Source: an uncultured Gammaproteobacteria bacterium
GTDB lineage: Bacteria > Patescibacteriota > Patescibacteriia > UBA2591 > UBA6264
Length of the DNA: 64,000 bases
Direction: 5' to 3'
Assembly (NCBI GenBank): GCA_964596735.1
Contig: CAZQVF010000001.1
Span: forward strand, 74,135 to 138,134
In this document: positions 1-64,000 of the stretch, piece by piece
Layout of the letters: every line of letters starts with the position of its first letter
Position numbering within the stretch: position 1 is the first letter of the stretch
Program-made: the position numbers and the translations under genes
Notes under the pieces: generated by a model
The model's input: only the letters and a program-made list of their open reading frames with translations
Databases searched by the model: none
Told to the model about the DNA's origin: nothing

Positions 1-134
1 TTTTTATTTCAAGGGCAAGTTCACGTTATGACAAAATACTGGAAATTCTCTCAGATGAAGATGCAGAGTGGGTCACAGTTTATAGAAATTCAAAAAATAT
101 AGAGGAATCTTTTCTTGAACAAGTTAGAGAAATT

Positions 135-710
135 ATGGATAAATATTACACAACAGCAGAAGATTATTTCGAAGAAAGCTATTATAAACCAACAATTAAA
201 TATTTAGACCAAATATACAATTTAACAAAAAAGCAATATGAAAAGTTTTTGGGGAAAAGTAAAACAGGAAATCCTATAATGCTTTCCCAAATAATGAACT
301 CTTTATCAAGAATAGAAAAACTAAGAAATAGAAATTCTGTTATGAAACAAGAAAGAATTACAAAAGGACAATGGACAATTCTATTATTTTTGGGAACAAT
401 AATTATATTTAGTTTATTTTTTATGAGAACCCCAGAAATATTCTCTCAAATAACGACAATAATCCTATCTACAACAGTTGTTTTGGTTATTTTTCTCCTT
501 AGAGATCTTGAGAATATGAAACTTATTGGAAAATATGTTACTGTTGAATCTTCTCAAGAAATTCTTGACATGTTAGGCAAGCTAAGATATTATAACCAAA
601 AATTTGTCAAAGAAGGCTCTATTAAAATTCCAAAAAATCTTAAAAAATATAGGTTAGGACTTCACAAACCAGGCGAAGAACAAAAGATAAAAATAGTGAC
701 CAAAGAATAG
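135..710 (+). CDS. hypothetical membrane protein
   Basis: ORF with a central hydrophobic stretch (WTILLFLGTIIIFSLFF, TTIILSTTVVLVIFLL); no recognisable family motif. Confidence 0.4.
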   Translation: MDKYYTTAEDYFEESYYKPTIKYLDQIYNLTKKQYEKFLGKSKTGNPIMLSQIMNSLSRIEKLRNRNSVMKQERITKGQWTILLFLGTIIIFSLFFMRTPEIFSQITTIILSTTVVLVIFLLRDLENMKLIGKYVTVESSQEILDMLGKLRYYNQKFVKEGSIKIPKNLKKYRLGLHKPGEEQKIKIVTKE

Positions 711-801
711 TTCCCCTTGTAACCAATCAACACCAAAACCTTGTTAACCTTTAATTTCTCTTTTTCTTGTGCTTGAGAAAAAGAATAAATAAGACTATTA
801 T

Positions 802-1029
802 ATGTTTAAAATTAATTTAGATAAAAACAAATGTATTGGCTGTGGCACCTGTGCGGCTGTCTGTCCGGGTAATTATGAATTAGATAAGGACGGCAAGGCA
901 AAGCTTCTTAATGAAGAGGTTAAGTCTCTTGGTTGTAATCGAATAGCTGAAGAAACCTGCCCGGTCAAAGCCATTGTTATTAAATCAGTTGCTGATAAAA
1001 AAGAATCACAGAAAGAAAAACAAGAATAA
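802..1029 (+). CDS. small 4Fe-4S ferredoxin
   Basis: CIGCGTCAAVCP cluster motif plus a distal C...CP; 75 aa; directly upstream of the por genes. Confidence 0.75.
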   Translation: MFKINLDKNKCIGCGTCAAVCPGNYELDKDGKAKLLNEEVKSLGCNRIAEETCPVKAIVIKSVADKKESQKEKQE

Positions 1030-1041
1030 AATTTTAATTTT

Positions 1042-1608
1042 ATGTTTAAAGTGCGTATCCATGGCCGAGCCGGTCAAGGAGCAAAAACAACCGCTCAACT
1101 TTTAGCGGAAACGAGTTTAAAAGTGGGCAAGTTTGTTCAGGCTTTTCCTTCTTATGGGCCAGTGAGAACAGGTGCTCCAATGAATGCTTTTGTCCGCTTA
1201 AATGATCAACCAATTAATATTTATTCAGAAATCAAAGAGCCTGATGCTGTTTTGGTTATTGATCCATTGTTAATTGATATGGAGAATGTTGGAGCAGGAT
1301 TAAAAAAGAATGGTTTAATAATTGTTAATTCTGTTTATTCCAGCGATGTTTTAAAGAAAAAATTAATAAAAAAAGGACTTCATTCTCAAGTAAAAGTAAT
1401 TACTTTGCCGGCATCGAAAATTGCTTTAGAAATTCTTAAAAAGGATATTCCCAACACTGTTTTATTAGGAGCTTTGGTTAAGGCAACAGGGGTAGTTAAG
1501 CTAAATGATTTAATAAAAACAGTTAAAGATAAATTTAGTAAAAAGCTTGGTTCAGAATTAACCAAGGCTAATATTCAAGTAATTAAAAAAGGTTATGAGC
1601 AAGCCTAA
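1042..1608 (+). CDS. porG: pyruvate/2-oxoacid:ferredoxin oxidoreductase gamma subunit
   Basis: N-terminal IHGRAGQGAKTTAQLLAE signature of the gamma subunit; 188 aa. Confidence 0.8.
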   Translation: MFKVRIHGRAGQGAKTTAQLLAETSLKVGKFVQAFPSYGPVRTGAPMNAFVRLNDQPINIYSEIKEPDAVLVIDPLLIDMENVGAGLKKNGLIIVNSVYSSDVLKKKLIKKGLHSQVKVITLPASKIALEILKKDIPNTVLLGALVKATGVVKLNDLIKTVKDKFSKKLGSELTKANIQVIKKGYEQA

Positions 1609-1879
1609 ACAAGAAATTCTTCCAGGAGGAATAATTAACCAGCCTGGATCATCAAAAGATTATAAAACTGGGTCGTGGCGGACAAAACGACCAGTTTGGG
1701 ACAAAGATAAATGCACTCAGTGTGGTCTTTGTGTGAATTATTGTCCGGAAAATTGCATATTGTTTAAAAATGGCAAAAGAGGGGAAGCTAATTTTGATTA
1801 TTGTAAAGGATGTGGTATTTGTGCTCAGGTTTGCCCAGTTAAAGCTATTAAAATGATTAGAGAAGAACAAAAAAAATAA
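1595..1879 (+). CDS. porD: pyruvate:ferredoxin oxidoreductase delta subunit (2x[4Fe-4S])
   Basis: Two CxxCxxCxxxCP motifs (CTQCGLCVNYCP and CKGCGICAQVCP); 94 aa; overlaps the porG stop. Confidence 0.8.
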   Translation: MSKPKQEILPGGIINQPGSSKDYKTGSWRTKRPVWDKDKCTQCGLCVNYCPENCILFKNGKRGEANFDYCKGCGICAQVCPVKAIKMIREEQKK

Positions 1880-1927
1880 GAACCTGCTTTGCAGAACCTT
1901 GAAATTAAAAAACATTTTAATTGTAAT
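1879..1927 (+). promoter_or_regulatory. conserved CTTGAAATTAAA element, copy upstream of porA
   Basis: AGAACCTGCTTTGCAGAACC-TTGAAA-TTAAAAAACATTTTAAT-TGTAAT: -35-like TTGAAA, a 17-nt spacer, then a -10-like TGTAAT that abuts the ATG. Confidence 0.5.
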
Positions 1928-3103
1928 ATGACCAAGAATAAGTCAAAAACGATTACCAAAGCATTAACTGGTGGAGCCGCAGCTACTGAAGCAATGCGAC
2001 AAATAAATCCAGATGTTTTTGCGGCTTATCCCATTACCCCCCAGACTCCTATTATTCAGTCCTTTGCTCAAATGGCGGCTGACAAACGCGTAGACACAAA
2101 ATTTGTTTTAGTTGAATCAGAGCACTCAGCTATGAGTTTAGTAGTCGGAGCATCAGCCGCGGGAGGAAGAGCCATGACGGCTACGGCTAGTCAGGGATTG
2201 ATTTTAATGGCCGAGGTTTTACCAGTCGCCTCTGGAACTCGTCTACCCATTGTGATGAATATTGCTACTCGGGCTCTTTCGGCACCAATTAATATCCATA
2301 ATGACCATCAAGACGCAATGGCCGTACGCGACTTGGGATGGATTCAGATTTTTTGTGAAAACAATCAAGAAGTTTATGAAAACAATTTTCTAGCCATTCG
2401 TTTAGCTGAACATTCTCAAGTCCAATTACCGGTTATGGTCTGCCAAGATGGTTTTATTACTTCACATAACACAGAAGGAGTTGAGGTTTATTCAGATAAA
2501 GTAATAAAGAGGTTTTTAGGAGAATACAAACCCAAATATCCTCTTTTAAATTTAAAAAAGCCAGTTACCATTGGCCCTTTGGCCTTGCCTGATTATTATT
2601 TTGAAATTAGAGTCCAACTTGATCAGGCCATGAAACAGGCTAAAAAAAGATATTTAGAAATCGGTCAAGAATTAAAAAAGATTACTGGCCATGATTATCC
2701 TTATTTTGAAAAATATCACCTAGACAATGCCCAAGCCGTTATTGTTACTATGGGGTCTACGGCGGGCACCTCTAAGGTTGTTATTGATAAACTAAGAAAG
2801 CAGGGAAAAAGAGTAGGATTATTAAAAATCAATTTATTTAGACCATTTCCTTACCAAGAAGTTAACAAGGTCTTATCCAAAATTAAGTATATAGGAGTTT
2901 TAGAAAGGGCACTGGGCTTTGGCTCTTATTCTCCATTAGCCAGTGAGATTAGACATTGTTTATCTTTAAAACAAAAAGTTCAAGATTATACTTTTGGTTT
3001 AGGCGGTCGCGATATTGGACCAGGAGAAATAGAAAAAGCCTTTAAGCAATTATTAAAGGGCCAGATCAGTGACCAGATAAAATATATTGGTTTGAGAAAA
3101 TAA
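1928..3103 (+). CDS. porA: pyruvate:ferredoxin oxidoreductase alpha subunit
   Basis: ALTGGAAATEAMRQINPDVFAAYPITPQTPIIQ matches the PorA N-terminus. The ORF track starts at 1889 but that overlaps the conserved upstream motif, so the ATG at 1928 was chosen. Confidence 0.8.
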   Translation: MTKNKSKTITKALTGGAAATEAMRQINPDVFAAYPITPQTPIIQSFAQMAADKRVDTKFVLVESEHSAMSLVVGASAAGGRAMTATASQGLILMAEVLPVASGTRLPIVMNIATRALSAPINIHNDHQDAMAVRDLGWIQIFCENNQEVYENNFLAIRLAEHSQVQLPVMVCQDGFITSHNTEGVEVYSDKVIKRFLGEYKPKYPLLNLKKPVTIGPLALPDYYFEIRVQLDQAMKQAKKRYLEIGQELKKITGHDYPYFEKYHLDNAQAVIVTMGSTAGTSKVVIDKLRKQGKRVGLLKINLFRPFPYQEVNKVLSKIKYIGVLERALGFGSYSPLASEIRHCLSLKQKVQDYTFGLGGRDIGPGEIEKAFKQLLKGQISDQIKYIGLRK

Positions 3104-3111
3104 TCAAATAA

Positions 3112-3528
3112 ATGATTGTTGAGGTTAACAAATTAGTCAAATCTTGGATCAGTAAAAAGTTTTATTCTTTGGTTTTAAAACAAAGCGCTCATCTGCTCAA
3201 GGCAGAAAAGAAAATAGATAATCTTTCCGTTGCCTTAGTTAGTAGTCAAACTATTAAAAAACTTAACCATCAATATCGTCGAATTAATCAAATTACAGAT
3301 ATTCTTTCTTTTGATGACCCGCCTCAGATAATTATTTGCTGGCCACAATTAAAAAAGCAGGCCAAAGAACAAAAACATAGTCAGAAAAAAGAATTAGCTG
3401 TTCTTTTGGTTCATGGATTCCTTCATATTTTAGGGCATGACCATAAAAACAAAACGCAAGGAAATTTAATGGAAAAGCAGAGTGATAAAATTATCTCTTT
3501 GCTAAAAAAGAAAAAATTGGTAAAATAA
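3112..3528 (+). CDS. ybeY: rRNA maturation endoribonuclease YbeY
   Basis: TDILSFD and HGFLHILGHDH (H3xH5xH metal motif). Confidence 0.8.
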   Translation: MIVEVNKLVKSWISKKFYSLVLKQSAHLLKAEKKIDNLSVALVSSQTIKKLNHQYRRINQITDILSFDDPPQIIICWPQLKKQAKEQKHSQKKELAVLLVHGFLHILGHDHKNKTQGNLMEKQSDKIISLLKKKKLVK

Positions 3529-3551
3529 GATAAGAATAATCTATTAAAAAT

Positions 3552-4790
3552 ATGTCTCGTCAACAAACAATTACCGGAATTGATTTAGGTTCATCCACGA
3601 TTAGAATCGCGGTAGGAGAGATTCGTCCAGAAGGAGATCTGCATATTATTGGTTTAGGTGAAGGACCATCAGACGGTATTAACAAAGGAGTAATTACCAG
3701 CATTGAAGACACTGTTTCAAGTATTTCTGCTTGTGTTGAACAGGTGGAAAGAATGACTGGGCGATCTATTGAAGACGCCTATGTTGGAGTTTCTGGAACC
3801 CATATTATATCTCAAGAAAGTCGAGGCGTAGTAGCTATTTCCCGGGCTGATGGAGTAATCAAACAAGATGACGTTACTCGTGTTTTAGAGGCGGCTCAAG
3901 CTGTAGCCACTCCACCTAATTATGAGATTATCCATATTTTGCCCCGTAGTTTTTCAGTTGATAATCAAGTAGGCATTATGGACCCAGTAGGAATGACCGG
4001 TGTTCGTTTAGAGGTTGAGGCTCAAATTATTCTTGGACTTTCCAATCAAATTAAAAATTTAGGGAAGTGTTTTCTTCGAGTGGGTATGGGAATCAATGAA
4101 CTGGTTTTTGCAGTTCTTTCCACAGCCGAATCAGTTTTAGATAAAAGGCAAAAAGAACTAGGAGTTTTGGTTGTTAATATTGGTAGTAGTACGACAAGTT
4201 TTGCTGTTCTTGAAGAAGGAGATGTTTTAACCGCCAAGGTTTTACCCATTGGAGCGCGTCACATTACTAATGATATTGCTATTGGTTTACGTATTCCTGT
4301 AGATTTAGCGGAAAAAGTGAAAGTAAATTATGGAACCTCTTTATTAGAAAAAGTGGGCAAAAATAAGCTTATTAATTTCAAAGATTTAAGTGAAAAAGAA
4401 CAGGGAACGGCTTCACAAAAACAGGTTGCTAAAATTATTGAAGCCAGGTGTGAGGAAATTTTTAAAATGGTTGATAAAGAATTGGTCCGGGTTGATCGAA
4501 GTCGTAAATTGCCAGCCGGCGCTGTTTTAACTGGGGCGGGAGCCAAATTAGACGGCTTAGTAGAAACAGCTAAAAAAACATTTAAAATCCCTGCCTCTTT
4601 GGGCTTACCTCAGGGTTTTGTCAGTGGTATTAACAAGGCCTTTGATCCGAGTTTTTCTACAGCCGTTGGTTTAATTTTATGGGGTCATCGACCAGCGGGG
4701 ATAATAACCACATCACCACCTTTTTCCAAGATAGATTCGAAAATAAAGAAAGGGCTTAAAAGTATATTTAAGAGTATATTGCCTTATTAG
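3552..4790 (+). CDS. ftsA: cell division protein FtsA
   Basis: Actin-like ATPase N-terminus ITGIDLGSSTIRIAVGE; 412 aa; directly upstream of ftsZ. Confidence 0.9.
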   Translation: MSRQQTITGIDLGSSTIRIAVGEIRPEGDLHIIGLGEGPSDGINKGVITSIEDTVSSISACVEQVERMTGRSIEDAYVGVSGTHIISQESRGVVAISRADGVIKQDDVTRVLEAAQAVATPPNYEIIHILPRSFSVDNQVGIMDPVGMTGVRLEVEAQIILGLSNQIKNLGKCFLRVGMGINELVFAVLSTAESVLDKRQKELGVLVVNIGSSTTSFAVLEEGDVLTAKVLPIGARHITNDIAIGLRIPVDLAEKVKVNYGTSLLEKVGKNKLINFKDLSEKEQGTASQKQVAKIIEARCEEIFKMVDKELVRVDRSRKLPAGAVLTGAGAKLDGLVETAKKTFKIPASLGLPQGFVSGINKAFDPSFSTAVGLILWGHRPAGIITTSPPFSKIDSKIKKGLKSIFKSILPY

Positions 4791-4838
4791 TTATATTCTT
4801 GCACCTTTTCAAAAATATTTTAATTTTTTAAAATATAA

Positions 4839-4894
4839 GAACCTACTCACTACGTTCGTAGAACCTTGAAATTAAAATATATTGTATAGATAAT
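4839..4894 (+). promoter_or_regulatory. conserved CTTGAAATTAAA element, copy upstream of ftsZ
   Basis: AGAACCTACTCACTACGTTCGTAGAACC-TTGAAA-N17-GATAAT, about 50 nt before the ftsZ ATG. Confidence 0.5.
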
Positions 4895-4942
4895 AAGGTA
4901 ATTTAATTATAGGGAGAGGTTTCTTATATTTTTATTTTATAT

Positions 4943-6136
4943 ATGCCTAAAAAGATTAAGAAAAAATCAATAAAGAAACCAACTTCAAAGATAAAGGTAG
5001 TTGGAGTCGGTGGAGCAGGCGGTTCAGCCATAAAACGGATGCTTAAAGCTAAGATTCCAGGAGTTGAATATGTAGCGATTAATACTGATGTTCAGGCCCT
5101 ACAGGCAATCAGTGGTCGGGTTAAAAAAATTCGGATTGGCAAAGCCCTAACCAAGGGACTAGGGACTGGGGCAGATCCTGAATTAGGACAAGCAGCGGCT
5201 GAACAAAATACTCGAGAGATTAAAGAGTCGTTAAAAAATACTGACATTATCTTTATTACCGCCGGTTTGGGTGGAGGAGTCGGCACCGGGGCCAGTCCAG
5301 TAGTGGCTGATATTGCTGGAAAAACAAAAGCCTTAACTTTGGCCATTGTTACCAAGCCATTTGTTTTTGAGGGTCCGCAAAGAAAAGCGATTGCTGAACA
5401 GGGGTTGAAAAAACTTGTTAATCGAGTAGATGCTTTAATGACGATTTCCAACAACAAACTTTTACATACGATTGATCGTTCAACCCCTATTTTAGAAGCA
5501 TTTAATATTGCTGATGAAGTTTTAAAACAGGGTGTTCAAGGAATTTCTGATATTTTCAATGTTTCTGGATTAATTAATGTTGATTTTGCTGATGTCAAGC
5601 CAGTACTTCAGGGTGGAGGCATTACCATGTTAGGAATTGGCCATGCCAGTGGCAAAGACAGGGCGGCTCAGGCGGCAAAAAACGCTTTAAAAAATCCCTT
5701 AATGGATCTTTCTGCCAAAGAAGCAAATGGAATAGTTTTTATTATCACTGGTTCTCCTGATTTAAAAATGGCAGAGGTTAATGAAATTGCCGAGAGCATT
5801 ACTAAAGAAATGGATCCAATGGCAAAAATTGTCTTTGGAGCAGTGATTGATAAAGATTTAAAAGACGAAATAAAGGTAACCTTGATCGCTACTAATTATG
5901 ACCAAATAGGAAATTATGGTTTTAGTTTACAAAGCCTAGAAGACATGGAGGAAGAAGGATTAAGCCGACCTTTGGCCAAAGAAACAGAAAAAGGAAAGAT
6001 ATATGTTTATAGGGAAAAACAAAAGAAAGAAACCAAGAAGAAAACAAAAGGCAAAGAAGAAAAGGGACAAGAATTTAACTTTGAAGATGAGCTAGACATC
6101 CCTGCTTTTTTAAGAAAAAAATTAAAATCAAGATAA
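4943..6136 (+). CDS. ftsZ: cell division GTPase FtsZ
   Basis: Tubulin signature GLGGGVGTGASPVVA; VGVGGAGGSAI N-terminal GTP-binding region; lysine-rich N-terminal leader. Confidence 0.95.
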   Translation: MPKKIKKKSIKKPTSKIKVVGVGGAGGSAIKRMLKAKIPGVEYVAINTDVQALQAISGRVKKIRIGKALTKGLGTGADPELGQAAAEQNTREIKESLKNTDIIFITAGLGGGVGTGASPVVADIAGKTKALTLAIVTKPFVFEGPQRKAIAEQGLKKLVNRVDALMTISNNKLLHTIDRSTPILEAFNIADEVLKQGVQGISDIFNVSGLINVDFADVKPVLQGGGITMLGIGHASGKDRAAQAAKNALKNPLMDLSAKEANGIVFIITGSPDLKMAEVNEIAESITKEMDPMAKIVFGAVIDKDLKDEIKVTLIATNYDQIGNYGFSLQSLEDMEEEGLSRPLAKETEKGKIYVYREKQKKETKKKTKGKEEKGQEFNFEDELDIPAFLRKKLKSR

Positions 6137-6256
6137 GATGAGGTATTAAAAGTAAGGAGAAAAAGTTCCTTATTTTTTATTTTTTCCCAGTATTGACAAA
6201 ACCCTTTTTTTATGATATTATAACATTACTATAGTTAATAGGTTAAATTTAATTTT

Positions 6257-6595
6257 ATGGAGAATATTATTGAACAATTTATTCAAGGTATGATTAAAAA
6301 GGCTGGTATTGATAATATGCCAGAAGATTTTAAAAAAGAGTATACAGAAAAGTTGGCTGTTCAAGCTCAACAGCGCTTAGGCATGGTCGCTCTTCAAGAG
6401 CTTGACGAAAAAGGAGTCAAAGATTTTGAGGAATTTATGGGCAGAAAAGAATCACCAAAACCAGACGAAGTTTTGGATTTTTTTAATACTCGGATTCCTG
6501 ATTTTTCTACCAAAGTGGCTAAGACCTTAGAAGAGTTTGGCAATGAATTTATTCAAGGAGCGGCTAAATTAAAAGGAACAAAATTGAGCTCATAA
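6257..6595 (+). CDS. hypothetical protein
   Basis: 112-aa ORF, no recognised motif. Confidence 0.4.
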   Translation: MENIIEQFIQGMIKKAGIDNMPEDFKKEYTEKLAVQAQQRLGMVALQELDEKGVKDFEEFMGRKESPKPDEVLDFFNTRIPDFSTKVAKTLEEFGNEFIQGAAKLKGTKLSS

Positions 6596-6620
6596 ATTTT
6601 AATTATATTTTTACATTTTT

Positions 6621-6806
6621 ATGACCACACAAGAATCAAAAATTATTGCTGAAAAAATTAAGGAATTACAAGCCATTTATAATGAGTTTGTAAAAAAACT
6701 TGATGAATTAAGGGGCCAGAGGAGCAGCATTATTAACAATATTATTAAAAGAATTGAACACAAAAAAGTTCAGGAGAATTTGGATAAATTAAATAAAATA
6801 AAATAA
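6621..6806 (+). CDS. hypothetical small coiled-coil protein
   Basis: 61-aa charged helical ORF immediately upstream of the giant protein. Confidence 0.3.
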   Translation: MTTQESKIIAEKIKELQAIYNEFVKKLDELRGQRSSIINNIIKRIEHKKVQENLDKLNKIK

Positions 6807-6816
6807 ATTTAATTAT

Positions 6817-9800
6817 ATGATTAAAGAAAATAAAACCGGACCTGATAGGGGGGAGCCAGAGAATGAAAATCAGGAGGAGATATTTTCTCTTCAAAATAAA
6901 ATATCCATTAAGAGAGAAGCCCAAGAACAAAATAAGAGATTATTAAGAGGTAGTATCTTAGAAACAACAAATGCTCAAATTGACGAAGATATAGCCGAAT
7001 TAAACAGACAATTAGAGCAACTTGGGGTTAAAGAAGAAATCAGTCCAGAAATAGGAGTAGAAGCAATAGAAGATAGAAGGGTAGAGTTAATTCAAAAAGT
7101 AGATACGGAAAAACAAGAGTTTGACGAAGAAGGTGAATTAACCCCTGATCAAGAACAAGAGATAGCGCTAGAAGAAAGAGGGGGCTTAGTTGATATTAGC
7201 GAAAAAGCAGGCGTGGTTACCCAGAAAACAAAGGAATTATTGTCCAAAGAATTGGGTTATATTGATATTGAACCAAAAGAGATTTTTGAAAAGTTGACCC
7301 CAAAAGACTTAGATGAATTACAAATGTTAATGAAAGGGGGTAAAAGATTTGAAAAATTAGAACAAGAATTAGTTGCTTCAAGAAAAGAACTCCAAGATCT
7401 TGAAGATACTGGCATTTTTTTTAATAAAAAAGAAAAAAGAAAGAAAAAGGAGCGAATGCAAGAAATAAATCAGGAAATCAAGAAAAAAGAAAAAGAAATT
7501 AAAGAACTAAAGGAAGAGGGTAATAAAGAAGAAATAATTACTTTTTATAAAAATAAAATTAATGAAATCGCTGTTAGTCAGGGAATAGAAGAAAAATTGA
7601 CTGAAGAAAAGGCAGAAGAAATTGCTAAAAATTTACAAGAGACTATTCAACAGACCATAGATGCTCAAGCTCAAGAGGTGATAGCTAAATTTGGCTTGAA
7701 AAAGTTTGGTAAGATGGCTGGTGGAATGATTAAAAACATGGGTTTAATGTTCGGAGCGGCTGCTTTAATTGGTACCTTAGGTATAGCTACTGGTGGAGCT
7801 GGTGTGGTGGTTATGGCTGGTGGTATGGCTTTAACCCGTTTAATCGAAAAAAAGATTAGCGGAAAAATAAGAGAGGAAAAAGCGAAAAAAACCAAAGAAA
7901 AGTTTAAACAGAAATTAGAAAAAGAAAAAGACAAAGTTTTGGAATCTTTTTTTAAGGCCAAAGAAAAACTTAGAGAAAAGATGAGTGGGGTAATGAGTAA
8001 TGAAATTAGAAGACAAACCAGCAAAGAAGCCTCAGCTCTTTTAAGGGAATATAGAGACGCTAAAGTAAGTGGGAATACAGAAATTATAGAATCTAATTTA
8101 ACTGAGCTAGAAAAAGAGTTTTATTTAAGCGCTTTAACTAAAATTAAAGCAGAACATCCTAAAATTAAAGATGAGGAACAGCAGCACAATATGGCTATTC
8201 AAATGGCCATGAATTTGGCTCAATATGAAAGAGGAGAAATTGAAGGTAAGAAAAGGCTAGAAGATTTAAAAAAGGATAAACCAAAAGTTTATAAATTAGT
8301 TCAAAAATTTAATTTATTACGTAGTGGTGTTACAGATAAAAAACCAGAGGGAATGAGCAAGAAAGAGACATCACTTTGGAATAAATATAAATATGATTTA
8401 ACAAGCCTAGGAGTTGGTACGGCCATCGGTATGGCGGTTAGAACTAGTGAACTAGGTAGAGTAGCTTTTGGCGCACTTGGTGGTGTCGGGATGGGTTATA
8501 TGATGGGTGAGGCCGTGGGGAAAAGAGCAGAAAAGAAAGGGATTAAAGAGATTGAAAAAATGATTGATCAGGCCGAGGAAGTTATTGAAGACATTAGTTT
8601 TCCAGCTAATGAATTGCCTGATTTGCGAAAAAATGCCACCTTAGTTCAATCTAGATTAGAGCTAGGATTGTTAGATGTAGACCCTGTTCTTAAAAGTAGG
8701 GCTGAAAATTTTATTCATAATGTCAGGCAGGTAGAATTTGCTAATCAAAAAACACTTAATAAATTATTAGAACAACAAGAAAATAATAATAAAAAGTTAG
8801 AAAAGCAGGTTGAAAAAGATGTTACCAGAATTGAAAAGAAAACTAAAAGGCGAAGGATTTTGGCAATGGTTGGAGGAGGCTTGGCTGGTGGTTTAGCTGC
8901 GGGAGCCTTTACTGAAACAGGTAAGGATATACTTAAGGATATACGTGGATTAGGAGAAGAAGGACCAGGAATAGAACCAAGAGGGCCAGGGTCAATAGAG
9001 GGCGGGATAAAAGGAACTCCTTTTGTTGCAGCTGAATTTCCAAGCGCTCCTGATAGTTTATCTGATTCAGCTCAAGAAACATACAATCATTTAAAAAATA
9101 TTATTCAAGGAACTGAGGGAAAGCTTGGTCCAACTCTTGTCCGGGCTCAGGCTGAGGATGTGGCTGAACAATTAAAAACAGCTGCCCCTGAACAATGGGA
9201 AGAAATTTTAGAAAATTATAAAAGTGGAGATGTGGTTGAAGAAACAATTAAACAAGCATCTTCAGCCCCAGAAGCCCCTGTTCCAGAGCCGGAAGAGATA
9301 AAAATAGCCCTAAATTTAGAAAAGCCAGGAATTTCAATAGACGAATCTGCTTTTGCCAAAGAAATGCCTGAATTGGCAAATGAGCTTAAAGAATTAGAAG
9401 TAAGTTTAAAGTCATTTGACCAAAATACGTTTAACCAAATCAGAAATTTGACTGAATTAACTGACACTAATCCGGTTATTAGAGATCAGGCACTAGCGTT
9501 TTTAAAGAAATTTGAAGAAGGAGCACCTCAACTTCATGAACAAATGTTGAATGAATATGATAAAACCTTTGTTCCAGAAGCTCCAGCTCCAGAAACTCCA
9601 GGAGTCTCAGAAGAAGTTACCAAACCTTCATGGGAACAAGAAGTGGGCAGAGAAGAATTTGATTTAGAAAAGATTACTCAAGAACAATTTAATCAACTTC
9701 AAGAGAATCTTCAAGAACTTGGCCCCACCCAAGCTAAAGCAGATGCTTTGACCTTAATGGAGAAATTAAAAGAAACAGACATTGATAAATACCAGAAGAT

Positions 9801-11430
9801 GATGGAAGCACATAAGACAGGATTAGTGGAACAAAGAGACGAATTAGTTAAAGAATTAACAGGAGAGCGACCAATTACTCCCCCTGAAGCTGCTCCTGTT
9901 GAACAAGAGATAACCATTCTAAAAGAGCCTGTTACAGAAGAAACAATAATTAGTCTGGAAGCTGGTTTTGCCAAAGAATTTCCTAAATTAGCTGATAAAT
10001 TAATAGAAACAGGGCACTTCAAAGTTGATGAAAGCTTAGATACATTTGATCAATCCGCTTTTAATGAGGTTCAAAAATTGGCAGACCTTACTCCGGAAAC
10101 ACCAGATGAAGAGGTTCTTTGTGGGGAAGCAAAAGACTTTTTACAAGAATTTGAAAAGAAGTTACCAGAGGTCCATGAGAGAATGTTAGATGAGTTTGAA
10201 AAAATTGTTCCTGATCATAAGGCGTCTTTAATAGCAGAGAGAGATGCATTAATAGACGAGTTAACTGGAGAAACAACTCTGGCAGTTGAACACCTTGATT
10301 ACCAGGGCGGTAACAGTGTTTGGCGTGAAGTTGAAAATCAATTACAAGGAAGAGCTGGGTTTAAAGATTTATTCACCGGCGGGGATGAAGCAGAACAAAC
10401 TCATGCTATTGACTATTTTAAAGACAAAATTGTAGCTAATCCTCAAGAATACGGGTTGGCCGAGGCGGTTGATCCAGATGAATTAACACCAGAACACTTA
10501 AAAAGTGTAGACTGGGATAAATTACTTTCTGTTAAAGAGGGAGAAATTGATAAAGCCTTCCCAAATTTAACCGAAGAAGCAAAGCAAAATATTATAGAGA
10601 ATAATAGAATTTTACAAGAATATGTTAGTAGAACAGGAGAAGCCTTAGATACAGATACGGTTGACCAGATTTTAGAAGATGTTAAAGAAGCAGGAGGCGT
10701 TGATGAATATTTAAAACCAGAAGAAATAGTAAGACCAGAAGAAGTTGAACAACCAGAACCGGTTGATTTAAGTGGGATGAAGTGGGAAGACATGACACCA
10801 GCCGAACAAGAATTACTTGAAAATTGGGGAGAATATTTATTCATAGGTGACCGGGGCAGAGCAGCTGAGGCAGCTCAAGAGGCAGCTAAGGATTTTCTAG
10901 ATAGTCAACCACCAGAAGTGTATAACAAATATTCTGATGTTAAAGAAGTAATTCAGTATATTCGCATGGATGATTTAAATGAAGGCCTTTTCAATCGTGG
11001 CGCAGATACAGAAGACTTAATGGCCGGTGTTCAAAAATTAGCTGAAACACATGATCTCTCTGATACGGAGACCAAGCTATTTTCTAATTGGTTGGCCGGA
11101 GAAGACGGTATATTAAAAAAGAATGATTTTAGGCATGTAATAACAAATAAAATTATTGACCCAGAAAAGTTTAGTGATGAAATACAATTTTTTAAAGAGG
11201 GATACGGGGGCTCAGAAGAACTTCCCGACACTTTGACTTGGGAACCAAGACATATTTATACTGGAGAAGGGGCAGACAGAATAAAGCAATTGGTTAATAT
11301 AAGGGCAGTTGAAGGTGGTTGTCAAATAGATTCTACTGGTGATGGAATGCCTGATCAAGATGTTGTTCATCAAAGATTAGCAGTTAAACAAATGATGAGC
11401 AAAGAAGTGATAAATACAGCAGAGGCATAA
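6817..11430 (+). CDS. giant acidic coiled-coil protein with Gly-rich hydrophobic segments (hypothetical)
   Basis: 1537-aa uninterrupted ORF with a K/E-rich coiled-coil N-terminus. It has two glycine-rich hydrophobic stretches (GAAALIGTLGIATGGAGVVVMAGGMALT; ILAMVGGGLAGGLAAGAF) and internal ~100-aa repeats (FAKEMPELANEL... / FAKEFPKLADKL...; ELTGERPITPPEAAPVEQ / ELTGETTLAVE). Confidence 0.7.
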   Translation: MIKENKTGPDRGEPENENQEEIFSLQNKISIKREAQEQNKRLLRGSILETTNAQIDEDIAELNRQLEQLGVKEEISPEIGVEAIEDRRVELIQKVDTEKQEFDEEGELTPDQEQEIALEERGGLVDISEKAGVVTQKTKELLSKELGYIDIEPKEIFEKLTPKDLDELQMLMKGGKRFEKLEQELVASRKELQDLEDTGIFFNKKEKRKKKERMQEINQEIKKKEKEIKELKEEGNKEEIITFYKNKINEIAVSQGIEEKLTEEKAEEIAKNLQETIQQTIDAQAQEVIAKFGLKKFGKMAGGMIKNMGLMFGAAALIGTLGIATGGAGVVVMAGGMALTRLIEKKISGKIREEKAKKTKEKFKQKLEKEKDKVLESFFKAKEKLREKMSGVMSNEIRRQTSKEASALLREYRDAKVSGNTEIIESNLTELEKEFYLSALTKIKAEHPKIKDEEQQHNMAIQMAMNLAQYERGEIEGKKRLEDLKKDKPKVYKLVQKFNLLRSGVTDKKPEGMSKKETSLWNKYKYDLTSLGVGTAIGMAVRTSELGRVAFGALGGVGMGYMMGEAVGKRAEKKGIKEIEKMIDQAEEVIEDISFPANELPDLRKNATLVQSRLELGLLDVDPVLKSRAENFIHNVRQVEFANQKTLNKLLEQQENNNKKLEKQVEKDVTRIEKKTKRRRILAMVGGGLAGGLAAGAFTETGKDILKDIRGLGEEGPGIEPRGPGSIEGGIKGTPFVAAEFPSAPDSLSDSAQETYNHLKNIIQGTEGKLGPTLVRAQAEDVAEQLKTAAPEQWEEILENYKSGDVVEETIKQASSAPEAPVPEPEEIKIALNLEKPGISIDESAFAKEMPELANELKELEVSLKSFDQNTFNQIRNLTELTDTNPVIRDQALAFLKKFEEGAPQLHEQMLNEYDKTFVPEAPAPETPGVSEEVTKPSWEQEVGREEFDLEKITQEQFNQLQENLQELGPTQAKADALTLMEKLKETDIDKYQKMMEAHKTGLVEQRDELVKELTGERPITPPEAAPVEQEITILKEPVTEETIISLEAGFAKEFPKLADKLIETGHFKVDESLDTFDQSAFNEVQKLADLTPETPDEEVLCGEAKDFLQEFEKKLPEVHERMLDEFEKIVPDHKASLIAERDALIDELTGETTLAVEHLDYQGGNSVWREVENQLQGRAGFKDLFTGGDEAEQTHAIDYFKDKIVANPQEYGLAEAVDPDELTPEHLKSVDWDKLLSVKEGEIDKAFPNLTEEAKQNIIENNRILQEYVSRTGEALDTDTVDQILEDVKEAGGVDEYLKPEEIVRPEEVEQPEPVDLSGMKWEDMTPAEQELLENWGEYLFIGDRGRAAEAAQEAAKDFLDSQPPEVYNKYSDVKEVIQYIRMDDLNEGLFNRGADTEDLMAGVQKLAETHDLSDTETKLFSNWLAGEDGILKKNDFRHVITNKIIDPEKFSDEIQFFKEGYGGSEELPDTLTWEPRHIYTGEGADRIKQLVNIRAVEGGCQIDSTGDGMPDQDVVHQRLAVKQMMSKEVINTAEA

Positions 11431-11462
11431 CAAACAATATTTAAAAGATTGAAATATTAAAA

Positions 11463-11493
11463 GAGGGGTGGACAGTTGTCACACCCCTTTTCT
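11463..11493. terminator. bidirectional rho-independent terminator
   Basis: GAGGGGTG...CACCCCTTTTCT hairpin between the convergent stops at 11430 (+) and 11519 (-). Confidence 0.55.
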
Positions 11494-11518
11494 GTAAGGC
11501 GTTTGAAAATAATTGAGA

Positions 11519-12082
11519 TCACGGAGTTGTTGAGGTTCTCGGAGCTTTGGTAGTTTTTGGGCGCTTCTCCAGTGCTTCAATCCTCTGGTTGAGCTGGTCA
11601 ACCTGAATGATTTTCTGCATCTGTTCTGGGGTAAGGCGTTTGACAACCTCATCCCAAAGGTTCTGGTTTCCGCACAATACGTACTGATCCCAGGCCTTTT
11701 GTCCAAGGGAATCCCAGTCAGCCCCGTACGCGGCCTTGAAAACCGTTTCGGAAAGATCGTTAATTTTCCGACCATGGGTCTCAACCAGTCCCCGGGTTTC
11801 TGTTAAACGTTTGTGGAGTTTTTTAACGCAACGGGCGTTTCTTTCAGCTAGGGCTCGGAGAGTGTCGTTTTCAGCTTCTACACTGGTAACTCGATTTTCA
11901 ACACTTTTAACCCGCTTTTCAACGGACTCGATTTTCAGATCCACATCGGCGTGATATCCTTTCATGTCAGTAGACAGGGCAATCACGGCGCTCTTCGGTG
12001 CATAAAACACGGCGATGAGAGCGATCGAAATGCCCACTAATGTAAGGGCGATTCCAACAAGGATTTTTTCACTCTTTTTCAT
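11519..12082 (-). CDS. hypothetical membrane-anchored coiled-coil protein
   Basis: N-terminal TM (ILVGIALTLVGISIALIAVF) then a coiled coil; the codons are visibly GC-richer than their surroundings. Confidence 0.5.
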   Translation of the reverse strand: MKKSEKILVGIALTLVGISIALIAVFYAPKSAVIALSTDMKGYHADVDLKIESVEKRVKSVENRVTSVEAENDTLRALAERNARCVKKLHKRLTETRGLVETHGRKINDLSETVFKAAYGADWDSLGQKAWDQYVLCGNQNLWDEVVKRLTPEQMQKIIQVDQLNQRIEALEKRPKTTKAPRTSTTP

Positions 12083-12255
12083 GAGACGGTCCTCCTTCTT
12101 TCGTTAGTTTTTTGTCTCGTATGTTTTCAAAGATATTATAAGTATAGCAGATTTTCAAAATTTGTCAATCCCTGTTTTTACCCCCTTTTTTAAGCTAAAA
12201 ATGAGGAATTTCAGGGTTGTTTTATTTATCAGTTTTGGTATAATATGGTTATTAA

Positions 12256-14334
<2,079 letters not shown>

Positions 14335-14410
14335 GTCTTGTCAAATTATCAGGTTCTGCTATATTTTAAATAGTAAGGCCGTCAAAAGGTCTTTTTAAAG
14401 AACAGAAATT

Positions 14411-14593
14411 ATGTTTAACAAATTAACTAACTACATTAAAAATTCAATTATTGAACTTAAAAAGGTGAGCTGGCCAACAAAACAACAGGCAGTTCGTCAC
14501 ACGCTTTTAGTGATTGCTATTAGCTTGGTGGTCGCTGCCTTTTTAGGAGTTATAGATTTTATATTAACCAAAGTTTTACAGTTAGTTATCTAA
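14411..14593 (+). CDS. secE: preprotein translocase subunit SecE
   Basis: 60-aa single-TM protein; ELKKVSWPTKQQ motif; canonical position ahead of nusG. Confidence 0.8.
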   Translation: MFNKLTNYIKNSIIELKKVSWPTKQQAVRHTLLVIAISLVVAAFLGVIDFILTKVLQLVI

Positions 14594-14600
14594 CTATAAG

Positions 14601-14635
14601 CAGAGCTTGAAATTAAAAAACATTTTAATTATAAT
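14601..14635 (+). promoter_or_regulatory. conserved CTTGAAATTAAA element, copy upstream of nusG
   Basis: CAGAGC-TTGAAA-TTAAAAAACATTTTAAT-TATAAT, a perfect -35/N17/-10; the ATG is 6 nt after the -10, so a leaderless transcript is possible. Confidence 0.6.
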
Positions 14636-14640
14636 ATAAA

Positions 14641-15186
14641 ATGCCTAAACAAATACAAAAAGAAGGTCGGCGTTGGTATGCTATTCATGTTTATTCTGGT
14701 TATGAAGAAAATGTAGCAGAAAATCTTCGCCAACGCGTTGATTCAATGGATATGTCTGACCGGATTTTTCAGATCATTGTACCTACGGAAAAAAGAATTA
14801 AAATAAGAAATGGACGACGTCGAGTAATTAGGGAGAAAATTTTCCCCGGGTACGTTTTAGTAGAAATGGATGTTACAGATGATTCTTGGTATTTGGTTAG
14901 AAACACGCCCAGTGTCACTGGATTTATCGGTTCTGGTACTACGCCGATTCCTTTAGCTGATGAAGAAATAAAATCCATTCAAAAGAGAATGGGAGTAGAG
15001 GAGCCAAAATATAAGATTGATATTGATCCTGGTACACCAGTAAGAATTATTGACGGGCCTTTTAAGGGGTTTGAGGGCAAAGTTTCAGAAGTAGATGAGG
15101 AAAGAGGAAGAGTCAAGGTTTTAATTTCTGTTTTCGGTAGAGAAACACCAGCCGAACTAGACTTTTTACAACTTAAAAAACTTTAA
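14641..15186 (+). CDS. nusG: transcription antiterminator NusG
   Basis: [18 protein letters not shown] domain; C-terminal KOW ([18 protein letters not shown]). Confidence 0.9.
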
Positions 15187-15188
15187 TC

Positions 15189-15614
15189 ATGGTAAAAAAA
15201 GTAAAAACAATAATTAAATTACAAATTCCTGCTGGACAAGCTAACCCCGCTCCTCCAGTTGGCCCGGCTTTGGGTCAACACGGACTTGGTATTGCCGAAT
15301 TTTGTAAACAATTTAATGACCAAACCCAAAAACAAGTGGGAAATGTTATTCCAGTTGAAATCACAGTTTATGAAGATCGGACTTATAGTTTTGTTTTAAA
15401 AACTCCTTTAACAGCTGATTTACTTAAAAAGGCGGCTAATATTGAAAAGGGCTCTGGCAAGCCCTTACAGGAGAAGGTTGGCAAAGTCAGCAAAGAAAAG
15501 GTTAAAGAGATTGCTAAAATAAAATTACCAGATTTAAATACTGACAATCTTGAGCAAGCCGTAAAAGTGGTCGAAGGAACGGCTCGACAAATGGGTTTAG
15601 AAGTTGAGAAATAA
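15189..15614 (+). CDS. rplK: 50S ribosomal protein L11
   Basis: [30 protein letters not shown]. Confidence 0.95.
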
Positions 15615-15616
15615 CC

Positions 15617-15650
15617 AGAGCTTGAAATTAAAGAAAACCAATTTTAAAAA
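15617..15650 (+). promoter_or_regulatory. conserved CTTGAAATTAAA element, copy in the rplK-rplA gap
   Basis: CCAGAGC-TTGAAA-TTAAAGAAAACCAATTT-TAAAAA directly before the rplA ATG; this is the position where an rplA leader / L1 autoregulatory site lies in other bacteria. Confidence 0.45.
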
Positions 15651-15651
15651 T

Positions 15652-16329
15652 ATGCACAGCAAAAAATATAAAGCTATTGAAGAAAAAATTAATAAAGATA
15701 AGACATATACATTAGAAGAAGCAATAGGTTTTATTAAAGAAAATCCTTTAACTAAATTTGATGAGACAATTGAACTTCATGTTCGTTTAGGTATTGATCC
15801 ACGAAAAACAGAACAGCAGGTTAGAGGAACAATACTTTTACCCAGTGGTGCGGTTAAGAAAAAAAGAATTGCTGCCTTTGTTAGTTCAGACAAGGAAAAA
15901 GAGGCAAAAGAAGCAGGGGCTGATTTAGTGGGAGGATTAGATTTAATTGAAGAAATCAAGACAACTAATAAATGTGATTTTGACTTAGCAATTGCTGAGC
16001 CAGATTTAATGAAGAATTTATCCCAGATTGCCAAAATTTTAGGCCCGAGAGGATTAATGCCCAATCCAAAAACGGGCACGGTAACAACAGAAATAAAAAA
16101 AACTATTAAAGAGTTACAAAAAGGAAAAATTAGTTTTAAAAATGATGCCGGAGCAAATCTTCATCAGCCTGTTGGTAAAATTTCCTGGACTGAAGATAAG
16201 ATTAAAAATAATGTGGAGGCATTTTTAGATGCGGTGAAAAAAACTAAACCAGGAGGAGTGAAAAAAGCCTTTATTCAGAGTATTGTTTTATCTTCAACAA
16301 TGGGGCCAGGCATTAAAATTCAACTTTAA
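15652..16329 (+). CDS. rplA: 50S ribosomal protein L1
   Basis: MHSKKYKAIEEK...TYTLEEAIGFIKENPLTKFDETIELHVRLGIDPRK; start moved to the ATG at 15652, since the track ORF 15604 overlaps the rplK end and the conserved motif. Confidence 0.9.
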   Translation: MHSKKYKAIEEKINKDKTYTLEEAIGFIKENPLTKFDETIELHVRLGIDPRKTEQQVRGTILLPSGAVKKKRIAAFVSSDKEKEAKEAGADLVGGLDLIEEIKTTNKCDFDLAIAEPDLMKNLSQIAKILGPRGLMPNPKTGTVTTEIKKTIKELQKGKISFKNDAGANLHQPVGKISWTEDKIKNNVEAFLDAVKKTKPGGVKKAFIQSIVLSSTMGPGIKIQL

Positions 16330-16358
16330 ATCATAAATAAATTTTAAAAATTAAATTT

Positions 16359-17042
16359 ATGAAAAAAGGTAAATTTATTGTTTTAGAAGGGACGGATGGT
16401 TCGGGCAAGACAGTTCAATTTCAGCATTTATTAGCCAGATTAATAAAGCAGAAAATTAATGTGCGGACCTTGGACTTTCCTCGTTATGGAAAACCATCTT
16501 CATATTTTGTTGAACAATATTTAAAAGGCAGTTATGGCAGTTGGAAAGAAGTAGGAGCTTATCGAGCTTCTCTTTTTTACGCTTTAGATCGATTTGCCGC
16601 TTCCTCTAAGGTTAAAAAATGGCTAAAGCAGGGTAGGGTAGTGCTTTCTAATCGATATGTTGGTTCTAACTTAGGACACCAAGGCGTTAAGATAAAAGGC
16701 AGGGCAGGGAGAGAAAGATTTTTTAAATGGGTTAACGAGCTAGAGTATAAAATTTTAGCCTTACCTAAACCAGATATTAATATTTTCTTGCACATGCCTG
16801 CTAAAATCGCCTATACTTTAGTTGATAATAAAGGAAAACGTGAATATTTAGGGTGTAAAAGAAGAGATATCCATGAACAGGATATCTCTCATATTAAACA
16901 GGCAGAAAAAGTTTTTTGTGAAGTAGTTAAATTATTTCCTAAAGACTTTACTACAGTTGAATGTGTTGAAAAAGGAAAACTCTTGTCAATTGAAAAAGTA
17001 GAAGAAAAAATCTGGCGAATAGTAAAAAGGTTTTTAAAATAA
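16359..17042 (+). CDS. tmk: thymidylate kinase
   Basis: FIVLEGTDGSGKTVQ P-loop typical of dTMP kinase. Confidence 0.85.
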   Translation: MKKGKFIVLEGTDGSGKTVQFQHLLARLIKQKINVRTLDFPRYGKPSSYFVEQYLKGSYGSWKEVGAYRASLFYALDRFAASSKVKKWLKQGRVVLSNRYVGSNLGHQGVKIKGRAGRERFFKWVNELEYKILALPKPDINIFLHMPAKIAYTLVDNKGKREYLGCKRRDIHEQDISHIKQAEKVFCEVVKLFPKDFTTVECVEKGKLLSIEKVEEKIWRIVKRFLK

Positions 17043-17044
17043 AT

Positions 17045-18451
17045 TTAGCTAATTTTCCTCTTAATCATTGGCCCCTGATCAGTGTCTTCAATTTCAAATC
17101 CAAGATTATTAATTTTTTGACGAATTTGGTCAGCTTCTGACCAATTTTTTTGTTGACGCAGTTCTTGTCTTTGACCAATTAACTTTTTAATTTCACTGGG
17201 GACCCTTGATAAAGCGATTTTTGTTTTAGCAAAATCCAAACCAAGAACCTTGTCAAATTCTAAAAGGGTGGCCATTTTTTTATTCTCTGGATAATCGCTT
17301 TTAATTAAATCCCAAACAATAGCCAGGGCCTGAGGCGTGTCTAAATCATTATTAATGGCTTGTTTAAATTTTTGCTCCTCAGACTCTATTACTTCTCCCG
17401 GCTTAGGATAATGAGCAATAGATTGATAAAGATTATTTAAAGCATTTTTCGCTGATTTAAGGTTTTCCCAACTAAAACTTAATGGAGAACGGTAATGAGC
17501 GCTCAAACAAAGATACCGATAGGCTAATGGTTCAAACCCTTTTTTAATTAAAGTTAATAAAGTAATAAAGGATTCACCGCTTTTAGCCATTTTTTCCTTG
17601 TCTAAAATTAAAAATTCATTATGCATCCAATAGTTAGCCAATGATTTATTCTGAGCGGCTTGAGCCTGGGCGATTTCATTGGTATGGTGAACAGGAATGT
17701 GGTCAATTCCACCAGTATGAATATCAAATGGCTGATCCAGATACCTAGTTGACATAGCCGAACATTCAATGTGCCAGCCGGGCCAGCCTTTTCCCCAAGG
17801 AGACTTCCATTGCATAATATGATGCTTGCCCCTGCCCACGGCTTTAAACCATAGAGCAAAATCAGTCGGATTTTTCTTTTCTGGATTTATTTCTACGCGA
17901 GCCCCTGGCTTAAGTCCTTTAATATCTAATCGAGCCAACTGACCATAATTATCAAGCTTGGCAGTGTTAAAATAAAGGCCATCAGAGGTTTCATAGGCAT
18001 AGCCATTATTTTGTATTTGCTGAACCATTTTAATCACTTCTTTAACATGCTTGGTTGCCTTACACCATTTATTTGGTTTAAGAATATTAAGCTTTTTAAT
18101 GTCATTTTTAAAAGCCTTGGTGTAAAAATCAGCCGTTTGTTTCATTGATTTTTCATTTAATTCCTTGCCCTCACGCTTCAAGGCTTGAATCATTTTATCT
18201 TCTCCTTCGTCTGCATCAGAAGTAAGATGGCCAACATCAGTAATATTGACCACGTGTTTTATTCTATACTGATTGTATTTTAATGTTCTTTTTAAAATAT
18301 CAGCAAAAATATATGCTCGCAAATTGCCAATGTGAGCATAGTTATAAACAGTCGGACCACAACTATAGAGTCCAACAAAACCTTTTTTAATAGGTTTAAA
18401 TATTTGTTTTTTTCTAGATAATGTATTGTAGAGCCTTATCTCTAAAGCCAT
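17045..18451 (-). CDS. cysS: cysteine--tRNA ligase
   Basis: YSCGPTVYNYAHIGNLR (HIGH), KMAKSGE (KMSKS), WHIECS zinc site. Confidence 0.95.
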   Translation of the reverse strand: MALEIRLYNTLSRKKQIFKPIKKGFVGLYSCGPTVYNYAHIGNLRAYIFADILKRTLKYNQYRIKHVVNITDVGHLTSDADEGEDKMIQALKREGKELNEKSMKQTADFYTKAFKNDIKKLNILKPNKWCKATKHVKEVIKMVQQIQNNGYAYETSDGLYFNTAKLDNYGQLARLDIKGLKPGARVEINPEKKNPTDFALWFKAVGRGKHHIMQWKSPWGKGWPGWHIECSAMSTRYLDQPFDIHTGGIDHIPVHHTNEIAQAQAAQNKSLANYWMHNEFLILDKEKMAKSGESFITLLTLIKKGFEPLAYRYLCLSAHYRSPLSFSWENLKSAKNALNNLYQSIAHYPKPGEVIESEEQKFKQAINNDLDTPQALAIVWDLIKSDYPENKKMATLLEFDKVLGLDFAKTKIALSRVPSEIKKLIGQRQELRQQKNWSEADQIRQKINNLGFEIEDTDQGPMIKRKIS

Positions 18452-19371
18452 TTTTTGCTTTTAAAATAGAAAACCAATCCACTAAAGATAGTAATCATAA
18501 TAAGAATAATTATCCAAAAGGAGAAAGGATTATCAATTAAAGGCATGAATTGTAGATTCATGCCAAAAATAGTGGCAATTAAAGTAATAGGAAGGATAAT
18601 AACAGAAATAGTGGTTAGAATTTTAATAACATCATTAAGCTGGAAAGAAATCAACGAATTGTTTGTTTTTTCAGTTGCCTCAATGCTTTGCCTTAGATTT
18701 TCTAAATTTCCCCAAATATCATCAATGGTTTCTAAGAGTTCATCAAAATATATTTTAAACTGGCCAGTTGAAAAAAAGATATTACTCTTTTTTAAAAGTT
18801 TTGAAACAACCAAACGGTGAGCCTGCATTATTTTTCTAAAATTAACAATATTTGTTTTAGATATCAAAATTTCTTTGACCATTTTCTTTTCATAGCCTTG
18901 GAAAATATGGTTTTCAATGCTGGTGATATTAAGGCCGAGAGTGTCTAAAATAGGGAGACAATAGAAAAATAAACGACTTAAAAGTTCGCGAATTAATGCA
19001 GAAGGGTTTTCAAAGAAATATTTTTTTTGCTGAGATTTACTAATTTTACAAGAATTAAAAAAACTGATTAAAGGAGAAAGTTCTCCCCGATGAACAGTAA
19101 TTAAATAGTCAGAATTGATAAAAAAGTCAATTTCTGAAGAAGTTACTTTTCTGGTTTTACGATTGTAAATAGGAAAAAGAAGAACCATGAAAATATACTT
19201 TTCAGTAATATCAAGCTTTGGGCGCTGAAGCGCAGAAAGACAATCATTTAAATGAACTGGATGAAACCCAAATTTTTGTTGAAGATACTTCATTTCTTCT
19301 GGAGAGCAACGAGAAATGTCAATCCAGGAGAAATCTTTTGTTTTTATTTTTTGAATAGTAGGAAGGTTCAT
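18442..19371 (-). CDS. corA: CorA-family Mg2+/Co2+ transporter
   Basis: C-terminal two TM helices with an FGMNLQFMP (GMN) motif. Confidence 0.7.
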   Translation of the reverse strand: MNLPTIQKIKTKDFSWIDISRCSPEEMKYLQQKFGFHPVHLNDCLSALQRPKLDITEKYIFMVLLFPIYNRKTRKVTSSEIDFFINSDYLITVHRGELSPLISFFNSCKISKSQQKKYFFENPSALIRELLSRLFFYCLPILDTLGLNITSIENHIFQGYEKKMVKEILISKTNIVNFRKIMQAHRLVVSKLLKKSNIFFSTGQFKIYFDELLETIDDIWGNLENLRQSIEATEKTNNSLISFQLNDVIKILTTISVIILPITLIATIFGMNLQFMPLIDNPFSFWIIILIMITIFSGLVFYFKSKKWL

Positions 19372-19448
19372 ATGTATAAATTAATATTTATTACTCTTTA
19401 TATTTTACCATTTTAAAATAGTTTGCCAACACCTTGAAAAGTGTTAAA

Positions 19449-19497
19449 ATATGGTATAAGAACCTGCTTCGCAGCACCTTGAAATTAAAAAACATTT
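19449..19497 (+). promoter_or_regulatory. conserved CTTGAAATTAAA element, copy upstream of murB
   Basis: AGAACCTGCTTCGCAGCACC-TTGAAA-TTAAAAAACATTTTAAT-TATAGA; nearly identical over 45 nt to the porA copy. Confidence 0.55.
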
Positions 19498-19529
19498 TAA
19501 TTATAGAAACAAAAAAAGACTTAAATCAA

Positions 19530-20393
19530 ATGATCGAAGAGAAAATAGAAAAGAATATTAACCTAGCTCCATTAACCACCTTTAAAATTGGCGGACCAGC
19601 TAAATATTTTTGCCAGGTAAGAACAGAAAAGGAGTTGATCCAGGCAATTAAATGGGCTAAAAAGAAAAAAACCCCCTATTTTGTCATTGGCGGAGGGAGT
19701 AATCTTTTAATTTCTGACAAAGGATTTAAAGGATTAGTAATCAAATTATCAATGGAGCAATGTCAATTAATAGAAAATAAGTTGTTATTAGGGTCAGCTT
19801 TAAGATTGAGCCAGGCAGTCAGGTTTTTAGTAAAAAACAATTTAACTGGTTTAGAATGGGCCGCCGGTATTCCCGGAACTGTTGGCGGAGCCGTGCGCGG
19901 TAATGCCGGGGCATTTGGTCAGGAAATTTCAGACTGTTTATTAAAAGCCATTGTTTTAAGAGGAAGTAAAATTATCGAGTTAAAAAACAAAGAAATAAGA
20001 TTTACTTATCGCCAAAGCATCTTTAAGAAAAATAAGGACATTATTTTAAGTGTAGTTTTAAAATTAAAAAAAGGAGAAAGACGGAAAAATGAAAAATTAA
20101 TTCAAAATAATATTCAACGCCGAAAAAAGGGGCAACCCTCTCAACCCAGTGCCGGATGCATTTTTAAAAATCCAAAACAAAAAAATGCTGGGGCATTGAT
20201 TGATCAATGCGGGCTAAAGGGGAAGCAAATTAGGGGAGCAAAAGTTAGTGAAAAACATGCTAATTTTATTATTAATACTGGTCAGGCTAAGGCTAGAGAT
20301 GTTAAAAATTTGATTGAATTAATTAAAAAACAAGTCAAAGATAAATTTAATATAGAGTTAAAAGAAGAAATCGAATATTTAGGTGAGTTTTAA
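19530..20393 (+). CDS. murB: UDP-N-acetylenolpyruvoylglucosamine reductase
   Basis: LAPLTTFKIGGPAKYF...FVIGGGSNLL FAD-binding N-terminus; start moved to the first ATG after the conserved upstream motif (track ORF starts at 19434). Confidence 0.85.
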   Translation: MIEEKIEKNINLAPLTTFKIGGPAKYFCQVRTEKELIQAIKWAKKKKTPYFVIGGGSNLLISDKGFKGLVIKLSMEQCQLIENKLLLGSALRLSQAVRFLVKNNLTGLEWAAGIPGTVGGAVRGNAGAFGQEISDCLLKAIVLRGSKIIELKNKEIRFTYRQSIFKKNKDIILSVVLKLKKGERRKNEKLIQNNIQRRKKGQPSQPSAGCIFKNPKQKNAGALIDQCGLKGKQIRGAKVSEKHANFIINTGQAKARDVKNLIELIKKQVKDKFNIELKEEIEYLGEF

Positions 20394-20396
20394 TTT

Positions 20397-21086
20397 ATGC
20401 AATATCAGTTTCCAACTTTAAGGTTTTATTTAGCCGGTTTAATAATTCTAATTCTAATTTTTTTCTTTACTTGGTTTCCCAAAGCCCAGGTAGATTTAAT
20501 AGTCGCCTCAGAGCCCTTGATCATGGATTTTGAAATAAAATTAGACAGCCTTACAGAGACAATACTTTTTAACCTGGATACGGTTCCGGCCAGAGTAATT
20601 ATTAGCCGAGATAAAGAAGTCTGGTCTGAGTATAAATTTAGGGAGGAATTAGAGGACGATAAAACAGAACAGATAATTGTTTTTAAAGAAAAAGATTTAG
20701 AAGAATTAGTTATCTACAAGATTCAAAATTTGTTAAGTGAAGCTGGGCAAGAATTAATTAATGATGACCAGTTTTCAGAAGTTGAGTTAGGAAAACAGGT
20801 TTTTGCCTTTCATCCAGAAAAATGGGAAATTGAAGTCTTAAAAAAAGACTTTTCCAATGGACAGGGGACAATCAAGATTTCCTTAGAAGAAGAGGTGATT
20901 AAGAAATATGACCTTGATAAATTAAAGCAAGAAATTAGGTTTAAAAAAAAGAGCTTGGCCAAGCAAAATCTAGAGAACTTATTAAGCATTAAAAAAGTAG
21001 AGATAAACTTACGGCCTTGGTTCTGGCAGCAAATGCCAGTTTTTTCTAATCACATCAACTTTTCTATTAAGCTTTTGGATAGCTAA
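20397..21086 (+). CDS. hypothetical membrane protein
   Basis: N-terminal TM (LAGLIILILIFFFTWF); acidic remainder; no family call. Confidence 0.4.
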   Translation: MQYQFPTLRFYLAGLIILILIFFFTWFPKAQVDLIVASEPLIMDFEIKLDSLTETILFNLDTVPARVIISRDKEVWSEYKFREELEDDKTEQIIVFKEKDLEELVIYKIQNLLSEAGQELINDDQFSEVELGKQVFAFHPEKWEIEVLKKDFSNGQGTIKISLEEEVIKKYDLDKLKQEIRFKKKSLAKQNLENLLSIKKVEINLRPWFWQQMPVFSNHINFSIKLLDS

Positions 21087-21156
21087 AAATGCTTGACAGT
21101 ATTTAATAAATGTGTAAAATAAATTATACTTTCAACATTAAAATATTGTTACTTCT

Positions 21157-21387
21157 ATGCCTGATCGTGAAAAAATCTCAAAGGATTTTTTAACTGCCGA
21201 AGGCGTCGTTGAGGAGCTATTCCCCTCAGCTAGCTTTCGCGTAAGACTAGAAAATGGAAAAGACATTTTAGCTCACCTTTCTGGAAAGATGAGAATACAT
21301 CGCATTAAAATTTCGCCAGGTGATCGAGTAAAATTAGAGATGAGTCCTTATGATTTGACCAAAGGCAGGATTGTTTATCGTTTCTAA
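21157..21387 (+). CDS. infA: translation initiation factor IF-1
   Basis: [53 protein letters not shown]. Confidence 0.95.
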
Positions 21388-21398
21388 ACCATTAAGTT

Positions 21399-21512
21399 AT
21401 GAAGGTAAGAGCGTCAGTTAAAAAGATTTGTCGTTCGTGTAAAGTTATTCGACGCGGCAAAAAGCTTCGCGTTATTTGCAAGAACCCTAAACATAAACAA
21501 AGACAAGGATAA
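21399..21512 (+). CDS. rpmJ: 50S ribosomal protein L36
   Basis: Translates to [37 protein letters not shown]; absent from the ORF track (<60 aa); sits between infA and rpsM as expected. Confidence 0.85.
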
Positions 21513-21545
21513 TCGCGCTTTTGCGCGTAATTTTAACTTATAAAT

Positions 21546-21935
21546 ATGGCAAGAATTGTTGGTGTTAATTTACCCTCTAATAAAAGAACAGAAATAGGCT
21601 TAACCTATATTTTTGGCATTGGTCGCAACACCTCAAATAAGATTTTAAAACAAACTAAGATTAATCCAGACAAACGGGTTAAAGATCTAACCACTTCAGA
21701 AATTGAACAATTAAGAAAGATTATAGAAAACAAGTATCGGACAGAAGGAACTTTAAAAAGAGATATTTCCAGTAATATTAAGCGGTTAAAAGAGATTGGC
21801 TGTTATCGCGGTTTGCGACATAGTCTTCGTTTGCCTGTTAGGGGACAGCGAACAAAAACAAACAGTAGAACCATTAGGGGTAATGTCCGTCGAACCATGG
21901 GTAGTGGGCGCCGGGCCGCAGCCAAAAAGACATAG
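21546..21935 (+). CDS. rpsM: 30S ribosomal protein S13
   Basis: [26 protein letters not shown]. Confidence 0.95.
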
Positions 21936-21945
21936 AAATTAGTTT

Positions 21946-22326
21946 ATGGTAAAAAAGAAGAAATCTAAAATAATTAAAAACGTTCCTCGAGGCCATGCCT
22001 ATATTAAGGCTACCTATAACAATACAATCGTTACCTTAACTGATCCATCTGGCAATGTTTTGGCTTGGGCCAGCGCTGGTAAATTGGGGTTTAAAGGCCC
22101 TAAAAAGGCTACCCCTTATGCCGCAAGCGTTATTGTCAGGGATGTTGTTGAAAGGAGCAAAGAAACAGGACTAAAAGAGGTCCAAGTTTTTATTAAAGGC
22201 GTGGGTATGGGTCGAGAATCAGCGGTCAGATCACTTTATTCTAATGGTCTGAATATTTTGTCTATTAAAGATGTTACCCCATTACCCCACAATGGTTGTC
22301 GCCCCAGAAAGGCAAGAAGAGTTTAA
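21946..22326 (+). CDS. rpsK: 30S ribosomal protein S11
   Basis: [30 protein letters not shown]. Confidence 0.95.
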
Positions 22327-22335
22327 TTAAATCTT

Positions 22336-22962
22336 ATGTTAACTAGTCCCCAATGTAAAATTTGTCGTCGAGAAGGTAAAAAACTTTTTTTAAAAGGGGA
22401 TCGTTGTAATTCTCAAAAATGTGTTTTAATTAAGAAAAAATATCCACCAGGAGCACACGGACCTAAGGGGTATGGTCGCATATCAGATTACGGCCGCCAA
22501 TTAAGAGAAAAACAGAAATTAAGACGTTCTTATTATGTTTCAGAGAAACAATTTAAAAATTATTTTACCAAGGCCAAACAAGCAGAGGGGAACACAGAAG
22601 AGAACTTTTTAAGACTCTTAGAAAAAAGACTAGACAATGTTGTTTATCGGGCAGGTTTTGCCAGTTCTCGTAGACAAGCCCGACAACTTATCAGTCACGG
22701 CAATATTTTGGTTAATGGACGGCGAGTTGATGTCCCGTCTTATCAAGTGACAACAGGGGATGCTATTCAACCTAAAGACAAAAAAGCGATTATAGGAAAG
22801 GTAAAAGAAAAAATAGGGCAGGTTAAAGATAAAGACACCCTGCCAGCCTGGACTAGCCTAGATAAGAAAAAACTTGAAATCAAGATTTTAAAAGATCCCG
22901 CTCCAGAGGACCTACCTCAGACATTTGAAACAGAGTTAATTATTGGTTTTTATAGTCGATAA
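22336..22962 (+). CDS. rpsD: 30S ribosomal protein S4
   Basis: CKICRREGKKLFLKGDRC zinc ribbon; S4 domain. Confidence 0.95.
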   Translation: MLTSPQCKICRREGKKLFLKGDRCNSQKCVLIKKKYPPGAHGPKGYGRISDYGRQLREKQKLRRSYYVSEKQFKNYFTKAKQAEGNTEENFLRLLEKRLDNVVYRAGFASSRRQARQLISHGNILVNGRRVDVPSYQVTTGDAIQPKDKKAIIGKVKEKIGQVKDKDTLPAWTSLDKKKLEIKILKDPAPEDLPQTFETELIIGFYSR

Positions 22963-22995
22963 TATATTTAATATTTTATTTTAATATAGTATTTT

Positions 22996-23880
22996 ATGGA
23001 GAATTTTTTACCAACAAAAGTTGAATCTCAACTAGATCCTAAAAATAAGAATAAAGGTCAAATTTTTATTGAACCCTGTTGGCCAGGCTATGGTATTACC
23101 TGGGGCAATGCTCTAAGAAGAGTTTTGTTAACTTCTTTATCAGGAGCAGCCGTAACAGCCGTAAAGATAAAAGGAGTCAAGTATGAATTTTCTACATTAG
23201 AAGGAGTTAAAGAAGATGTTTTAGAAATTATTTTAAATCTAAAATCTCTTCGTTTAAAAATTCTTGCTGAAAAAGACGAATCCATTAAACTAAGCTTAAA
23301 GGTAGGTGGAGAGAAAAAGATTAAAGCAGGTAGTATTGAAAAATCATCAGAGGTGGAAATAGTTAACCCTGATTTATTAATTGCCACCTTAACAGACAAG
23401 AAAGTCAAGTTGGAAATGGATATTTGGGTGGCTAAGGGATATGGTTGGGTTGCTTCAGAAGAAAAATCGCGAGCGGGTTTAGAAATCGGTACAATTGTTA
23501 CCGATTCAATTTTTAGTCCGGTTTTAAATGTTTCTGTCAATGTAGAAAATATGAGAGTAGGAAAAAAAACAGATTTTGACAAGATTGTTCTAGGAATTGA
23601 AACTGACGGCAGTATTTCACCAATCCAGGCATTTTTAAAGGCCAGTCAATTATTAAAGGAACAATTTGACAGTCTATTAAATTTAGGAGAAAAAATTGCT
23701 AAAAAAGCAGTAAAGAAAAAAGTTAAAAAACCAGTCAAAAAAGCAGTAAAGAAAAAAGTTAAAAAACCAGTCAAAAAAGCAGTAAATAAAAAAGTTAAAA
23801 AGGCGGTTAAAAAACCAGTCAAAAAAGCAGTAAAGAAAAAGGTTAAAAAGAAAACAGCCAAGAAAAAGACTAAAAAATAA
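22996..23880 (+). CDS. rpoA: DNA-directed RNA polymerase alpha subunit (N-terminal domain only; lysine-rich repeat tail in place of the alpha-CTD)
   Basis: N-terminal dimerisation domain (GYGITWGNALRRVLLTSLSGAAVTAVKIKGVKYEFSTLEGVKEDVLEIILNLK). The C-terminus is AVKKKVKKPVKK 12-aa repeats with no recognisable helix-hairpin-helix alpha-CTD. Confidence 0.85.
   Translation: MENFLPTKVESQLDPKNKNKGQIFIEPCWPGYGITWGNALRRVLLTSLSGAAVTAVKIKGVKYEFSTLEGVKEDVLEIILNLKSLRLKILAEKDESIKLSLKVGGEKKIKAGSIEKSSEVEIVNPDLLIATLTDKKVKLEMDIWVAKGYGWVASEEKSRAGLEIGTIVTDSIFSPVLNVSVNVENMRVGKKTDFDKIVLGIETDGSISPIQAFLKASQLLKEQFDSLLNLGEKIAKKAVKKKVKKPVKKAVKKKVKKPVKKAVNKKVKKAVKKPVKKAVKKKVKKKTAKKKTKK
23707..23850 (+). repeat. 36-nt coding tandem repeat (about 4 copies) encoding AVKKKVKKPVKK
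   Basis: GCAGTAAAGAAAAAAGTTAAAAAACCAGTCAAAAAA repeated in tandem inside the rpoA 3' end. Confidence 0.7.
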
Positions 23881-23885
23881 TTTCT

Positions 23886-24236
23886 ATGCGACACAGAAAA
23901 AAGGGGAAAAGTTTAGGTCGTAAAGTTGGCCCGCGAAAAGCATTGCTTAAAGGGTTGGCTTTGAGTTTTGTTTTGCACGAGAAGATTAAGACGACTGAAG
24001 CCAAGGCCAAAGCGGTAAAGCCAATTATTGAACATTTAATTACGCGAGCCAAAGAGAATAATCTAAATAATTATCGTCGAATAAATTCATATTTACAGAG
24101 TCGAGAGGCCACTAAAAAAATGCTTGAAGAAATTGGGCCAAAATACAAGGATCGCCCAGGTGGTTATTGCCGTATTGTTAAATTAGGACCAAGAAAAGGG
24201 GATATGGCTCAAATGGTTATTTTAGAATTAGTTTAA
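23886..24236 (+). CDS. rplQ: 50S ribosomal protein L17
   Basis: MRHRKKGKSLGRKVGPRKALL...; position after rpoA. Confidence 0.9.
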   Translation: MRHRKKGKSLGRKVGPRKALLKGLALSFVLHEKIKTTEAKAKAVKPIIEHLITRAKENNLNNYRRINSYLQSREATKKMLEEIGPKYKDRPGGYCRIVKLGPRKGDMAQMVILELV

Positions 24237-24266
24237 AATATGTAATATTTTAGAATTAGTTTAAAT

Positions 24267-24623
24267 ATGTTGAAAATTGACAGAAAAACACATACTATTG
24301 ATGCCACAGATCAGGTTTTAGGCCGTTTAGCTACACAAATAGCCACTCTTTTGATTGGCAAAGGAAAAGAAAGCTATCGACCAAATATTGACAATGGAGA
24401 TATTGTCATAGTCAAGAACACAAAAAAGATGAAGATTACAGGAAAGAAATTAGACCAAAAGCTCTATTATCACCACAGCGGTTATCCAGGCGGTTTAAAA
24501 ACAAAAAAAATGGGAGATGTTTTCAAAAGCGACCCAAATCAAGTTTTACACAAAGCAGTTTCTAATATGTTACCCAAGAATAAGCTAAGAAAACCAAGGA
24601 TTAAAAGACTAAGATTTATTTGA
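24267..24623 (+). CDS. rplM: 50S ribosomal protein L13
   Basis: THTIDATDQVLGRLATQIATLLIGKGK...YYHHSGYPGGLK. Confidence 0.9.
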   Translation: MLKIDRKTHTIDATDQVLGRLATQIATLLIGKGKESYRPNIDNGDIVIVKNTKKMKITGKKLDQKLYYHHSGYPGGLKTKKMGDVFKSDPNQVLHKAVSNMLPKNKLRKPRIKRLRFI

Positions 24624-24651
24624 TTAACAATAAATATTTTTAATAAATAAG

Positions 24652-24680
24652 GCCCTGGTTGTTCCAGGGCTTATTTTTTG
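24652..24680 (+). terminator. rho-independent terminator
   Basis: GCCCTGG-ttgtt-CCAGGGC hairpin followed by TTATTTTTTG. Confidence 0.7.
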
Positions 24681-24723
24681 TCGCCTCCTTATTAACGTTT
24701 ATTCAACCCCTGTTTTGTAATTA

Positions 24724-24984
24724 TTAGCTTTGTCTTCCAAACAAAAATGTTTTGACTGGAAAAACGAAGCAGATGAGGCCGAATAAGACCAACATTATGC
24801 CAGAAGTTAACTGCAGTGGTTGGTTCAAAGAGAGGGTGATTCTATTACTAAAGACCAGTACTGCGAGAACAAAGAGGCCTACCGCCATTAATAGATTCCA
24901 AATGGTGATATGCTGGGGAAATGTTATCTTCATTAGGTTTTTTCTCCATATTGTTAATGAAATTTGATATTGATATTGTAGCAA
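24724..24984 (-). CDS. hypothetical small membrane protein (uncertain; overlaps a + strand 71-aa ORF)
   Basis: Two hydrophobic helices (LLMAVGLFVLAVLVF; IMLVLFGLICFVF); the strand choice is ambiguous. Confidence 0.25.
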   Translation of the reverse strand: MLQYQYQISLTIWRKNLMKITFPQHITIWNLLMAVGLFVLAVLVFSNRITLSLNQPLQLTSGIMLVLFGLICFVFPVKTFLFGRQS

Positions 24985-25059
24985 GTTTTTATTTCTTTGT
25001 CAAGTTAAAGGAGTTTTAATTGTTGTTTTAATATTTTAAAAATGTTAATATAGATTTAT

Positions 25060-25554
25060 ATGTCTGGGTTAAAAATTAGAAAATATGGCGATCCTGTTTT
25101 ACGAGTTAAATGTGAAGAAGTAAAAGAAATTAACGATGAGGTGCGGGATTTTGCTCAAAAAATGTTAAGGACCCTGCATCGAGACGAGGGCATTGGTTTG
25201 GCCGCTCCGCAAGTCGGGGACAAGCGGAGGATTATTGTTGTTGATATTGGTCATGGCTCGTTTAGTCTGATTAATCCAAAAATTATTGAAAAATCAGATA
25301 AAACGGCTAGTGAATTCGAAGGGTGTTTAAGTTTGCCAGGAATTAATTTAAGAATAAAAAGACCTCAAACTGTTGAAATAGAGGGGTATTTGTTGGAAAG
25401 AAAACAAAATGTTAGAATTAAAGCAGAAGATTTATTAGCCCGTGATCTTCAGCATGAGATAGATCATCTTGATGGAGTTTTAATTGTTGATAAAGTGCCC
25501 CTTTTTAAAAGACTAAAAGCGATCAAAAAATTAAAGAAGAAGCTGCGGGAGTAG
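25060..25554 (+). CDS. def: peptide deformylase
   Basis: GIGLAAPQVG, EGCLSLPG, HEIDHLDG motifs. Confidence 0.95.
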   Translation: MSGLKIRKYGDPVLRVKCEEVKEINDEVRDFAQKMLRTLHRDEGIGLAAPQVGDKRRIIVVDIGHGSFSLINPKIIEKSDKTASEFEGCLSLPGINLRIKRPQTVEIEGYLLERKQNVRIKAEDLLARDLQHEIDHLDGVLIVDKVPLFKRLKAIKKLKKKLRE

Positions 25555-25616
25555 TTCAGTGGTAGAATGTCTGCTTCCCAAGCAGAAGATCGCGGGTTCG
25601 ATCCCCGTCTCCCGCT
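25545..25616 (+). tRNA. tRNA-Gly (anticodon CCC)
   Basis: GCGGGAG/CTCCCGC acceptor stem, D-loop AGTTCAGTGGTAGAAT, anticodon loop TTCCCAA, T-arm GGTTCGATCC; the 5' end overlaps the last def codons. Confidence 0.8.
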
Positions 25617-25620
25617 TTTT

Positions 25621-25694
25621 GCCAGCGTAGCTCAGTTGGTTAGAGCGCCGCTCTCGTAAAGCGGAGGTCCTGAGTTCGACCCTCAGCGCTGGCT
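25621..25694 (+). tRNA. tRNA-Thr (anticodon CGT)
   Basis: GCCAGCG/CGCTGGC acceptor, TAGCTCAGTTGGTTAGAGC D-arm, anticodon loop CTCGTAA, T-arm GAGTTCGACCCTC. Confidence 0.8.
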
Positions 25695-25707
25695 AATTTA
25701 TAAATCT

Positions 25708-26391
25708 ATGATTAAATTTGTTAATGTTACTAAACGTTACTCAGCTGATGTTTTTGCCTTACGTCAGGTCGGTTTTCATATTAGATCCAAGGAATTTGTT
25801 TCTATAGTTGGTCAGTCAGGGGCAGGCAAGAGTACTGTTCTTAAACTATTGACCGCAGAGGAAAGACCCACCTCGGGTAAAATTGTTATTGGTGGTTGGG
25901 ACATCACAGACATTAAACCAAAAGAAGTCCCTGCTTTACGAAGACAAATTGGTGTAGTTTTTCAAGATTTTAAATTATTAGAAAAAAAGACAGTGGCAGA
26001 AAATGTCGCCTTTGCATTAGAGGTGATTAATACTCAAAGAAAAAAAATAAAGCCGGCCGTTAATCAGGTTTTAAAGATTGTTGGCTTGGAAAATAGAATA
26101 AATTATTTTCCCCAACAACTTTCAGCTGGTGAAGCGCAAAGAGTAGTAGTTGCCAGAGCCCTGGTTCCCCGACCTAAAATATTGATAGCCGACGAGCCAA
26201 CAGGCAATCTTGACCCAATTACCACCAGAGACATTGTTGAGTTGCTAGATAAGATTAATGAATACGGGACCACTGTCCTTTTGGTTACTCATAATCGAGA
26301 GATAGTTAATTTTTTAAGAAAAAGAGTAATCACTCTTGACCAAGGAATTATCATCGGCGATCAAATGAATGAAGGGCGTTATGTTATATAA
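25708..26391 (+). CDS. ftsE: ABC-type ATPase, FtsE-like
   Basis: MIKFVNVTKRY...GQSGAGKST Walker A, LSAGEAQRV signature, ILIADEPTGNLD Walker B; no adjacent ftsX permease. Confidence 0.55.
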   Translation: MIKFVNVTKRYSADVFALRQVGFHIRSKEFVSIVGQSGAGKSTVLKLLTAEERPTSGKIVIGGWDITDIKPKEVPALRRQIGVVFQDFKLLEKKTVAENVAFALEVINTQRKKIKPAVNQVLKIVGLENRINYFPQQLSAGEAQRVVVARALVPRPKILIADEPTGNLDPITTRDIVELLDKINEYGTTVLLVTHNREIVNFLRKRVITLDQGIIIGDQMNEGRYVI

Positions 26392-26782
26392 GATTTTAGA
26401 ACATTCAGCTGATTTTAAAATTCAGGCAAGAGCAAAGACTTTGCCTGATCTTTTTTCCAATTTTCTTAAAGCAATAGCTGAATTTTGTCAGCCAGAAATT
26501 GATCAAGCATCACCTTTAATTAGTCATCAAATTCAAATCAAAACAAATAATTTAGAATCTTTATTAATAGATTTTTTATCAGAAGTTATTTATTTAATGG
26601 ATGTGAACAAAGAAGTTTATACTCAGGCTGACTTGGTGATTAAAGACAAAGAGTTGAAAGGAGAAATCAAGGGGCAGAAAGTTAAAAGATTTCAAACTGA
26701 GATTAAGGCAGCCACTTGGCATGATTTAGAAATTAAAAAAATTAATAATCAATGGCAAGCCATTGTTTTATTTGATGTTTAA
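26369..26782 (+). CDS. archease (RtcB activator)
   Basis: N-terminal YKILEHSADFKIQA (EHTAD-type archease signature); immediately upstream of and overlapping rtcB. Confidence 0.7.
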   Translation: MKGVMLYKILEHSADFKIQARAKTLPDLFSNFLKAIAEFCQPEIDQASPLISHQIQIKTNNLESLLIDFLSEVIYLMDVNKEVYTQADLVIKDKELKGEIKGQKVKRFQTEIKAATWHDLEIKKINNQWQAIVLFDV

Positions 26783-28235
26783 ATATATGTTAAATAAACA
26801 AGACCTAAAAAAAATAAATGATTATCTCTATGAGATTCCTAAATCTTTTCGGGCTGATATGCGAGTGCCATGTCGAGTTTACGCTGATGAAAAAATATTG
26901 GAACAGATCCTTAAAGACCGATCTTTAGAACAATTAGTTAATGTGGCCACTTTGCCAGGAATTGTTAGATACGCTTTAGCTATGCCGGATTGTCATGAGG
27001 GATATGCTAGTCCTATTGGTGGGGTAGCCGCTATTAATGTTGAAAATGGCATTGTTTCTCCAGGAATGCAAGGATATGATATCAATTGCGGCATGAAATT
27101 ATTAAAATCTAATTTTTTACAGAAAGACATTAAACCTTATTTAGAAAGTTTAGCTCTTGAAATTCAAAAACAAGTTCCTTCCGGGCTTGGTCAAGGAAGA
27201 CAGACCAAATTAGATATCGCCAGCATAGATAAAATTTTACAACAAGGAGCTCAAATATTAGTTGAACAGGGTTATGGTGAAAAACAAGACATTGAAAATT
27301 GTGAAGCAAACGGAAGATTAGACTGGGCTGATGATTCAGCTGTTTCTTTTCGGGCTAAAAATCGTGGCCGAAGCCAAGTCGGAACCCTCGGCTCAGGGAA
27401 TCATTTCTTAGAAATTCAAAAAGTTGAGGAAATTTTTGACGAAAAAGTAGCCCAAGCTTTTGGGCTATTTAAAGATCAGGTTATTCTAATGATTCACTGC
27501 GGTTCGCGTGGTTTAGGACATCAGATTTGCAGCGATTATTTAAAGGAATTTATTCCTTTAATGGAGAATAAGTATAAGATAAAGACACCTGATAAAGAGT
27601 TTGCCTGCGTTCCTTTTAAGTCTTCAGAAGGACAAAGAGCTTTAGCCGCTTCTGCCTGTGCGGCTAATTATGCCTGGGCCAACAGGCAGATGATAACTCA
27701 CTTTATTAGAAAAGCATGGAAAACTGTTTTAGGAAAACAAGCCTCTGATCTTGTTTGTCTTTATGATGTCGCTCATAATATTATTAAAAAGGAGAAATAT
27801 GTTATTGACGGCAGAGAAATTGAAGTAGCTGTTCATCGTAAAGGAGCGACTCGAGCATTTCCTCCAAATCATCCTGAACTTCCTCCTGTCTACCATCAGG
27901 TTGGCCAACCTGTTCTTATTCCCGGAAGCATGGGCACAGCTTCTTACATTTTAGCGGGGACAGAAAAAGGCAAGGAGAGTTTTTATTCTGTTAATCACGG
28001 AGCAGGCAGGTCAATGTCTCGCCACGCAGCGATCAGAAGCATTCGAGGAGATGATGTGGTAAGGAAATTAAAGCAAAAAGGAATTTTGGTCAAATGTCGG
28101 TCAATGAGAGGTATTGCCGAGGAAGCCCCCATGGCTTATAAAGATGTTGATCAAGTAGTTAATATTGTTGATCAGGCAGGTTTGGCCAAGAAAGTGGTTA
28201 GGTTAGTACCCTTGGCCGTAATCAAGGGTGAATAA
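26763..28235 (+). CDS. rtcB: RNA-splicing ligase RtcB
   Basis: LPGIV..ALAMPDCHEGYASPIGGVAA, QGYDINCGMKLL, GSGNHFLEIQ, NHGAGRSMSR metal and active-site motifs. Confidence 0.9.
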   Translation: MFYLMFKYMLNKQDLKKINDYLYEIPKSFRADMRVPCRVYADEKILEQILKDRSLEQLVNVATLPGIVRYALAMPDCHEGYASPIGGVAAINVENGIVSPGMQGYDINCGMKLLKSNFLQKDIKPYLESLALEIQKQVPSGLGQGRQTKLDIASIDKILQQGAQILVEQGYGEKQDIENCEANGRLDWADDSAVSFRAKNRGRSQVGTLGSGNHFLEIQKVEEIFDEKVAQAFGLFKDQVILMIHCGSRGLGHQICSDYLKEFIPLMENKYKIKTPDKEFACVPFKSSEGQRALAASACAANYAWANRQMITHFIRKAWKTVLGKQASDLVCLYDVAHNIIKKEKYVIDGREIEVAVHRKGATRAFPPNHPELPPVYHQVGQPVLIPGSMGTASYILAGTEKGKESFYSVNHGAGRSMSRHAAIRSIRGDDVVRKLKQKGILVKCRSMRGIAEEAPMAYKDVDQVVNIVDQAGLAKKVVRLVPLAVIKGE

Positions 28236-28301
28236 ATTTCCCCTTGAACAATTTTTATAGTTAGTTATAATTAGAATACTTTAATTTCTATACAATAAAT
28301 A

Positions 28302-28326
28302 TTTAATTTCAAGCTTTGCTTATAAT
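28302..28326 (-). promoter_or_regulatory. inverted copy of the conserved CTTGAAATTAAA element
   Basis: The + strand reads TTTAATTTCAAGCTTTGCTTATAAT, the reverse complement of the AAGCTTGAAATTAAA core; 38 nt upstream of the + strand gene at 28364. Confidence 0.4.
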
Positions 28327-28363
28327 ATTAATAATTAATTAGTATAATAATTAAAATATTTAT

Positions 28364-28621
28364 ATGGCCGAAGAAAAACAAATTGGTAAAATTACTCATT
28401 ATTTTGGCAAAATAGGAGTAGGCGTTTTAGAACTTTCTAAGGGATTAAAAGTAGGAGAAACAATTAGAATTGTTGGTGGTGACAGAGATTTTACCCAAGA
28501 AGTTAGTTCAATGCAGATTGAACATGAAAATATTGAAGCAGCAAAAAAGGGAGAGGCTATTGGCTTAAAACTGGATGAATTAGCTAAACCAGGAGATCTT
28601 GTTTATAAGGTAGTAGAATAA
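28364..28621 (+). CDS. hypothetical small protein (possibly a beta-barrel, EF-Tu domain-2-like)
   Basis: 85-aa ORF with GKIGVGVLEL...GETIRIVGG pattern; preceded by an AT-rich region containing the conserved element. Confidence 0.4.
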   Translation: MAEEKQIGKITHYFGKIGVGVLELSKGLKVGETIRIVGGDRDFTQEVSSMQIEHENIEAAKKGEAIGLKLDELAKPGDLVYKVVE

Positions 28622-28674
28622 ATTTTTATTAAAAATAGATTCTTTTTTTGGAGGAATTGTTTAGTTGTGTTTAA

Positions 28675-28896
28675 ATGAAAGAGAAAATTTCAGATAAGAT
28701 TTTAATTTCTAAACAAAAGCTGGTAATTATCGGACTATTGATTATTGTTTTCAACCCCTTACCAGCCGGTTTGATTTATAGTTTTCTTCTTTGGCGGTTA
28801 CCAGCCACTAAAAAAGACGGCAAATTAATGATGATTTTTTCATTGATTTGGGGGGCGATTTCTCTAGCTTTGGTTCAAAGATATATTGCCTATTAA
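28675..28896 (+). CDS. hypothetical small membrane protein
   Basis: Two hydrophobic helices; 73 aa. Confidence 0.35.
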   Translation: MKEKISDKILISKQKLVIIGLLIIVFNPLPAGLIYSFLLWRLPATKKDGKLMMIFSLIWGAISLALVQRYIAY

Positions 28897-28944
28897 ATTC
28901 CGCTTAAAATTAAAGGAAACGGCTTAACAGGGCCGAATTTTTTA

Positions 28945-28973
28945 TTTGACAAAACCAAAAAAATCTGCTATAC
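28945..28973 (+). promoter_or_regulatory. sigma70-type promoter (TTGACA-N17-TATACT)
   Basis: Exact TTGACA, a 17-nt spacer, then TATACT, about 50 nt upstream of the 29023 ATG; AAGGAG SD 7 nt before that ATG. Confidence 0.6.
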
Positions 28974-29022
28974 TATTTTTAATTAAGATAAATAATCATT
29001 AAAGATTAGAAAAGGAGTTATC

Positions 29023-30471
29023 ATGAGGAATAATAGAGAAACAATTCCGGAGGCGAGTGAGAAGCCTGAAATTACTGGCCGGTATTCTACTGTTACAGAA
29101 TGGAGAGAGATCCTTACAAAATGGTATGCTGGTGAGGTAGTTAAGGGATATGATCGCTATGGCCATCCTAAATTAGCCGAACGTGAGAGAAAAGTAGCTG
29201 AATTAGTAGGCACAGACGTCCTGCTCTATAACTGCGGCATGGCAGCAATAGTTGAAGCTTTGGAAAGTCATCATTTGACCCAGAACGATGTCCTGTTGTA
29301 TAGTCCTGATGTTTATGGTCAGTCAAAGGATTTTATTGAAAATGAACTGAAATCCCGGGGAATAAAATGCATTCCCTTTAACAGCGGTGACCCTGACGAG
29401 GTTAAACGTTTAATTGCTCAGCATCGTCCCAAGGTGATTTTTGCTGAAACAGTTGGTAATGCGCCTGGGATGCCAGTACTTGACGTAGATGCGCTTTTTA
29501 AACAGGTAGAACAAACCAATGAAAAATACCAACAAGAAGCAACCCTATCCAAGGTTTTAGAAAGACAGTTAATCCGTCGTCCCTGGATCCGTAATTGGCT
29601 GGATTTAAAGCCAGGTGAAAAACCAAATCAAGCACAAGGAGAAAAGCTCTCTGCTTTGGTTCCAGAGTTTGAAGCAACGGCTCGAAAAATTGATCAAGCC
29701 CACGACCTTTTACCTCTACGGGATTTACTCAAATCTTTAGGTAAAAAGGGGATAGACTTTGGTCAGGAAATGGATCTACGGAGTAAAACCCTTGAACTTA
29801 AGTGGCTTTTAGATTCTGCCTGGTTGGCCAAGAGAGAGGTTCCGATTACCTTAATCTTAGACAACACCTTACCAACGCCCTCAGGGTTTGATTTGGCTGA
29901 AAAGCTCAAGCAAACCAAAACACCAGTTTTGGCTGTAGAAAGTGGGACCAAGCTCTTTGCTTTGGACTCAGGAACACTCGGTGTTCTTTACAGTAATTCA
30001 TCTGACAAGATGTTAGAATTAAAGGTTAGGCGGGCCGTAACAGGGTCTTACTTGCCAGCGGCAGTAGAAGACTTACTGCCTGAAAGAACTAAGTCAGAAT
30101 TTGATGTTCGCAACAAGCAAACCCTGAAGAACACCAGATTATTGGCTCAAAGTTTTTCCAGAATAGTTGGCAAAGCTGGTGTTAAAGCGGTTTCACATCC
30201 TAACCTGCCGGGTCATTCAAATTACGAGTACACGGACAAACACATGCCCGAGGGTGGTTCAGCTATCTTTTACCTGGATTGTGAAAATAGCTGGGAGCTG
30301 GCAGCTAAACTGGAAGCAAAATTAGGGAACAGAATCGAGTATGGCGGGTCCTTTGGACTGCCTAAAACCCGTTTACTTCCGCTTGATGATAACCTCTTCC
30401 GCATTGCTGGAGGAACAGAATCTGCTGAGGACATGGAGGAAATCCTGGCAGTAATTGAATCAATAGAATAA
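29023..30471 (+). CDS. divergent PLP-dependent enzyme, Cys/Met-metabolism (cystathionine gamma-synthase/O-acetylhomoserine sulfhydrylase) fold family
   Basis: N-terminal pattern ...TVTEW..GYDRYGHP..AERERKVAELVG.DVLLYNCGMAAIVEAL.S......DVLLYSPDVYGQSKDF......GIKCIPF...D...V...I....KVIFAETVGNAPGMPVLDVDAL resembles that family. It has a long central insertion and a diverged lysine region; visibly higher GC than its neighbours. Confidence 0.55.
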   Translation: MRNNRETIPEASEKPEITGRYSTVTEWREILTKWYAGEVVKGYDRYGHPKLAERERKVAELVGTDVLLYNCGMAAIVEALESHHLTQNDVLLYSPDVYGQSKDFIENELKSRGIKCIPFNSGDPDEVKRLIAQHRPKVIFAETVGNAPGMPVLDVDALFKQVEQTNEKYQQEATLSKVLERQLIRRPWIRNWLDLKPGEKPNQAQGEKLSALVPEFEATARKIDQAHDLLPLRDLLKSLGKKGIDFGQEMDLRSKTLELKWLLDSAWLAKREVPITLILDNTLPTPSGFDLAEKLKQTKTPVLAVESGTKLFALDSGTLGVLYSNSSDKMLELKVRRAVTGSYLPAAVEDLLPERTKSEFDVRNKQTLKNTRLLAQSFSRIVGKAGVKAVSHPNLPGHSNYEYTDKHMPEGGSAIFYLDCENSWELAAKLEAKLGNRIEYGGSFGLPKTRLLPLDDNLFRIAGGTESAEDMEEILAVIESIE

Positions 30472-30480
30472 TAACGAAAA

Positions 30481-30530
30481 GGCCGAATCTCTTAAATATA
30501 ATAAAAGGGATTCGGCCATTCTCTTTTTTT
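30481..30530 (+). terminator. putative rho-independent terminator
   Basis: GGCCGAATC...GATTCGGCC inverted repeat followed by CATTCTCTTTTTTTTATT; the loop is long. Confidence 0.45.
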
Positions 30531-30590
30531 TATTATAAAGTTGATAAAATCAAATATTTTTGATAGAATTATTATAGAATATATAATTGT

Positions 30591-31490
30591 ATGAAAACAA
30601 AAGATTTTAACCGAAAAAAAGAAGACTATTACAAAGGAGAGGCAGAAAAATGGGATCTTAGAGAGAGCTCATCTCGTCCCAGTCCAGAGAATGTTAAGCA
30701 TTATAATCAATTGGTGAAATCAGTTCTAGGCAATAAGAAAAATCCTAGAATTGTTGTTTTAGGATCAACGCCAGAAATCAGAGAGATGCTCTATAAATAC
30801 TATTTTCTTAATAAAGCAAAGATTATTTGTTTAGAACTTTTGCCAGCCATGTATTATGGAATGTCTAATTTAGTTAAACATAAATCTCCAAATGAAAAAT
30901 TTGTTCAAAGTGATTGGTTAAAAATGCCCTTTAAAAAAAACAGTATTGATATTTTTATTGGAGATTTAATCACGGGTAACATTTATAACAAGAAAGATAG
31001 AGAAAAATTATTAAGATTGATTAAAAAATGCTTAAAAAAGAATGGAGTTTTTCTTGAAAGACATCTTTACATAACTCCAAGGGTAAAAATAAAAGATGTT
31101 AAAAAACATTTATTTAGTTTTGTTCCAAAGATTATAAATGAAAAAATAAGCATTAATGCTGCGGCTACTTCTTTTTTGGCTAATTTGGTTGTTGCAAGTT
31201 GGTATCAGAACATAGAGAGGAAGCTTTCTATGATTTATTTTGAAAAAGAAATTAGAAAATTAAAAAAATATTTTCAAAAAAAGAATTTATCCTCTCAAGA
31301 CAGAATTGCCAAAGCCATATTTGATCACTTTCAGCTTTTAGGAGGAAAAAAAAGATATTGGACTTATGGGACCAAGGAACAGGAAGAAAAAGAATTAAGA
31401 GAATATTTTAAAATAGAAAAGAGATTATACGCTAAAGACTTTTATTCTGCGTCTAATGTGCCAATTTATTTATTAAGACCTAAAAAGTGA
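30591..31490 (+). CDS. array paralog 1: class I SAM-MTase-like protein (LGATPE family)
   Basis: Shares the family blocks: N-terminal W..W....RPS..E, RIVVLGSTPEIREML (motif I position), CLELLPAMYYGM (post-I), SDWLKMPFKKNSIDIFIGD (motif II-like), CLKKNGVFL (motif III-like), C-terminal IYLLRPKK. Confidence 0.8.
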   Translation: MKTKDFNRKKEDYYKGEAEKWDLRESSSRPSPENVKHYNQLVKSVLGNKKNPRIVVLGSTPEIREMLYKYYFLNKAKIICLELLPAMYYGMSNLVKHKSPNEKFVQSDWLKMPFKKNSIDIFIGDLITGNIYNKKDREKLLRLIKKCLKKNGVFLERHLYITPRVKIKDVKKHLFSFVPKIINEKISINAAATSFLANLVVASWYQNIERKLSMIYFEKEIRKLKKYFQKKNLSSQDRIAKAIFDHFQLLGGKKRYWTYGTKEQEEKELREYFKIEKRLYAKDFYSASNVPIYLLRPKK

Positions 31491-31491
31491 T

Positions 31492-32319
31492 ATGAAATCA
31501 TGGGATAATATTAAAAAATCAGAATGGCGAGGATTTGCTGAAAAATGGAGAGCTCTTAATCCCCCCTATAAACCCTCGAGAGAAAGAATAGATATTTATC
31601 ATTATTTAATTAAAAAATATGTTAAAGGCAATAAAGCTTTAGTTTTAGGGGCAACGCCTGAGATTAGAGATCTTTTAGCCAAACTAAAATTCAAAGTAAC
31701 TCTATTAGATATTAGCTTGCCAATGGTTAGGGCAATGACTTTTTTAAAAAAGACCAGGAATAAAGAAAAAATTGTTATTGGCAATTGGCTTAAGGCTAGG
31801 TTTAATGAAAAGTATGACCTAGTTATTGGTGATTCAGTGATTAATAATCTTTTGCCTGGTCAATACACTAAGTTTTTTAAACAGGTACAGAGATTTTTAA
31901 AAAATGACGGTATTTTTATTTCTCAAGGCGTTTTTTTATCAAAACCAATAAGTAAGCATAGAATTTCTATTAAACAGATTATTAATAAGGCAAAGAATAG
32001 GCCTGATTATTATAGAATTTATTCAAATAAGGCTTATGACTATTTAACATGGTCGGTTTCTCAGACTAAAAAGCATTTAGCTAATTTTGGAACATTGAAT
32101 GAGATCTGGCGCCAAAAATTGGAAAATGGACAGATAAGCAAAAAAGAATTTAAATTATTAGATTTTGATCTTCCTGAAGACTTGACAATCTCGTTTTTTA
32201 CCAAAAAAGAATTTGAAAGAACCCTTTGTAAATTTTGGCAAATACTTGATCAAACTCATGAAAAAAGCCATCGGGTTCACAAAGATTTTTATCGCATTTA
32301 TGTTTTAAAAAAGAAATAA
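31492..32319 (+). CDS. array paralog 2 (LGATPE MTase-like)
   Basis: ALVLGATPEIRDLLAK, TLLDISLPMVRAM, GNWLKARFNEKYDLVIGDSVINNL, FLKNDGIFIS, ...IYVLKKK; starts 1 nt after the previous stop. Confidence 0.85.
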   Translation: MKSWDNIKKSEWRGFAEKWRALNPPYKPSRERIDIYHYLIKKYVKGNKALVLGATPEIRDLLAKLKFKVTLLDISLPMVRAMTFLKKTRNKEKIVIGNWLKARFNEKYDLVIGDSVINNLLPGQYTKFFKQVQRFLKNDGIFISQGVFLSKPISKHRISIKQIINKAKNRPDYYRIYSNKAYDYLTWSVSQTKKHLANFGTLNEIWRQKLENGQISKKEFKLLDFDLPEDLTISFFTKKEFERTLCKFWQILDQTHEKSHRVHKDFYRIYVLKKK

Positions 32320-32320
32320 G

Positions 32321-33169
32321 ATGACAGTAAAAAATCCGAAAACAGAAACATGGAGAAAATTTATTGAAGGCTGGTCTAAATTGACCAGTCCGGGCCGACC
32401 AACAAAAAAAGAAATCATTATTTATAAAGAATTCGGATTGGCAAAACTAAAGAAAAAAGGGGCAAAAACTTTAGTCCTTGGCGCCACTCCTGAAATAAGG
32501 GATATGTTGGCAAAATATAATAATCTACAGGTTCATTTAATTGATATTAATATTGATAATTGTTTAGCAATGAGCGAGTTGATGGAAAATAAAACAGCAA
32601 AAGATGAAGAAACATGGATGAAGGCTAATTGGCTAAATAATCCTTTACCAGAAAATTATTTTGATTTAATTTACGGAGATTTTGTTGTTTGCAATGTTCC
32701 CTTTGAAAAGCAGAACAAATTTTTAGCCAATATTAAAGGATGGTTAAAAAAAGAAGGGTTGTTTATTACCCGTTGTACAAGCATAACCTCAGAATACAAA
32801 GAATTATCTTTAAGGGAATTTTGTCAGTTATTCAAAGATAAGCCGGTTAATCTAAAGACAATTAATCATTTTTGGGAATTAGGCGTTTACTTGGGAGAAA
32901 TTGCTGAAGAAAACAGGTTTAGTCCGGGCGTTTTTTATAAACGCTTAAGAAATTATCTTAGAAAACATCCTAATAAAAACATAGATAAAATATTAGAGGC
33001 TGGGGGATTTCTTTATCCCTTAGAATGGACCTGGTCTCTTTGTCCCAAAAAAAGAATTGAAAATTTGCTTTCAAAACATTTTGTGACTAAAAAAAGAGAA
33101 TTTGACACTAAAATGAATTTTATTTATCCGAATTTTTATCCTATTTATTGCTTGAAACCTAAAAAATAA
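32321..33169 (+). CDS. array paralog 3 (LGATPE MTase-like)
   Basis: TLVLGATPEIRDMLAKY, HLIDINIDNCLAM, ANWLNNPLPENYFDLIYGDFVVCNV, WLKKEGLFITR, IYCLKPKK. Confidence 0.85.
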   Translation: MTVKNPKTETWRKFIEGWSKLTSPGRPTKKEIIIYKEFGLAKLKKKGAKTLVLGATPEIRDMLAKYNNLQVHLIDINIDNCLAMSELMENKTAKDEETWMKANWLNNPLPENYFDLIYGDFVVCNVPFEKQNKFLANIKGWLKKEGLFITRCTSITSEYKELSLREFCQLFKDKPVNLKTINHFWELGVYLGEIAEENRFSPGVFYKRLRNYLRKHPNKNIDKILEAGGFLYPLEWTWSLCPKKRIENLLSKHFVTKKREFDTKMNFIYPNFYPIYCLKPKK

Positions 33170-33170
33170 T

Positions 33171-34040
33171 ATGGAAAAAAGAACAAAAATGTGGCAAAAG
33201 ATTACCCGAGATTATTGTAAGTTTGTTATTCCAAATCGGCCCAGTCTTGACGATACAAGGAATTATGCCATAGCCATTAATCAAGTATTAAAAAATAAAA
33301 AAGAACCCAAAATATTAGTGATGGGCTCAACCCCAGAGATACGCAGATTTTTGTTTACCTACACCTGTCTTTTTAATGCTCAAGTGTATTGCGTTGATTT
33401 TAGTCCAAATATGTATAAGTCAATGACAGATTTTATAAACAAAGCAGAGTTAAAAGAAAAATATATCAAGGCAAGCTGGTTAAAAACAGGGCTTAAAGAC
33501 AATTTTTTTGATTTAGCAGTGGGCGATGAAGTTATTTGTAATATTGAACCCAAAAAGCATAAAGGGCTTTTTCAAGAAACATCAAGAATCCTTAAAAAAG
33601 ACGGCTATTGGGTCACTCGACATAACATGTATCTTCCGAATCAAGCCAAACCCAAAACAATTATTTTAAACATTGTTAAAGATTTAAAACAAAAGAAATA
33701 CAGTTTTCAAGAAGCAATTCATTATCTTTTCATCACTTTATTTTACAGTCTGGTTCAAACAAACAAACAGCATCGACTTAATCAAGCAGAACAGATGAAA
33801 GAAATGAGAAAGGTATATAAAACCTTAAAAAATGATTTAGATAAAAGAGTATTAAAAGAATTGATTAAACATTTTCAAGGAAATTGGCAATCTACCTATA
33901 GTTATCATTGGTATGTATTGTCTAAAAAAGACAGTGAAAAAGAATTAAGAGAATTTTTTACTATTAAAAAGATTCTAACTCCTCGCGATTATATTACAGC
34001 CAAGAATTCACCGATTTATTTATTGAAAAATAGAAAATAA
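33171..34040 (+). CDS. array paralog 4 (LGATPE MTase-like)
   Basis: ILVMGSTPEIRRFL, YCVDFSPNMYKSM, ASWLKTGLKDNFFDLAVGDEVICNI, ILKKDGYWVTR, IYLLKNRK. Confidence 0.85.
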   Translation: MEKRTKMWQKITRDYCKFVIPNRPSLDDTRNYAIAINQVLKNKKEPKILVMGSTPEIRRFLFTYTCLFNAQVYCVDFSPNMYKSMTDFINKAELKEKYIKASWLKTGLKDNFFDLAVGDEVICNIEPKKHKGLFQETSRILKKDGYWVTRHNMYLPNQAKPKTIILNIVKDLKQKKYSFQEAIHYLFITLFYSLVQTNKQHRLNQAEQMKEMRKVYKTLKNDLDKRVLKELIKHFQGNWQSTYSYHWYVLSKKDSEKELREFFTIKKILTPRDYITAKNSPIYLLKNRK

Positions 34041-34057
34041 TAAGATATTTTAATTAT

Positions 34058-34902
34058 ATGGTAATTACAAAAAAACGAAAAAACGTTCAAGCCTGGTCAA
34101 AACAAATGGCACAAAATAGAAAAAAAGGAGACCACCAACTGCTCCTAGTATAAGCGAGCAGAAGATTTATGAAAAATTTTTAAAACAAGCTTTAAAAAAT
34201 AAAGAAAACCCTAAGGTTTTAATTTTAGGAGTTACCCCAGAGCTTCGCAATATTGCCTTAAAAAATAATTGCCAGGTTGTGTCTGTTGACATTAGTCGGG
34301 AAATAATAAAAGCAATGAAACCCTCAATAAAATATAAAGGGTTAAAAAGAGAAAAGATTATTAATGCTAACTGGCTTGCTGTTTCTTTTCCAAAGAATAG
34401 TTTTGATTTGGTAATGGGAGATGCACCCTTAACCAATCTTCTTTCTATTCATGATCTTAGAAAATTATTATTTAAAGTCCGGAGAGTATTAAAGCCAAGG
34501 GGTTTTTTCTTAATAAGAGAACTCATTCATTTATCAAATAAAAAAGCTCCATTTAAAAAAATAGTTTCTGATTATCGGAAGAATAAGATAAAATGGGAAG
34601 ATTTTTTTATGGACCTTAGATTTTATACGTTTTTTAATAAAGCCTATAATCCAAAAAATAACCTTCTTTCCGCTGATAAGATTTTTCAGGAAATTGAAAA
34701 AAAATATAAGCAAGGCGAGCTGACAAAGAAAGAATATCAAAGAATTATGATTCTTGAAAATCGAATGAAGAATTTAGTTTTATTTAAAGAAAAATTTATG
34801 AAATTAATCAAAGAAAATTTTTCCATTATTTCTATTAAAACAGATAAAGAATTTAAATTCTGTCAATATTTACCAATTTATTTGTTGAAAAATAGAAAGT
34901 AA
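34058..34902 (+). pseudogene. array paralog 5, frameshifted (or -1 frameshift-dependent) copy
   Basis: The N-terminus (MVITKKRKNVQAWSKQMAQN) reads in one frame to a TAA at 34151. The family-conserved continuation (RRPPTAPSISEQKIYEKF...VLILGVTPELRNIAL...) lies in the -1 frame, beginning inside a GAAAAAAAGG A7 run at 34120-34126. The track only reports the GTG-started C-terminal 207-aa piece. Confidence 0.7.
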
Positions 34903-34903
34903 T

Positions 34904-35749
34904 ATGGCTAAGAAAAAATTTAGTATAAAAATGAAACAGAGCTGGTTTCAAATTGCTGAGAAATGGAGAGAATATAATTATCCAGTTAAACCTTCTCCCA
35001 TGGAGACAAGATTTTTTGAAAAAGAAATAAAGGATTTATTAAAAAGGGAAAAGAGAATTAAAGCTTTAGTTTTAGGGGCAACCCCTGAATTTAGAGATTT
35101 ATTGGCTAAGCATAAAATAGACACTGTTTTAATTGATAATAATTTAACCTCTGTCAAGGCAATGACTTTTTTAATGAAAAGAAAGACTAAAAAAGAAAAA
35201 ATAGTGGTTGGGGATTGGTTAAAGATGCCTTTTAAAGAAAATACCTTTGATATAGTTTTCAGTGATTCTGCTCAGGACAATATTAAGTTTAAAAATTTCA
35301 ATAAGTTTTTTAATAATGTTTACCAAATTTTAAAGCCAGAGGGATATTGGTTTTTTGCTGCGGTTAATGTGGAAAAAAATCAAAGTATTTCTTTAAAAAA
35401 ATACATTAAAAAATACAAAGAAAAACCAAAGATTTTTAAAGATTTTAGAAATTTTGCTTCTTATTTTTTTCGAGTCGGTCGCGGTCCAGATTTTTATAAA
35501 CCCAAAACCAGAAGTTTTGATTTTGCTAAAATTGATCAAAGGGTAAAGGCCCTTATTGAGGAAGGTAAAATTTCTTCTAAAGCCCTTAAAGATATTTGTT
35601 TTCATTTAAATTATGAACAGGTTTTAATTGGTCAAACCGATTTTAAGAAAATGTTAAAAAAGAATTTTAATATTTTTAAAGAAATGAAAAAAGATAAACA
35701 TCCGGGCATGGAAATAAAGTGGGCGGCAATTTTAAAACCAAAGAAATAA
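34904..35749 (+). CDS. array paralog 6 (LGATPE MTase-like)
   Basis: ALVLGATPEFRDLLAKH, VLIDNNLTSVKAM, GDWLKMPFKENTFDIVFSDSAQDNI, ILKPEGYWFFA, ...AILKPKK. Confidence 0.85.
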   Translation: MAKKKFSIKMKQSWFQIAEKWREYNYPVKPSPMETRFFEKEIKDLLKREKRIKALVLGATPEFRDLLAKHKIDTVLIDNNLTSVKAMTFLMKRKTKKEKIVVGDWLKMPFKENTFDIVFSDSAQDNIKFKNFNKFFNNVYQILKPEGYWFFAAVNVEKNQSISLKKYIKKYKEKPKIFKDFRNFASYFFRVGRGPDFYKPKTRSFDFAKIDQRVKALIEEGKISSKALKDICFHLNYEQVLIGQTDFKKMLKKNFNIFKEMKKDKHPGMEIKWAAILKPKK

Positions 35750-35750
35750 T

Positions 35751-36638
35751 ATGGCCAAAAAGAAATTAGACAATCCTATTTGGGACGCAAAACAACAAAA
35801 ATGGTGGGAGTTTTTTTGGGGAGGAGTTAAAGCTCCTTGGCGACCGACAAAAAAGGAAATTAAATTTTGGGAAGGGAAAATTCAACAAGCTTTTAAAGAA
35901 AAAGATTTTTTACGTGTTTTAATTTTAGGGGCTACTCCAGAATTTAGAGACATGCTGACCAGGTATAAAGATAAAACAGAAGTGACCCTATTAGACGCAA
36001 ATCCGGCAGTTAAAGCAGCCATGGATAAGCTAAGGAAAAAGAGAAATTCTAAGGAAAGAATAGTTTGGGGTGATTGGCTAAAGATGCCCTTACCGTCTAA
36101 TTATTTTGACATTGTTTTTAGTGATGAAGTATTTGAGAATATTGCTTTGGAAAATCATGACAAGTTACATCAAAATATTAAACGGGTTTTGAAAAAAGAT
36201 GGTTATTTTTTAGATGGTCGGATTTGTTTAGAAGACTTTTTTAAACATCCCTTACATCTAGAACAAGTTTTAAGAAAATATAAAAGGGAGCCAAGGTTTT
36301 TCCACGATTCTTATAACCGGCTTTGGTATTTGTATCGTTTATGCCCTTCAGAAAAGCTCTTTTATAGTAAAAAAGAGCAAGCAGTTTTAATGAATAAAAA
36401 GGCAGCAGAAAAAGTATTTAATAGGGCTAAAAAAATAGGCATAAAAAACCCAAAATATTTAAATTGGGATCCAAGATTAGATTATAAGGAGCTTGATTAC
36501 AAGGAGATAGATTTAGCTAGTTTAAAAAGAGTAAAGTCAATGATTGGAAAATATTTTAAAATAGAAAAAACTTATCAGGATTTATTTCATCCAGTAATGA
36601 AAATAAAATATAATTTTGTCTGCCGTCCTAAAGAATAA
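35751..36638 (+). CDS. array paralog 7 (LGATPE MTase-like)
   Basis: VLILGATPEFRDMLTRY, TLLDANPAVKAAM, GDWLKMPLPSNYFDIVFSDEVFENI, VLKKDGYFLDG, ...FVCRPKE. Confidence 0.85.
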   Translation: MAKKKLDNPIWDAKQQKWWEFFWGGVKAPWRPTKKEIKFWEGKIQQAFKEKDFLRVLILGATPEFRDMLTRYKDKTEVTLLDANPAVKAAMDKLRKKRNSKERIVWGDWLKMPLPSNYFDIVFSDEVFENIALENHDKLHQNIKRVLKKDGYFLDGRICLEDFFKHPLHLEQVLRKYKREPRFFHDSYNRLWYLYRLCPSEKLFYSKKEQAVLMNKKAAEKVFNRAKKIGIKNPKYLNWDPRLDYKELDYKEIDLASLKRVKSMIGKYFKIEKTYQDLFHPVMKIKYNFVCRPKE

Positions 36639-36641
36639 AAT

Positions 36642-37499
36642 ATGGCAAAAAAAGGTTTAATTAATGGAAAAGAATGGGTGGATTATTTAAAATTTTGGTC
36701 GATTATGGCTCCGCCGGCCCGGCCCTCTAGTTTTGATATAAAGATTTGGGAGACATATATTAAAAAAATATTAAGACAAAAAAGAGATATTAAAGCTTTA
36801 GTTTTTGGCGCCACTCCTGAAATCCGCGATTTATTAGCTAAATATAAGATTTTCACTACTCTTTTAGATGTTAATCCAGCCATGATTAAAGGGTTGATGA
36901 AATTCATGAAGTATAAGAAGCAACGAAACGAGAAAGTAATTATTGATAATTGGCTAAAAATTAGAGAATTGTTTTCTGAAAATTCTTTTGATATAGTGAT
37001 GGGCCATGATTTTTTTAATAATATTCCTTGGAGTTCTCATAATAAATTAGCCAGCAGCATTAAATGGGTTTTAAAAAAAGATGGCTATGGATTAATTGTT
37101 TCTCCAATTTTAAGAAAAACAAAAAATTTGTCTAGCGAGCATTTTGTTACGCTATATAAAAAAAATCCAAAATACTTTAAAGAATTTTGTCATCGTTGGT
37201 ATGTAGTAGATGTTTTAAAAAAATTAGATTATAACAAAAGAACCAGACAGTTTTTTATAAAAAAAATAAAAGAACGTTTAATCAAAGAAGCAGAAAAACA
37301 AGGTTTGTCAGAAAAGGATATTAATCAGATGTGGGTTTTTAAAACATTTAATATAGCTGACAATTATATTGGAGTTCACCCGCCCTTAAAAGATTTATTA
37401 AATGTTTTTAAGAAATATTTTAAAATTGAGAAAATGTCTTATTGGTCAAAACAGGGGAACAAATCCCATTTTAATTTTGTTTTAAGACCTAAGAAATAA
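36642..37499 (+). CDS. array paralog 8 (LGATPE MTase-like)
   Basis: ALVFGATPEIRDLLAKY, TLLDVNPAMIKGLM, DNWLKIRELFSENSFDIVMGHDFFNNI, VLKKDGYGLIV, ...FVLRPKK. Confidence 0.85.
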   Translation: MAKKGLINGKEWVDYLKFWSIMAPPARPSSFDIKIWETYIKKILRQKRDIKALVFGATPEIRDLLAKYKIFTTLLDVNPAMIKGLMKFMKYKKQRNEKVIIDNWLKIRELFSENSFDIVMGHDFFNNIPWSSHNKLASSIKWVLKKDGYGLIVSPILRKTKNLSSEHFVTLYKKNPKYFKEFCHRWYVVDVLKKLDYNKRTRQFFIKKIKERLIKEAEKQGLSEKDINQMWVFKTFNIADNYIGVHPPLKDLLNVFKKYFKIEKMSYWSKQGNKSHFNFVLRPKK

Positions 37500-37502
37500 A
37501 AT

Positions 37503-38378
37503 ATGGCAAAACATAAGATAGACAATCCAGTTTGGCAAAAAAAAGAAGAATGGTGGTATAATGTTTGGAAAAAAGTTGAGCCACCATTTCATCCTTCAAA
37601 AGGGGAGGTGATGTTTTATGAAAAGGCAGTGAAAAAAACATTGAAACGAAAAAATCCAAAGGTTCTTGTTTTAGGAGCAACACCAGAAATCCGTGATATG
37701 TTAGCTAAATACAAAAAATTAGACGTTTATATTATAGACGCTGATGTTCCAGTTTATCGAGCCATGACCCGGTTAATGAAAAGAAAGAACAAACGAGAAA
37801 AATTAGTAGTTGGAGATTGGCTAAAAATGCCATTTAAAAAAGATACCTTTGATCTGAGTTTGAGCCACGGAGCTTTTTCTGTAATTAGTCTAAAAAATCA
37901 TGAAAGATTTTATAACAATATTAAAAGAGTAATTAAAAAAGATGGTTATATTGTAATGAGTCGGGTGAATGTCGAACCCTTTTTAAAAGAGCCAATTAGT
38001 TTTAAACAGATTATTGATAGATATAAAGAGGATCCAAAATATTTTAAAAGCCTTCAAAACAGAGTTTATATTTTATACCAATTGACCAGCCGACCAGGCT
38101 TATATAATTACAAAACCCAGAGCATTAAATATCATGTCATGGCTAGAAAATTAAGAGATTATGCTAGAAAACAAGGACTTTCAGAAAAGCAAATAAAAGG
38201 TCTGTATTTTACCCCAGATTTTGATGTGAATCTTAAAATTGATGACACAGAAATACAAACCCTTAAAAGACTAAAGACAATGATTAAAAAACATTTTATA
38301 ATTAAAGAAATATATCAGGATGATTATCACCCGGTGGCCAAAATATTTATTGATTTCTTATGTCAAAAAAGAAAATAG
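37503..38378 (+). CDS. array paralog 9 (LGATPE MTase-like); recent duplicate of paralog 10
   Basis: VLVLGATPEIRDMLAKY, YIIDADVPVYRAM, GDWLKMPFKKDTFDLSLSHGAFSVI, VIKKDGYIVMS, ...IFIDFLCQKRK; ends with the same ...FIDFLCQKRK tail as paralog 10. Confidence 0.85.
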   Translation: MAKHKIDNPVWQKKEEWWYNVWKKVEPPFHPSKGEVMFYEKAVKKTLKRKNPKVLVLGATPEIRDMLAKYKKLDVYIIDADVPVYRAMTRLMKRKNKREKLVVGDWLKMPFKKDTFDLSLSHGAFSVISLKNHERFYNNIKRVIKKDGYIVMSRVNVEPFLKEPISFKQIIDRYKEDPKYFKSLQNRVYILYQLTSRPGLYNYKTQSIKYHVMARKLRDYARKQGLSEKQIKGLYFTPDFDVNLKIDDTEIQTLKRLKTMIKKHFIIKEIYQDDYHPVAKIFIDFLCQKRK

Positions 38379-39238
38379 ACAACCCAATTTGGCAGAAAAA
38401 AGAAGAATGGTGGTATAATGTTTGGAAAAAAGTTGAACCGCCCTTTTGTCCTTCAAAGGGGCAGATTAAGTTTTATGAAAAGATAATAAAGAACAAAATA
38501 CTTAAACGTAAAAATCCCAGAATTCTTGTCTTAGGAGTCACACCGCAGATTCGTGATTTATTGGCTAAATACAAGAAACTAGATGTTTATTTAATTGATA
38601 TTGATGTGCCGGTTTATCGAGCGATGACTAGATTAGTGAAGAAAAAAAATCCTAGAGAAAAATTAATCGTCGGTGATTGGTTAAAAATGCCTTTTGAAAA
38701 AAATTATTTTGATTTAATCATGGCTCATAGTTCGTTTTCTGTCATTAGTTTAAAACACCATAAGTTGTTTTATCAGAATATTAAAAGGGTTCTTAAAAAA
38801 GATGGTTATGTTTTAATGAGTCGGGGAATATTGGAATTTGCTTTTAAAGACCCGATTAATTTTAAACAATTTTTTAATAAATACAAAAAAGACCCTAAAT
38901 ATTTTAAAAATTTTCAAAACAGAACATATATTTTATACCGATTAATCAATCGACCAGGAATCTATGACAGAAGGACACAGGGATTTAAATGGCATGTTAT
39001 GGCCAAAGGGTTGATGGATTATGGAAAAAGACAAGGATTTTCAGAAAAACAAATAAAAAGTCTTTATTTTCTTCCTGAGATAGGGCCAGAAGCAGTTTAT
39101 ACAGATACTGATATTGAAAGTGCAAAAAAAGTTAAATCAATGATTAGAAAACATTTTATAATCAAACAAATTCATCAGGATAATTATCACCCCATTGCTA
39201 AAATATTTATTGATTTTTTATGTCAAAAAAGAAAATAA
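38360..39238 (+). CDS. array paralog 10 (LGATPE MTase-like)
   Basis: About 70% identical by eye to paralog 9 along its whole length. The ATG start sits inside the last codons of paralog 9 (ATGTCAAAAAAGAAAATAG overlap). Confidence 0.85.
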   Translation: MSKKKIDNPIWQKKEEWWYNVWKKVEPPFCPSKGQIKFYEKIIKNKILKRKNPRILVLGVTPQIRDLLAKYKKLDVYLIDIDVPVYRAMTRLVKKKNPREKLIVGDWLKMPFEKNYFDLIMAHSSFSVISLKHHKLFYQNIKRVLKKDGYVLMSRGILEFAFKDPINFKQFFNKYKKDPKYFKNFQNRTYILYRLINRPGIYDRRTQGFKWHVMAKGLMDYGKRQGFSEKQIKSLYFLPEIGPEAVYTDTDIESAKKVKSMIRKHFIIKQIHQDNYHPIAKIFIDFLCQKRK

Positions 39239-40071
39239 GTGTAAAAGATTATGTTGAATTTTGGAAAAATCTTTATCCAGAGATAAAGCCGCTTCCTTCA
39301 ACAATTCAGTTTTGGGAAGATAAAATTAAAGAGATATTAAAGAAGAATAAGAATCCTCAGGCCTTGGTTTTAGGAGTGACCCCAGAAATCAGAGATTTAT
39401 TGACTAAGCATAAAATTAAGACAACCTGTTTAGACCTTAATCCAATAATGATTAAGGCAATGGAATCATTAGTTAAAAGGAAAAATCCTAAAGAAAGAAT
39501 TATTAAGGGTGATTGGCTAAAAATGCCATTTAAAAAAGATACTTTTGATTTTATTATCAGTGATTGCCCCCAAGATAATATTCCCTATAAGAGTTGGAAC
39601 AAATTTTTTCAAAGTGTTTTTCAGGTTTTAAAACCAAGCGGATATTGGTTATTAGGAGCAACTCTTTTTAAAGGTTTTAAAGAGGGAATTAATTTAAGTC
39701 AATTCATAGAAATTTATCGAAAAAATCCCAAGGTATTTACAAATTCGAAGCAAAAGTTTTATTATCTTCTTAAACTATCTAGTTGTCGTGATTTTAATAA
39801 TCGCAAGACCAAAACAGTTGATTGGATAAAGGTAGATAAAGAATTAGAAAAACTTTATAAAAAAGGATTAATCAACAGAAAAGAGTTAAATGATTTATCT
39901 ATATCTACAAAAAGTATTAAGTTAAGTTTGGCCTGTAAATGGCCCTGGGTTACCATGAATGAGTTTTGTAGAATTTTGAAAAAGAATCATTTTTATGTGA
40001 TAGGTTATAGAGAAGATGACATTTTTCCAGCTGGTTGTTTTCGCCAGGCTTTTATTTTAAAAAAACATTGA
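39220..40071 (+). CDS. array paralog 11 (LGATPE MTase-like)
   Basis: ALVLGVTPEIRDLLTKH, TCLDLNPIMIKAM, GDWLKMPFKKDTFDFIISDCPQDNI, VLKPSGYWLLGA; the start overlaps the paralog 10 stop with the same ATGTCAAAAAAGAAAATAAG junction. Confidence 0.85.
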   Translation: MSKKKISVKDYVEFWKNLYPEIKPLPSTIQFWEDKIKEILKKNKNPQALVLGVTPEIRDLLTKHKIKTTCLDLNPIMIKAMESLVKRKNPKERIIKGDWLKMPFKKDTFDFIISDCPQDNIPYKSWNKFFQSVFQVLKPSGYWLLGATLFKGFKEGINLSQFIEIYRKNPKVFTNSKQKFYYLLKLSSCRDFNNRKTKTVDWIKVDKELEKLYKKGLINRKELNDLSISTKSIKLSLACKWPWVTMNEFCRILKKNHFYVIGYREDDIFPAGCFRQAFILKKH

Positions 40072-40110
40072 AAATAAAGAAAAAGCCGTTTTGTAGCGGT
40101 TTGAAAATTT

Positions 40111-40965
40111 ATGACAAAAAAAATTAAAAAACAAAATAAAAAAACTTTTAATCCAGACTGGAAAAAATGGTCTGATTTTTGGAATAAAATTAAACCACCC
40201 TGGAAGCCTTCGGTTCAAGAAATAAGATTTATAAAATCAAGACTTAAAGTATTGGTTAAAAACAATCAACCACGAGCCCTGATTCAAGGCGCAACCCCAG
40301 ACTTTCGTGATTTATTAGCTGATTTAGGTTATCAGGTCTGGCTTTTAGACATAAACAAAGAAATGGTTGATGGTACGAGGCTGGTGATGAAGAATAAAAA
40401 TCCTAAAGAAAAAGTAAAGATTGGGAATTGGCTTGCCAAACCATTTAAAACAAACTATTTTGATGCTGTCTTAGCCGACGAAACTCTTGATAACTTAGCT
40501 TTAAAAACATATAACCAGTATTTTCAAAATATAAAAACGTTTCTTAAACCAGGTGGATATTTTATTTACGGGGCTTATTGCATGCCAGCCCGGACTCGCC
40601 AAATAAGTTTTGATGAGTTAGCTAAATTATATAATAAAGACCCGAAATTTTTTAAAAAATGGGAGAATAAATGTTATCTTTGGCACTGGGTGCAAGATAA
40701 ATCTAAAATCTTTGATCGTCGAAAATGGCAATATGATTTTACCTATTTTGATAACGAAATTCAAAAACTATATGATCAAGGGAAAATATCCAAGCAAGGC
40801 TTAAAAGATTTACAATATAAGATGGGGGCATATCAGAGTGTTCATCTATACCGCAAAGATTTAGAGATTCGACTTAAAAAGTATTTTAAAATTTTAAACA
40901 TTTGGGTTGTTCCAAAGATGAAGTATCATAATAAGATAGTTTACGTTTTAAAAGTTCAAAAATAA
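40111..40965 (+). CDS. array paralog 12 (LGATPE MTase-like)
   Basis: ALIQGATPDFRDLLADL, WLLDINKEMVDG, GNWLAKPFKTNYFDAVLADETLDNL, FLKPGGYFIYGA. Confidence 0.85.
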   Translation: MTKKIKKQNKKTFNPDWKKWSDFWNKIKPPWKPSVQEIRFIKSRLKVLVKNNQPRALIQGATPDFRDLLADLGYQVWLLDINKEMVDGTRLVMKNKNPKEKVKIGNWLAKPFKTNYFDAVLADETLDNLALKTYNQYFQNIKTFLKPGGYFIYGAYCMPARTRQISFDELAKLYNKDPKFFKKWENKCYLWHWVQDKSKIFDRRKWQYDFTYFDNEIQKLYDQGKISKQGLKDLQYKMGAYQSVHLYRKDLEIRLKKYFKILNIWVVPKMKYHNKIVYVLKVQK

Positions 40966-41019
40966 GAACCCTTCGCTACGCTCAGGAACCTTGAAATTAA
41001 AACTTTATTTTATAAATAT
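40964..41019 (+). promoter_or_regulatory. conserved CTTGAAATTAAA promoter-like element (internal to the array)
   Basis: AAGAACCCTTCGCTACGCTCAGGAACCTTGAAATTAAAACTTTATTTTATAAAT in the 74-nt gap between paralogs 12 and 13; same architecture as the copies at 1879, 4839 and 19449. Confidence 0.55.
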
Positions 41020-41039
41020 TAAGGTAGTTTAATTATAAT

Positions 41040-41891
41040 ATGACTAAAAAAGAATCAACTAGCAAAAAATTTATAGATCCCTGGAAAACAATGGCAAATA
41101 ATTGGAATCTATTTTGTTCTCCTGGTCGACCTTCATCAAGAAATATCTTAGATTATGAAAAACTTTTTCAATCTACAGTTAAAAAAAGAAAAAATCCCAA
41201 GATATTAATTTTAGGGGCAACGCCAGAACTGAGAGACCTTTTAAATAAATTTAAAAAAGCAGAAGTATGTATTTGTGATATTAATATAGAAATGATTTTA
41301 GCCATGACAGAATTGATGAAAAAGAAAAAAGCAGTGGAAAGGGAAATATGGATGAAAGCCAATTGGAAAGACATGCCTTTAAAGAAAGATTATTATGATG
41401 TTATCTTGGGCGATTACATTACCAGCGCTTTTCCCTTAAAAGATCACGCAGAATTATTTAATAAATTAAGATCAGTTTTAAATAAAAATGGTTGTTTTGT
41501 TAGCAGGATCTTTTTTTACAATCCAGATGCAGTAGAAGATTTTAATCAAGTAGCGGATAAATATTTAAACAAAAAAGTAACCCCTAGGACAATAACTGAT
41601 TTTTGGATGGAGGCATATTTCCGCGGTCCGTATAGAAAAGGGGGAGTTCTTTCAGGCAAGAGATTTAAAGAAAAAATGAATATTTACGTAAAAAAGAACC
41701 CCAAAATCAAGCCACTTTTCAATAAACTTGATCAAATATTATTGCCATATAATAAGGATTATAATTTTTGTAGCTTAAAACAAACTGAAAAATCATTAAA
41801 GAGATATTTTGTAATCAAAGAAAAATTACCAGAGATTAACACCACCTTAAGCAAAAATACATTTATATATAAATTATCTCCAAAGAAATAA
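41040..41891 (+). CDS. array paralog 13 (LGATPE MTase-like)
   Basis: ILILGATPELRDLLNKF, CICDINIEMILAM, ANWKDMPLKKDYYDVILGDYITSAF, hydrophobic core block after it. Confidence 0.85.
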   Translation: MTKKESTSKKFIDPWKTMANNWNLFCSPGRPSSRNILDYEKLFQSTVKKRKNPKILILGATPELRDLLNKFKKAEVCICDINIEMILAMTELMKKKKAVEREIWMKANWKDMPLKKDYYDVILGDYITSAFPLKDHAELFNKLRSVLNKNGCFVSRIFFYNPDAVEDFNQVADKYLNKKVTPRTITDFWMEAYFRGPYRKGGVLSGKRFKEKMNIYVKKNPKIKPLFNKLDQILLPYNKDYNFCSLKQTEKSLKRYFVIKEKLPEINTTLSKNTFIYKLSPKK

Positions 41892-41892
41892 T

Positions 41893-42744
41893 ATGACAAA
41901 ACAAATTCATGGCACAAAATATTGGACAGATTTAGCTCAATGGTGGCGAAAGGTTGCTCCACCGGTTAGACCATCAAAGTCGGATATTAAGATTTATGAG
42001 AGATTTTTAAAAAAGGTAATTAAGAACAAGAAACAACCCAAAATTTTAATTTTAGGAGCGACACCGGAAATGCGAGATTTAGCCGCTAAGTATAGAGCGG
42101 AAACAACTGTTTGTGATATTAGTTTGGAAATGATAATAGCTATGATTCAGTTGATGACTCATAAAAAGGCTGGCCAAAAAGAAGTTTGGGTTAAAGCAAG
42201 TTGGGTGACAGTACCATTGAAACATAATTATTACGATGTGATTTTAGCAGATGGGGTGATATGTAATATCCCCTGGTCAGAAGTAAATCAATGGTGGAAA
42301 CATTTAAATCAATTACTTAAACCAAAGGGTGTTTTTATCACCCGAGCCTTCTGTTTTACCTCTAGAAATGAGATTGATAAAAGTTTGAATAATCTTATTA
42401 AGAAGATTTTAAAAAAGAGAAATCCTTTAGCAACCGATTTTGGTCAATTGAAAATAACTTTAGAAATCGCAAGTTATAATTCTAAAACTAGAACGGGCAG
42501 TAATGCCAAGTATAGAGAATTATTTTTTAAACATATTGAGAATTTTTCAGTTTTTCAAACAAAGGCAAACAAGATTTATCGTCAACTTGTTAAGATTTAT
42601 CCACCTAAGCCAGTTAAAGTTTGGCGAATACCAACAAGAGCTCAGAGAGAAAAAGAAATTAAAAAGTATTTTAAGATTATTTTTGGTATTCCTTCTCCAT
42701 CTTTTCCAACTATACCGACAATTTATTTATTAAAGAAAAAATAA
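41893..42744 (+). CDS. array paralog 14 (LGATPE MTase-like)
   Basis: ILILGATPEMRDLAAKY, TVCDISLEMIIAM, ASWVTVPLKHNYYDVILADGVICNI, LLKPKGVFITRAF. Confidence 0.85.
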   Translation: MTKQIHGTKYWTDLAQWWRKVAPPVRPSKSDIKIYERFLKKVIKNKKQPKILILGATPEMRDLAAKYRAETTVCDISLEMIIAMIQLMTHKKAGQKEVWVKASWVTVPLKHNYYDVILADGVICNIPWSEVNQWWKHLNQLLKPKGVFITRAFCFTSRNEIDKSLNNLIKKILKKRNPLATDFGQLKITLEIASYNSKTRTGSNAKYRELFFKHIENFSVFQTKANKIYRQLVKIYPPKPVKVWRIPTRAQREKEIKKYFKIIFGIPSPSFPTIPTIYLLKKK

Positions 42745-42745
42745 C

Positions 42746-43621
42746 ATGCCTAAGAAAAAACAAGAAAAAAGATTTATTGCCCCCTGGAAAGCCTATGCTG
42801 CTCGTTGGCAAAAATACTGTACTCCACCAGGCCGGCCATCTAAACAAGCCATGGCCATGTATCGCAAATTTGCCAAACAATCTTTTTCTAATTTAAAACG
42901 CAAACCACGAACCTTGGTTTTAGGAGCGACTCCAGAGGCAAGAGATGTTTTAGTTGGGCTTAAAGCAGAGGTCAGTATTATTGATTTTAATATGGAAATG
43001 ATTTTAGCCATGACAGAATTGGTTAAAAAGAAAAATCCCAATGAGATTATAGTTAAAGCAAATTGGCTTAATATGCCCTTCCCCCCTAATTATTATGACG
43101 CTGTGTTAGGGGATCTTGTTTTATGCAATGTGCCCGGACCATTACAAGCCAGGTTTTTAAAAGAAGTCAAAAGAGTTTTAAAACCGAAAGGATATTTTAT
43201 CACTAAAATGCATGTTATTCCTAACGATTGGCAGTTTAAACCCATTGATTGGGTTTTGGATAAATATGCTAAAATCCCTGTTTGTAAAAATACAGCTATT
43301 GAACTATTTGGGTTTCTTCATAACACCATTTATCAGCCAAAAACCCATATAATGGATATTAGCCTAATTAGAAAAGGATTAACAAAGTATTGGAAAAAAG
43401 GAAAGTATAAACATCCTAGTGCCAAGATTAGTAAATTACTTAATCATATTTGGGAGATGTTTAAGCCCATGGACAAAACATGGTGTACAGGCTATGAAAA
43501 AGAAATTAGCAAACAGGTTTCCCAATATTTTAAAATCCGAAAGAAAATAGTTTTAAACGATTGTTATTTCCGTGAGATTGATGAATCATTTCCTTTTTGG
43601 GTTTGCCAAGTAAAAAAATAA
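42746..43621 (+). CDS. array paralog 15 (LGATPE MTase-like)
   Basis: TLVLGATPEARDVLVGL, SIIDFNMEMILAM, ANWLNMPFPPNYYDAVLGDLVLCNV, VLKPKGYFITK. Confidence 0.85.
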   Translation: MPKKKQEKRFIAPWKAYAARWQKYCTPPGRPSKQAMAMYRKFAKQSFSNLKRKPRTLVLGATPEARDVLVGLKAEVSIIDFNMEMILAMTELVKKKNPNEIIVKANWLNMPFPPNYYDAVLGDLVLCNVPGPLQARFLKEVKRVLKPKGYFITKMHVIPNDWQFKPIDWVLDKYAKIPVCKNTAIELFGFLHNTIYQPKTHIMDISLIRKGLTKYWKKGKYKHPSAKISKLLNHIWEMFKPMDKTWCTGYEKEISKQVSQYFKIRKKIVLNDCYFREIDESFPFWVCQVKK

Positions 43622-43622
43622 T

Positions 43623-44465
43623 ATGTTAAAACCCCATGAGCTAAATAGATCTTATTGGATGCGAAGTGCTGAGATTTGGCGCAAGTTAAAGCCGCCAGAA
43701 AGGCCCAGTAAAGAGGAAATGGGGATTTATGAAAAACACCTTAAAGAAATATTGCAGTTTAAAGGTAATAAATTAAGAGCTGTTATTCTTGGAGCTACTC
43801 CAGAAATTCGAGATTTATTAGCCAGATATAAAGTTTCAGACGTTACTATTGTTGATGTTAATCCTAATATGGTTCGGGCGATGAAAGAATTACTTAAAAT
43901 CTCAAAGGGCAGAGAGAAAATAGTCATTGCTAGTTGGTTAAATACGGGGTTGCCGTCTCATAAATATGATGTGGTTTTCTGTGATCACGGTACAGCCCAC
44001 ATCAAGTTTCTTCAGTGGCCTAAATTTTTTAAGGAACAAAAAAGATTTTTAAAAAAGAATGGCTTTGTTTTACATAATATCGTTACTCGGCCATTTAAGG
44101 AGGGCATCACGGTAAGTGATTTAGTTAAAATTTATAAGAAAAATAAATTAAAATTTTCTCGTCTTGATAAATTTTATTATAATTATTTAGTTTTTCTAAA
44201 ATTGAAAGATGTGAATGGAAAACACCACAAAGATTTAGGAGTTCTTGATAAAAATTTAAAAAGTTTTATCAATAAAAAGGTGATTGATAAAAATGATTAT
44301 CAAAAATTAAAGACTCCATGGGAAGATGCAAAAATTGCTCTTCCTCCGCAGGAGGTTGTTGATGAGATTTTTCAGAAATTTTTTAATTTAAAAACATTAG
44401 AACATGGATCAAAACACCCGATTTATAGTTGTCATCAAATATACTTTGGTCAAGTAAAAAAATAA
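43623..44465 (+). CDS. array paralog 16 (LGATPE MTase-like)
   Basis: AVILGATPEIRDLLARY, TIVDVNPNMVRAM, ASWLNTGLPSHKYDVVFCDHGTAHI, FLKKNGFVLHN. Confidence 0.85.
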   Translation: MLKPHELNRSYWMRSAEIWRKLKPPERPSKEEMGIYEKHLKEILQFKGNKLRAVILGATPEIRDLLARYKVSDVTIVDVNPNMVRAMKELLKISKGREKIVIASWLNTGLPSHKYDVVFCDHGTAHIKFLQWPKFFKEQKRFLKKNGFVLHNIVTRPFKEGITVSDLVKIYKKNKLKFSRLDKFYYNYLVFLKLKDVNGKHHKDLGVLDKNLKSFINKKVIDKNDYQKLKTPWEDAKIALPPQEVVDEIFQKFFNLKTLEHGSKHPIYSCHQIYFGQVKK

Positions 44466-44470
44466 AGTCT

Positions 44471-44764
44471 ATGAAAATTAAAATACCACCTGTTTCCATT
44501 GACACTGACAAACTAATTAAGCGCTGTGGTTATGCTGAGTTAAGAAGAAAAACAGGGGAGATAAGTTATGTTCGTCGTTTACGTGGTTATCAATACCCAC
44601 GCTTTCATGTTTATATTGAAAATGGATATTTTAATCTTCACTTAGATCAAAAGGCCCCTTGTTATCAAGGGTCTTCAGCTCACGCCGGAGAATATGAGGG
44701 AGAAATTTTAGTAAAAGAAAAAGAAAGAATAAAAGAGATCATTAATAAGTATAGAAATGAATAA
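44471..44764 (+). CDS. hypothetical 97-aa protein, unrelated insert within the array
   Basis: MKIKIPPVSIDTDKLIKRCGYAEL...RFHVYIENGYFNLHLDQKAPCYQGSSAHAGEYEG; none of the paralog blocks are present. The track calls it from 44429, overlapping the upstream gene; the ATG at 44471 was preferred. Confidence 0.4.
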   Translation: MKIKIPPVSIDTDKLIKRCGYAELRRKTGEISYVRRLRGYQYPRFHVYIENGYFNLHLDQKAPCYQGSSAHAGEYEGEILVKEKERIKEIINKYRNE

Positions 44765-46427
44765 AAAAGGTTGGACAAAAAGATGGAAAAATGTTTCTGA
44801 ATGGTGGGGAAAGTTAAATTCACCCTGGACCCCTTCTTTGGGAGAGTATAAAATCTATGAAAAGTTTTTGAAAAAGACAACAAATTTTAAAGATAAAGAT
44901 AGAAAAATGCTAATTTTAGGAGCGACGGCATTGTTAAGAGAGCTGGGGTATAAGTATGGCTATCAAATCACCTTGATTGATATAAATCAAGAAATGGTTA
45001 AAGATCAAACTAGATTTTTAGGCCTTAAAATTCCTAAAGAAAAAGTGGTTATTGGTGACTGGTTAGAAATGGATAAAATTTTTAAAAACCAACAATTTGA
45101 CGTTATCGCAGCAGATCATTCAGTTATTAATGTTAAATTTAAAAATTGGCCCAAACTTTATAAAAATATACAAAATCTTTTAAAACCTGATGGTTCGGTT
45201 CTTTGGGCAACAACTGTTTATAATCATCGAAAGCATGGTCAAGTAAAAGACTTGGTAAAAAGTTATCGGCCCAATAAATCAGAAAAAGACAGATTTATTA
45301 GAATTTATAAATTATTTGGTAATCCAAAATTTCATGATAAAAACCATGGTTTTCATTTTGGCCAAGCTGACAAGGAAATAGGAAAATTAGCCAAGAAAAA
45401 AAGTTTTTCCAAAGAGCAAATCAATGAAATGAAGTTGAATTTAGGAAACTGGACTTCAGTAATATTACAAAAAAAGAAATTTGAAGATTTTACAAAAAAA
45501 TATTTTAAAATAATTGATAATCAGAAAGATAAAAGTCATCATTTCTATAAATATCAGCAACTTTATCTTTTAAAGCACAAAAAATCACCTAAGAGAAGTG
45601 TTTCATGGAAAACTATTGCCGAAGTCTGGCCTGATTTAAAGCCGCCTTTAAGACCCTCAAAAGGAGAAATGAGGATTTATGAGAGATATTTAAAACAGAT
45701 TATTAAACAAAAGAAAGGTAAACTAACCGCCTTATTATTTGGTTTAACCACAGAAATCAGGGATATGTTGGCAAAATATGGGGTATTTGTCACCATGATT
45801 GATGTTAATCCGGAAATGGTTAAAGTGACAGAATCTTTATGTCAACAGAAAAACAGAAAAGAAAAAGTGGTTATTGATGACTGGTTAAAGTTTAATCTTA
45901 ATAAAAAGTTTGACATTATTTTGGGAGACCATGTTTTTGGTAATGTAGAGTTTAAAAAACAGCAGAGGCTTTGGAGGCAAATCAAAAAACATTTGAAATC
46001 CGACGGGTATTTGATTACAGACGTTCATTTAAGAGCTTTAAACAAGAAAATAGGTTTAAAGCAGTTTATTGAAAAATATAGAAGAAGTAAAATATTAAAA
46101 AAGAACCGAGAAGAAAAATGGTATTGGCTTTATTCTTTGGTTTATAACAATCCTGTTTTCTTTAAAAGGAAAATTAAATCAGTTTTATGGCCCTCAGTTG
46201 AAGAATTATTAAGGCAAACCAAGAAAAGAAATATTGATTTAAGTATGGCAGAAGCAAGAGAGATTGCTGATGACGTTCACATAGACAGGCCTTGTTGGTT
46301 TATGCTTCCGATGAAAAAGGAATTTGAAAAAGAATTAAAAAAATATTTTACAATGATTGATTCAGATATTAATAGAAAACACTCGGTTTATCGCTGTTAT
46401 CGCATTTATTTTGCTAAGTCAAAATAA
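44757..46427 (+). CDS. array paralogs 17+18 fused into one 556-aa two-domain protein
   Basis: Both halves carry the full block set. N-half: WKNVSEWWGKLNSPWTPSLGEYKIYEKF...MLILGATALLRELGYKY..TLIDINQEMVKD..GDWLEMDKIFKNQQFDVIAADHSVINV..LLKPDGSVLWA. C-half: WKTIAEVWPDLKPPLRPSKGEMRIYERY..ALLFGLTTEIRDMLAKY..TMIDVNPEMVKV..DDWLKFNLNKKFDIILGDHVFGNV..HLKSDGYLITD. Confidence 0.85.
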   Translation: MNKKGWTKRWKNVSEWWGKLNSPWTPSLGEYKIYEKFLKKTTNFKDKDRKMLILGATALLRELGYKYGYQITLIDINQEMVKDQTRFLGLKIPKEKVVIGDWLEMDKIFKNQQFDVIAADHSVINVKFKNWPKLYKNIQNLLKPDGSVLWATTVYNHRKHGQVKDLVKSYRPNKSEKDRFIRIYKLFGNPKFHDKNHGFHFGQADKEIGKLAKKKSFSKEQINEMKLNLGNWTSVILQKKKFEDFTKKYFKIIDNQKDKSHHFYKYQQLYLLKHKKSPKRSVSWKTIAEVWPDLKPPLRPSKGEMRIYERYLKQIIKQKKGKLTALLFGLTTEIRDMLAKYGVFVTMIDVNPEMVKVTESLCQQKNRKEKVVIDDWLKFNLNKKFDIILGDHVFGNVEFKKQQRLWRQIKKHLKSDGYLITDVHLRALNKKIGLKQFIEKYRRSKILKKNREEKWYWLYSLVYNNPVFFKRKIKSVLWPSVEELLRQTKKRNIDLSMAEAREIADDVHIDRPCWFMLPMKKEFEKELKKYFTMIDSDINRKHSVYRCYRIYFAKSK

Positions 46428-46432
46428 ATATC

Positions 46433-46461
46433 TCGACAAATATCTTATTTTTACATATAAT
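46433..46461 (+). promoter_or_regulatory. sigma70-type promoter (TCGACA-N17-TATAAT)
   Basis: TCGACA, a 17-nt spacer, then TATAAT in the 66-nt gap before the Nif3-like gene. Confidence 0.5.
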
Positions 46462-46493
46462 TAAGAACAAGATTTATTTTTAACTATATATTT

Positions 46494-47444
46494 ATGACTA
46501 TTGAACAAATTTACAATTTAGCCATTAAAATGGGCATGAAAAGCGATTTAAGAGGGGAGAGACAGGTAAAAAAAATGTTAACCCATTTAAAGAAAAGGTA
46601 TGAAAAAATGCCAGGAAAACAAAAGAAAGAATTTGACAAAGAAAAATTAACAAATCCATATTCTGATACCCGCATATTAAACAAAACAAAAAAACCAATT
46701 AAAAAGATTTTAACTGGTATTGATATGGAAGTAAGTGAACTACTTTTAGCCGAACAATTAGGTGGTGTTGACTTGATTTTAGCTCACCACCCCAGAGGCA
46801 TAGGATTAACCGGATTAGATGATGTGATGAAACTTCAGGCAGATGTTTTAAATCTTTATGGTGTGCCAATTAATATTGCTGAAAGTCTGGTTCGTTTAAG
46901 AAGAGGAGAGGTTAGTCGTTCAATTTCTTCGGCTAATCATAACCGAGTCGTTGATGCAGCTAAACTATTAAAAACAGGATATATGTGCATGCATACCCCA
47001 GCTGATAATTGTGTGGCTAGTTTTTTAAACAAATTGATTAAAAAGAAAAAACCAGAATATGTAGAAGATCTATTAGATCTATTAAAAACCATTCCTGAAT
47101 ATCAACAAGCCATGAAAATAGGAGCTGGACCAAGACTTTTTGCTGGTAAAGAAATAAATCACTGCGGCAAAATTGCTTTAACAGAAATCACTGGCGGAAC
47201 AGAGGGGTCTTCAAAGGTTTATGAAAAAATGAGTCAGGCAGGAATAGGCACAGTAGTGGCCATGCACATGAGTGAAAAAAATCGCAAAGAAGCAGAAAAA
47301 GCCCACATCAATGTCGTTATTGCCGGTCATATTGCTTCAGACTCCATTGGCATGAACCTAATATTAGATGAATTAGCCAAGAAAAAAATAGAAATCATCC
47401 CATGTTCTGGATTAATTAGAGTGGAGAGGTTTAAGAAAAGATAA
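46494..47444 (+). CDS. NIF3/YqfO-family (GTP cyclohydrolase 1 type 2-like) dinuclear-metal protein
   Basis: KKILTGIDMEVSELLLAEQLGGVDLILAHHPRG resembles the NIF3 N-terminal block ending in HHP; distal GHIASDS histidine block; the stop is 2 nt before the next paralog's ATG. Confidence 0.5.
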   Translation: MTIEQIYNLAIKMGMKSDLRGERQVKKMLTHLKKRYEKMPGKQKKEFDKEKLTNPYSDTRILNKTKKPIKKILTGIDMEVSELLLAEQLGGVDLILAHHPRGIGLTGLDDVMKLQADVLNLYGVPINIAESLVRLRRGEVSRSISSANHNRVVDAAKLLKTGYMCMHTPADNCVASFLNKLIKKKKPEYVEDLLDLLKTIPEYQQAMKIGAGPRLFAGKEINHCGKIALTEITGGTEGSSKVYEKMSQAGIGTVVAMHMSEKNRKEAEKAHINVVIAGHIASDSIGMNLILDELAKKKIEIIPCSGLIRVERFKKR

Positions 47445-47446
47445 AT

Positions 47447-48289
47447 ATGTCAGTACAACAGAATAAAAAAGACATGTGGTTTGAAAGTATTGCCCAGCAA
47501 TGGTCTATTTATGCGCCACCAGTCACTCCTTCTAAGTCAGAATGCCAGATTATTAAAAAGTGTATTCTTAATAAAAAAAGGAAAAATCTTCGGATATTAG
47601 TTTTAGGGGCAACGCCAGAATTTCGTGATTTAGCCCATGAACTAAAAGCAGAAGTTACTTGTGTAGACGTTTCTGTGTCAATGCTTCAGGGGTTGGTTCA
47701 TTTAATGAAACAAAAAAATAAAGCTGATCAGGAGATATGGTTTAAAGCCGATTGGCTAACCGTTCCCTTGGCAGAGAATTATTTTGATTTTGTTTTGGGT
47801 GATTTTGTTATTGTTAATTTGCCGATTAATCTGCAGCCAAAGTTTTTTTCAAAGATTAAGCATATTTTGAGGAAGAATGGGTTTTTTATCACTCGTCACC
47901 TTTTACCATTGGACTCATTTGAGCCTTTTCCTGAGCTTATTGGCCAAGCATTAAAGAATAAGAGTTTTAACAAGAGAATGATAAACAGTTTTTCATTAGA
48001 TGTTTTGCAGTCTGTTTATGAAAAAAGAACAAAGGTGATGAAAGTAAAAAAGGTTTATTCTGAGTTTAAAAAACTTATAATTCAGGAAAAAAATAAACAG
48101 AGAAGAAAAAGGATTAAAGATTTGTTTGAAATTTATCAAGAATATTATCCTCTTGGTAAAGCTTGGTGGGGCTTATTAAAAAATCCAGGAGAAAGAGTAA
48201 TGAAGAAATATTTTAAAATTCAAGATATTAGATATGGACAGGACCATGACCGTGTGGATTATTGTCCAATTTATTTTTTAAGAAAATAA
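47447..48289 (+). CDS. array paralog 19 (LGATPE MTase-like)
   Basis: ILVLGATPEFRDLAHEL, TCVDVSVSMLQGL, ADWLTVPLAENYFDFVLGDFVIVNL, ILRKNGFFITR, ...IYFLRK. Confidence 0.85.
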   Translation: MSVQQNKKDMWFESIAQQWSIYAPPVTPSKSECQIIKKCILNKKRKNLRILVLGATPEFRDLAHELKAEVTCVDVSVSMLQGLVHLMKQKNKADQEIWFKADWLTVPLAENYFDFVLGDFVIVNLPINLQPKFFSKIKHILRKNGFFITRHLLPLDSFEPFPELIGQALKNKSFNKRMINSFSLDVLQSVYEKRTKVMKVKKVYSEFKKLIIQEKNKQRRKRIKDLFEIYQEYYPLGKAWWGLLKNPGERVMKKYFKIQDIRYGQDHDRVDYCPIYFLRK

Positions 48290-48290
48290 A

Positions 48291-49208
48291 ATGAAATATC
48301 CCAGTTATCTTAATTTAAGTGAAAAAGAACTTCATTCAAGGATTAAAAAAGCCAATCAATTACTTAGTCCATGTCAGGTTTGTCCGCGAAAATGCGGAGC
48401 TGATCGGATTGAAAATGAAAAAGGTTATTGTTGTTTGGGAAATAAAGCAGTAGTTTTTAGTTTTAATCCTGGTTTTGGCGAAGAAAAAGCCTTAGTCGGT
48501 CAATTTGGTTCAGGAGCAATCAACTTTAATTTTTGTAATCTGTCTTGTGCCTATTGCCAGACTTATGATATTAGTCAGCTACAAAGAGGAAGGACGGTTC
48601 CAGGAAAAGAAGTAGGTGATAAGGAACTGGCAAAGATAATGTTAAAATTACAAAAATCAGGTTGTCATAATATAAACTTGATTAATCCCACTTCTCAAGT
48701 ACCTCAAATTTTAGCCAGTTTACCCCAGGCTATTAAAGGGGGATTAAAAATACCACTTATTTACAACACTAATGCCTATGATTCTGTAAAAACTCTAAAA
48801 TTACTATCCGGAATCATTGATATTTATTTGCCAGATTTTAAATATTCAGATGAAAAAACGGCGGTTAAATATTCACAAGCATCTGGTTATTTTGAAATAG
48901 CTAAGAAATCAATAAAAGAAATGCATAGACAAGTGGGTAATTTAGAAATTGGTACGGACAATTTAATGAAAAAAGGACTTTTGGTCCGTCATCTTATTCT
49001 CCCTAATAATTTAGCCGGCTCAGAAAGGGTTTTAAAATTTTTAGCTAAGAGAATTTCTCCCAATACCTTTGTTAATCTTATGAATCGGTATAATCCTTGC
49101 TGGCAAGCAAAAAACTTCCCAGAAATTAATCGTTACATTACCACAGAAGAGTATAAGAAAGTGGTTGATTTGGCTAAAAATTATAATTTAAAGTGGTTTA
49201 CTGAATAG
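48291..49208 (+). CDS. radical SAM enzyme, PflX-like (pyruvate formate-lyase activase homolog family, COG1313-like)
   Basis: N-terminal C..CPR.C cluster (CQVCPRKCGADRIENEKGYCC), canonical radical-SAM CX3CX2C (CNLSCAYCQ), and a glycine-rich downstream block. The ATG is 1 nt after the stop of paralog 19. Confidence 0.75.
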   Translation: MKYPSYLNLSEKELHSRIKKANQLLSPCQVCPRKCGADRIENEKGYCCLGNKAVVFSFNPGFGEEKALVGQFGSGAINFNFCNLSCAYCQTYDISQLQRGRTVPGKEVGDKELAKIMLKLQKSGCHNINLINPTSQVPQILASLPQAIKGGLKIPLIYNTNAYDSVKTLKLLSGIIDIYLPDFKYSDEKTAVKYSQASGYFEIAKKSIKEMHRQVGNLEIGTDNLMKKGLLVRHLILPNNLAGSERVLKFLAKRISPNTFVNLMNRYNPCWQAKNFPEINRYITTEEYKKVVDLAKNYNLKWFTE

Positions 49209-49226
49209 GTTTAGGCACTGAAAAAA

Positions 49227-49736
49227 TTAAATCCTTCGTTTTTTAAACAAAAAGATTACAACAATAATTATTAAAAGGGGGATAAACCAGAAAATAAGAT
49301 TTTTGCTGGTTTTTTTTTGAGAAGTTTCTGAGTCAAGAGTTTTTAATTTTTCAATCGGGGAAATGCACCCTCTACTTACACATTTAATAACAGTTTGTTC
49401 AATATTAGAAGCAATGGCTGAATTATACCCAACAAAAGATCTTTCTCCTATTAAGATAACCGGAACAGGGATTTCTTTAAGATCAAGATTATAAGCCTGC
49501 CCTAGATTAAGGTAAAGACCCTTGTTTGCCTGATTATAAAAAACTTCAAAGTCTCTGATTTTTAATTCTGAATATTTTGCTGATAATTGACCCAAAAATA
49601 TTTGAGTCTGAGCACAAACAGGACAGCCTTGGCCATGGAAAAAATATAAATCAACTGGCTGAGCCGCTAAACAAGACTGCCAGATTAACAGGCCAAAAAT
49701 AATTAAGAGAAAAAAATTCAAAGTTTTCATATTCAT
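49227..49736 (-). CDS. secreted/membrane-anchored thioredoxin-fold CxxC protein
   Basis: N-terminal signal-like segment (FFLLIIFGLLIWQSCLAA), FFHGQGCPVCAQ CxxC motif, C-terminal TM anchor (LIFWFIPLLIIIVVIFLF). Confidence 0.6.
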   Translation of the reverse strand: MNMKTLNFFLLIIFGLLIWQSCLAAQPVDLYFFHGQGCPVCAQTQIFLGQLSAKYSELKIRDFEVFYNQANKGLYLNLGQAYNLDLKEIPVPVILIGERSFVGYNSAIASNIEQTVIKCVSRGCISPIEKLKTLDSETSQKKTSKNLIFWFIPLLIIIVVIFLFKKRRI

Positions 49737-49852
49737 ATTATAGCAAATCTAAACAGATCTTTCTATCCCAATCCCTTGACTATATTTTTAATTTTATTTA
49801 ATATGTATTCTACAAGGTCAAACATTGTAATTATTAAAATAAAGAATAAATT

Positions 49853-50153
49853 TATGGCGAAACTTAAATTAGAACCATTAGGCAGCCGATTAATAGTTAA
49901 ACCAGTTGTTGAAGACGAAGTGACTAAATCAGGTATTATCATCCCTGAAACAGTTGATAAAGAAAAACCAGTTAAAGGTGAGGTTTTGGCTGTTGGGCCG
50001 GGTAAATTTTTAGAAAGCGGCCAAAGAGAAAAAATTGATTTAAAGGTTGGGGACAAAATATTATTTGAAAAGTACGGCTCAGATGAATACAAGGTTGATA
50101 ATGAAGAATTTTTGGTGGTTGAATATGACAAGGTGGTAGCCGTAATTAAATAA
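49853..50153 (+). CDS. groES: co-chaperonin GroES
   Basis: [34 protein letters not shown]...; start moved to the ATG at 49853 (the track ORF begins upstream at 49776). Confidence 0.9.
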
Positions 50154-50161
50154 ACAATTAT

Positions 50162-51838
50162 ATGGCAAAACAAATTTTATTTAACGAAGCAGCCCGCGCT
50201 GCTTTAAAACGCGGGGTAGATAAATTAGCGGCAGCGGTGAAGGTCACCCTGGGTCCAGTTGGAAGAAGCGTTGTTTTAGACAAGGGCTTTGGTTCACCAA
50301 CTATTACTAACGATGGAGTCACCGTGGCTAAAGAAGTTGAATTAGAAGATAAGTATGAAAATGCAGGAGCTCAATTAATTCAAGAGGTAGCTTCTAAAAC
50401 AAATGATGTCGCCGGTGATGGCACAACTACAGCCGTAGTTTTGGCTCAAGCGATTATTGAAAAATCTTTGATAGGCCGAGGTATGAAATATGCAAATCCT
50501 TTATTGGTAAAAGAGGGAATTAATAAAGGAGTAAAAGTTATTGTTAAAGAATTAAAAAGAATTGCTCGTCCAGTTTCTACCCAAGAAGAGATTCAGCAGG
50601 TAGCCACTATTTCTGCTAATAATGTTGAAATGGGCGAGATCATTGCTGAAGCTATGACAAAGGCTGGTAAAGACGGAGTAATCACAGTAGAAGAATCACA
50701 GTCATTTGGATTAGAATTAGAAACCACTGAAGGGATGCAATTTGACAGAGGATATTCTTCTCCCTATATGATTACCAACACAGAAAAAATGTCAGCCGAG
50801 TATGACAACCCTTATATCTTAATTACTGATAAAAAAATAGGAGCAATTAATGAAATCCTTCCTTTAATGGAAGAGATGGCTCAAGCGGGTAAAAAAGATT
50901 TAGTCATTATTGCTGATGAAATTGAAGGTGAGGCTTTAGCCACTTTTGTGGTTAATAAAATTAGAGGAGCTTTTAATGTTTTAGCAGTAAAGGCGCCTGG
51001 ATTTGGCGATCGTAAAAAAGAAACGTTAGAGGACATAGCGGTTTTAACAAAAGGGAAAGTAATTTCAGAAGAGGTTGGGTTAAAACTGGAAAATACTAAA
51101 TTAAAAGATCTGGGTCAAGCTCGTCGAGTAATTGCTACTAAGGACAATACTACCATTGTAGATGGCAAAGGAAAAAAACAAGAAATAGAAAATAGGATTG
51201 CTGATATTAAAAAAGATTTGGGTTTAAGTGATTCAGAATTTGATAAGGAAAAGTTACAAGAAAGATTAGCCAAGTTAGCCGGTGGGGTTTCAGTTATTAA
51301 AGTAGGAGCGGCCACTGAAACAGAAATGAAAGAAAGAAAGTTTAAAGTAGAAGATGCGGTTAATGCGACTAAGGCGGCCCAAGAAGAAGGTATAGTTGTC
51401 GGTGGAGGAGTAGCCCTGTTGAGATGTATACCAGCACTAATTAAATTATATGATAAGATGAGAACAGAGGATATGGAGAAGAAGGGAAGGGGAGAACAAG
51501 CAGGCGGAGTTCTAACTTTAATAGCAGCGTTAGAGGCACCATTAAGACAAATTGTCGAGAATGCAGGAAAAAAAGAACCAGCCGTAGTCGCAGAAAAAGT
51601 AAAAAGCAAGGAAGGTAATTATGGTTATAATGCGGCAACAGATAAATACGAAGATTTAGTTGTTGCTGGGATTGTTGATCCAGCTAAGGTAACCCGCTCT
51701 GCTTTACAGAACGCGGCTTCAATTGCCACTTTATTTTTGACCACGGAAGTTGTAATTACTGATGAACCAGAGAAAGAAGATAAAACAGGGATGCCTCCTG
51801 GGGCAGGGATGCCACCAGGAATGGGAATGGGCATGTAA
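50162..51838 (+). CDS. groEL: chaperonin GroEL
   Basis: [20 protein letters not shown](V)VLAQA, C-terminal [16 protein letters not shown] tail. Confidence 0.97.
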
Positions 51839-51856
51839 ATATATATTGATAAAGTC

Positions 51857-51882
51857 AAAAGGGGTCGCGAGACCCCTTTTAT
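51857..51882. terminator. bidirectional rho-independent terminator
   Basis: AAAAGGGGTC-gcga-GACCCCTTTTAT between the convergent groEL stop (+) and the 51904 stop (-). Confidence 0.75.
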
Positions 51883-51903
51883 AATACAGTTTTTTCAACT
51901 GGC

Positions 51904-52383
51904 TTATTCTTGTGGAAGAATACTATATTCTTTTATTGCCTGGTATAAACCAGTAATAGTTCCTCCAACTAAAGCCCAGGTTCGAGCGCGATTAAACAAG
52001 TACCAAAAGTATTGTCCTTCATTAGAATGATTAAGAATTTGTTCCGGAACTGTCCAAAATCCACTAAGAAAACCGAGCACCCAAGCGATGCAGAATGCGA
52101 CTAGTCCCCAACCTAGAAATTTGTCTAAAACTCTGGGACAGGCCCAATCTTTATTACAAAAGTACTGGTTGGCGAAAGAGGTAGGAATAAAGAAAATTCC
52201 AAATCCCAAACACAGTGTGGACAAAAAAACATTCTTAACAACAACACAGAGTACAATTACGATTGCTGAACCTAATAAAAGTAGAAAGAACTTTACGAAT
52301 TTCCAATATCTTTTCATTATTTGTGCCTCCTTGACATATTCATTATCTGTTCGTAGTATAGCAGATTTTTGCCTGTTTGTCAA
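51904..52383 (-). CDS. hypothetical integral membrane protein
   Basis: Three to four predicted TM helices (FLLLLGSAIVIVLCVVV; LCLGFGIFFIP; LVAFCIAWVLGFLSGF). Confidence 0.5.
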   Translation of the reverse strand: MTNRQKSAILRTDNEYVKEAQIMKRYWKFVKFFLLLLGSAIVIVLCVVVKNVFLSTLCLGFGIFFIPTSFANQYFCNKDWACPRVLDKFLGWGLVAFCIAWVLGFLSGFWTVPEQILNHSNEGQYFWYLFNRARTWALVGGTITGLYQAIKEYSILPQE

Positions 52384-52455
52384 GACTGACTATCCCATGA
52401 CAAAAATAAATATATATGTTAAAATAAGTTTGTTAAATTATTAAACTTAATAGTT

Positions 52456-52815
52456 ATGGAAAAAGAAAATGTTGTTGAAAAAATTGCTTCAGCTATTGAT
52501 GCGGCTAAAAAGCCAAACTTAATAGCTAGGTTTTTAGGACTAATTTCTTATTTAGGAATCCTTTGTGTGATTCCCATTATTTTAAAGAGTAAAAGTGACT
52601 TTGTCCGTTTTCACGCCCGTCAAGGATTAGTTTTATTCATGGCCGAAATCGTTTTCACCCTAATTTGGATTATTCCCTTTATTGGCTGGTTTATTGGTTT
52701 TATCGGCTGGATTATCTGTTTTGTTTTCTCCTTAATTGGTTTGGTCAGAGCAATTGCTGGTCAAGAATGGAAGATGCCAGTTTTGTATAGATTTACAAAG
52801 AAAATTAGAGTTTAA
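52456..52815 (+). CDS. hypothetical small membrane protein
   Basis: 119 aa with three hydrophobic helices (LGILCVIPIIL; LVLFMAEIVFTLIWIIPFIGWFIGFIGWIICFVF). Confidence 0.45.
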   Translation: MEKENVVEKIASAIDAAKKPNLIARFLGLISYLGILCVIPIILKSKSDFVRFHARQGLVLFMAEIVFTLIWIIPFIGWFIGFIGWIICFVFSLIGLVRAIAGQEWKMPVLYRFTKKIRV

Positions 52816-52919
52816 TTATTTAGTTAGAAAATTATTAATTAACAATTTTTTGAATTGAAATAAAATCAATTCAAATTTAACTTATAATTAAATTACCCTA
52901 ATTTATATATATAATAAAA

Positions 52920-52945
52920 TTTAATTTCAAGCTTAGCTTATAAAT
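52920..52945 (-). promoter_or_regulatory. inverted copy of the conserved CTTGAAATTAAA element
   Basis: The + strand reads TTTAATTTCAAGCTTAGCTTATAAAT immediately upstream of the ppsA ATG at 52948. Confidence 0.4.
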
Positions 52946-52947
52946 TT

Positions 52948-55900
52948 ATGATTAAATGGTTTAAAGAAATATCAATTAAAGATGTCCCTCAGGTTGGCGG
53001 AAAAAACGCTTCTTTGGGAGAAATGTATCGTCGTTTGACTAATAAGGGGGTAAAAATTCCAAATGGTTTTGCCACAACAGCAAAAGATTATTGGTATGTT
53101 TTAGAAAGCTCTGGTTTAAAAAAACAAATAAAAGAAATTTTAAAAGATTTAGACGTAAAAGACATAAAGAATTTGGCCAGGAAAGGGAAACAAATTAGAA
53201 ATTTAACCATTCAAGCACCTTTACCTAAAGATTTTGAAAAAAAGATTATTCTAGCCTATAGAAAATTATCTCGTCAATATGGAGTTAAAGCTGTGGACGT
53301 AGCCGTCCGCAGTTCAGCCACAGCAGAAGACATGCCCACAGCCAGTTTTGCCGGACAAATGGAAACTTATCTTAACATCAAAGGTGAAAAGAATCTTTTA
53401 AAAGCAGTAAAAAAATGTATTGCTTCTCTTTATACTGACCGAGCCATTGTTTATCGTGAAGAAAAAGGATTTAACCATCTTGATGTCGCCCTTTCTGTTT
53501 GTGTTCAAAAAATGATTCGTTCTGACCTGGCTTGTTCGGGAGTAATTTTTTCTTGTCATACAGAATCAGGATTTTTTGACGTTTCAGTGATTACTTCTTC
53601 CTGGGGTTTAGGTGAAAATATTGTCCAAGGAAAGGTTAGTCCAGATGAGTTTCTGGTTTATGAGCCATTAGTAGATAAGTTTAGGCCAATCCTTGGAAAA
53701 CACTTGGGAGCAAAAGAATGGAAAATGATTTACAACCCTGGAGGAAAAGAGCCAGTCAAGAATATTCGGACGACAAAAAAAGAACAAAACAAATTTACCT
53801 TGTCTGATGATGAGATTTTACAACTAGGTAAATATTCAGTTATTATTGAAAAATATTATAGTCGCTCAATGGATATGGAGTGGGCCAAAGACGGCAAAGA
53901 TAAACAACTCTATATTTTACAGGCCCGTCCAGAAACAGTGCAGTCCCAGAAGTCTTTAGACGTTTTAGAAAAATATATTTTATTAGACAAACAGACAAAG
54001 CGAATTCCTTCTCATGGTAAAATTGCCAAGATTTCTTTAAAAGATAAAATTATTGTTTCCGGGGTAGCCGTTGGGTCAAGGATTGCTAATGGTCAGGCTA
54101 ATATTATTGAGAGTGTTAAAGATATTTCTAAATTTAAACCAGGACAGATTTTGGTTACAGAAATGACTGATCCAGATTGGGTGCCAATTATGAAAATTGC
54201 CAAAGCTATTGTTACTAATGCTGGGGGAAGAACATGTTTTACTGGCGAAACAAATGTTTTGACCAATAAAGGATTTTTATCTATAAAAGAAATTGTTGAG
54301 AAACACAAAGAAGAGGATTATAAAGTTTTATCTTTGAACAAAGAAAGTATGAATTTTGAATGGAAAAAAGTTATTGACGGGATGAAAAGAAGGTCTAAAC
54401 CGATTTCTGTAAGTATATCTCAAACCGGACGAATGAAAGGAAACACTTTAGGGGTTACTCCTGATCATAAATTTCTGACTTTTGAAAATAGAAAGCTTAT
54501 TTCTAAAGAAATAAGAAATCTAATAAAAGAGAATCAGTTTATTTTAAGTGCAGATAAAATTCCTATGCCCGAAAGACAACATAAATTGAATCCGTTTTTA
54601 GGCTATTTACTTGGTGGAATTAGCAGTGACGGACATATTTATTTAAATGGAACACATGGAGAGGTCCAGTTTATTCAGAAAAATACACCTGATAAAGCGG
54701 ATTTTATTAAAAAGATGAATGACTGTTTAAAAGAAGTTTTTGATTATTCCTTTCATATTTCTTATAAAAAACCCTTTGAAGGTATTATTAGAGGCAAAAA
54801 GTTTAAAAGTGAAAACGCAGTTGCTTATAGGTGTTATAGCAAGAAGATTGCTTCTAGGTTGTTTCATGATCAAAGCAAATTAACAGAATCATTGTTAACA
54901 GCATCAGACGATTTTGTTTATAATTTTTTAGCTGGCATGATTGATGGCGATGGCGCTTATAATGAAAAATCAAACAGAATTAATATATATTGTTCTAAAG
55001 AATATTTATTACAAGCTATAACAGTGGCCTGCCTTAGGTTAAATATATCTTTTCAAGTAACCTCAAACCGTAATATTCATAACATTCAGATAGTTAGTAA
55101 AGTAGAAGAAATTTTTAAGTATACAACTCGCATAAAAGGTAAATATAATCGTTTAACTTGTGGTACTAAATTTTTCAGTGCCAAGCAACTATTAGAAGAC
55201 ATAAAAGATAAAATTAATTATAAAGGAAAAATTGGGTCGTATATTGAGAAAAATTTGTTAATTGATTACAAGAAAATAGAGAATTATTTTATTCCAATGA
55301 TAGCCAGGGAACAGGCTAATCATGAGTTAACAAGGATTATCAATTCAGATTTGAAAATGTTGAGAGTCAATAATTCCGATTCTATTGAAAAACAGAACGT
55401 TTATAATATTACAGTAGAAGATAATCATAATTATGTTGTTTTTAGCGGTAGATATACACCAGTTGTAGTAAATAATTGCCATGCCGCAATTATTTCTCGA
55501 GAGCTTGGCATCCCCTGTGTGGTCGGAACCAGCAAGGCAACCAAAAAGGTAAAACAAGGACAAAAAATAACCGTTTCTTGTGCCGAGGGAGAAACCGCTC
55601 ATGTTTATCCAGGATTATTGGATTTTAAGATTAAAAAGACAAAGATTAAGGGATTAAAAAGACCAAAGACAAAAATTATGATGAACATTGGTGAGCCTGA
55701 ACAAGCTTTTGGGTTTTCTTTTATTCCTAATGATGGAGTGGGCTTAGCGCGGGAAGAATTTATTATCAGTGATTATATTAAAATTCATCCCTTAGCCCTG
55801 CTTTACTATTCTCAATTAAAAGACAAAAAAGTAAAAAAACAGATTGATGATATAGTTACTGGTTATCCTAGTAAAGTTCAATTTTATGTTGATAAATTAT

Positions 55901-56625
55901 CAGAAGGTATTGCCCGGATTGCGGCTGCCTTTTACCCTAAACAAGTAATTGTTCGTTTTTCAGACTTTAAAACAAATGAATATGCTAATTTAATTGGCGG
56001 GCAAGAATTTGAACCAAAAGAGCCAAACCCAATGATTGGTTGGCGTGGAGCCAGCCGTTATTACGGCATTGGTTTTGAAGAGGCTTTTCAGCTAGAATGC
56101 CAGGCAATTAAAAAAGTTAGAGAGATAATGGGACTAGACAATGTTATTGTTATGGTCCCGTTTTGCCGAACCATTGAAGAAGGAAAAAAGGTTTTAAAAA
56201 TTATTGATAAAGCTGGATTACGTCGACCAAAAAAGAATATTAAGCCTCTTAAGGTTTATGTTATGTGTGAAATACCTTCCAATGTTGTTTTAGCAGATGA
56301 ATTTGCCAAGATTTTTGATGGATTTTCAATTGGTTCAAATGATTTAACTCAACTAACCCTTGGTTTAGACAGAGATTCAAATCTAGTAGCTCATATTTTC
56401 GATGAAAGAAATGAAGCAGTAAAAAGATTAATCAGTCAGGTAATAAAAATAGCTCATAAACATAAAAGGAAAATAGGAATTTGCGGGCAAGGACCAAGTG
56501 ATTTCCCAGAATTTGCTAGATTTTTAGTAAAAGAGGGAATTGATTCAATGTCTTTAACTCCAGATACAGTAATTAAAACGACCATAGATATTTTAAAAAC
56601 AGAAAAGAAGTTAAAGAAAAAATAA
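52948..56625 (+). CDS. ppsA: phosphoenolpyruvate synthase (pyruvate, water dikinase), intein-containing
   Basis: N-terminal VGGKNASLGEM; the conserved phosphohistidine block GGRT|CHAAIISRELGIPCVVG is split by a 414-aa insertion; C-terminal PEP-utilising TIM-barrel blocks (GIGFEEAF, CGQGPSD). 1225 aa versus about 790 aa for an uninterrupted enzyme. Confidence 0.9.
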   Translation: MIKWFKEISIKDVPQVGGKNASLGEMYRRLTNKGVKIPNGFATTAKDYWYVLESSGLKKQIKEILKDLDVKDIKNLARKGKQIRNLTIQAPLPKDFEKKIILAYRKLSRQYGVKAVDVAVRSSATAEDMPTASFAGQMETYLNIKGEKNLLKAVKKCIASLYTDRAIVYREEKGFNHLDVALSVCVQKMIRSDLACSGVIFSCHTESGFFDVSVITSSWGLGENIVQGKVSPDEFLVYEPLVDKFRPILGKHLGAKEWKMIYNPGGKEPVKNIRTTKKEQNKFTLSDDEILQLGKYSVIIEKYYSRSMDMEWAKDGKDKQLYILQARPETVQSQKSLDVLEKYILLDKQTKRIPSHGKIAKISLKDKIIVSGVAVGSRIANGQANIIESVKDISKFKPGQILVTEMTDPDWVPIMKIAKAIVTNAGGRTCFTGETNVLTNKGFLSIKEIVEKHKEEDYKVLSLNKESMNFEWKKVIDGMKRRSKPISVSISQTGRMKGNTLGVTPDHKFLTFENRKLISKEIRNLIKENQFILSADKIPMPERQHKLNPFLGYLLGGISSDGHIYLNGTHGEVQFIQKNTPDKADFIKKMNDCLKEVFDYSFHISYKKPFEGIIRGKKFKSENAVAYRCYSKKIASRLFHDQSKLTESLLTASDDFVYNFLAGMIDGDGAYNEKSNRINIYCSKEYLLQAITVACLRLNISFQVTSNRNIHNIQIVSKVEEIFKYTTRIKGKYNRLTCGTKFFSAKQLLEDIKDKINYKGKIGSYIEKNLLIDYKKIENYFIPMIAREQANHELTRIINSDLKMLRVNNSDSIEKQNVYNITVEDNHNYVVFSGRYTPVVVNNCHAAIISRELGIPCVVGTSKATKKVKQGQKITVSCAEGETAHVYPGLLDFKIKKTKIKGLKRPKTKIMMNIGEPEQAFGFSFIPNDGVGLAREEFIISDYIKIHPLALLYYSQLKDKKVKKQIDDIVTGYPSKVQFYVDKLSEGIARIAAAFYPKQVIVRFSDFKTNEYANLIGGQEFEPKEPNPMIGWRGASRYYGIGFEEAFQLECQAIKKVREIMGLDNVIVMVPFCRTIEEGKKVLKIIDKAGLRRPKKNIKPLKVYVMCEIPSNVVLADEFAKIFDGFSIGSNDLTQLTLGLDRDSNLVAHIFDERNEAVKRLISQVIKIAHKHKRKIGICGQGPSDFPEFARFLVKEGIDSMSLTPDTVIKTTIDILKTEKKLKKK
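54235..55476 (+). mobile_element. intein with LAGLIDADG homing-endonuclease domain inside ppsA
   Basis: Begins CFTGETNVLT (Cys1) directly after GGRT and ends ...VVVNN followed by Cys+1 (CHAAI). Contains two LAGLIDADG-like motifs (LGYLLGGISSDGHIYL and FLAGMIDGDGAYN). In frame, with no stops. Confidence 0.8.
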
Positions 56626-56627
56626 AC

Positions 56628-56656
56628 TTGACAAAAACTTTATTTTAAGCTAAAAT
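56628..56656 (+). promoter_or_regulatory. sigma70-type promoter (TTGACA-N17-TAAAAT)
   Basis: Exact TTGACA, a 17-nt spacer, then TAAAAT directly after the ppsA stop. Confidence 0.55.
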
Positions 56657-56679
56657 ATAATTAATAAAATAAACGAAGG

Positions 56680-56787
56680 AGGCGAAAATTGAATAATTTC
56701 AAAGAAACAGAGTTTGTAAGGTTAGGTAAAAGTGTAATGGAAATGAACAATTGTTCTTTTCCTGAAGTAGCTGAGCAATTGATTTTC
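56680..56787 (+). CDS. putative 35-aa small ORF (TTG start) with a perfect SD
   Basis: AAGGAGG 7 nt upstream of TTG; encodes MNNFKETEFVRLGKSVMEMNNCSFPEVAEQLIFAG. The stop codon lies in the loop of a perfect 8-bp hairpin (TCGCAGGA-tgagg-TCCTGCGA, 56777-56797). Confidence 0.3.
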
Positions 56788-56860
56788 GCAGGATGAGGTC
56801 CTGCGAAATACAGAAGGGATAACGTTGCTGAAATAGACCGTAAAAACAAAGGAGAAACGA

Positions 56861-57127
56861 ATGGCCTATGAATTAAACTGTAATGGAGAAGGTGGACCCA
56901 GGCAAAAGAGATTAAAGATTTGGTTAGAGAAGAATAATCGGATCAAGGTTGAGTGCACAGAGGAGGGGGTTATTATAACCAACATCTGTTGCAAAGGTTT
57001 ACGGGTAAGGCCTAATAGAGACGGATTACTTAAAACGATTCGCAAGGGAAAATCGACTGGTCTATTGACCAAAGGACAAAATGTTTTCATCGAAGGAAAT
57101 ACGTTCCAGGTCCAACCGGTCGCTTAA
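56861..57127 (+). CDS. hypothetical 88-aa Cys-rich protein
   Basis: AAAGGAG SD 7 nt upstream of the ATG; the sequence has paired cysteines (NCNGEGG, VECTEEG, ICCKG); followed by a 12-bp perfect hairpin (GTCCCTGACCAG-catagt-CTGGTCAGGGAC). Confidence 0.45.
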   Translation: MAYELNCNGEGGPRQKRLKIWLEKNNRIKVECTEEGVIITNICCKGLRVRPNRDGLLKTIRKGKSTGLLTKGQNVFIEGNTFQVQPVA

Positions 57128-57236
57128 TAAAGCGGGCGAGACACATTTTAAATGTCCCTGACCAGCATAGTCTGGTCAGGGACAATCCATTCAACTTGAT
57201 TTATTAGATTTAATTTGTTAATATTTTTAATTATAC

Positions 57237-57326
<90 letters not shown>

Positions 57327-57336
57327 TAAATTTAAT

Positions 57337-57864
57337 ATGTCAACAATCATCATTTTAATAATTCTTTTTTTCTTTCTTTTTTGTGCAATAACCCTATTCT
57401 GGGCGACTCTGTCTTTAGCTCCTTGGGTGCCTTCCAGAAAGAGAGATTTAAAAAGGATTTTTAAAATAGCAGATTTAAAACCTAATGATACCTTCTATGA
57501 CCTAGGTTGTGGTAATGGTAGAATTATTTTTTACGCCAATAGGAATTTTCAAGTAAAATCAATTGGTATAGAATTAGCTCTACCTCTTTTTTTAATCTGT
57601 AAGATTCGTCAGATTTTCCATTCAAACGAAAACATCATTTTTAAGTATAAAAGTTTATTTAAAGAAGATATGTCCAAAGCAGACGTCATTTATGTATTTG
57701 CCCTGCCCAAGTCTCTTGAAAAAAAATTAAAACAAAAATTAGAAAGAGAATTAAAGCCAGGAGCAAGGGTAATCTCATATTGTTTTTCTATTAAAGGACT
57801 GAAGCCTAAAATTATAGATAAACCAGATCAAAAAGCAAACTCAATTTATTTGTATCAGTTTTAA
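57337..57864 (+). CDS. membrane-anchored class I SAM-dependent methyltransferase (canonical GxGxG)
   Basis: N-terminal TM then FYDLGCGNGRIIFYA (motif I) and ADVIYVFALP; start set at the ATG at 57337, since the track ORF 57265 runs through the tRNA-Ser. Confidence 0.55.
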   Translation: MSTIIILIILFFFLFCAITLFWATLSLAPWVPSRKRDLKRIFKIADLKPNDTFYDLGCGNGRIIFYANRNFQVKSIGIELALPLFLICKIRQIFHSNENIIFKYKSLFKEDMSKADVIYVFALPKSLEKKLKQKLERELKPGARVISYCFSIKGLKPKIIDKPDQKANSIYLYQF

Positions 57865-57931
57865 TTAATAAGCTTGATTTTTTCCTAAATTTCGTTAAAA
57901 TTGAATTACTTTAATTATAAATACTAAAATT

Positions 57932-60637
57932 ATGTTTCAAAGAAAACTCATCATTGGATTAATCGTTTTTTTATTCATTTTATTACTACCAAGTTTTTTT
58001 CACTTTTTAACAGACTTTTGGTGGTTTAAAAATATTGGATATCAAAACATTTTATTAACTATTCTTAAAACAAAAATTTTCTTAGGACTGGCCATTGGTT
58101 TATTTAGTTTCCTAATACTTTATTTCAACAGCCTCTTTGTTAAGAGACTGCTAAAATCAAAAACAGACGTAATCACTATTAGGCCGGGACTTCAATTAAA
58201 ACTAAATTTTGCCTTAGTTTATTCTTTAATCCTTGGCTTTTTTATTGGACTTAGCTCGATTGGCCAATGGGATGTTGTTTTAAAATATTTTAATTCAACC
58301 CTCTTTAATGTTGCCGATCCTATTTTCAGTAAAGATATTTCTTTTTATTTTTTCTCTTTACCGTTTATCCAGTTTTTAATCAATCTTGGCTTTTGGTTGG
58401 TTATTTTCTGTTTTGTCTTTCTGGTTATTAATTTTCTTATCTCAAAAGGAAAATCTTTATTAACTCTTAACAAAACAATACTTAAAGACAAGAAGGTTAG
58501 ACAATATTTTTGTTTTTTAGCCACTCTCTTTTTTATTTTAGTGGCCCTTAACTTGGCTTTAATTAAGATTCCTTCTTTAATTTATCGTTCTACTAATTCT
58601 TTTGATGGGGCTGGCTATGCTGACTTACACACTGCTCTGCCCTTTTTAAAGGTATTATTTATTGTTGCTTTAATCACCACATTAGCGTTTTTAATTAATA
58701 TTTTTAAAGACTCGACTCGTTTAATTTCTTTCAGTATTGGCCTTTATTTGCTTGTGGCTATTGCCGGGGTATGGTTGGCTCCGGCTCTTTTACAAAGATT
58801 TGTTGTTCTGCCCAATGAACTGGTTAAAGAAACGCCATATATAGAATATGGTATTGCCGCGACCAGACAGGCTTTTGCGCTTGATCAGGTGGTTGAGAGA
58901 GAGTTAAGCGGGGAAACGAGCTTAAGCATGGATGATATTAATAATAATGCCTCGACAATTAAAAATGTTCGGCTTTGGGACAGGGAACCATTGCTTGATA
59001 CCTTTGGACAGATTCAAGAAATCAGAACTTATTACGACTTTGTTTCAATTGATAATGACCGTTATTTACTTGGAGATGATTATCGTCAGGTCTTGTTATC
59101 GCCCCGGGAGCTTAACTCAGCGAGCTTACCTCAACGCAATTTTATTAATGAACAATTAACCTTTACCCACGGTTATGGGTTAACCTTAGGACCAGTTAAT
59201 GAGGTTACTCCCGAAGGGTTGCCAGTCTTGTTTATAAAAGACCTACCCCCGGTTTCTAATATAGAATCCCTTGCCATTACTCAACCAGGAATATATTATG
59301 GAGAACTTTCTAATGAATATGTAATTGTTAATACCAAGTCTAAGGAATTTGATTATCCAGCTGGAGACGAAAACGTTTTTGCCAATTATCAAGGGGAAGG
59401 GGGAGTTAAATTAGATTCATTTTTCAAAAAACTACTTTTTGCCATTAAATTTAATTCCTTAAAGATTATTTTGTCTAATGATATTACTGAAGATTCCCGG
59501 ATTATGTATTATCGAGACATTAGCACCCGCCTGGAAAAGCTTTTGCCATTTTTAAAGTTTGATAAGGACCCTTATTTAGTCATTACTAATGAAGGCAGGC
59601 TTAAGTGGATAGCCGACGCTTATACCTTAAGTAATCGTTATCCTTATTCGCAATCTATTGCTGACGTTAATCCTGCTCAATCAGATGGATTTATTGTTCA
59701 GCAACATCTTAATTACATTAGAAACTCAGCCAAAGTAGTAATGGATGCTTATAACGGAGATATGCAAATCTATTTAGCTGATTCAACAGACCCGATGATC
59801 CAAACTTTTTCTAAAATTTTCAAAAATACGTTTTTACCCTTGGGTGAAATGGATGATAATTTAAAAGCCCATTTGCGATATCCAGAAGAAATATTTAATT
59901 ATCAGACCAAGATTTATTCTATTTATCATATGGGTGAAGTTCAGATTTTCTATAACAAAGAAGATCAATGGGAGATTCCCCGTTTAGCTTATTCAGGGAA
60001 GACTGATCCAATGATGAGAAGAATGATTATGAAACTACCAGAAGAAGACAAGGAAGAATTTATTCTTATGATTCCTTTTACGCCTCGGGGAAAAGATAAT
60101 TTATCAGCTTGGATGGTGGCTCGCAATGACGGAGAACATTATGGAAAATTAGTTGTTTATCGTTTTCCAAAACAAAAATTAGTCTTTGGGCCGGAACAGA
60201 TTACTAATCGTATTAATCAAGATACGGAAATTTCCCAACAATTAACCTTATGGGATCAACGCGGCTCACAAGTAATTAAAGGAAATTTATTAGTCATTCC
60301 TATTGAAAAATCTCTACTTTATGTTCAACCAATATATTTAAAAGCAGAGGGAGGAAGAATTCCAGAATTAAAACGAGTGATTGTGGCTTATGAAAATAAG
60401 ATTGCCATGGAAGAAACATTAGATTCAGCCTTAGAAAGAATATTTAGTGGTCAAATCAAAATAACGCCCGATACATCTTTAAAAGAATTAAAAACAATCA
60501 CTAGTGATAAAAATCTAATCCAACAGGCGAAACAACACTATAACAACGCCTTAAAAGCTCAACAAAGAGGGGATTGGGCATTGTATGGTCAAGAGATTGA
60601 AAAGTTGGGAGAAATTTTAAAATCTTTGCCACAATAA
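57932..60637 (+). CDS. large polytopic membrane protein, UPF0182 (COG1615)-like
   Basis: 901 aa; N-terminal multi-TM region with a LTDFWWFKNIGYQNILLT motif reminiscent of UPF0182 proteins; a large soluble C-terminal domain. Confidence 0.45.
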   Translation: MFQRKLIIGLIVFLFILLLPSFFHFLTDFWWFKNIGYQNILLTILKTKIFLGLAIGLFSFLILYFNSLFVKRLLKSKTDVITIRPGLQLKLNFALVYSLILGFFIGLSSIGQWDVVLKYFNSTLFNVADPIFSKDISFYFFSLPFIQFLINLGFWLVIFCFVFLVINFLISKGKSLLTLNKTILKDKKVRQYFCFLATLFFILVALNLALIKIPSLIYRSTNSFDGAGYADLHTALPFLKVLFIVALITTLAFLINIFKDSTRLISFSIGLYLLVAIAGVWLAPALLQRFVVLPNELVKETPYIEYGIAATRQAFALDQVVERELSGETSLSMDDINNNASTIKNVRLWDREPLLDTFGQIQEIRTYYDFVSIDNDRYLLGDDYRQVLLSPRELNSASLPQRNFINEQLTFTHGYGLTLGPVNEVTPEGLPVLFIKDLPPVSNIESLAITQPGIYYGELSNEYVIVNTKSKEFDYPAGDENVFANYQGEGGVKLDSFFKKLLFAIKFNSLKIILSNDITEDSRIMYYRDISTRLEKLLPFLKFDKDPYLVITNEGRLKWIADAYTLSNRYPYSQSIADVNPAQSDGFIVQQHLNYIRNSAKVVMDAYNGDMQIYLADSTDPMIQTFSKIFKNTFLPLGEMDDNLKAHLRYPEEIFNYQTKIYSIYHMGEVQIFYNKEDQWEIPRLAYSGKTDPMMRRMIMKLPEEDKEEFILMIPFTPRGKDNLSAWMVARNDGEHYGKLVVYRFPKQKLVFGPEQITNRINQDTEISQQLTLWDQRGSQVIKGNLLVIPIEKSLLYVQPIYLKAEGGRIPELKRVIVAYENKIAMEETLDSALERIFSGQIKITPDTSLKELKTITSDKNLIQQAKQHYNNALKAQQRGDWALYGQEIEKLGEILKSLPQ

Positions 60638-60651
60638 AACAAAGCTATTAT

Positions 60652-62445
60652 ATGGACAATGTTGAAGAAATAAAATCAAAGATAGATGTTGTTGACCTTG
60701 TTTCAGAATATATTCAATTAAAACGTTCTGGAACAAGCTTTCGAGCCATTTGTCCTTTTCATCAAGAAAAAGCTCCATCATTTTTTGTTTCTCAAGAAAA
60801 GCAGATTTGGCATTGTTTTGGGTGTGGAAAAGGGGGAGATTTATTTGGTTTTTTAATGGAAATGGAGGGGATTGAATTTCCAGAAGCTTTGCGCATTTTA
60901 GCTCAAAAAGCAGGCGTAGAGATTCAAAGATATGACCGTCAAGCGGTTAGTCGAAAAACAAAATTACTTGACCTTAATCGTTGGGCAGCTGAATTTTATA
61001 ACAAAGTTTATTGGGAATCTCCCTTGGCCGAATCAGCCAGAAAATATTTAAAACAAAGAGGATTAGATAAAAAAATCACTAATCAATTTCAATTGGGTTA
61101 TGCGCCTGATAAATGGGATACTCTTTTAAAATTTTTATTAAAAAGAGGTTATCAAGAAAAAGATATAGAAGCGGCTGGTTTAATTGTTGTAAAACAATCA
61201 AGAGCTGGTAATCAAAATTCAGGTTACTATGACCGTTTTCGCAATCGCATCATTTTTCCCATTGCTGATTTACATGATCAAGTAATTGGTTTTACTAGTC
61301 GAATTTTACCTGGAGCTAAAGATGAAGATAAAACAGCTAAGTATATTAATACGCCAGAGACCTTGATCTATAACAAGAGCCGGGTTTTGTATGGTTTAAG
61401 TAAAGCTAAAATTGAAGCAAGAAAGCAAGACCAAATGATCTTGGTTGAAGGAAATATGGATGTTTTGGCTTGTCATCAAGCTGGTTATGAAAACGTAGTC
61501 TGCACTTCAGGGACAGCTTTAACTCAGGACCAAATTAAAATCTTGCAAAGATATACAGAAAATATTGTTCTTGCCTTTGATGTTGATTTGGCTGGTCAAG
61601 CCGCTACTCAACGGAGCATTGATTTATTACTTCAGCAAGGCTTAAATGTTAAAGTATTAAAGCTAGGGCAAGGAAAAGACCCAGATGAGTTTATTCGCCA
61701 GGATTTAAAGGCTTGGAAAAAAGCGTTGAAAGAGCCTCAGGAAATTATGGAATATTATTTCTCTTTAGCTTTTAAAGATAAAGACCTAACCAAGGTTGAA
61801 CATAAAAAACAAATTAGCAAAGACCTTTTGCCCATTATTGTCAAATTAGGTGACCCAGTTGAAAAAGATCTTTGGCTAAGAAAACTAGGTGATAAGTTAA
61901 ATGTTTCAGAAATATCTTTACGTGACGCCTTAAGAAGGACTAAAAAACCCTATCTTCCTAAATCAGATTCAGGAGATTTGATCAAAGAAAAAGTTCCGGT
62001 AGAAGAGCAGGCTTCAGAGAAATTTTTAGCCCTAGTTTTAAAATATCCAGAAAAGGGAGAGGAATTTATAAAAAAAGTGGTTTTGGACATGTTTATCATG
62101 CCTCGCCCCCAAGATGTTGTCAGGGCTATTAAAGATTGTTATATTAAAAATAAAAAAATTGATTTTAAAAAGATTAAAAAAGAGGTTAAAGACAAACAGA
62201 TCCTTAATTATTTAGACTTTTTGCTTTTTTTAGCAGAAAAAGAATTTGCCAAATATGAAGACAAAGAAATCGACAAGGAATTAAATTGTTTTTTTTCTCT
62301 TTTAAAAAAGAGATTTTTGACTAAGAAAATGGAAAATTTTGTTCAAGAATTAAAAAAAGAAGAGGAAAAAGGGGATAAAAAAAAGATAGAAGAATTAAGT
62401 TTAAAAATAGTCAAACTTTCTCGGGAAATAGCAACCTGTCAATAA
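60652..62445 (+). CDS. dnaG: DNA primase
   Basis: CHC2 zinc finger ([30 protein letters not shown]), TOPRIM ([40 protein letters not shown]). Confidence 0.92.
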
Positions 62446-62453
62446 TTTTTACT

Positions 62454-63815
62454 ATGCCTCAAAAGAAAAAAATAAAAAACAAAAAAAGACCATTGAAAAA
62501 GAAAAAACCCTTGAAGAAAAAGACAAAAAAGAAGGTTATTAAAAAGAAACAAAAGCTTTTGAAAAAGAGGTCAGTACATAGAAAAACTATAAAAAAGAAA
62601 AAAAGGATTTCCTTTAAAAAAAAGACGATTAAAAAAAAGGTATTAAAAAAACCAAAAAAGAAGTTAGTCAGCAAAAGCAAAAAACCTAAAATCAAAGCCA
62701 AGACAAAACCAAAACAAAAAGCGCCATTTAAAAAAAAGGCCCTGTCAATAAAATGGCCAGAGAAAGAGAGTCAGGAATTAATGGCTAAGGGAAAAAAAAG
62801 AGCTTTTGTTACAGAGAATGAGCTTTTTTATACTTTCCCTAGACTAGAAAAATATTTACCCCAATATGAAGAATTTCTAGATAATTTAGAAAAAGCAGGA
62901 ATCAAGGTGGCTGAATCAAAGCAAGGTCTTTTAGAAAAACCACAAGAAGAAAAAGGTAGTCAATTATTTTTTGACTTGACCCAACTTTCAGCTGATTCAG
63001 TTCAAATGTATTTAAAAGAGATTGGCCGCGTTCCTTTAATTAATTCAAAAGAAGAAGTCGTCCTCGCCAAAAGAAAGGACAGCGGAGATAGCAGAGCAGC
63101 TAAAAAGTTAATTGAAGCTAATCTTCGTTTAGTAGTTAGTATTGCTAAAAAATTTGCTGGCTATGGTTTAACCTTTTTAGATTTAATCCAGGAAGGTAAT
63201 GTCGGTCTTTTTAGGGCAGTAGAAAAATATGACTGGAGAAAGGGGTATAAGTTTTCTACTTATGCTACCTGGTGGATTAGACAGGCCATTATCAGGGCCT
63301 TGGCAGATCAATCACGAACTATTAGAATCCCTGTCCATGTGGTTGAAGTTTTAGGCAAGTTTCATCAAGCAGAGCGCTGGTTATTACAACAATTAGGGCG
63401 TCAGCCAACCCCTGAGGAGATTGCCGGAGAATTAGAAACATCAGTTGACGATGCAAGATATTTAATGAAAATCTCCCAGGATACAATATCTTTAGAAACC
63501 ACAGTTGGTGATGATGATGACAAAGACACAGAACTGCGTGACTTTATAGAAGATGTTAAAACAATTGCCCCAGACAGAGCCGCGGCCTTAATGCTTTTAA
63601 AAAAATATATTAAGGAAATTATTGTTGACCTTACTCCAAGAGAGCAGAGAATTCTAGAAATTCGTTTTGGCTTAATAGATGGAGTAGCCCATACTTTAGA
63701 AGAAGTCGGACAAGTTTTTGGTGTTACTAGAGAGAGAATTCGTCAAATTGAAGCTAGAGCTTTAGACAGGATTAGACAACTAAAAAGCATTAAGAAAATC
63801 AAAGACTATTATTAG
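62454..63815 (+). CDS. rpoD: RNA polymerase sigma factor RpoD (sigma70) with a lysine-rich N-terminal extension
   Basis: Region 2 ([37 protein letters not shown]), region 3 and region 4 ([23 protein letters not shown]); the first ~95 aa are almost all K, with R, P, L, I and V. Confidence 0.92.
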
Positions 63816-63869
63816 ATTAAAATTTTTGGTATAATATTTATTACAATTTAATAAAATTATTTTAAACGT

Positions 63870-63907
63870 TCCGGAGTAGCTCAGTGGTTAGAGCAACTGG
63901 CTGTGGA
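63870..63907 (+). tRNA. tRNA-like 5' half (acceptor + D-arm + anticodon stem) with no 3' half visible; possibly intron-containing or truncated by the window end
   Basis: TCCGGAG-TA-GCTCAGTGGTTAGAGC-A-ACTGG-CTGTGGA is a textbook tRNA 5' half, but no complementary CCAGT, T-arm or acceptor 3' strand follows within the remaining 90 nt. Confidence 0.3.
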
Positions 63908-64000
63908 AATCCTGTTCGCTATTATTTAATTATTATGTCGGACAAAAGAAAATACGCTGATCGCCGAGAATATTTAATAAAAGCTGTTGCCAAAAGAAGA

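Follow-up and report, generated by a model that had tools for sequence, protein, structure and literature searches.

A tandem array of one protein family on a core chromosome

The window analysed here, a contiguous stretch of 64,000 nucleotides, carries at positions 30591-48289 of the forward strand 18 genes encoding 19 domains of a single ~280-aa protein family, as established from the open reading frame listing and translations. A family HMM built from the array genes detected exactly 19 domains in the window, every one of them within these limits. The first-pass annotation, which had described eighteen consecutive same-strand genes with 19 domains, was right about strand and domain number, but the family genes are not strictly consecutive. 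Two other genes sit between them, one conserved and encoding 97 aa (44471-44764), the other NIF3-like (46494-47444); these are the only non-family interruptions of the array.

All genes described below lie on the forward strand. The array opens with g1 (30591-31490; 299 aa), which has orthologs at 74-75% identity in loci L030 and L008, followed by g2 (31492-32319; 275 aa) and g3 (32321-33169; 282 aa), each identified by ORF call and family HMM, and g4 (33171-34040; 289 aa). The fifth copy, g5 (34058-34902), carries a frameshift where seven A residues follow one another (A7 run, 34117-34127), downstream of which 260 codons remain open. The frameshifted sequence is identical in the independent assembly L027, and g5 is without a close ortholog and was a singleton in clustering. 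The series continues with g6 (34904-35749; 281 aa), g7 (35751-36638; 295 aa), g8 (36642-37499; 285 aa), g9 (37503-38378; 291 aa), g10 (38360-39238; 292 aa), g11 (39220-40071; 283 aa), g12 (40111-40965; 284 aa), g13 (41040-41891; 283 aa), g14 (41893-42744; 283 aa), g15 (42746-43621; 291 aa) and g16 (43623-44465; 280 aa), the last of which is the reference copy, on which residue numbers and the structure model are based. Beyond the 97-aa gene, g18 (44757-46427) consists of two fused family domains, split near nucleotide 45585, and g20 (47447-48289; 280 aa) is the last family member.

The tight junctions noted earlier were confirmed by measurement: among 17 adjacent family-gene junctions, ten have a gap of 1 nt, two a gap of 3 nt, and two an overlap of 19 nt (one of them between g9 and g10), whereas the gaps at the remaining three are longer, at 17, 39, and 74 nt. 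A further gap of 66 nt separates g18 from the NIF3-like gene. This packing is consistent with the proposed one or two operons, within which the genes are probably transcribed together and coupled in translation. The two best promoter-like sites (both 11/12) are located directly upstream of g1 (30560-30587) and within the 66-nt gap preceding the NIF3-like gene (46433-46461), both on the forward strand, although these are consensus matches only and the total number of such sites was little higher than expected from shuffled sequence. An assembly artefact can be ruled out, since contigs from three other samples reproduce the sequence (99.8-99.96% identity over 19.5, 13.5, and 4.9 kb) and the gene order. 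The host is a Patescibacteria-type bacterium, as the CPR-like character of the sequence had suggested, and the array is set in its core chromosome, surrounded by ftsZ, gyrB, rpoA, groEL, dnaG, and rpoD, with mobile-element genes absent.

The copies appear to be soluble proteins: a hydropathy scan revealed no 19-residue stretch hydrophobic enough to span a membrane, and no secretion signals were found. Their pI of ~10, seen in all copies, is uninformative because the whole window proteome, including MurB, Tmk, and GyrB, is equally basic. Upstream of the array lies a conserved partner overlooked in the first-pass annotation, a PLP-dependent gene of the Cys/Met-metabolism family (29023-30471; 482 aa; Pfam Cys_Met_Meta_PP, E=3.8e-23), separated from g1 by a 119-nt gap with a terminator-like hairpin. 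The context of its PLP lysine, "SGTK", aligns with "STTK" of 5x5h, and its scores against NCBIfam equivalogs were all far below cut-off. Neighbourhood comparison across relatives led us to reject the other adjoining genes as array partners and to regard them as bystanders, namely the 97-aa gene, which encodes a conserved CPR protein that is not Trm112-like, the NIF3/DUF34-like gene (316 aa), whose synteny extends to close relatives only, and a radical SAM gene directly after the array (48291-49208; 305 aa). The latter is probably unrelated to the array, since the next gene in relatives encodes a Memo-AMMECR1 fusion, which makes up an AmmeMemoRadiSam-type set.

A class I fold with a rebuilt motif I

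Pfam searches, PDB sequence searches, and Foldseek comparison of the structure model support a class I (Rossmann-fold) methyltransferase fold, with the nearest sequences and structures being true methyltransferases. The Pfam and PDB sequence matches are significant from just after motif I through motif VI, all profile alignments begin downstream of the motif I loop, and PDB sequences gave no significant match to the segment between motifs I and II. This bears out the initial reading, in which the later motifs are kept and the glycine-rich motif I has given way to another sequence: motifs II, III, IV, and VI are retained, motif I is G-[A/S]-T-P-E-x-R family-wide, and the acidic residue of beta1, "exceptionally well conserved" in class I enzymes (PMC1282579), is missing.

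We audited these motifs in 302 non-identical domains, with motif roles taken from Kozbial and Mushegian 2005 (PMC1282579). The motif I loop is highly conserved (G57 100%, T59 98%, P60 94%, E61 86%, R63 99%), as are D78 (94%), E98 (96%), W105 (100%), D116 (95%), and G147 (96%); position 55 is V, I, or L, position 104 is N, D, or S, and the post-beta4 residue 121 is D in 92%, H in 6% (as in g8), and E in 2% of domains. "LGATPE", previously called invariant, is near-invariant in the window: G and T are present in every copy, whereas the second motif position can be A, S, V, or L, P is replaced by T or A in the fused gene, and E by Q, D, or L in three copies (GSTPE in g1 and g4, GVTPQ in g10, GATPD in g12, GATAL and GLTTE in g18). 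A literature search for this motif I variant found no paper mentioning it.

Compared with the Methyltransf_11/25 enzymes PH0226 (1ve3) and BH2331 (1vl5), to which post-motif-I to VI matches are significant, the family keeps the beta2 Asp, the beta3 polar residue, the beta4 Asp, and the motif VI Gly. It differs from them in its motif I, which is not GxGxG, in the V/I/L that takes the place of the beta1 acid, in having its own W..W....PP.RPS segment at the N-terminus and its own helical lid of ~95 residues, and in its arrangement in arrays of up to 19 copies. The best Foldseek hits of the model were phosphoethanolamine N-methyltransferases (Plasmodium PMT, 3uj6-3ujd, and plant and nematode PMTs), and no other characterised enzymes gave a sequence alignment that reaches across the lid (query 66-260, E ~1e-10). 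Identity to PMTs is only 13-17%, however, 72% of members carry Asn where PMTs have the catalytic His132, the family lacks the canonical motif I, and there is no phospholipid-synthesis context.

Ancient copies that differ in a helical lid

Identity among copies is low, as first estimated by eye, at 22-32% to the reference copy. The most variable part, correctly placed towards the C-terminus, is the helical lid at residues ~155-250, where paralogs share 16% identity versus 35% in the core. Variable as it is among paralogs, the lid is conserved among orthologs: the ratio of lid to core identity is 0.82 between orthologs but 0.46 between paralogs, from which we predict a role for the lid in specificity.

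When 122 domains from 26 loci were clustered at ≥45% identity, they formed 67 clusters, and 16 of the 19 window copies fell into cross-genome clusters. Ortholog identities range from 45 to 75% overall, with a best ortholog at 62-75% for 14 window copies, while the nearest in-array paralogs are 30-44% identical; the only recent pair is g9 and g10 (68% identity). The orthologs are collinear and stably inherited between genomes. A recent burst of copies was considered and rejected, the copies instead representing ancient orthologous groups. Because ortholog identity exceeds in-array paralog identity, dN/dS between g9 and g10 is 0.16, and population SNPs are more often synonymous (11) than non-synonymous (6), each copy is predicted to be functional and non-redundant.

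Distribution and genomic neighbourhood of the family

The array is not the oddity of one genome that it had seemed. At least 588 clusters at 50% identity make up the family, whose members are found both in CPR bacteria and in DPANN archaea and usually stand in tandem arrays of 4-14 copies. The family HMM further showed that the number of copies varies from 1 to 19 between related genomes, and two domains are fused in g18, P0009, and P0016, and six in P0008 (1704 aa). The one source name found for the family, "class I SAM-dependent methyltransferase", is generic, in line with the earlier view that the function is undescribed.

Across 65 non-redundant loci, the commonest neighbour is the PLP Cys/Met-family gene: in 19 loci, including one from a Woesearchaeota MAG, a homolog lies no more than 3 kb from family genes. 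Alpha/beta hydrolases recur as neighbours in 12 loci, a split PEP-synthase/rifampin-phosphotransferase-like dikinase (PPDK_N plus swivel-His proteins) in 12 + 5, and a PaaK-like adenylating enzyme in 5. No RNA or ribosome-biogenesis genes were found among the surveyed neighbours, no SAH hydrolase or nucleosidase was seen adjoining any array, and nearby there was no sign of a SAM decarboxylase, of toxin or secretion genes, or of a biosynthetic core (PKS, NRPS, or RiPP precursor). Genes for MTA phosphorylase lie inside the L012 and L018 arrays (TIGR01694, 294 and 305 bits vs a cut-off of 274.85), together with an adenine phosphoribosyltransferase in L012 (TIGR01090, 221.6 vs 185.85), and L035 has genes matching these two in size and position. 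That the same family is arrayed beside a PLP enzyme in many ultra-small bacteria and archaea marks its chemistry as evidently important, and in the tiny, symbiotic-type Patescibacteria bacterium studied here, 17.7 kb goes to 19 old, individually conserved copies.

Putative function of the array

From these sequence comparisons, the family is predicted to be a CPR/DPANN-restricted subfamily of class I SAM-dependent transferases with an enzymatic role. The reading we favour, with a probability of about 0.4, is that the array encodes 19 cytoplasmic small-molecule transferases, each with its own acceptor, and that methyl transfer (SAM to SAH) is their likeliest reaction. All copies would share a cofactor-binding core, and the lid of each would select a different acceptor. 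Asp78 at the end of beta2 would contact the ribose of SAM and Asn/Asp/Ser104-Trp105 at the end of beta3 its adenine, with the Lys/Arg52-Asp116 pair and Gly147 as further retained adenosine-binding parts. The holder of the methionine end would be rebuilt, G57-[A/S]-T59-P60-E61-x-R63 replacing GxGxG and the beta1 acid being absent, such that the side chains of E61 and R63 may hold the amino and carboxylate groups, and Asp121 (His/Glu in 8% of domains) may be a catalytic or acceptor-binding residue. Acceptors are most likely small molecules, as suggested by the PLP, hydrolase, dikinase, and PaaK-like neighbours and by the lack of RNA or ribosome-biogenesis genes among them. The PLP enzyme, linked to the family across phyla, may handle the sulfur amino-acid side, for example by disposing of homocysteine (from SAH) or by supplying or processing 4-substituted 2-aminobutyrates.

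The great majority of SAM enzymes with a class I fold are methyltransferases, a base rate that favours methyl transfer. Against it, motif I has kept only one of its three glycines and the beta1 acid is lost, and class I enzymes with a rebuilt motif I are often not methyltransferases, as exemplified by nicotianamine and spermidine synthases (PMC1282579) and AZE synthase (PMC11794875). A serious rival, tentative but well above the other alternatives, is that SAM or decarboxylated SAM (dcSAM) is used without moving the methyl group, by 3-amino-3-carboxypropyl or aminopropyl transferases or by SAM lyases that release MTA. The rebuilt motif I would free or re-orient the aminobutyryl end, Asp121 would deprotonate an acceptor amine, and the PLP gamma-family enzyme, whose family performs aminocarboxypropyl (gamma-replacement) chemistry, would act on 4-substituted 2-aminobutyrates or itself use SAM. 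The absent beta1 acid and G-[A/S]-T-P loop recall nicotianamine synthase, which has F-x-G-S-G-P-x-P and is likewise devoid of the acid, and E61, in or next to the loop, recalls the spermidine synthase loop Asp that excludes the SAM carboxylate (PMC1282579); the Asp after beta4 has a counterpart in spermidine synthase Asp170. AZE synthases (AzeJ/VioH) offer a precedent as class I SAM lyases with GxxxG instead of GxGxG, including a CPR clade (PMC11794875), and MccD likewise shares a rebuilt motif I with the family. Nine distinct PDB sequences of spermidine/thermospermine synthases match repeatedly if marginally (E 0.001-0.2), always more weakly than methyltransferases, with the alignment to 1mjf spanning the motif I region, and Pfam Spermine_synth matches 4 of the 19 copies (best E 1.9e-5). 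The MTA phosphorylase and adenine phosphoribosyltransferase embedded in the L012/L018 arrays point to MTA rather than SAH as by-product, yet such genes occur in only about three related loci and may be bystanders, as the 97-aa, NIF3-like, and radical SAM genes proved to be. Also weighing against this rival, the signatures of known non-methyl SAM enzymes (GGG[DE]G, GSGP, PFNxxGN, RxxYYxxC) are all missing, the N-terminus is helical, unlike the beta-hairpin domain of spermidine synthases, the closest relatives are true methyltransferases, and no SAM decarboxylase is nearby.

It is unlikely that the copies instead methylate macromolecules, be it RNA or proteins at different sites or a single polymer that a hetero-oligomeric assembly would modify step by step. 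The two- and six-domain fusions suggest that paralogs can act side by side, and translational coupling suggests equal stoichiometry; the high pI would also fit, but is shared with the window proteome. The copies have no RNA-binding or other additional domain, their neighbours act on small molecules, the embedded small protein does not resemble Trm112, and methyltransferases with housekeeping roles on RNA or protein do not usually form arrays or vary in number as here.

More doubtful still is a non-enzymatic role, as ligand-binding or scaffold pseudo-methyltransferases that do not bind SAM, such as metabolite sensors or sequestering proteins. Rossmann-fold relatives with a spoiled motif I and no catalysis are known (sc-mtTFB, Gcd10p; PMC1282579), and the lost glycines and beta1 acid and the unmatched motif I-II segment could be read in the same way. 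Yet the replacements are themselves near-invariant polar residues, the ribose- and adenine-binding residues and the post-beta4 Asp/His/Glu are 92-100% conserved across the 302 domains, which argues for a maintained active site rather than decay, and the copies are under strong purifying selection.

Immunity-gene islands typically contain diverged paralogs in tandem, and a defence-related or host-interaction repertoire had been suggested for the array; as a defence, immunity, or host-interaction set, its paralogs would counter diverse attackers or toxins. We consider this very improbable: the sole PADLOC match, mad2 (18 of 19 copies, best E 5e-13), is confined to the generic methyltransferase core (positions 309-416 of the 492-position profile) with other MADS genes absent, and no relatives were found on viral contigs, even if the hydrolase and rifampin-phosphotransferase-like genes of related loci would fit xenobiotic inactivation. 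Secretion signals and mobile-element genes are missing, and the stable, collinear orthologs do not resemble a fast-turnover defence island. The array does share with tandem tailoring-enzyme and immunity-gene arrays a head-to-tail, same-strand, translationally coupled layout and a putatively substrate-facing variable region. Unlike those systems, it has no toxin, secretion, or biosynthetic-core genes beside it, and its paralogs are ancient, have one-to-one orthologs across genomes, and are sited on the core chromosome.

Array organization and authenticity

ORF listing and translation place 20 genes on the plus strand between positions 30591 and 48289, 18 of which are members of a single family with products of about 280 residues each. 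An HMM built from the copies identified 19 family domains in the window, all inside this interval, one gene (44757–46427, plus strand) being a fusion of two family domains. The non-family genes within the array, both on the plus strand, encode a 97-aa protein (44471–44764) and a NIF3/DUF34-like protein (46494–47444). Adjacent family genes meet at 17 junctions, with a gap of 1 nt at 10 of them, a gap of 3 nt at two, and an overlap of 19 nt at two more, while the gaps exceeding 30 nt in the array interval measure 39, 74, and 66 nt. The two best promoter-like matches (11/12) lie just 5' of the first copy (30560–30587) and within the gap of 66 nt that precedes the NIF3-like gene (46433–46461), and a terminator-like hairpin is located 3' of the PLP gene upstream of the array. 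Given these tight junctions, promoter-like sites, and hairpin, it is reasonable to read the array as one or two polycistronic, translationally coupled transcripts.

The first-pass annotation had named an assembly artefact as a possible refutation of the array, and this is ruled out by the agreement of three independent assemblies: contigs from three other samples match the window at 99.96%, 99.88%, and 99.82% identity over 19.5, 13.5, and 4.9 kb, and gene order is unchanged in them. In one copy, g5 (34058–34902, plus strand), a frameshift at an A7 run splits the gene. Because this frameshift recurs unchanged in the independent 19.5-kb assembly, it is a real feature of the population, reflecting either a recent pseudogene or slippage-dependent expression. 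At the run itself (34117–34127), a -1 shift at 'A AAA AAA G' would join the N-terminal 23 codons to a 260-codon body, and, at a genomic GC content of 30%, so long an open body points to either very recent inactivation or transcriptional or ribosomal slippage.

Fold and family assignment

All 19 copies matched the Pfam models Methyltransf_11 and Methyltransf_25 at E < 1e-3 (best 2.2e-12), with scores mostly exceeding the 21.2-bit gathering score. A confident AlphaFold2 model of the reference copy g16 (43623–44465), for which the 19 paralogs served as input alignment (pLDDT 86.4, pTM 0.85), consists of two N-terminal helices, a core ordered beta1-alphaA-beta2-alphaB-beta3-beta4-alphaD-beta5, a helical insertion at residues ~155–250 (hereafter the lid), and strands beta6 and beta7. 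This alpha/beta fold with a seven-stranded sheet resembles solved class I enzymes, so that the Rossmann-type fold proposed from the first reading of the sequence is borne out by the model, and no match to a non-enzymatic family was found. NCBIfam returned sub-threshold matches only, the recurrent weak one being CpaM (NF043040, at most 46 bits vs a cut-off of 180), neither Pfam nor NCBIfam was found to hold a model dedicated to the family, and a profile of the N-terminal/motif I–II segment yielded chance matches only against the PDB. The sole name given by any source is the generic 'class I SAM-dependent methyltransferase [Candidatus Moranbacteria]', and literature searches returned no paper combining 'GATPE' with methyltransferase in a relevant sense, and likewise none on CpaM or on expansions of methyltransferases in Patescibacteria. 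Neither the fold nor the superfamily is new, and these proteins already have a generic label in databases. No hydrophobic segment resembling a membrane span was detected in the 19 copies, and their high pI (~10) is ruled out as a hint of RNA binding, neighbouring housekeeping proteins being equally basic.

Conservation of the cofactor site

Motifs were audited in 302 non-identical domains from the window, related loci, and database matches, aligned to the family HMM, with motif definitions and roles taken from Kozbial and Mushegian (PMC1282579), who describe the beta1 acidic residue of class I enzymes as 'exceptionally well conserved'. Of the canonical motif I (GxGxG plus a beta1 D/E), the first glycine alone is kept (G57, 100%, g16 numbering), and beta1 position 55 is V, I, or L in 97% of domains in place of the acid. 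The residues that replace the motif are themselves conserved, with Ala (60%) or Ser (29%) after G57, then T59 (98%), P60 (94%), E61 (86%), a variable position, and R63 (99%). The pattern G.G.G is absent from every one of the 19 window copies, and Pfam alignments begin at profile position ~9–19, i.e., past the glycine loop, in every match.

Most other elements of the site are retained, including the motif II acid at the end of beta2, which serves the ribose hydroxyls (D78, 94%, plus 5% Glu), the motif IV acid (D116, 95%), its basic partner before beta1 (K/R52, 78%), and the motif VI glycine (G147, 96%). Motif III position 104, at the end of beta3 on the adenine side, is Asn (43%), Asp (40%), or Ser (12%), and is followed by an invariant W105 (100%). 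In the class I fold, catalytic or SAM-sulfonium-contacting residues are located directly after beta4, and the position directly past beta4 in this family is D121 in 92% of domains, with His or Glu as the only alternatives. Residue conservation here follows the pattern of an active site that is being maintained, with side chains replacing the usual grip on the SAM carboxypropyl end, and not one of decay. In such a site, T-P-E would form a helix N-cap, and E61 and R63 would bind the SAM amino and carboxylate groups. SAM is the most likely cofactor, since, of the four motifs that contact adenosine, three are intact.

Orthology and divergence of individual copies

The window copies share 22–32% identity with g16, and the sole recent pair is g9/g10 (68% protein identity, dN/dS of 0.16). 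Cross-genome clusters at ≥45% identity include 16 of the 19 window copies. The best ortholog reaches 62–75% for 14 copies (from loci L030, L008, L011, L007, and L012) and two have 46–52% matches only, while the nearest in-array paralog of clustered copies stands at 30–44%. Ortholog order is partly collinear between the window and related genomes. Across 26 loci, 122 domains form 67 clusters at ≥45% identity, and even in remote lineages, Magasanikbacteria and Woesearchaeota among them, many copies are nearer to a copy of another genome than to their own neighbours.

Between paralogs, identity is 16% in the lid vs 35% in the core, and between orthologs, 57% vs 69%. The lid thus looks like a specificity-determining region, and because it is diverged between paralogs yet kept between orthologs, each copy has a conserved role of its own. 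The near-identical assemblies, when pooled, show 17 distinct SNPs within the array, of which 11 are synonymous and 6 non-synonymous, a ratio pooled over the whole array as differences are too few for per-gene dN/dS. These assemblies also show clusters of SNPs in g13 (41102–41237, 8 in 136 nt) and g16 (43901–44162, 6), with ~17 kb around them identical; such clusters may be recombination or gene-conversion tracts.

Distribution of the family

When all 1.84 billion cluster representatives were scanned with HMMER, 588 proteins matched with E < 1e-30 and 1430 with E < 1e-10, among them a 1704-aa six-domain protein and several two-domain fusions, and the G-[A/S/V]-T-P-E motif was found to be family-wide. 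Scans with a pattern derived from a 5-sequence alignment detected 22 loci in GTDB genomes and 51 in JGI metagenomes, or 65 after de-replication. All named genomes encoding the family are either Patescibacteria (Falkow-, Magasanik-, Sung-bacteria, and 'Saccharibacteria') or DPANN archaea (Woese-, Aenigm-, and Nanohal-archaeota). The window holds 19 domains, followed by loci with 14, 10, 8, 8, 7, 7, and 7, and many with 4–6, while single copies occur in several DPANN loci, one of them on a 1.37-Mb archaeal contig. Since multi-domain counts recur across loci, arrays are a habit of the family, and that of the window is the largest among the loci found. The first-pass annotation had considered the array extraordinary, which overstates its exceptionality given that such arrays are common in these lineages and that the family is a clear relative of class I SAM enzymes. 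The novel elements are a replaced SAM loop that defines the family, a distribution confined to CPR and DPANN, tandem arrays that are both habitual and ancient (19 copies here), and a link, spanning both domains, with a divergent PLP enzyme and further enzymes of small-molecule metabolism.

At one locus (L004, 1125–6239), a single 1704-aa protein comprises six fused family domains and adjoins a beta-CASP nuclease and an IF-2B-like isomerase / RuBisCO / AMP-phosphorylase trio, a set typical of CPR/DPANN nucleotide salvage.

Neighbouring genes

Every ORF lying within 3 kb of a family gene was included in a clustering across the 65 loci, many of which are short. The commonest neighbour, at 19 of the 65 loci, is a homolog of the PLP gene located upstream of the array (29023–30471), usually same-strand and directly upstream of the family genes; it is present in several CPR lineages as well as a Woesearchaeota MAG. 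The encoded enzyme belongs to the Cys_Met_Meta_PP family and keeps its PLP lysine, and it represents a separate subfamily, as its best score (~140 bits) falls far under every NCBIfam equivalog cut-off (≥440). Proteins of ~340–520 aa with a C-terminal PEP-utilizers swivel-His domain, and an N-terminal part without known domain, occur at 12 loci, with up to 5 in tandem. A free-standing PPDK_N ATP-grasp protein frequently goes with them (5 loci), and the combination resembles a split dikinase of the PEP-synthase/rifampin-phosphotransferase type. The split dikinase adjoins arrays at L005 (3323–11457), L056 (11738 onward), L058, L038, L016/L064, and L023, and its one to five diverged tandem swivel-His proteins per locus constitute a second tandemly diversified family. 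Other recurrent neighbours include two alpha/beta-hydrolase families (6 loci each), also found beside single-copy archaeal genes, and a PaaK-like adenylating enzyme (5 loci).

Methylthioadenosine (MTA) salvage genes are embedded in some arrays or stand at their end. An MTA phosphorylase (MTAP) and an adenine phosphoribosyltransferase (APT) lie at 3904–6135 inside the array of L012, and the L018 genes (11649–12965) are an MTAP inside the array and, beside it, a homolog of the L012 APT gene. Both MTAPs and the L012 APT, i.e., all the genes scored, exceed their equivalog cut-offs, and ORFs at L035 match these MTAP/APT genes in size and position. The L030 array contains a nucleoside 2-deoxyribosyltransferase-like gene.

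The 97-aa, NIF3, and radical SAM genes recur beside the family in close relatives only, and we treat them as bystanders around which the array grew. The 97-aa protein is CPR-wide, has a KA1-like fold, and, in distant lineages, is found in housekeeping surroundings unrelated to the family. This rules it out as a Trm112-like shared activator, the small zinc-knuckle partner of Trm112-activated methyltransferases being absent here, and its CPR-wide housekeeping contexts also rule it out as a RiPP precursor. The radical SAM and NIF3 genes are likewise ruled out as partners by synteny confined to close relatives and, for the former, by its pairing elsewhere with Memo-AMMECR1. In these relatives (L037, 11935–13452, L053, and L060), the radical SAM gene precedes a 506-aa Memo-AMMECR1 fusion in an AmmeMemoRadiSam-type set, and it would hence be part of another system. 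In the window, the radical SAM gene (48291–49208) abuts a convergent 169-aa ORF and the Memo-AMMECR1 fusion is missing at this position.

Candidate reactions

On the evidence, the copies are best read as enzymes, not scaffolds, with small molecules, not RNA or protein, as substrates. Each orthologous group would have one acceptor specificity, with a cofactor site common to all. Methyl transfer is favoured, with a probability of roughly two in five, because of the base rate of the fold and because genuine methyltransferases are the nearest matches in both sequence and structure; the PLP enzyme would then plausibly dispose of homocysteine.

A tentative alternative is a reaction forming MTA, namely aminocarboxypropyl or aminopropyl transfer or a lyase reaction, which the PLP partner family, known for aminocarboxypropyl chemistry, and the MTAP/APT genes embedded in some arrays would both suit. 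The rebuilt motif I parallels those of nicotianamine, spermidine, and AZE synthases; the signatures looked for from all three are absent from all copies. In spermidine synthase (SpdS), a loop acid excludes the SAM carboxylate and the catalytic Asp lies past beta4; in a sequence-level comparison, possible counterparts are E61 (86%), one position past the SpdS loop Asp, and D121 (92%, otherwise His or Glu), at the post-beta4 position. Matches to spermidine synthases are marginal but repeated: the Pfam Spermine_synth model matches 4 of 19 copies, always ranked under methyltransferase models, and E-values against the PDB are at least 0.0013. Unlike spermidine/spermine synthases (PF01564), the window copies lack the GGG[DE]G loop and have two helices instead of an N-terminal beta-hairpin oligomerisation domain. 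Nicotianamine synthase has a motif I of F-x-G-S-G-P-x-P without the beta1 acid, to which the family's G-[A/S]-T-P, its acid likewise gone, is similar, but GSGP is absent in 19 of 19 copies and no nicotianamine synthase model was among the Pfam matches listed at E ≤ 1 (8 copies) or E ≤ 0.001 (19 copies). The AZE synthases AzeJ and VioH, which are SAM lyases, carry the signatures FY (N-terminus), PFNxxGN, and RxxYYxxC (PMC11794875), and a regex search found neither PFN..GN nor R..YY..C in the 19 copies.

Of similar likelihood is a specific form of this scheme, in which the G-[A/S]-T-P-E-x-R family would be a new, non-methyltransferase class I clade using the aminobutyryl/aminopropyl end of SAM and releasing MTA. 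With the PLP enzyme, split dikinase, and esterases, it would form a CPR/DPANN-specific pathway decorating or building host-derived metabolites (e.g., opine-, polyamine-, or nicotianamine-like), with one paralog per acceptor.

Macromolecular substrates, pseudo-enzymes, and defence share the remaining probability. The defence role suggested in the first-pass annotation fares poorly, as no viral relatives of the family were found, orthology is stable, the array lies in the core chromosome, and the only PADLOC match, to mad2, covers profile positions 309–416 of 492, i.e., the generic methyltransferase core; a MADS-type system is ruled out by this core-only match and by neighbours that are housekeeping or metabolic. 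Membership in the phosphoethanolamine N-methyltransferases, defined by a Tyr19/His132 catalytic dyad and phosphobase-binding residues, is also ruled out, the PfPMT His132 column being Asn in 72% and His in 3% of the family (HMM alignment) at 13–17% identity.

CPR bacteria and DPANN archaea represent a large share of microbial diversity, with genomes lacking most biosynthesis, and to our knowledge very little has been established about the chemistry they retain. That a single family takes up 17.7 kb of core chromosome with 19 individually conserved versions, and that its arrays recur in both domains of ultra-small symbionts, represents a large and conserved investment for minimal-genome organisms. 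Together with the PLP link to sulfur amino acids, it points to a selected, diversified small-molecule chemistry missing from current pathway maps of CPR and DPANN. The family is also a natural experiment in which the SAM-binding loop of the commonest methyltransferase fold has been rebuilt with Thr, Glu, and Arg for glycines, and may reveal a new non-methyl use of SAM.

Chromosomal setting and host

The array is located in the core chromosome and not in a mobile element, since its flanks encode a bacterial housekeeping set (GroEL/GroES, uS13, uS4, RpoA, GyrB, FtsA/FtsZ, L1, CysRS, MurB, DnaG, and RpoD). An archaeal origin of the window, hinted at by RtcB, archease, and an intein-bearing PEP synthase, is ruled out by GroEL, bacterial uS13/uS4, RpoA, GyrB, and FtsZ. 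The closest array-bearing genomes are Patescibacteria MAGs, and a cluster mate of the window RtcB at ≥90% identity is named 'Patescibacteria group bacterium'. Some contigs of GTDB TPA MAGs (L007, L008, L010, L011, L014, L015, and L026) are labelled 'uncultured Gammaproteobacteria bacterium'; they have CPR-type gene content and share synteny and 60–75% orthologs with the window, and the Gammaproteobacteria labels look wrong.

A large acidic ORF (1537 aa, pI 4.8, 6817–11430), without NCBIfam match, may encode a surface protein. The archease and RtcB RNA ligase pair (26369–28235) lies immediately 5' of the PLP gene region, and the order ABC ATPase, archease, RtcB, PLP gene, array is also found in L008/L053. 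Downstream of the array, the PEP synthase/PPDK-type gene (1225 aa, 52948–56625) contains an intein with a LAGLIDADG homing endonuclease.

What the first reader, a model, noticed from the sequence alone, without database searches (positions are those of the whole stretch)
34058..34902. Array paralog interrupted at an A7 slippery run: pseudogene, sequencing indel or -1 frameshift site
The N-terminal 31 codons (MVITKKRKNVQAWSKQMAQNRKKGDHQLLLV*) read through GAAAAAAAGG at 34120-34126 and stop at 34151. The family-conserved continuation (RRPPTAPSISEQKIYEKFLK...VLILGVTPELRNIAL...) is in the -1 frame starting exactly within the A run. Adding one A (A7 to A8), or a -1 slip on A-AAA-AAA, restores a full-length paralog. 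A homopolymer length error is the trivial explanation. A real frameshift would mean the array is decaying or is regulated by slippage.
Basis: seen in the sequence. Interest (0 to 1): 0.5.

Follow-up and report, generated by a model that had tools for sequence, protein, structure and literature searches.

The report
Real one-base deletion breaks a methyltransferase gene
One gene in a long row of related methyltransferase genes of an uncultured Patescibacteria bacterium has really lost one A from a run of A's; its counterparts in related genomes are unbroken, so this is most likely an ordinary, recent gene inactivation and not a programmed frameshift.

Summary
ATG 34058 opens a 31-codon frame that runs through A7 (34120-34126) to TAA 34151-34153. 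The rest of the gene (to 34902) is open in the -1 frame, and adding one A gives a 281-aa class I SAM methyltransferase.

It is not an assembly error. Eight assembly records from at least four metagenome samples carry the identical A7, and the A8 product is absent from a 15-billion-protein collection. The other 92 A7/A8 runs counted in plus-strand genes here are in frame.

It is not a conserved recoding site. Seven syntenic orthologs (42-88% identity) are contiguous and have no long A run at this position (for example AGA AAG AAA AGA AGA).

The window-specific substitutions are 6 nonsynonymous and 10 synonymous, all in the out-of-frame part. So the gene was translated as one protein for most of its lineage, and the deletion is recent.

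Stimulators are weak. A hairpin starts 12 nt downstream (fourth of 100 A runs), and there is no upstream Shine-Dalgarno-like sequence or hairpin. Seven A's is below the roughly 9-nt transcriptional slippage threshold.

Best reading: a young, fixed frameshift pseudogene made by homopolymer slippage. Leaky rescue or phase variation cannot be excluded without reads. Low interest.

The parts
34058..34153 (+). 5' segment of the broken methyltransferase gene, frame 0: ATG, 31 codons, premature TAA at 34151-34153
   Evidence: Translation. Codons 1-23 are homologous to the N-termini of the orthologs. Gene callers report it as a 31-aa ORF on 7 contigs.
34120..34126 (+). A7 run, the site of the one-base deletion. 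It is phased as A_AAA_AAA in frame 0.
   Evidence: Orthologs read AGA AAA AAG AGG.. / AGA AAG AAA AGA AGA / AGA ATG AAG AGG AGG at this position. The window reads AGA AAA AAA -GG AGA.
34126..34902 (+). 3' segment in the -1 frame (open from 34120), encoding the whole methyltransferase fold; stop TAA at 34900-34902
   Evidence: One search gives the translation. Pfam Methyltransf_31/25/11 score above gathering cut-offs on the repaired protein. Identity to P0001-P0003 is 85-88%. All 16 window-specific substitutions lie here, 6 nonsynonymous and 10 synonymous.
34279..34902 (+). 207-aa ORF from the first canonical start (GTG) in the -1 frame. This is what gene callers annotate. It lacks strand beta1 and the invariant G58/T60/P61/E62/R64 SAM-binding loop.
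   Evidence: P0004/P0010. Invariant columns are from alignment A1. Secondary structure is from the AF2 model of the ortholog.
34139..34161 (+). Local RNA hairpin CUGCUCCU-AGUAUA-AG(C)GAGCAG, starting 12 nt after the A run
   Evidence: -9.9 to -10.6 kcal/mol, z = -2.9 to -4.1. It ranks 4th of 100 A>=7 runs for downstream structure. It is partly present in the contiguous ortholog L016 and absent in L012 and L014.
30591..48289 (+). Context: a tandem array of 17 single-domain class I SAM methyltransferase genes of about 280 aa (this one included) plus one fused two-domain gene (44757-46427). A NIF3-like gene (46494-47444) lies inside it.

Best explanation
This is a genuine one-base deletion, fixed in the sampled population, in a Lys/Arg-coding A-rich stretch. 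The ancestral sequence was probably AGA AAA AAA AGG AGA (A8) or AGA AAA AAG AGG AGA, encoding N-R-K-K-R-R-P-P. The deletion most likely arose by replication slippage on the homopolymer. It puts codons 24-281 of a conserved 'core' member of a tandem class I SAM methyltransferase array out of frame. Ribosomes starting at ATG 34058 terminate at TAA 34151 after 31 codons. No canonical start in the -1 frame precedes GTG 34279, which lies beyond the SAM-binding loop. The gene is therefore functionally inactivated, a very young pseudogene. At most about 1% of full-length product would arise from unprogrammed slippage on A7.

Shown here: the deletion is real, the orthologs are contiguous, there is no conserved recoding signal, and the downstream frame was under purifying selection for most of the lineage. 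Inferred: the replication-slippage origin, the loss of function, and the low rescue level.
For: 1. Reality of the deletion. An identical A7 occurs in 8 assembly records made by three pipelines (JGI 3300009314, 3300009320, 3300009332 and 3300009374; ENA ERZ23499038, ERZ23499040 and ERZ23499057; Logan SRR8062331). Two of them carry their own private variants, so they are separate assemblies. The split products occur on 12 and 7 contig records. The exact A8 product is absent from about 15 billion proteins.
2. Homopolymers are otherwise assembled correctly. Of the 93 A>=7 runs counted in plus-strand genes, only this one breaks a frame.
3. Orthologs. P0001-P0003 (85-88% identity), P0005-P0007 (57-59%) and P0008 (42%) are all contiguous at 274-283 aa. 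Those on contigs long enough to show neighbours lie in the same position: a Cys/Met PLP enzyme, a 289-aa methyltransferase, then this gene. None has a long A run at the site.
4. Selection. The window-specific changes are 6 nonsynonymous and 10 synonymous, where neutrality predicts 81% nonsynonymous (P = 1.7e-4). This does not differ from the sister branches (33 and 46; Fisher p = 0.79). Pairwise dN/dS is 0.14-0.22. The frameshift therefore occupies only the most recent part of the branch.
5. Recoding signals. There is no upstream structure or Shine-Dalgarno-like element. The downstream hairpin starts 12 nt away, whereas stimulators generally start 5-8 nt downstream (PMC4066793). A_AAA_AAA in this same phase occurs 45 times in intact genes of the window.
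6. Run length. Selection against slippage-prone runs typically begins at 9 nt (PMC1088944). In this window runs are capped at 8.
Against: Apart from the single indel the gene shows no decay: no second indel, no stop in 260 codons, and a low N/S ratio. That is also what a still-functional 'pseudo-pseudogene' would look like. With only 16 lineage-specific substitutions, the absence of a stop carries no information (P = 0.37 under neutrality).

The gene is a conserved core member whose nearest paralog in the genome is only 36% identical, so redundancy is not obvious.

The hairpin after the run is in the top 4% for this window, and a window-specific synonymous change (CAA to CAG) lengthens it by one pair.

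Consensus assemblies cannot show a minority A8 allele.
Confidence: 0.68

Rival explanations
1. Leaky 'pseudo-pseudogene'. The DNA frameshift is real, but a useful amount of full-length enzyme is still made. This would happen through -1 ribosomal slippage on A_AAA_AAA, helped by the 34139-34161 hairpin, and/or insertion of one A by RNA polymerase on the A7 run. The gene would then stay under selection at reduced dosage.
For: The heptamer phase is correct. A_AAA_AAA gives more than 0.1% frameshifting in E. coli without stimulators and is used by IS elements. The downstream hairpin has z = -2.9 to -4.1 and ranks 4th of 100, and a lineage-specific synonymous change extends it. The -1 frame is intact with N/S = 0.6. 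A precedent exists in endosymbiont genes frameshifted in poly(A) tracts and rescued by transcriptional slippage without faster evolution (PMC3017870).
Against: The run is 7 nt, whereas the known rescue cases use 9-12 nt, or 8 in some organisms. The hairpin spacer is 12 nt and not 5-8. The hairpin largely pre-exists in a contiguous ortholog. There is no upstream stimulator. No ortholog shares the frameshift or the run. The same heptamer occurs 45 times in phase in intact genes here, so it cannot be very shifty.
Confidence: 0.17
2. Phase-variable (contingency) switch. The A tract toggles between A7 (OFF) and A8 (ON) by replication slippage, so subpopulations express different subsets of the methyltransferase array.
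For: In a related population another array member is A9 (intact) in two assemblies and A8 (split) in a third, on contigs that are otherwise 99.97% identical. One assembly of this population has a private one-base deletion splitting w32321. Both homopolymer events lie in the 5' part of the gene.
Against: All 8 assembly records at this locus show A7, and no A8 product exists anywhere. A7/A8 is short for a high-rate switch. A-run density in the array matches its lysine content (2.46 against 1.42 per kb, with Lys 15.8% against 11.5%), and the runs are not concentrated at 5' ends (8 of 40 in the first 120 nt, about 5.6 expected). Tracts are not conserved between orthologs. The w32321 variant is in an A4 run, not a long tract.
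Confidence: 0.1
3. Sequencing or assembly artefact. The true genome has A8 and the gene is intact.
For: Homopolymer length errors are the commonest indel artefact. All the assemblies come from one clonal population and probably one sequencing project.
Against: Eight assembly records from at least four samples and three pipelines agree. Twenty-three A8 and 76 other A7 runs in the same 64 kb are assembled, and the 92 others that lie in plus-strand genes are in frame. The A8 product was never called in any public assembly.
Confidence: 0.03
4. A conserved programmed -1 frameshift, or programmed transcriptional realignment, that regulates this gene family.
For: Only the slippery heptamer itself and its phase support this.
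Against: All seven orthologs are contiguous, with the run broken by G's or other codons. All 16 other single-domain paralogs and the fused two-domain gene in the window are contiguous. The 31-aa frame-0 product ends in nine unconserved residues.
Confidence: 0.02

Closest known systems
Homopolymer-tract frameshift pseudogenes in AT-rich reduced genomes (Buchnera and Blochmannia; PMC3017870)
   Same: An AT-rich small genome with a high density of poly(A) runs from AAA lysine codons. There is a single indel inside an A run in an otherwise intact gene, with no detectable rate acceleration.
   Different: The tract here is 7 nt, not 9-12. The frameshift is seen in one clonal population only and is not shared between species. 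No transcript evidence exists. The host is a free-living or episymbiotic Patescibacteria bacterium, not an insect endosymbiont.
'Pseudo pseudogenes' rescued by transcriptional slippage (Baranov et al. 2005, PMC1088944)
   Same: A disrupted ORF whose frame would be restored by adding one A to an A run.
   Different: Those cases rest on runs of 9 A/T, or 8 in a few genomes. This window shows avoidance starting at 9, which places A7 below the likely slippage threshold.
Bacterial -1 programmed ribosomal frameshifting (dnaX; IS1 and IS3 transposases; PMC4066793)
   Same: An A_AAA_AAA heptamer in the correct phase, with a hairpin downstream.
   Different: There is no conservation, no upstream Shine-Dalgarno-like stimulator, and a 12-nt spacer where 5-8 nt is usual. 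The zero-frame product is a meaningless 31-mer. The gene is not from a mobile element.
Phase-variable methyltransferases switched by simple-sequence repeats (phasevarions; from my own knowledge, not looked up here)
   Same: A methyltransferase ORF switched off by a length change in a repeat tract near its 5' end.
   Different: Those are DNA methyltransferases of restriction-modification systems with long, conserved and demonstrably polymorphic tracts. This is a small-molecule-type class I methyltransferase with a short, non-conserved tract that is monomorphic in all the assemblies.

Membership tests
Class I SAM-dependent methyltransferase (Pfam Methyltransf_11/25/31) | Profile match above the curated cut-off over the Rossmann-type core | tested here: met
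   On the repaired protein, Methyltransf_31 scores 43.8 bits (cut-off 27), Methyltransf_25 scores 41.5 (27) and Methyltransf_11 scores 40.2 (21.2).
Class I SAM-dependent methyltransferase (Pfam Methyltransf_11/25/31) | Seven-stranded methyltransferase fold with a glycine-containing SAM-binding loop after beta1 | tested here: met
   The AF2 model of ortholog P0002 has pLDDT 90.9. The top PDB fold hits are all SAM methyltransferases (E about 1e-11). G58, T60 and P61 are invariant in 24 family members.
Class I SAM-dependent methyltransferase (Pfam Methyltransf_11/25/31) | Methyl transfer activity and substrate | not testable with these tools
   No specific NCBIfam equivalog reaches its cut-off.
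Programmed -1 ribosomal frameshift site | X_XXY_YYZ slippery heptamer in the zero-frame phase | tested here: met
   A_AAA_AAA at 34120-34126, with codons AGA AAA AAA.
Programmed -1 ribosomal frameshift site | A stimulatory structure starting 5-8 nt downstream, or a Shine-Dalgarno-like element upstream | tested here: not met
   The hairpin starts 12 nt downstream. It ranks 4th of 100 among A runs, which is unremarkable. There is no upstream structure or Shine-Dalgarno-like sequence.
Programmed -1 ribosomal frameshift site | The frameshift and the heptamer are conserved among orthologs | tested here: not met
   All seven orthologs are contiguous and lack the run.
Transcriptional-slippage-rescued gene ('pseudo-pseudogene') | An A/T run long enough for efficient RNA polymerase slippage (usually at least 9, sometimes 8) | tested here: not met
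   The run is 7 nt. The window has no A run of 9 or more on the + strand, which fits a threshold near 9.
Transcriptional-slippage-rescued gene ('pseudo-pseudogene') | The frameshift persists across diverged strains or species without gene decay | tested here: inconclusive
   It is fixed in one clonal population (all loci at least 99.9% identical). The nearest other lineage (92% nt identity) is intact. N/S is low, but the age of the frameshift is unknown.
Transcriptional-slippage-rescued gene ('pseudo-pseudogene') | A heterogeneous mRNA pool containing the corrected length | not testable with these tools
   There is no access to reads.
Simple-sequence-repeat phase-variable gene | Tract length polymorphic between or within samples | tested here: not met
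   All 8 assembly records show A7 and no A8 product exists. Minority alleles could not be tested.
Frameshift pseudogene | A disabling indel relative to intact orthologs, with no in-frame restart that preserves the catalytic core | tested here: met
   The first canonical -1-frame start is GTG 34279, at residue 75, past the SAM-binding loop.
Frameshift pseudogene | Relaxed selection or further lesions | tested here: not met
   There is no further indel or stop, and the changes are 6 nonsynonymous and 10 synonymous. If this is a pseudogene, it is therefore a very recent one.

The most novel reading that the evidence does not exclude
The A7 frameshift could be a working dosage or ON/OFF device in an uncultured Patescibacteria bacterium. 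Under this reading, low-level slippage (ribosomal -1 on A_AAA_AAA with the 34139-34161 hairpin, or insertion of an A by RNA polymerase) or A7/A8 switching in the population keeps this conserved core methyltransferase expressed in a fraction of transcripts or cells. The A8/A9 polymorphism in another array member of a related population would then be a second example of homopolymer-controlled expression in this gene array.
Probability: 0.12. Interest if true: 0.45.

Novelty: new member of a known kind. Interest (0 to 1): 0.15.

Why it matters
As it stands, this matters mainly for annotation. The 31-aa and 207-aa ORFs reported for this locus in public assemblies are two pieces of one frameshifted gene, and they should not be counted as a truncated methyltransferase family or a small protein. 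The case also shows that members of this large, uncharacterised methyltransferase array in Patescibacteria are individually dispensable, at least in the short term, and that A-run indels are how they get knocked out. If rescue by slippage or phase variation were shown, it would be a first hint of homopolymer-controlled gene expression in this phylum. Nothing found here requires that.

Tried and rejected
- **Restart downstream of the frameshift.** The AGGAG directly after the A run is just the Arg-Arg codons (AGG AGA), and no ATG, GTG or TTG lies 5-10 nt downstream in the -1 frame. The first canonical start is GTG 34279. ATA 34150 and ATT 34165 are too far away and are non-canonical. Rejected.
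- **Alternative genetic code.** The frame-0 stop is TAA and many further stops follow, so reassignment of UGA would not help. Rejected.
- **Upstream nascent-RNA hairpin for programmed transcriptional slippage.** None was found (z about -0.1).
- **Enrichment of A runs in the array or at 5' ends as a designed switch.** The density is explained by lysine content, and there is no 5' bias.
- **Conservation of A runs between orthologs.** Most turn over through AAA/AAG changes.
- **Organism name.** A scan of GTDB genomes with the repaired protein found nothing. A GyrB scan gave only 55-63% matches, mostly to Patescibacteria MAGs, so no close reference genome exists.
- **Family function.** Sequence and fold searches of the PDB gave only generic small-molecule class I methyltransferases.
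- **Literature.** Searches for the sample accessions and for methyltransferase arrays in Patescibacteria found nothing relevant.
- **DNA search for an A8 allele.** The exact-protein look-up served in its place.

Full report
**Observation.** ATG is at 34058. Frame 0 reads MVITKKRKNVQAWSKQMAQNRKKGDHQLLLV and stops at TAA 34151-34153. The A7 run occupies 34120-34126 in the context AAT AGA AAA AAA GGA. The -1 frame is closed by TAG at 34117-34119 and then open from 34120 to TAA 34900-34902. Adding one A to the run gives a 281-aa protein. It aligns over its full length with the neighbouring paralogs, including the family's N-terminal W...PPxxPS motif that straddles the break. It scores above Pfam gathering cut-offs for class I SAM methyltransferase domains.

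**It is real, not an assembly error.** Exact-protein look-ups with the two flanking genes returned contigs from many assemblies. Eight records cover the site: JGI 3300009314, 3300009320, 3300009332 and 3300009374; ENA ERZ23499038, ERZ23499040 and ERZ23499057; and Logan SRR8062331. All eight have the identical A7, and gene callers split the locus into 31 aa and 207 aa in every one. The contigs are 99.95-100% identical to the window, so this is one clonal population. Two of them carry private variants, which shows they were assembled from different read sets. Some ENA and Logan records may be re-assemblies of JGI reads, so I claim only at least four independent samples.

The repaired 281-aa sequence is absent from a collection of about 15 billion proteins. 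The 207-aa and 31-aa pieces are found there on 12 and 7 contig records. The window holds 77 A7 and 23 A8 runs. Of these, 93 lie in the plus-strand genes I counted, and only this one breaks a frame.

**Orthologs.** A search with the repaired protein found P0001, P0002 and P0003 (88, 87 and 85% identity), P0005-P0007 (57-59%) and P0008 (42%). All are contiguous proteins of 274-283 aa. P0001, P0002 and P0007 lie on contigs long enough to show synteny: a Cys/Met PLP enzyme, a 289-293-aa methyltransferase, this gene, then further methyltransferases, a NIF3-like gene and a radical SAM gene. The DNA at the site is as follows:

| Source | Sequence at the site |
|---|---|
| L012 | AGA AAA AAG AGG AAG AAG AGA |
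| L014 | AGA AAG AAA AGA AGA CCA |
| L016 | AGA ATG AAG AGG AGG CCG |
| L101 | CGC AAG AAA AGA AAA |
| L104, L105 | CGT AAG AAA AGA AGA |
| L106 | AGG ACT CAA AGA CGA |
| Window | AGA AAA AAA -GG AGA CCA |

The window therefore carries a lineage-specific one-base deletion relative to N-R-K-K-R-R-P-P. Neither the frameshift nor a long A run is conserved.

**Selection.** I built a codon alignment of the repaired gene with the three close orthologs. The window has 16 private substitutions, all downstream of the break: 6 nonsynonymous and 10 synonymous. Random mutation of this ORF would be 81% nonsynonymous, so neutrality along the whole terminal branch is rejected (binomial P = 1.7e-4). The ratio does not differ from the other three terminal branches (33 and 46; Fisher p = 0.79). 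Pairwise dN/dS is 0.14-0.22. The -1 frame was therefore translated as part of a selected protein for most of the time since the split from the nearest relative (dS about 0.24). The deletion is either recent or tolerated. My rough estimate, made by hand from the 6:10 count and not run as a tool call, puts an inactivating event in the last quarter or so of the branch. The absence of new stop codons carries no information, since P = 0.37 even if all 16 changes were neutral.

**Recoding signals.** The heptamer A_AAA_AAA is in the right phase for a -1 slip. In E. coli this motif gives frameshifting only of the order of 0.1-0.5% without stimulators, and stimulatory structures generally start 5-8 nt downstream (PMC4066793).
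- Upstream of the run there is no structure (z about -0.1) and no Shine-Dalgarno-like element.
- Downstream there is a hairpin at 34139-34161 of -9.9 to -10.6 kcal/mol (z = -2.9 to -4.1), but it starts 12 nt after the run.
- The hairpin ranks only 4th among the 100 A>=7 runs of the window for downstream structure.
- It is largely present in the contiguous ortholog L016. One window-specific synonymous change (CAA to CAG) adds a base pair to it. I note this but cannot distinguish it from chance.
- The same in-phase heptamer occurs 45 times in intact genes of this window, so it cannot be strongly shifty in this organism.

For transcriptional slippage, selection against A/T runs typically starts at 9 nt (PMC1088944). 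The documented endosymbiont rescues involve tracts of 9-12 nt (PMC3017870). In this window runs stop at 8, with a single T9. A7 is therefore probably below the threshold.

**Could a truncated product work?** The first canonical start in the -1 frame is GTG 34279, at residue 75. Alignment A1 (24 family members) has invariant residues P30, G58, T60, P61 and R64 and nearly invariant E62, all upstream of that start. In the AF2 model of ortholog P0002 (pLDDT 90.9), residues 53-57 form strand beta1 and 58-62 the SAM-binding loop. The 207-aa ORF would lack these. From the established architecture of class I methyltransferases, it should not bind SAM.

**Context.** GyrB matches best to Patescibacteria (CPR) MAGs, at only 55-63% identity. 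The window encodes bacterial DnaG, sigma-70, FtsZ and GroEL, and its GC content is 33.5%. The array holds 17 single-domain genes plus one fused two-domain gene. Seven members, including the broken one, have 1:1 orthologs in relatives whose arrays hold only 5-7 genes. The other members are deep paralogs at no more than 43% identity. The broken gene is therefore a conserved core member (nearest paralog 36% identical), and the array as a whole is not decaying.

Two other disruptions were seen in the family. In a related population an A9 tract (intact in L102 and L103) is A8 in L101, which splits the ortholog of w41040. One assembly of this population has a private A4-to-A3 deletion that splits w32321. 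A-run density in the array follows its lysine content and is not biased towards 5' ends. The runs turn over between orthologs. I therefore read these events as sporadic knock-outs, or errors in low-coverage contigs, and not as a designed switch.

**Verdict.** The most likely explanation (about 0.68) is a recent one-base deletion, fixed in the population, that arose by homopolymer slippage and inactivates one member of the array. The main rivals are leaky rescue by slippage (about 0.17) and A7/A8 phase variation (about 0.10), and both need read-level or expression data. An assembly artefact (about 0.03) and a conserved programmed frameshift (about 0.02) are effectively excluded. The phenomenon is of a well-known kind, so interest is low.

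Noticed in passing
window 30591-48289: A tandem array of 17 single-domain class I SAM methyltransferase genes of about 280 aa, plus a fused two-domain 556-aa gene (44757-46427). Only 7 members have 1:1 orthologs (67-92% aa identity) in the related contigs L012, L014 and L102, whose arrays hold 5-7 genes. The other members are deep paralogs (at most 43% identity), except w37503 and w38360 at 68%. The substrate is unknown; fold hits are generic small-molecule methyltransferases.
   Followed up: partly
L101:4205-5055 compared with L102:3080-3931 and L103:4156-5007: In a related population, the ortholog of w41040 has an A9 tract (intact, two assemblies) or an A8 tract (split into 36 aa and 262 aa; this contig was seen in two samples). 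The contigs are otherwise 99.97% identical.
   Followed up: partly
window 32652 (L008, ENA ERZ23499038): One sample's assembly has a private one-base deletion (GAAAAT to GAAAT) that splits array member w32321 (32321-33169) into 115-aa and 136-aa ORFs. It also has a SNP at 35484. L009 has a synonymous SNP at 34671 inside the frameshifted gene.
   Followed up: partly
whole window: Homopolymer runs appear capped. There are 208 A6, 77 A7 and 23 A8 runs but no A run of 9 or more on the + strand. The only run of 9 or more is T9 at 49310-49318, which is A9 in the sense strand of the minus-strand ORF 49227-49736. Extrapolating the decline by hand predicts roughly 7-10 runs of 9 or more, so this fits selection against slippage-prone tracts of 9 nt or longer.
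   Followed up: partly
window 52948-56625: The pyruvate phosphate dikinase / PEP-utilising enzyme gene is interrupted by an intein with a LAGLIDADG endonuclease domain (Pfam Intein_splicing and LAGLIDADG_3).
   Followed up: no
window 6817-11430: A 1537-aa ORF with no Pfam match at E <= 1e-5.
   Followed up: no
window 44429-44764: A small ORF (111 aa, TTG start) overlaps the start of the two-domain methyltransferase gene. A 96-97-aa ORF sits in the equivalent position in L012 and L014, just before the last core methyltransferase. In L101-L103 it sits after the last methyltransferase, and in L101 and L102 the next gene is NIF3. No Pfam match.
   Followed up: no
window 30560-30587: A near-consensus sigma-70-type promoter match (TTGATA, 16 nt, TATAAT) lies immediately upstream of the first array gene. 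The array genes are separated by only 1-4 nt in many places, which suggests one long, translationally coupled operon. If so, the premature stop at 34151 could have polar effects on w34904.
   Followed up: no
L012:7780-8499 and L014:6786-7505: In the relatives, a guanylate kinase gene on the opposite strand sits inside the methyltransferase array. It is not at the corresponding position in the window, where three extra methyltransferase genes (34904-37499) lie between the frameshifted gene and w37503.
   Followed up: no

What the first reader, a model, noticed from the sequence alone, without database searches (positions are those of the whole stretch)
44757..46427. Two paralog units fused into a single 556-aa protein
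Both halves independently carry the full N-terminal W..W..RPS..GE..IYE signature, an LGAT/LGLT block, post-I, motif II-like and motif III-like blocks. A tandem fusion suggests the family may act as dimers or heteromers and documents ongoing rearrangement in the array. An unrelated 97-aa ORF (44471-44764) is wedged immediately upstream.
Basis: seen in the sequence. Interest (0 to 1): 0.5.

Follow-up and report, generated by a model that had tools for sequence, protein, structure and literature searches.

The report
Real fusion of two methyltransferase paralogs
A 556-residue protein in an uncultured CPR (Patescibacteria) bacterium is a genuine fusion of two old, different SAM-methyltransferase paralogs, at a variable position in a 19-unit gene array; the fusion is an ordinary kind of event, and the enzyme family's function is still unknown.

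Summary
ORF 44757-46427 (+) encodes 556 aa made of two complete units of one class I SAM-methyltransferase family (283 and 300 bits to the family profile). The units are 32% identical and joined by about 9 residues.

It is not a sequencing artefact. The identical protein is called on at least 5 independently assembled contigs. No in-frame start codon lies between the junction and the conserved N-terminal motif. Normal junctions in the array (TAA-n-ATG) put neighbouring genes in different frames.

It is not a recent duplication. Each half belongs to its own subfamily, and each exists as a stand-alone gene in relatives: N-type in L044, L043, L021 and P0034; C-type in L011, L012, L015 and L018. 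Two sister strains carry in-frame deletions of the N unit with different breakpoints.

Both halves keep nearly all family-invariant residues and are under purifying selection (omega 0.12 and 0.22).

An obligate N-C heteromer is not supported, because the two types occur independently of each other.

The family is specific to CPR and DPANN, forms arrays, usually lies next to a Cys/Met-type PLP enzyme, and has no known substrate.

The parts
44757..46427 (+). Fused gene: 556-aa protein with two class I SAM-methyltransferase domains
   Evidence: Single ORF. Two Pfam methyltransferase domains. Two full-length matches to the family profile. Identical protein on at least 5 independent contigs.
44757..45578 (+). 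N unit (residues 1-274), N-type subfamily with motif I variant LGATALLRELG
   Evidence: 282.7 bits to the family profile. Stand-alone orthologs: L044 4001-4834 (66.5% aa), P0034 (62%), L021 6305-7147 (54%). dN/dS 0.12 against L044. AF2 Rossmann core pLDDT about 90.
45579..45605 (+). Junction/linker HKKSPKRSV (residues 275-283): former N stop and C start
   Evidence: Stand-alone N in L044 ends ...KHKCK* and in L021 ...LLGQK*, within about 2 codons of this point. Residues RSVSWK resemble the leaders of stand-alone C-type genes (x-K-Y-S-W-K). No in-frame ATG/GTG/TTG before the GEM codon. pLDDT below 50 at 279-281.
45606..46427 (+). C unit (residues 284-556 plus stop), C-type subfamily with motif I variant FGLTTEIRDML
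   Evidence: 299.8 bits to the family profile. Orthologs: L010/P0008 91%, P0361 91%, L011/P0157 59%, L012/P0162 56%, L015/P0156 50%, L018 50%. dN/dS 0.22 against L010. AF2 pLDDT about 96.
44783..44790 (+). ATGGAAAA, 5' copy of the 8-nt direct repeat at the breakpoint of the L010 N-deletion allele
   Evidence: L010 follows the window to ...AGATGGAAAA and then continues with 45613 onward. The window has 822 extra nt, in frame.
45605..45612 (+). ATGGAAAA, 3' copy of the same repeat
44786..44797 (+). GAAAAATGTTTC, imperfect repeat (partner GAGAAGTGTTTC at 45593-45604) at the breakpoint of the second N-deletion allele (P0361; L040-L042)
   Evidence: The BLAST blocks of L040 overlap at exactly these coordinates. 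The protein reads MNKKGWTKRW|RSVSWK.
44471..44764 (+). Conserved 97-aa CPR protein of unknown function; its stop overlaps the fused gene's start by 8 nt
   Evidence: 132 homologous clusters across Patescibacteria, none with a Pfam domain. Present at the same position in L010, L011, L012, L021, L043 and L044. In distant CPR it sits next to L9 or a tRNA synthetase. dN/dS 0.07-0.14.
30591..48289 (+). Context: array of 19 methyltransferase units (17 separate ORFs, one of them frameshifted, plus the two-unit fused gene), interrupted only by the 97-aa ORF and NIF3
29023..30471 (+). Context: Cys/Met-metabolism-type PLP enzyme just upstream of the array
   Evidence: Pfam PF01053. SGTK lysine motif read. 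A homolog lies beside the array in 10 of 18 distinct loci, including DPANN archaea.
46433..46461 (+). Best sigma70-like site in the region (TCGACA-17-TATAAT), just after the fused gene's stop and before NIF3
   Evidence: A consensus match only.

Best explanation
The 556-aa protein is a real gene fusion of two neighbouring members of a CPR/DPANN-specific family of class I SAM-dependent methyltransferases. The two members diverged long ago. Genes in this array are packed as TAA-n-ATG, or overlap. At the position between the conserved 97-aa gene and NIF3, the stop codon of an N-type gene and the start codon of a C-type gene were lost. The codon at the old stop position is now TCA, and no start codon remains. 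The ribosome therefore reads through both units, giving a two-domain enzyme with a flexible linker of about 9 residues. Each domain is a complete methyltransferase that most likely binds SAM and works on its own (inferred). The fusion mainly guarantees 1:1 co-expression and is probably close to neutral (inferred). This position is a recombination hot spot. Close relatives carry N only, C only, or N-leader/C-body chimeras made by in-frame deletion between short repeats in the two leaders. The N unit is an older allele than its flanks. The substrate is unknown. The fold and the recurrent neighbours point to small-molecule methylation.
For: Real and not an artefact: identical protein and junction on at least 5 independent contigs at 99.9% nt identity (JGI 3300009374, 3300009320, 3300009326, 3300009314; ENA ERZ23499079). 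One contig has a synonymous SNP inside the gene. A 556-aa variant with one amino-acid change is also on record. There is no in-frame start between the junction and the W..W..PS motif. Most array junctions have a 1-nt spacer, so neighbours lie in different frames and one base error cannot fuse them.

Two distinct subfamilies: the halves are 32% identical. FUS_C has orthologs at 91, 59, 56 and 50%. FUS_N has stand-alone orthologs at 66.5, 62 and 54%, and all of them keep the unusual GATALLRELG motif.

The junction lies where N normally stops: L044 N ends KHKCK* and L021 N ends LLGQK*.

Hot spot: the states of this position are listed. There are two N-deletion alleles with different breakpoints, at ATGGAAAA and at GAxAAxTGTTTC. 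The chimeras share Gly5 of the window's N leader, not Asp5 of L044. N has dS 1.54 against 0.35-0.50 for the flanking genes, with the same omega.

Fusions recur in this family with different partners: P0003, P0013, the six-unit P0002, and P0011 fused to a riboflavin kinase domain. P0003 shows the simplest route, TAA to TCA in an in-frame junction.
Against: No raw reads, transcripts or peptides were examined, so expression of a 64-kDa product is inferred. No genome was found with N and C adjacent but unfused, so the ancestral state (two genes, against insertion of one cassette beside the other) is inferred. Both halves have lost the Pro of the GATPE motif, which is 96% conserved in the family (Ala in N, Thr in C). 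The N-type lacks it even when it stands alone. The effect on SAM binding is unknown. The relative orientation of the domains could not be assessed: no PAE or coordinates were returned, pTM is 0.64, and only 3-4 rows of the alignment cover the N half.
Confidence: 0.8

Rival explanations
1. Sequencing or assembly artefact: a false read-through between two separate genes, or a chimeric contig joining an N-only strain to a C-only strain.
For: Contigs of sister strains break close to this position (L040-L042 start 50-160 nt upstream of the gene). The position is polymorphic among strains.
Against: The same junction occurs in at least 5 independent assemblies from different samples and pipelines. 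The junction bases TCACCTAAG are found in no N-only or C-only allele. There is no in-frame start for a separate C gene. The window's N allele (79% nt to the N of L044) is seen only in the fused form. The N-leader/C-body chimeras carry the window-type leader, as expected if they derive from a fused or adjacent N-C state.
Confidence: 0.03
2. Functionally coupled bifunctional enzyme: the two domains carry out successive methylations of one substrate, as MT1/MT2 do in plant phosphoethanolamine N-methyltransferase or the fused glycine/dimethylglycine methyltransferases, and the fusion was selected for channelling.
For: The top Foldseek matches are the two-domain AtPMT1/2 and nematode PMTs, aligned across both domains (E down to 6.6e-15). 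The PDB profile search also hits PMTs. Both domains look active. GMT/DMT genes are fused in some lineages and separate in others (PMC7824335). Plant PEAMTs have MT1 and MT2 domains (PMC8353235). FUS_N, FUS_C and M16 share a 'DH' signature after motif II and are each other's nearest relatives.
Confidence: 0.12
3. Pseudo-dimer with one degenerate, regulatory or scaffolding domain, as in RlmG/RsmC or the nematode PMTs that have a vestigial domain.
For: Both halves depart from the family's GATPE motif. RlmG and RsmC appear among the Foldseek hits. The lid of the N half (residues 157-235) is poorly predicted.
Against: Both halves keep the post-I Asp and the other family-invariant residues. The N-type motif variant is conserved in stand-alone N genes. 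Omega is 0.12 and 0.22. The low confidence of the N lid is explained by the alignment having only about 3 rows there.
Confidence: 0.05
4. Recent internal tandem duplication of a single gene.
For: The two units lie head to tail in one ORF, and the extra segment relative to L010 is exactly 822 nt, one unit, in frame.
Against: The halves are only 32% identical and each has its own orthologs. The window and L010 are 91-94% identical in the C unit, far too close for the N unit to have arisen and diverged since they split.
Confidence: 0.01

Closest known systems
Plant phosphoethanolamine N-methyltransferases (AtPMT1/2; PDB 5wp4, 5wp5) and nematode PMT-1/PMT-2 (4krg, 4krh, 4ine)
   Same: One polypeptide with two tandem class I SAM-methyltransferase domains. 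These are the best Foldseek matches and align across both domains. The PDB profile search also hits them. Plant PEAMTs use MT1 and MT2 for successive methylations (PMC8353235).
   Different: Only 10-12% identity. The two-domain superposition is poor (TM 0.25-0.32, rmsd about 20 A). There is no evidence for a phosphobase substrate. Here the two domains also exist, and are lost, independently in close relatives.
Fused glycine / dimethylglycine N-methyltransferase genes (GMT-DMT) of Actinopolyspora halophila and some Rhodospirillaceae and Rhodobacteraceae
   Different: There the two enzymes always co-occur and act in one pathway. Here N-type and C-type do not co-occur outside the fusion. The neighbour here is a Cys/Met-type PLP enzyme, not MAT or SAHase.
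Generic Methyltransf_11/25 small-molecule methyltransferases (PH0226 1ve3, NodS 3ofj, CmoA-like 8k5l, TmtA 5egp, DhpI 3ou2)
   Different: Family-specific N-terminal W..W..P..PS motif and LGATPEIRD in place of the canonical GxGxG loop. About 100 residues of helical lid that match no characterised enzyme. Organised in arrays restricted to CPR and DPANN.

Membership tests
Class I (Rossmann-fold) SAM-dependent methyltransferases (Pfam Methyltransf_11 / Methyltransf_25) | Domain model matched above the curated threshold, in each half separately | tested here: met
   N half: 34.1 bits (PF08241) and 33.5 bits (PF13649). C half: 32.3 and 31.4 bits. Cut-offs are 21.2 and 27.
Class I (Rossmann-fold) SAM-dependent methyltransferases (Pfam Methyltransf_11 / Methyltransf_25) | Alternating beta/alpha Rossmann-like fold | tested here: met
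Class I (Rossmann-fold) SAM-dependent methyltransferases (Pfam Methyltransf_11 / Methyltransf_25) | Acidic residue at the end of strand 2 (post-I; binds the ribose hydroxyls of SAM) | tested here: met
   D75 in N and D349 in C. This column is 97% Asp in 149 family members.
Class I (Rossmann-fold) SAM-dependent methyltransferases (Pfam Methyltransf_11 / Methyltransf_25) | Canonical glycine-rich motif I (E/DxGxGxG) | tested here: not met
   The family consensus is L-x-L-G-A-T-P-E-I-R-D. N has LGATALLRE and C has FGLTTEIRD. Only the first Gly is kept. This is a variant shared by the whole family, not a defect of this protein.
CPR/DPANN 'W..W..PS / LGATPE' methyltransferase family (defined here by profile A1; no curated model exists) | Full-length match to the family profile and retention of family-invariant residues | tested here: met
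   282.7 and 299.8 bits, end to end. All columns that are at least 90% conserved are kept in both halves, except the Pro of GATPE.
Two-domain phosphoethanolamine N-methyltransferases (plant PEAMT, nematode PMT) | Two tandem methyltransferase domains in one chain | tested here: met
Two-domain phosphoethanolamine N-methyltransferases (plant PEAMT, nematode PMT) | Specific sequence and structure relationship, including the domain arrangement | tested here: not met
   10-12% identity, TM 0.25-0.32, rmsd 19-22 A over both domains. Sequence E-values of 1e-9 to 1e-10 are for the generic methyltransferase core only.
Two-domain phosphoethanolamine N-methyltransferases (plant PEAMT, nematode PMT) | Methylation of phosphoethanolamine or other phosphobases | not testable with these tools
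   Needs an enzyme assay.
Corrinoid protein-associated methyltransferase CpaM (NCBIfam NF043040) | Score above the curated cut-off | tested here: not met
   45.7 bits for the whole protein against a cut-off of 180.
RlmG/RsmC-type tandem methyltransferases with an inactive N-terminal copy | One domain lacks the SAM-binding residues | tested here: not met
   Both halves keep the conserved SAM-site residues and both are under purifying selection.
MADS defence system methyltransferase mad2 (PADLOC PDLC04134) | Full-length match plus the other system genes nearby | tested here: not met
   Only profile positions 309-440 of 492 match, which is the methyltransferase core. No neighbour hits PADLOC.

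The most novel reading that the evidence does not exclude
The fused protein is one visible piece of an undescribed metabolic module shared by CPR bacteria and DPANN archaea. The module is an array of up to 19 anciently diverged small-molecule methyltransferases, almost always placed next to a Cys/Met-type PLP enzyme and often next to PEP-utilizer-type phosphotransferases. Its unit content is reshuffled between strains by cassette-like recombination. On this reading the array would be a variable toolkit for modifying metabolites taken from the host, and fusions such as N-C, or the six-unit P0002, would mark units that work together.
Probability: 0.15. Interest if true: 0.65.

Novelty: new member of a known kind. 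Interest (0 to 1): 0.38.

Why it matters
Taken alone, the fusion is an ordinary event: two adjacent paralogous enzymes joined by loss of a stop and a start codon, as already known for PEAMT and GMT-DMT.

Its value is as a well-documented natural series. The same position carries N only, C only, N-leader/C-body chimeras and the N-C fusion in close relatives, with mapped breakpoints and selection estimates. This shows how tightly packed CPR gene arrays change by small in-frame events.

The broader lead is the family itself. It has hundreds of clusters, is restricted to CPR and DPANN, forms arrays that take up about 17.7 kb of the window, is linked to a PLP enzyme, has no curated model, and did not turn up in the literature searches run here. 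Finding its substrates would explain a notable investment by organisms with very small genomes.

Tried and rejected
1. The word-indexed homolog search with the 556-aa protein returned only the query itself, probably because Lys-rich words saturated the candidate list. The exhaustive profile search and an alignment query replaced it.
2. AF2 on the single sequence failed (pLDDT 35).
3. I tried to give the N half more alignment depth with in-frame read-through of neighbouring window genes. MAFFT places all single units on the C half, so the N half of the final model rests on about 3 rows.
4. The genome-contig scan with FUS_N found nothing. Alignment A1 was too diverse to derive search patterns.
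5. The AFDB fold library was unavailable, so I could not look for other two-domain proteins with the same packing.
6. Literature searches for this family or for methyltransferase arrays in CPR/DPANN found nothing relevant.
7. A defence-system role was rejected: only a partial generic mad2 match.
8. The idea that the 97-aa ORF is a dedicated partner of the methyltransferases was rejected: in distant CPR it lies in unrelated contexts.
9. The idea that the high divergence of N reflects decay after fusion was rejected: omega is 0.12, the same as the flanks, and it is dS that is 3 times higher.
10. No SAM-cycle genes are present among the window ORFs that were scanned.
Full report
THE OBSERVATION

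Window 44757..46427 (+) is one ATG-to-TAA ORF of 556 aa. It lies in a head-to-tail array of methyltransferase genes running from 30591 to 48289. The array has 17 separate ORFs of about 275-299 aa plus this double-length gene, which makes 19 units. One of the 17, M05, is frameshifted.

Pfam finds two Methyltransf_11/25 domains, and each half passes the gathering threshold when scanned alone. A profile of the 18 intact units matches residues 1-276 (282.7 bits) and 276-556 (299.8 bits), each end to end.

The two halves are 32% identical, the same order as other pairs in the array (18-42%, except M09/M10 at 67%).

IS IT AN ARTEFACT?

The exact 556-aa protein is called on at least 5 independently assembled contigs from different samples: four JGI metagenomes and one ENA assembly. 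These contigs are 99.9% identical to the window and have the same junction. One of them carries a synonymous SNP inside the gene. A 556-aa variant with one amino-acid change is on record on a further JGI contig.

Between the end of unit 1 and the conserved W..W..P..PS motif of unit 2 there is no in-frame ATG, GTG or TTG. Unit 2 therefore could not be translated as a complete protein on its own.

Most junctions in the array read AAA-TAA-n-ATG with a 1-nt spacer, so neighbouring genes are in different frames. A single base error cannot produce this fusion.

The junction bases (AAA AAA TCA CCT AAG AGA) occur in none of the N-only or C-only alleles found later, which also rules out a chimeric assembly of two strains.

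WHAT THE TWO HALVES ARE

An exhaustive profile search found 4866 family members at E <= 1e-3. Of these, 573 clusters (50% identity) have E <= 1e-30, and nearly all are single units of 270-300 aa. Named members come from Patescibacteria/CPR. A scan of GTDB species genomes added Doudna-, Magasanik-, Buchanan- and Parcubacteria and several Woesearchaeota (DPANN).

Each unit in the window has its own closest relatives in other genomes, so the array is a set of old subfamilies and not a recent expansion.

The C half has clear orthologs: P0008/L010 at 91%, P0361 at 91%, P0157/L011 at 59%, P0162/L012 at 56%, P0156/L015 at 50%, and L018 at 50%. All of these are single-unit genes.

The N half has stand-alone orthologs too: L044 4001-4834 (66.5%), L043, P0034 (62%), and L021 6305-7147, which is the same gene as in L045 (54%). 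They all share the unusual motif I GATALLRELG, so that motif characterises the N-type and is not a sign of decay.

Stand-alone N ends ...YFLKHKCK* in L044 and ...YLLGQK* in L021. The fused N reads ...YLLKHKK-SPKRSVSWK..., and the part after the old stop resembles the leaders of stand-alone C-type genes (x-K-Y-S-W-K). The fusion point is therefore the former stop/start boundary. The codon at the old stop position is TCA, and no start codon remains.

A VARIABLE POSITION

Relatives share the same gene order: rpoA-L17-L13-def-ABC ... PLP enzyme - methyltransferase array - 97-aa gene - [unit] - NIF3 - (rSAM) ... GroES/EL. The number of units is 19 in the window, 10 in L021, 7 in L011 and 5 in L012. 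L044 is 87-90% identical to the window at the DNA level in the flanks, yet it lacks M14, M16, the C unit and M17.

The position between the 97-aa gene and NIF3 holds:
- N only, in L043, L044, L021 and L045;
- C only, in L011-L014;
- the N-C fusion, in the window;
- in two sister strains, a single unit made of the N leader joined to the C body.

The two chimeras are:
- L010/P0008 reads MNKKGWTKRWK|TIAEVW. At the DNA level it equals the window minus 822 nt (274 codons) between two copies of ATGGAAAA at 44783-44790 and 45605-45612.
- P0361 (L040-L042) reads MNKKGWTKRW|RSVSWK. Its breakpoint lies in the imperfect repeat GAAAAATGTTTC / GAGAAGTGTTTC at 44786-44797 and 45593-45604.

The leader ..W[ST]KRWK.VS is typical of N-type genes, and the chimeras share Gly5 with the window's N rather than Asp5 of L044. 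They are therefore deletion derivatives of a window-like N-C state.

P0008, P0361 and FUS_C are about 91% identical in every pairing. Two different breakpoints in roughly equidistant lineages suggest that the N unit was lost twice. One allele arising from the other by a 15-nt slippage is not excluded.

SELECTION

- C unit, window against L010: dN/dS = 0.22.
- N unit, window against L044: dN 0.189, dS 1.54, omega 0.12.
- Flanking genes M12, M13, the 97-aa gene, NIF3 and rSAM: dS 0.35-0.50, omega 0.07-0.14.
- M15: dS 0.84.

N is therefore as constrained as its neighbours, but its divergence is about three times deeper. The array is a mosaic in which units have been exchanged between lineages.

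In a 149-sequence family alignment, both halves keep all columns that are at least 90% conserved: the two Trp, P..P, L, G, T, R, the post-I Asp, E, W, D, D, L, G and F. The one exception is the Pro of GATPE, which is Ala in N and Thr in C.

STRUCTURE

Folding the single sequence with AF2 failed. With a 149-row alignment the model reached pLDDT 84.1 and pTM 0.64. The C half is about 96, the Rossmann core of the N half about 90, and the N lid (157-235) and the linker (279-281) are low. The N half was covered by only about 3 alignment rows.

CONTEXT AND FUNCTION

No curated family fits. All NCBIfam hits are far below their cut-offs. PADLOC gives only a partial methyltransferase-core match.

Across 18 distinct loci, the most frequent neighbour is a Cys/Met-metabolism-type PLP enzyme, present in 10 loci including two Woesearchaeota. 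Next come proteins with a swivelling-His PEP-utilizer domain, stand-alone PPDK_N, a DUF900-like hydrolase and a hexapeptide transferase.

The fold, the absence of nucleic-acid-binding domains among the Pfam hits to these proteins, and these neighbours point to small-molecule methylation. This is an inference. The PLP enzyme may deal with homocysteine or methionine produced by the SAM cycle, by analogy with betaine clusters that carry SAM-cycle genes (PMC7824335). That is speculation.

The 97-aa gene is a conserved CPR protein (132 clusters, no Pfam domain). In distant lineages it lies in unrelated contexts. It is a neighbour and not a partner of the methyltransferases.

HOW IT MOST LIKELY WORKS

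Shown:
- The fusion is real and joins two complete units from different subfamilies.
- Both units are conserved and under purifying selection.
- Each unit also exists as a stand-alone gene.
- This position in the array is highly variable between relatives.

Inferred:
- The product is a two-domain enzyme whose domains act independently on a short flexible tether.
- The fusion arose by loss of the TAA-n-ATG boundary. P0003 in another genome shows the one-base version, TAA to TCA.
- The fusion is near neutral, and its main effect is equimolar co-expression.

The fact that N and C never co-occur outside the fusion argues against an obligate heteromer or a fixed two-step pathway. Those rivals keep a combined probability of about 0.17. 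Fusion has happened repeatedly in the family with different partners: P0003, P0013, the six-unit P0002, and P0011 fused to a riboflavin kinase domain. That fits tight gene packing better than a specific functional need.

VERDICT

The finding is real and now largely explained. It is a new example of a known kind of event, a two-domain methyltransferase made by fusion of neighbouring paralogs. The more interesting lead is the uncharacterised CPR/DPANN methyltransferase array with its PLP neighbour.

Noticed in passing
window 34058-34902: Unit M05 is frameshifted. It starts at ATG 34058 (MVITKKRKNVQAWSKQMAQNRKK...) and stops early. The +2 frame continues after an A7 run at about 34121-34127 with RRPPTAPS...LILGVTPELR and the rest of a normal unit. 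It could be a pseudogene, a homopolymer sequencing error or programmed slippage. No other contig covers it.
   Followed up: partly
window 29023-30471; L008, L011, L012, L015, L018, L020, L024, L026, L030: A divergent Cys/Met-metabolism-type PLP enzyme lies next to the methyltransferase array in 10 of 18 distinct loci, spanning CPR bacteria and Woesearchaeota. In the window copy, the Lys motif SGTK is present and the Pfam match covers only part of the protein. This is the strongest conserved gene link for the family.
   Followed up: partly
L007 1125-6239 (ENA ERZ27256924): P0002 is a 1704-aa protein made of six family units in one chain. Its contig also encodes form II/III-type RuBisCO, an IF-2B-family protein, a glycosyl transferase family 3 protein of the thymidine/AMP phosphorylase type, and a signal peptide peptidase, which suggests a DPANN- or CPR-type organism.
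   Followed up: partly
P0011 (394 aa): A family unit fused at its C-terminus to a riboflavin kinase domain (Pfam Flavokinase, E 3.9e-26). This is another read-through fusion with a downstream gene, or possibly a hint about the substrate.
   Followed up: partly
window 54238-55476 (inside PPDK gene 52948-56625): The pyruvate phosphate dikinase carries an intein with a LAGLIDADG homing endonuclease. The 1239-nt insert is absent from the PPDK of sister strain L040 (811 aa against 1225 aa).
   Followed up: partly
window 1895, 4862, 19475, 28302(-), 40987, 52920(-): The motif AACCTTGAAATTAAA recurs in intergenic regions: 9 matches with up to 2 mismatches, against 2.0 expected. It looks like this organism's promoter (-35-like TTGAAA). 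One copy lies inside the array, before M13, so the array is probably more than one transcription unit.
   Followed up: partly
L040 70-147 and 2041-2110: In the sister strain, a 78-nt element containing the palindrome CCTGCCTGCCGGCAGGCAGG and the promoter-like motif sits between the 97-aa gene and the methyltransferase, and it changes the C-terminus of the 97-aa protein. A related element of about 65 nt takes the place of unit M17 between NIF3 and rSAM.
   Followed up: partly
window 37503-39238: M09 and M10 are 67% identical (76% at the DNA level) and are the only recent duplicates in the array. M10 and M11 each start 19 nt before the stop codon of the preceding gene.
   Followed up: no
window 44471-44764: The 97-aa ORF belongs to a well-conserved CPR-wide family of about 95-125 aa (132 clusters, 40-93% identity) with no Pfam, NCBIfam or PHROG model. 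It contains a conserved YPRFH.Y...G.F.LHLD motif. Its function is unknown.
   Followed up: partly
L011 11924-15313; L012 11989-13509: In relatives, NIF3 is followed by a radical SAM enzyme (fused to DsbD_2 in L011) and a Memo-AMMECR1 fusion protein, which are the parts of the AmmeMemoRadiSam system. The window has the radical SAM gene (48291-49208) but no Memo/AMMECR1 gene beside it.
   Followed up: no
L006, L008, L026, L030, L032; L015, L018: Proteins of about 480-515 aa with a C-terminal PEP-utilizer swivelling domain (three in tandem in L008), and stand-alone PPDK_N proteins, recur next to methyltransferase arrays in distant lineages. This suggests a split phosphotransferase acting in the same pathway.
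   Followed up: partly
L021 (CAZAGY010000004.1), L025 (CAZHNI010000002.1): These GTDB genome contigs are titled 'uncultured Gammaproteobacteria bacterium'. L021 carries the CPR-type array, the 97-aa gene, NIF3 and rSAM at 71-74% identity to the window. The taxon label is probably a binning or naming error.
   Followed up: no
window 6817-11430: A 1537-aa ORF with no Pfam match at E <= 1e-5, lying between the FtsA/FtsZ genes and gyrB.
   Followed up: no
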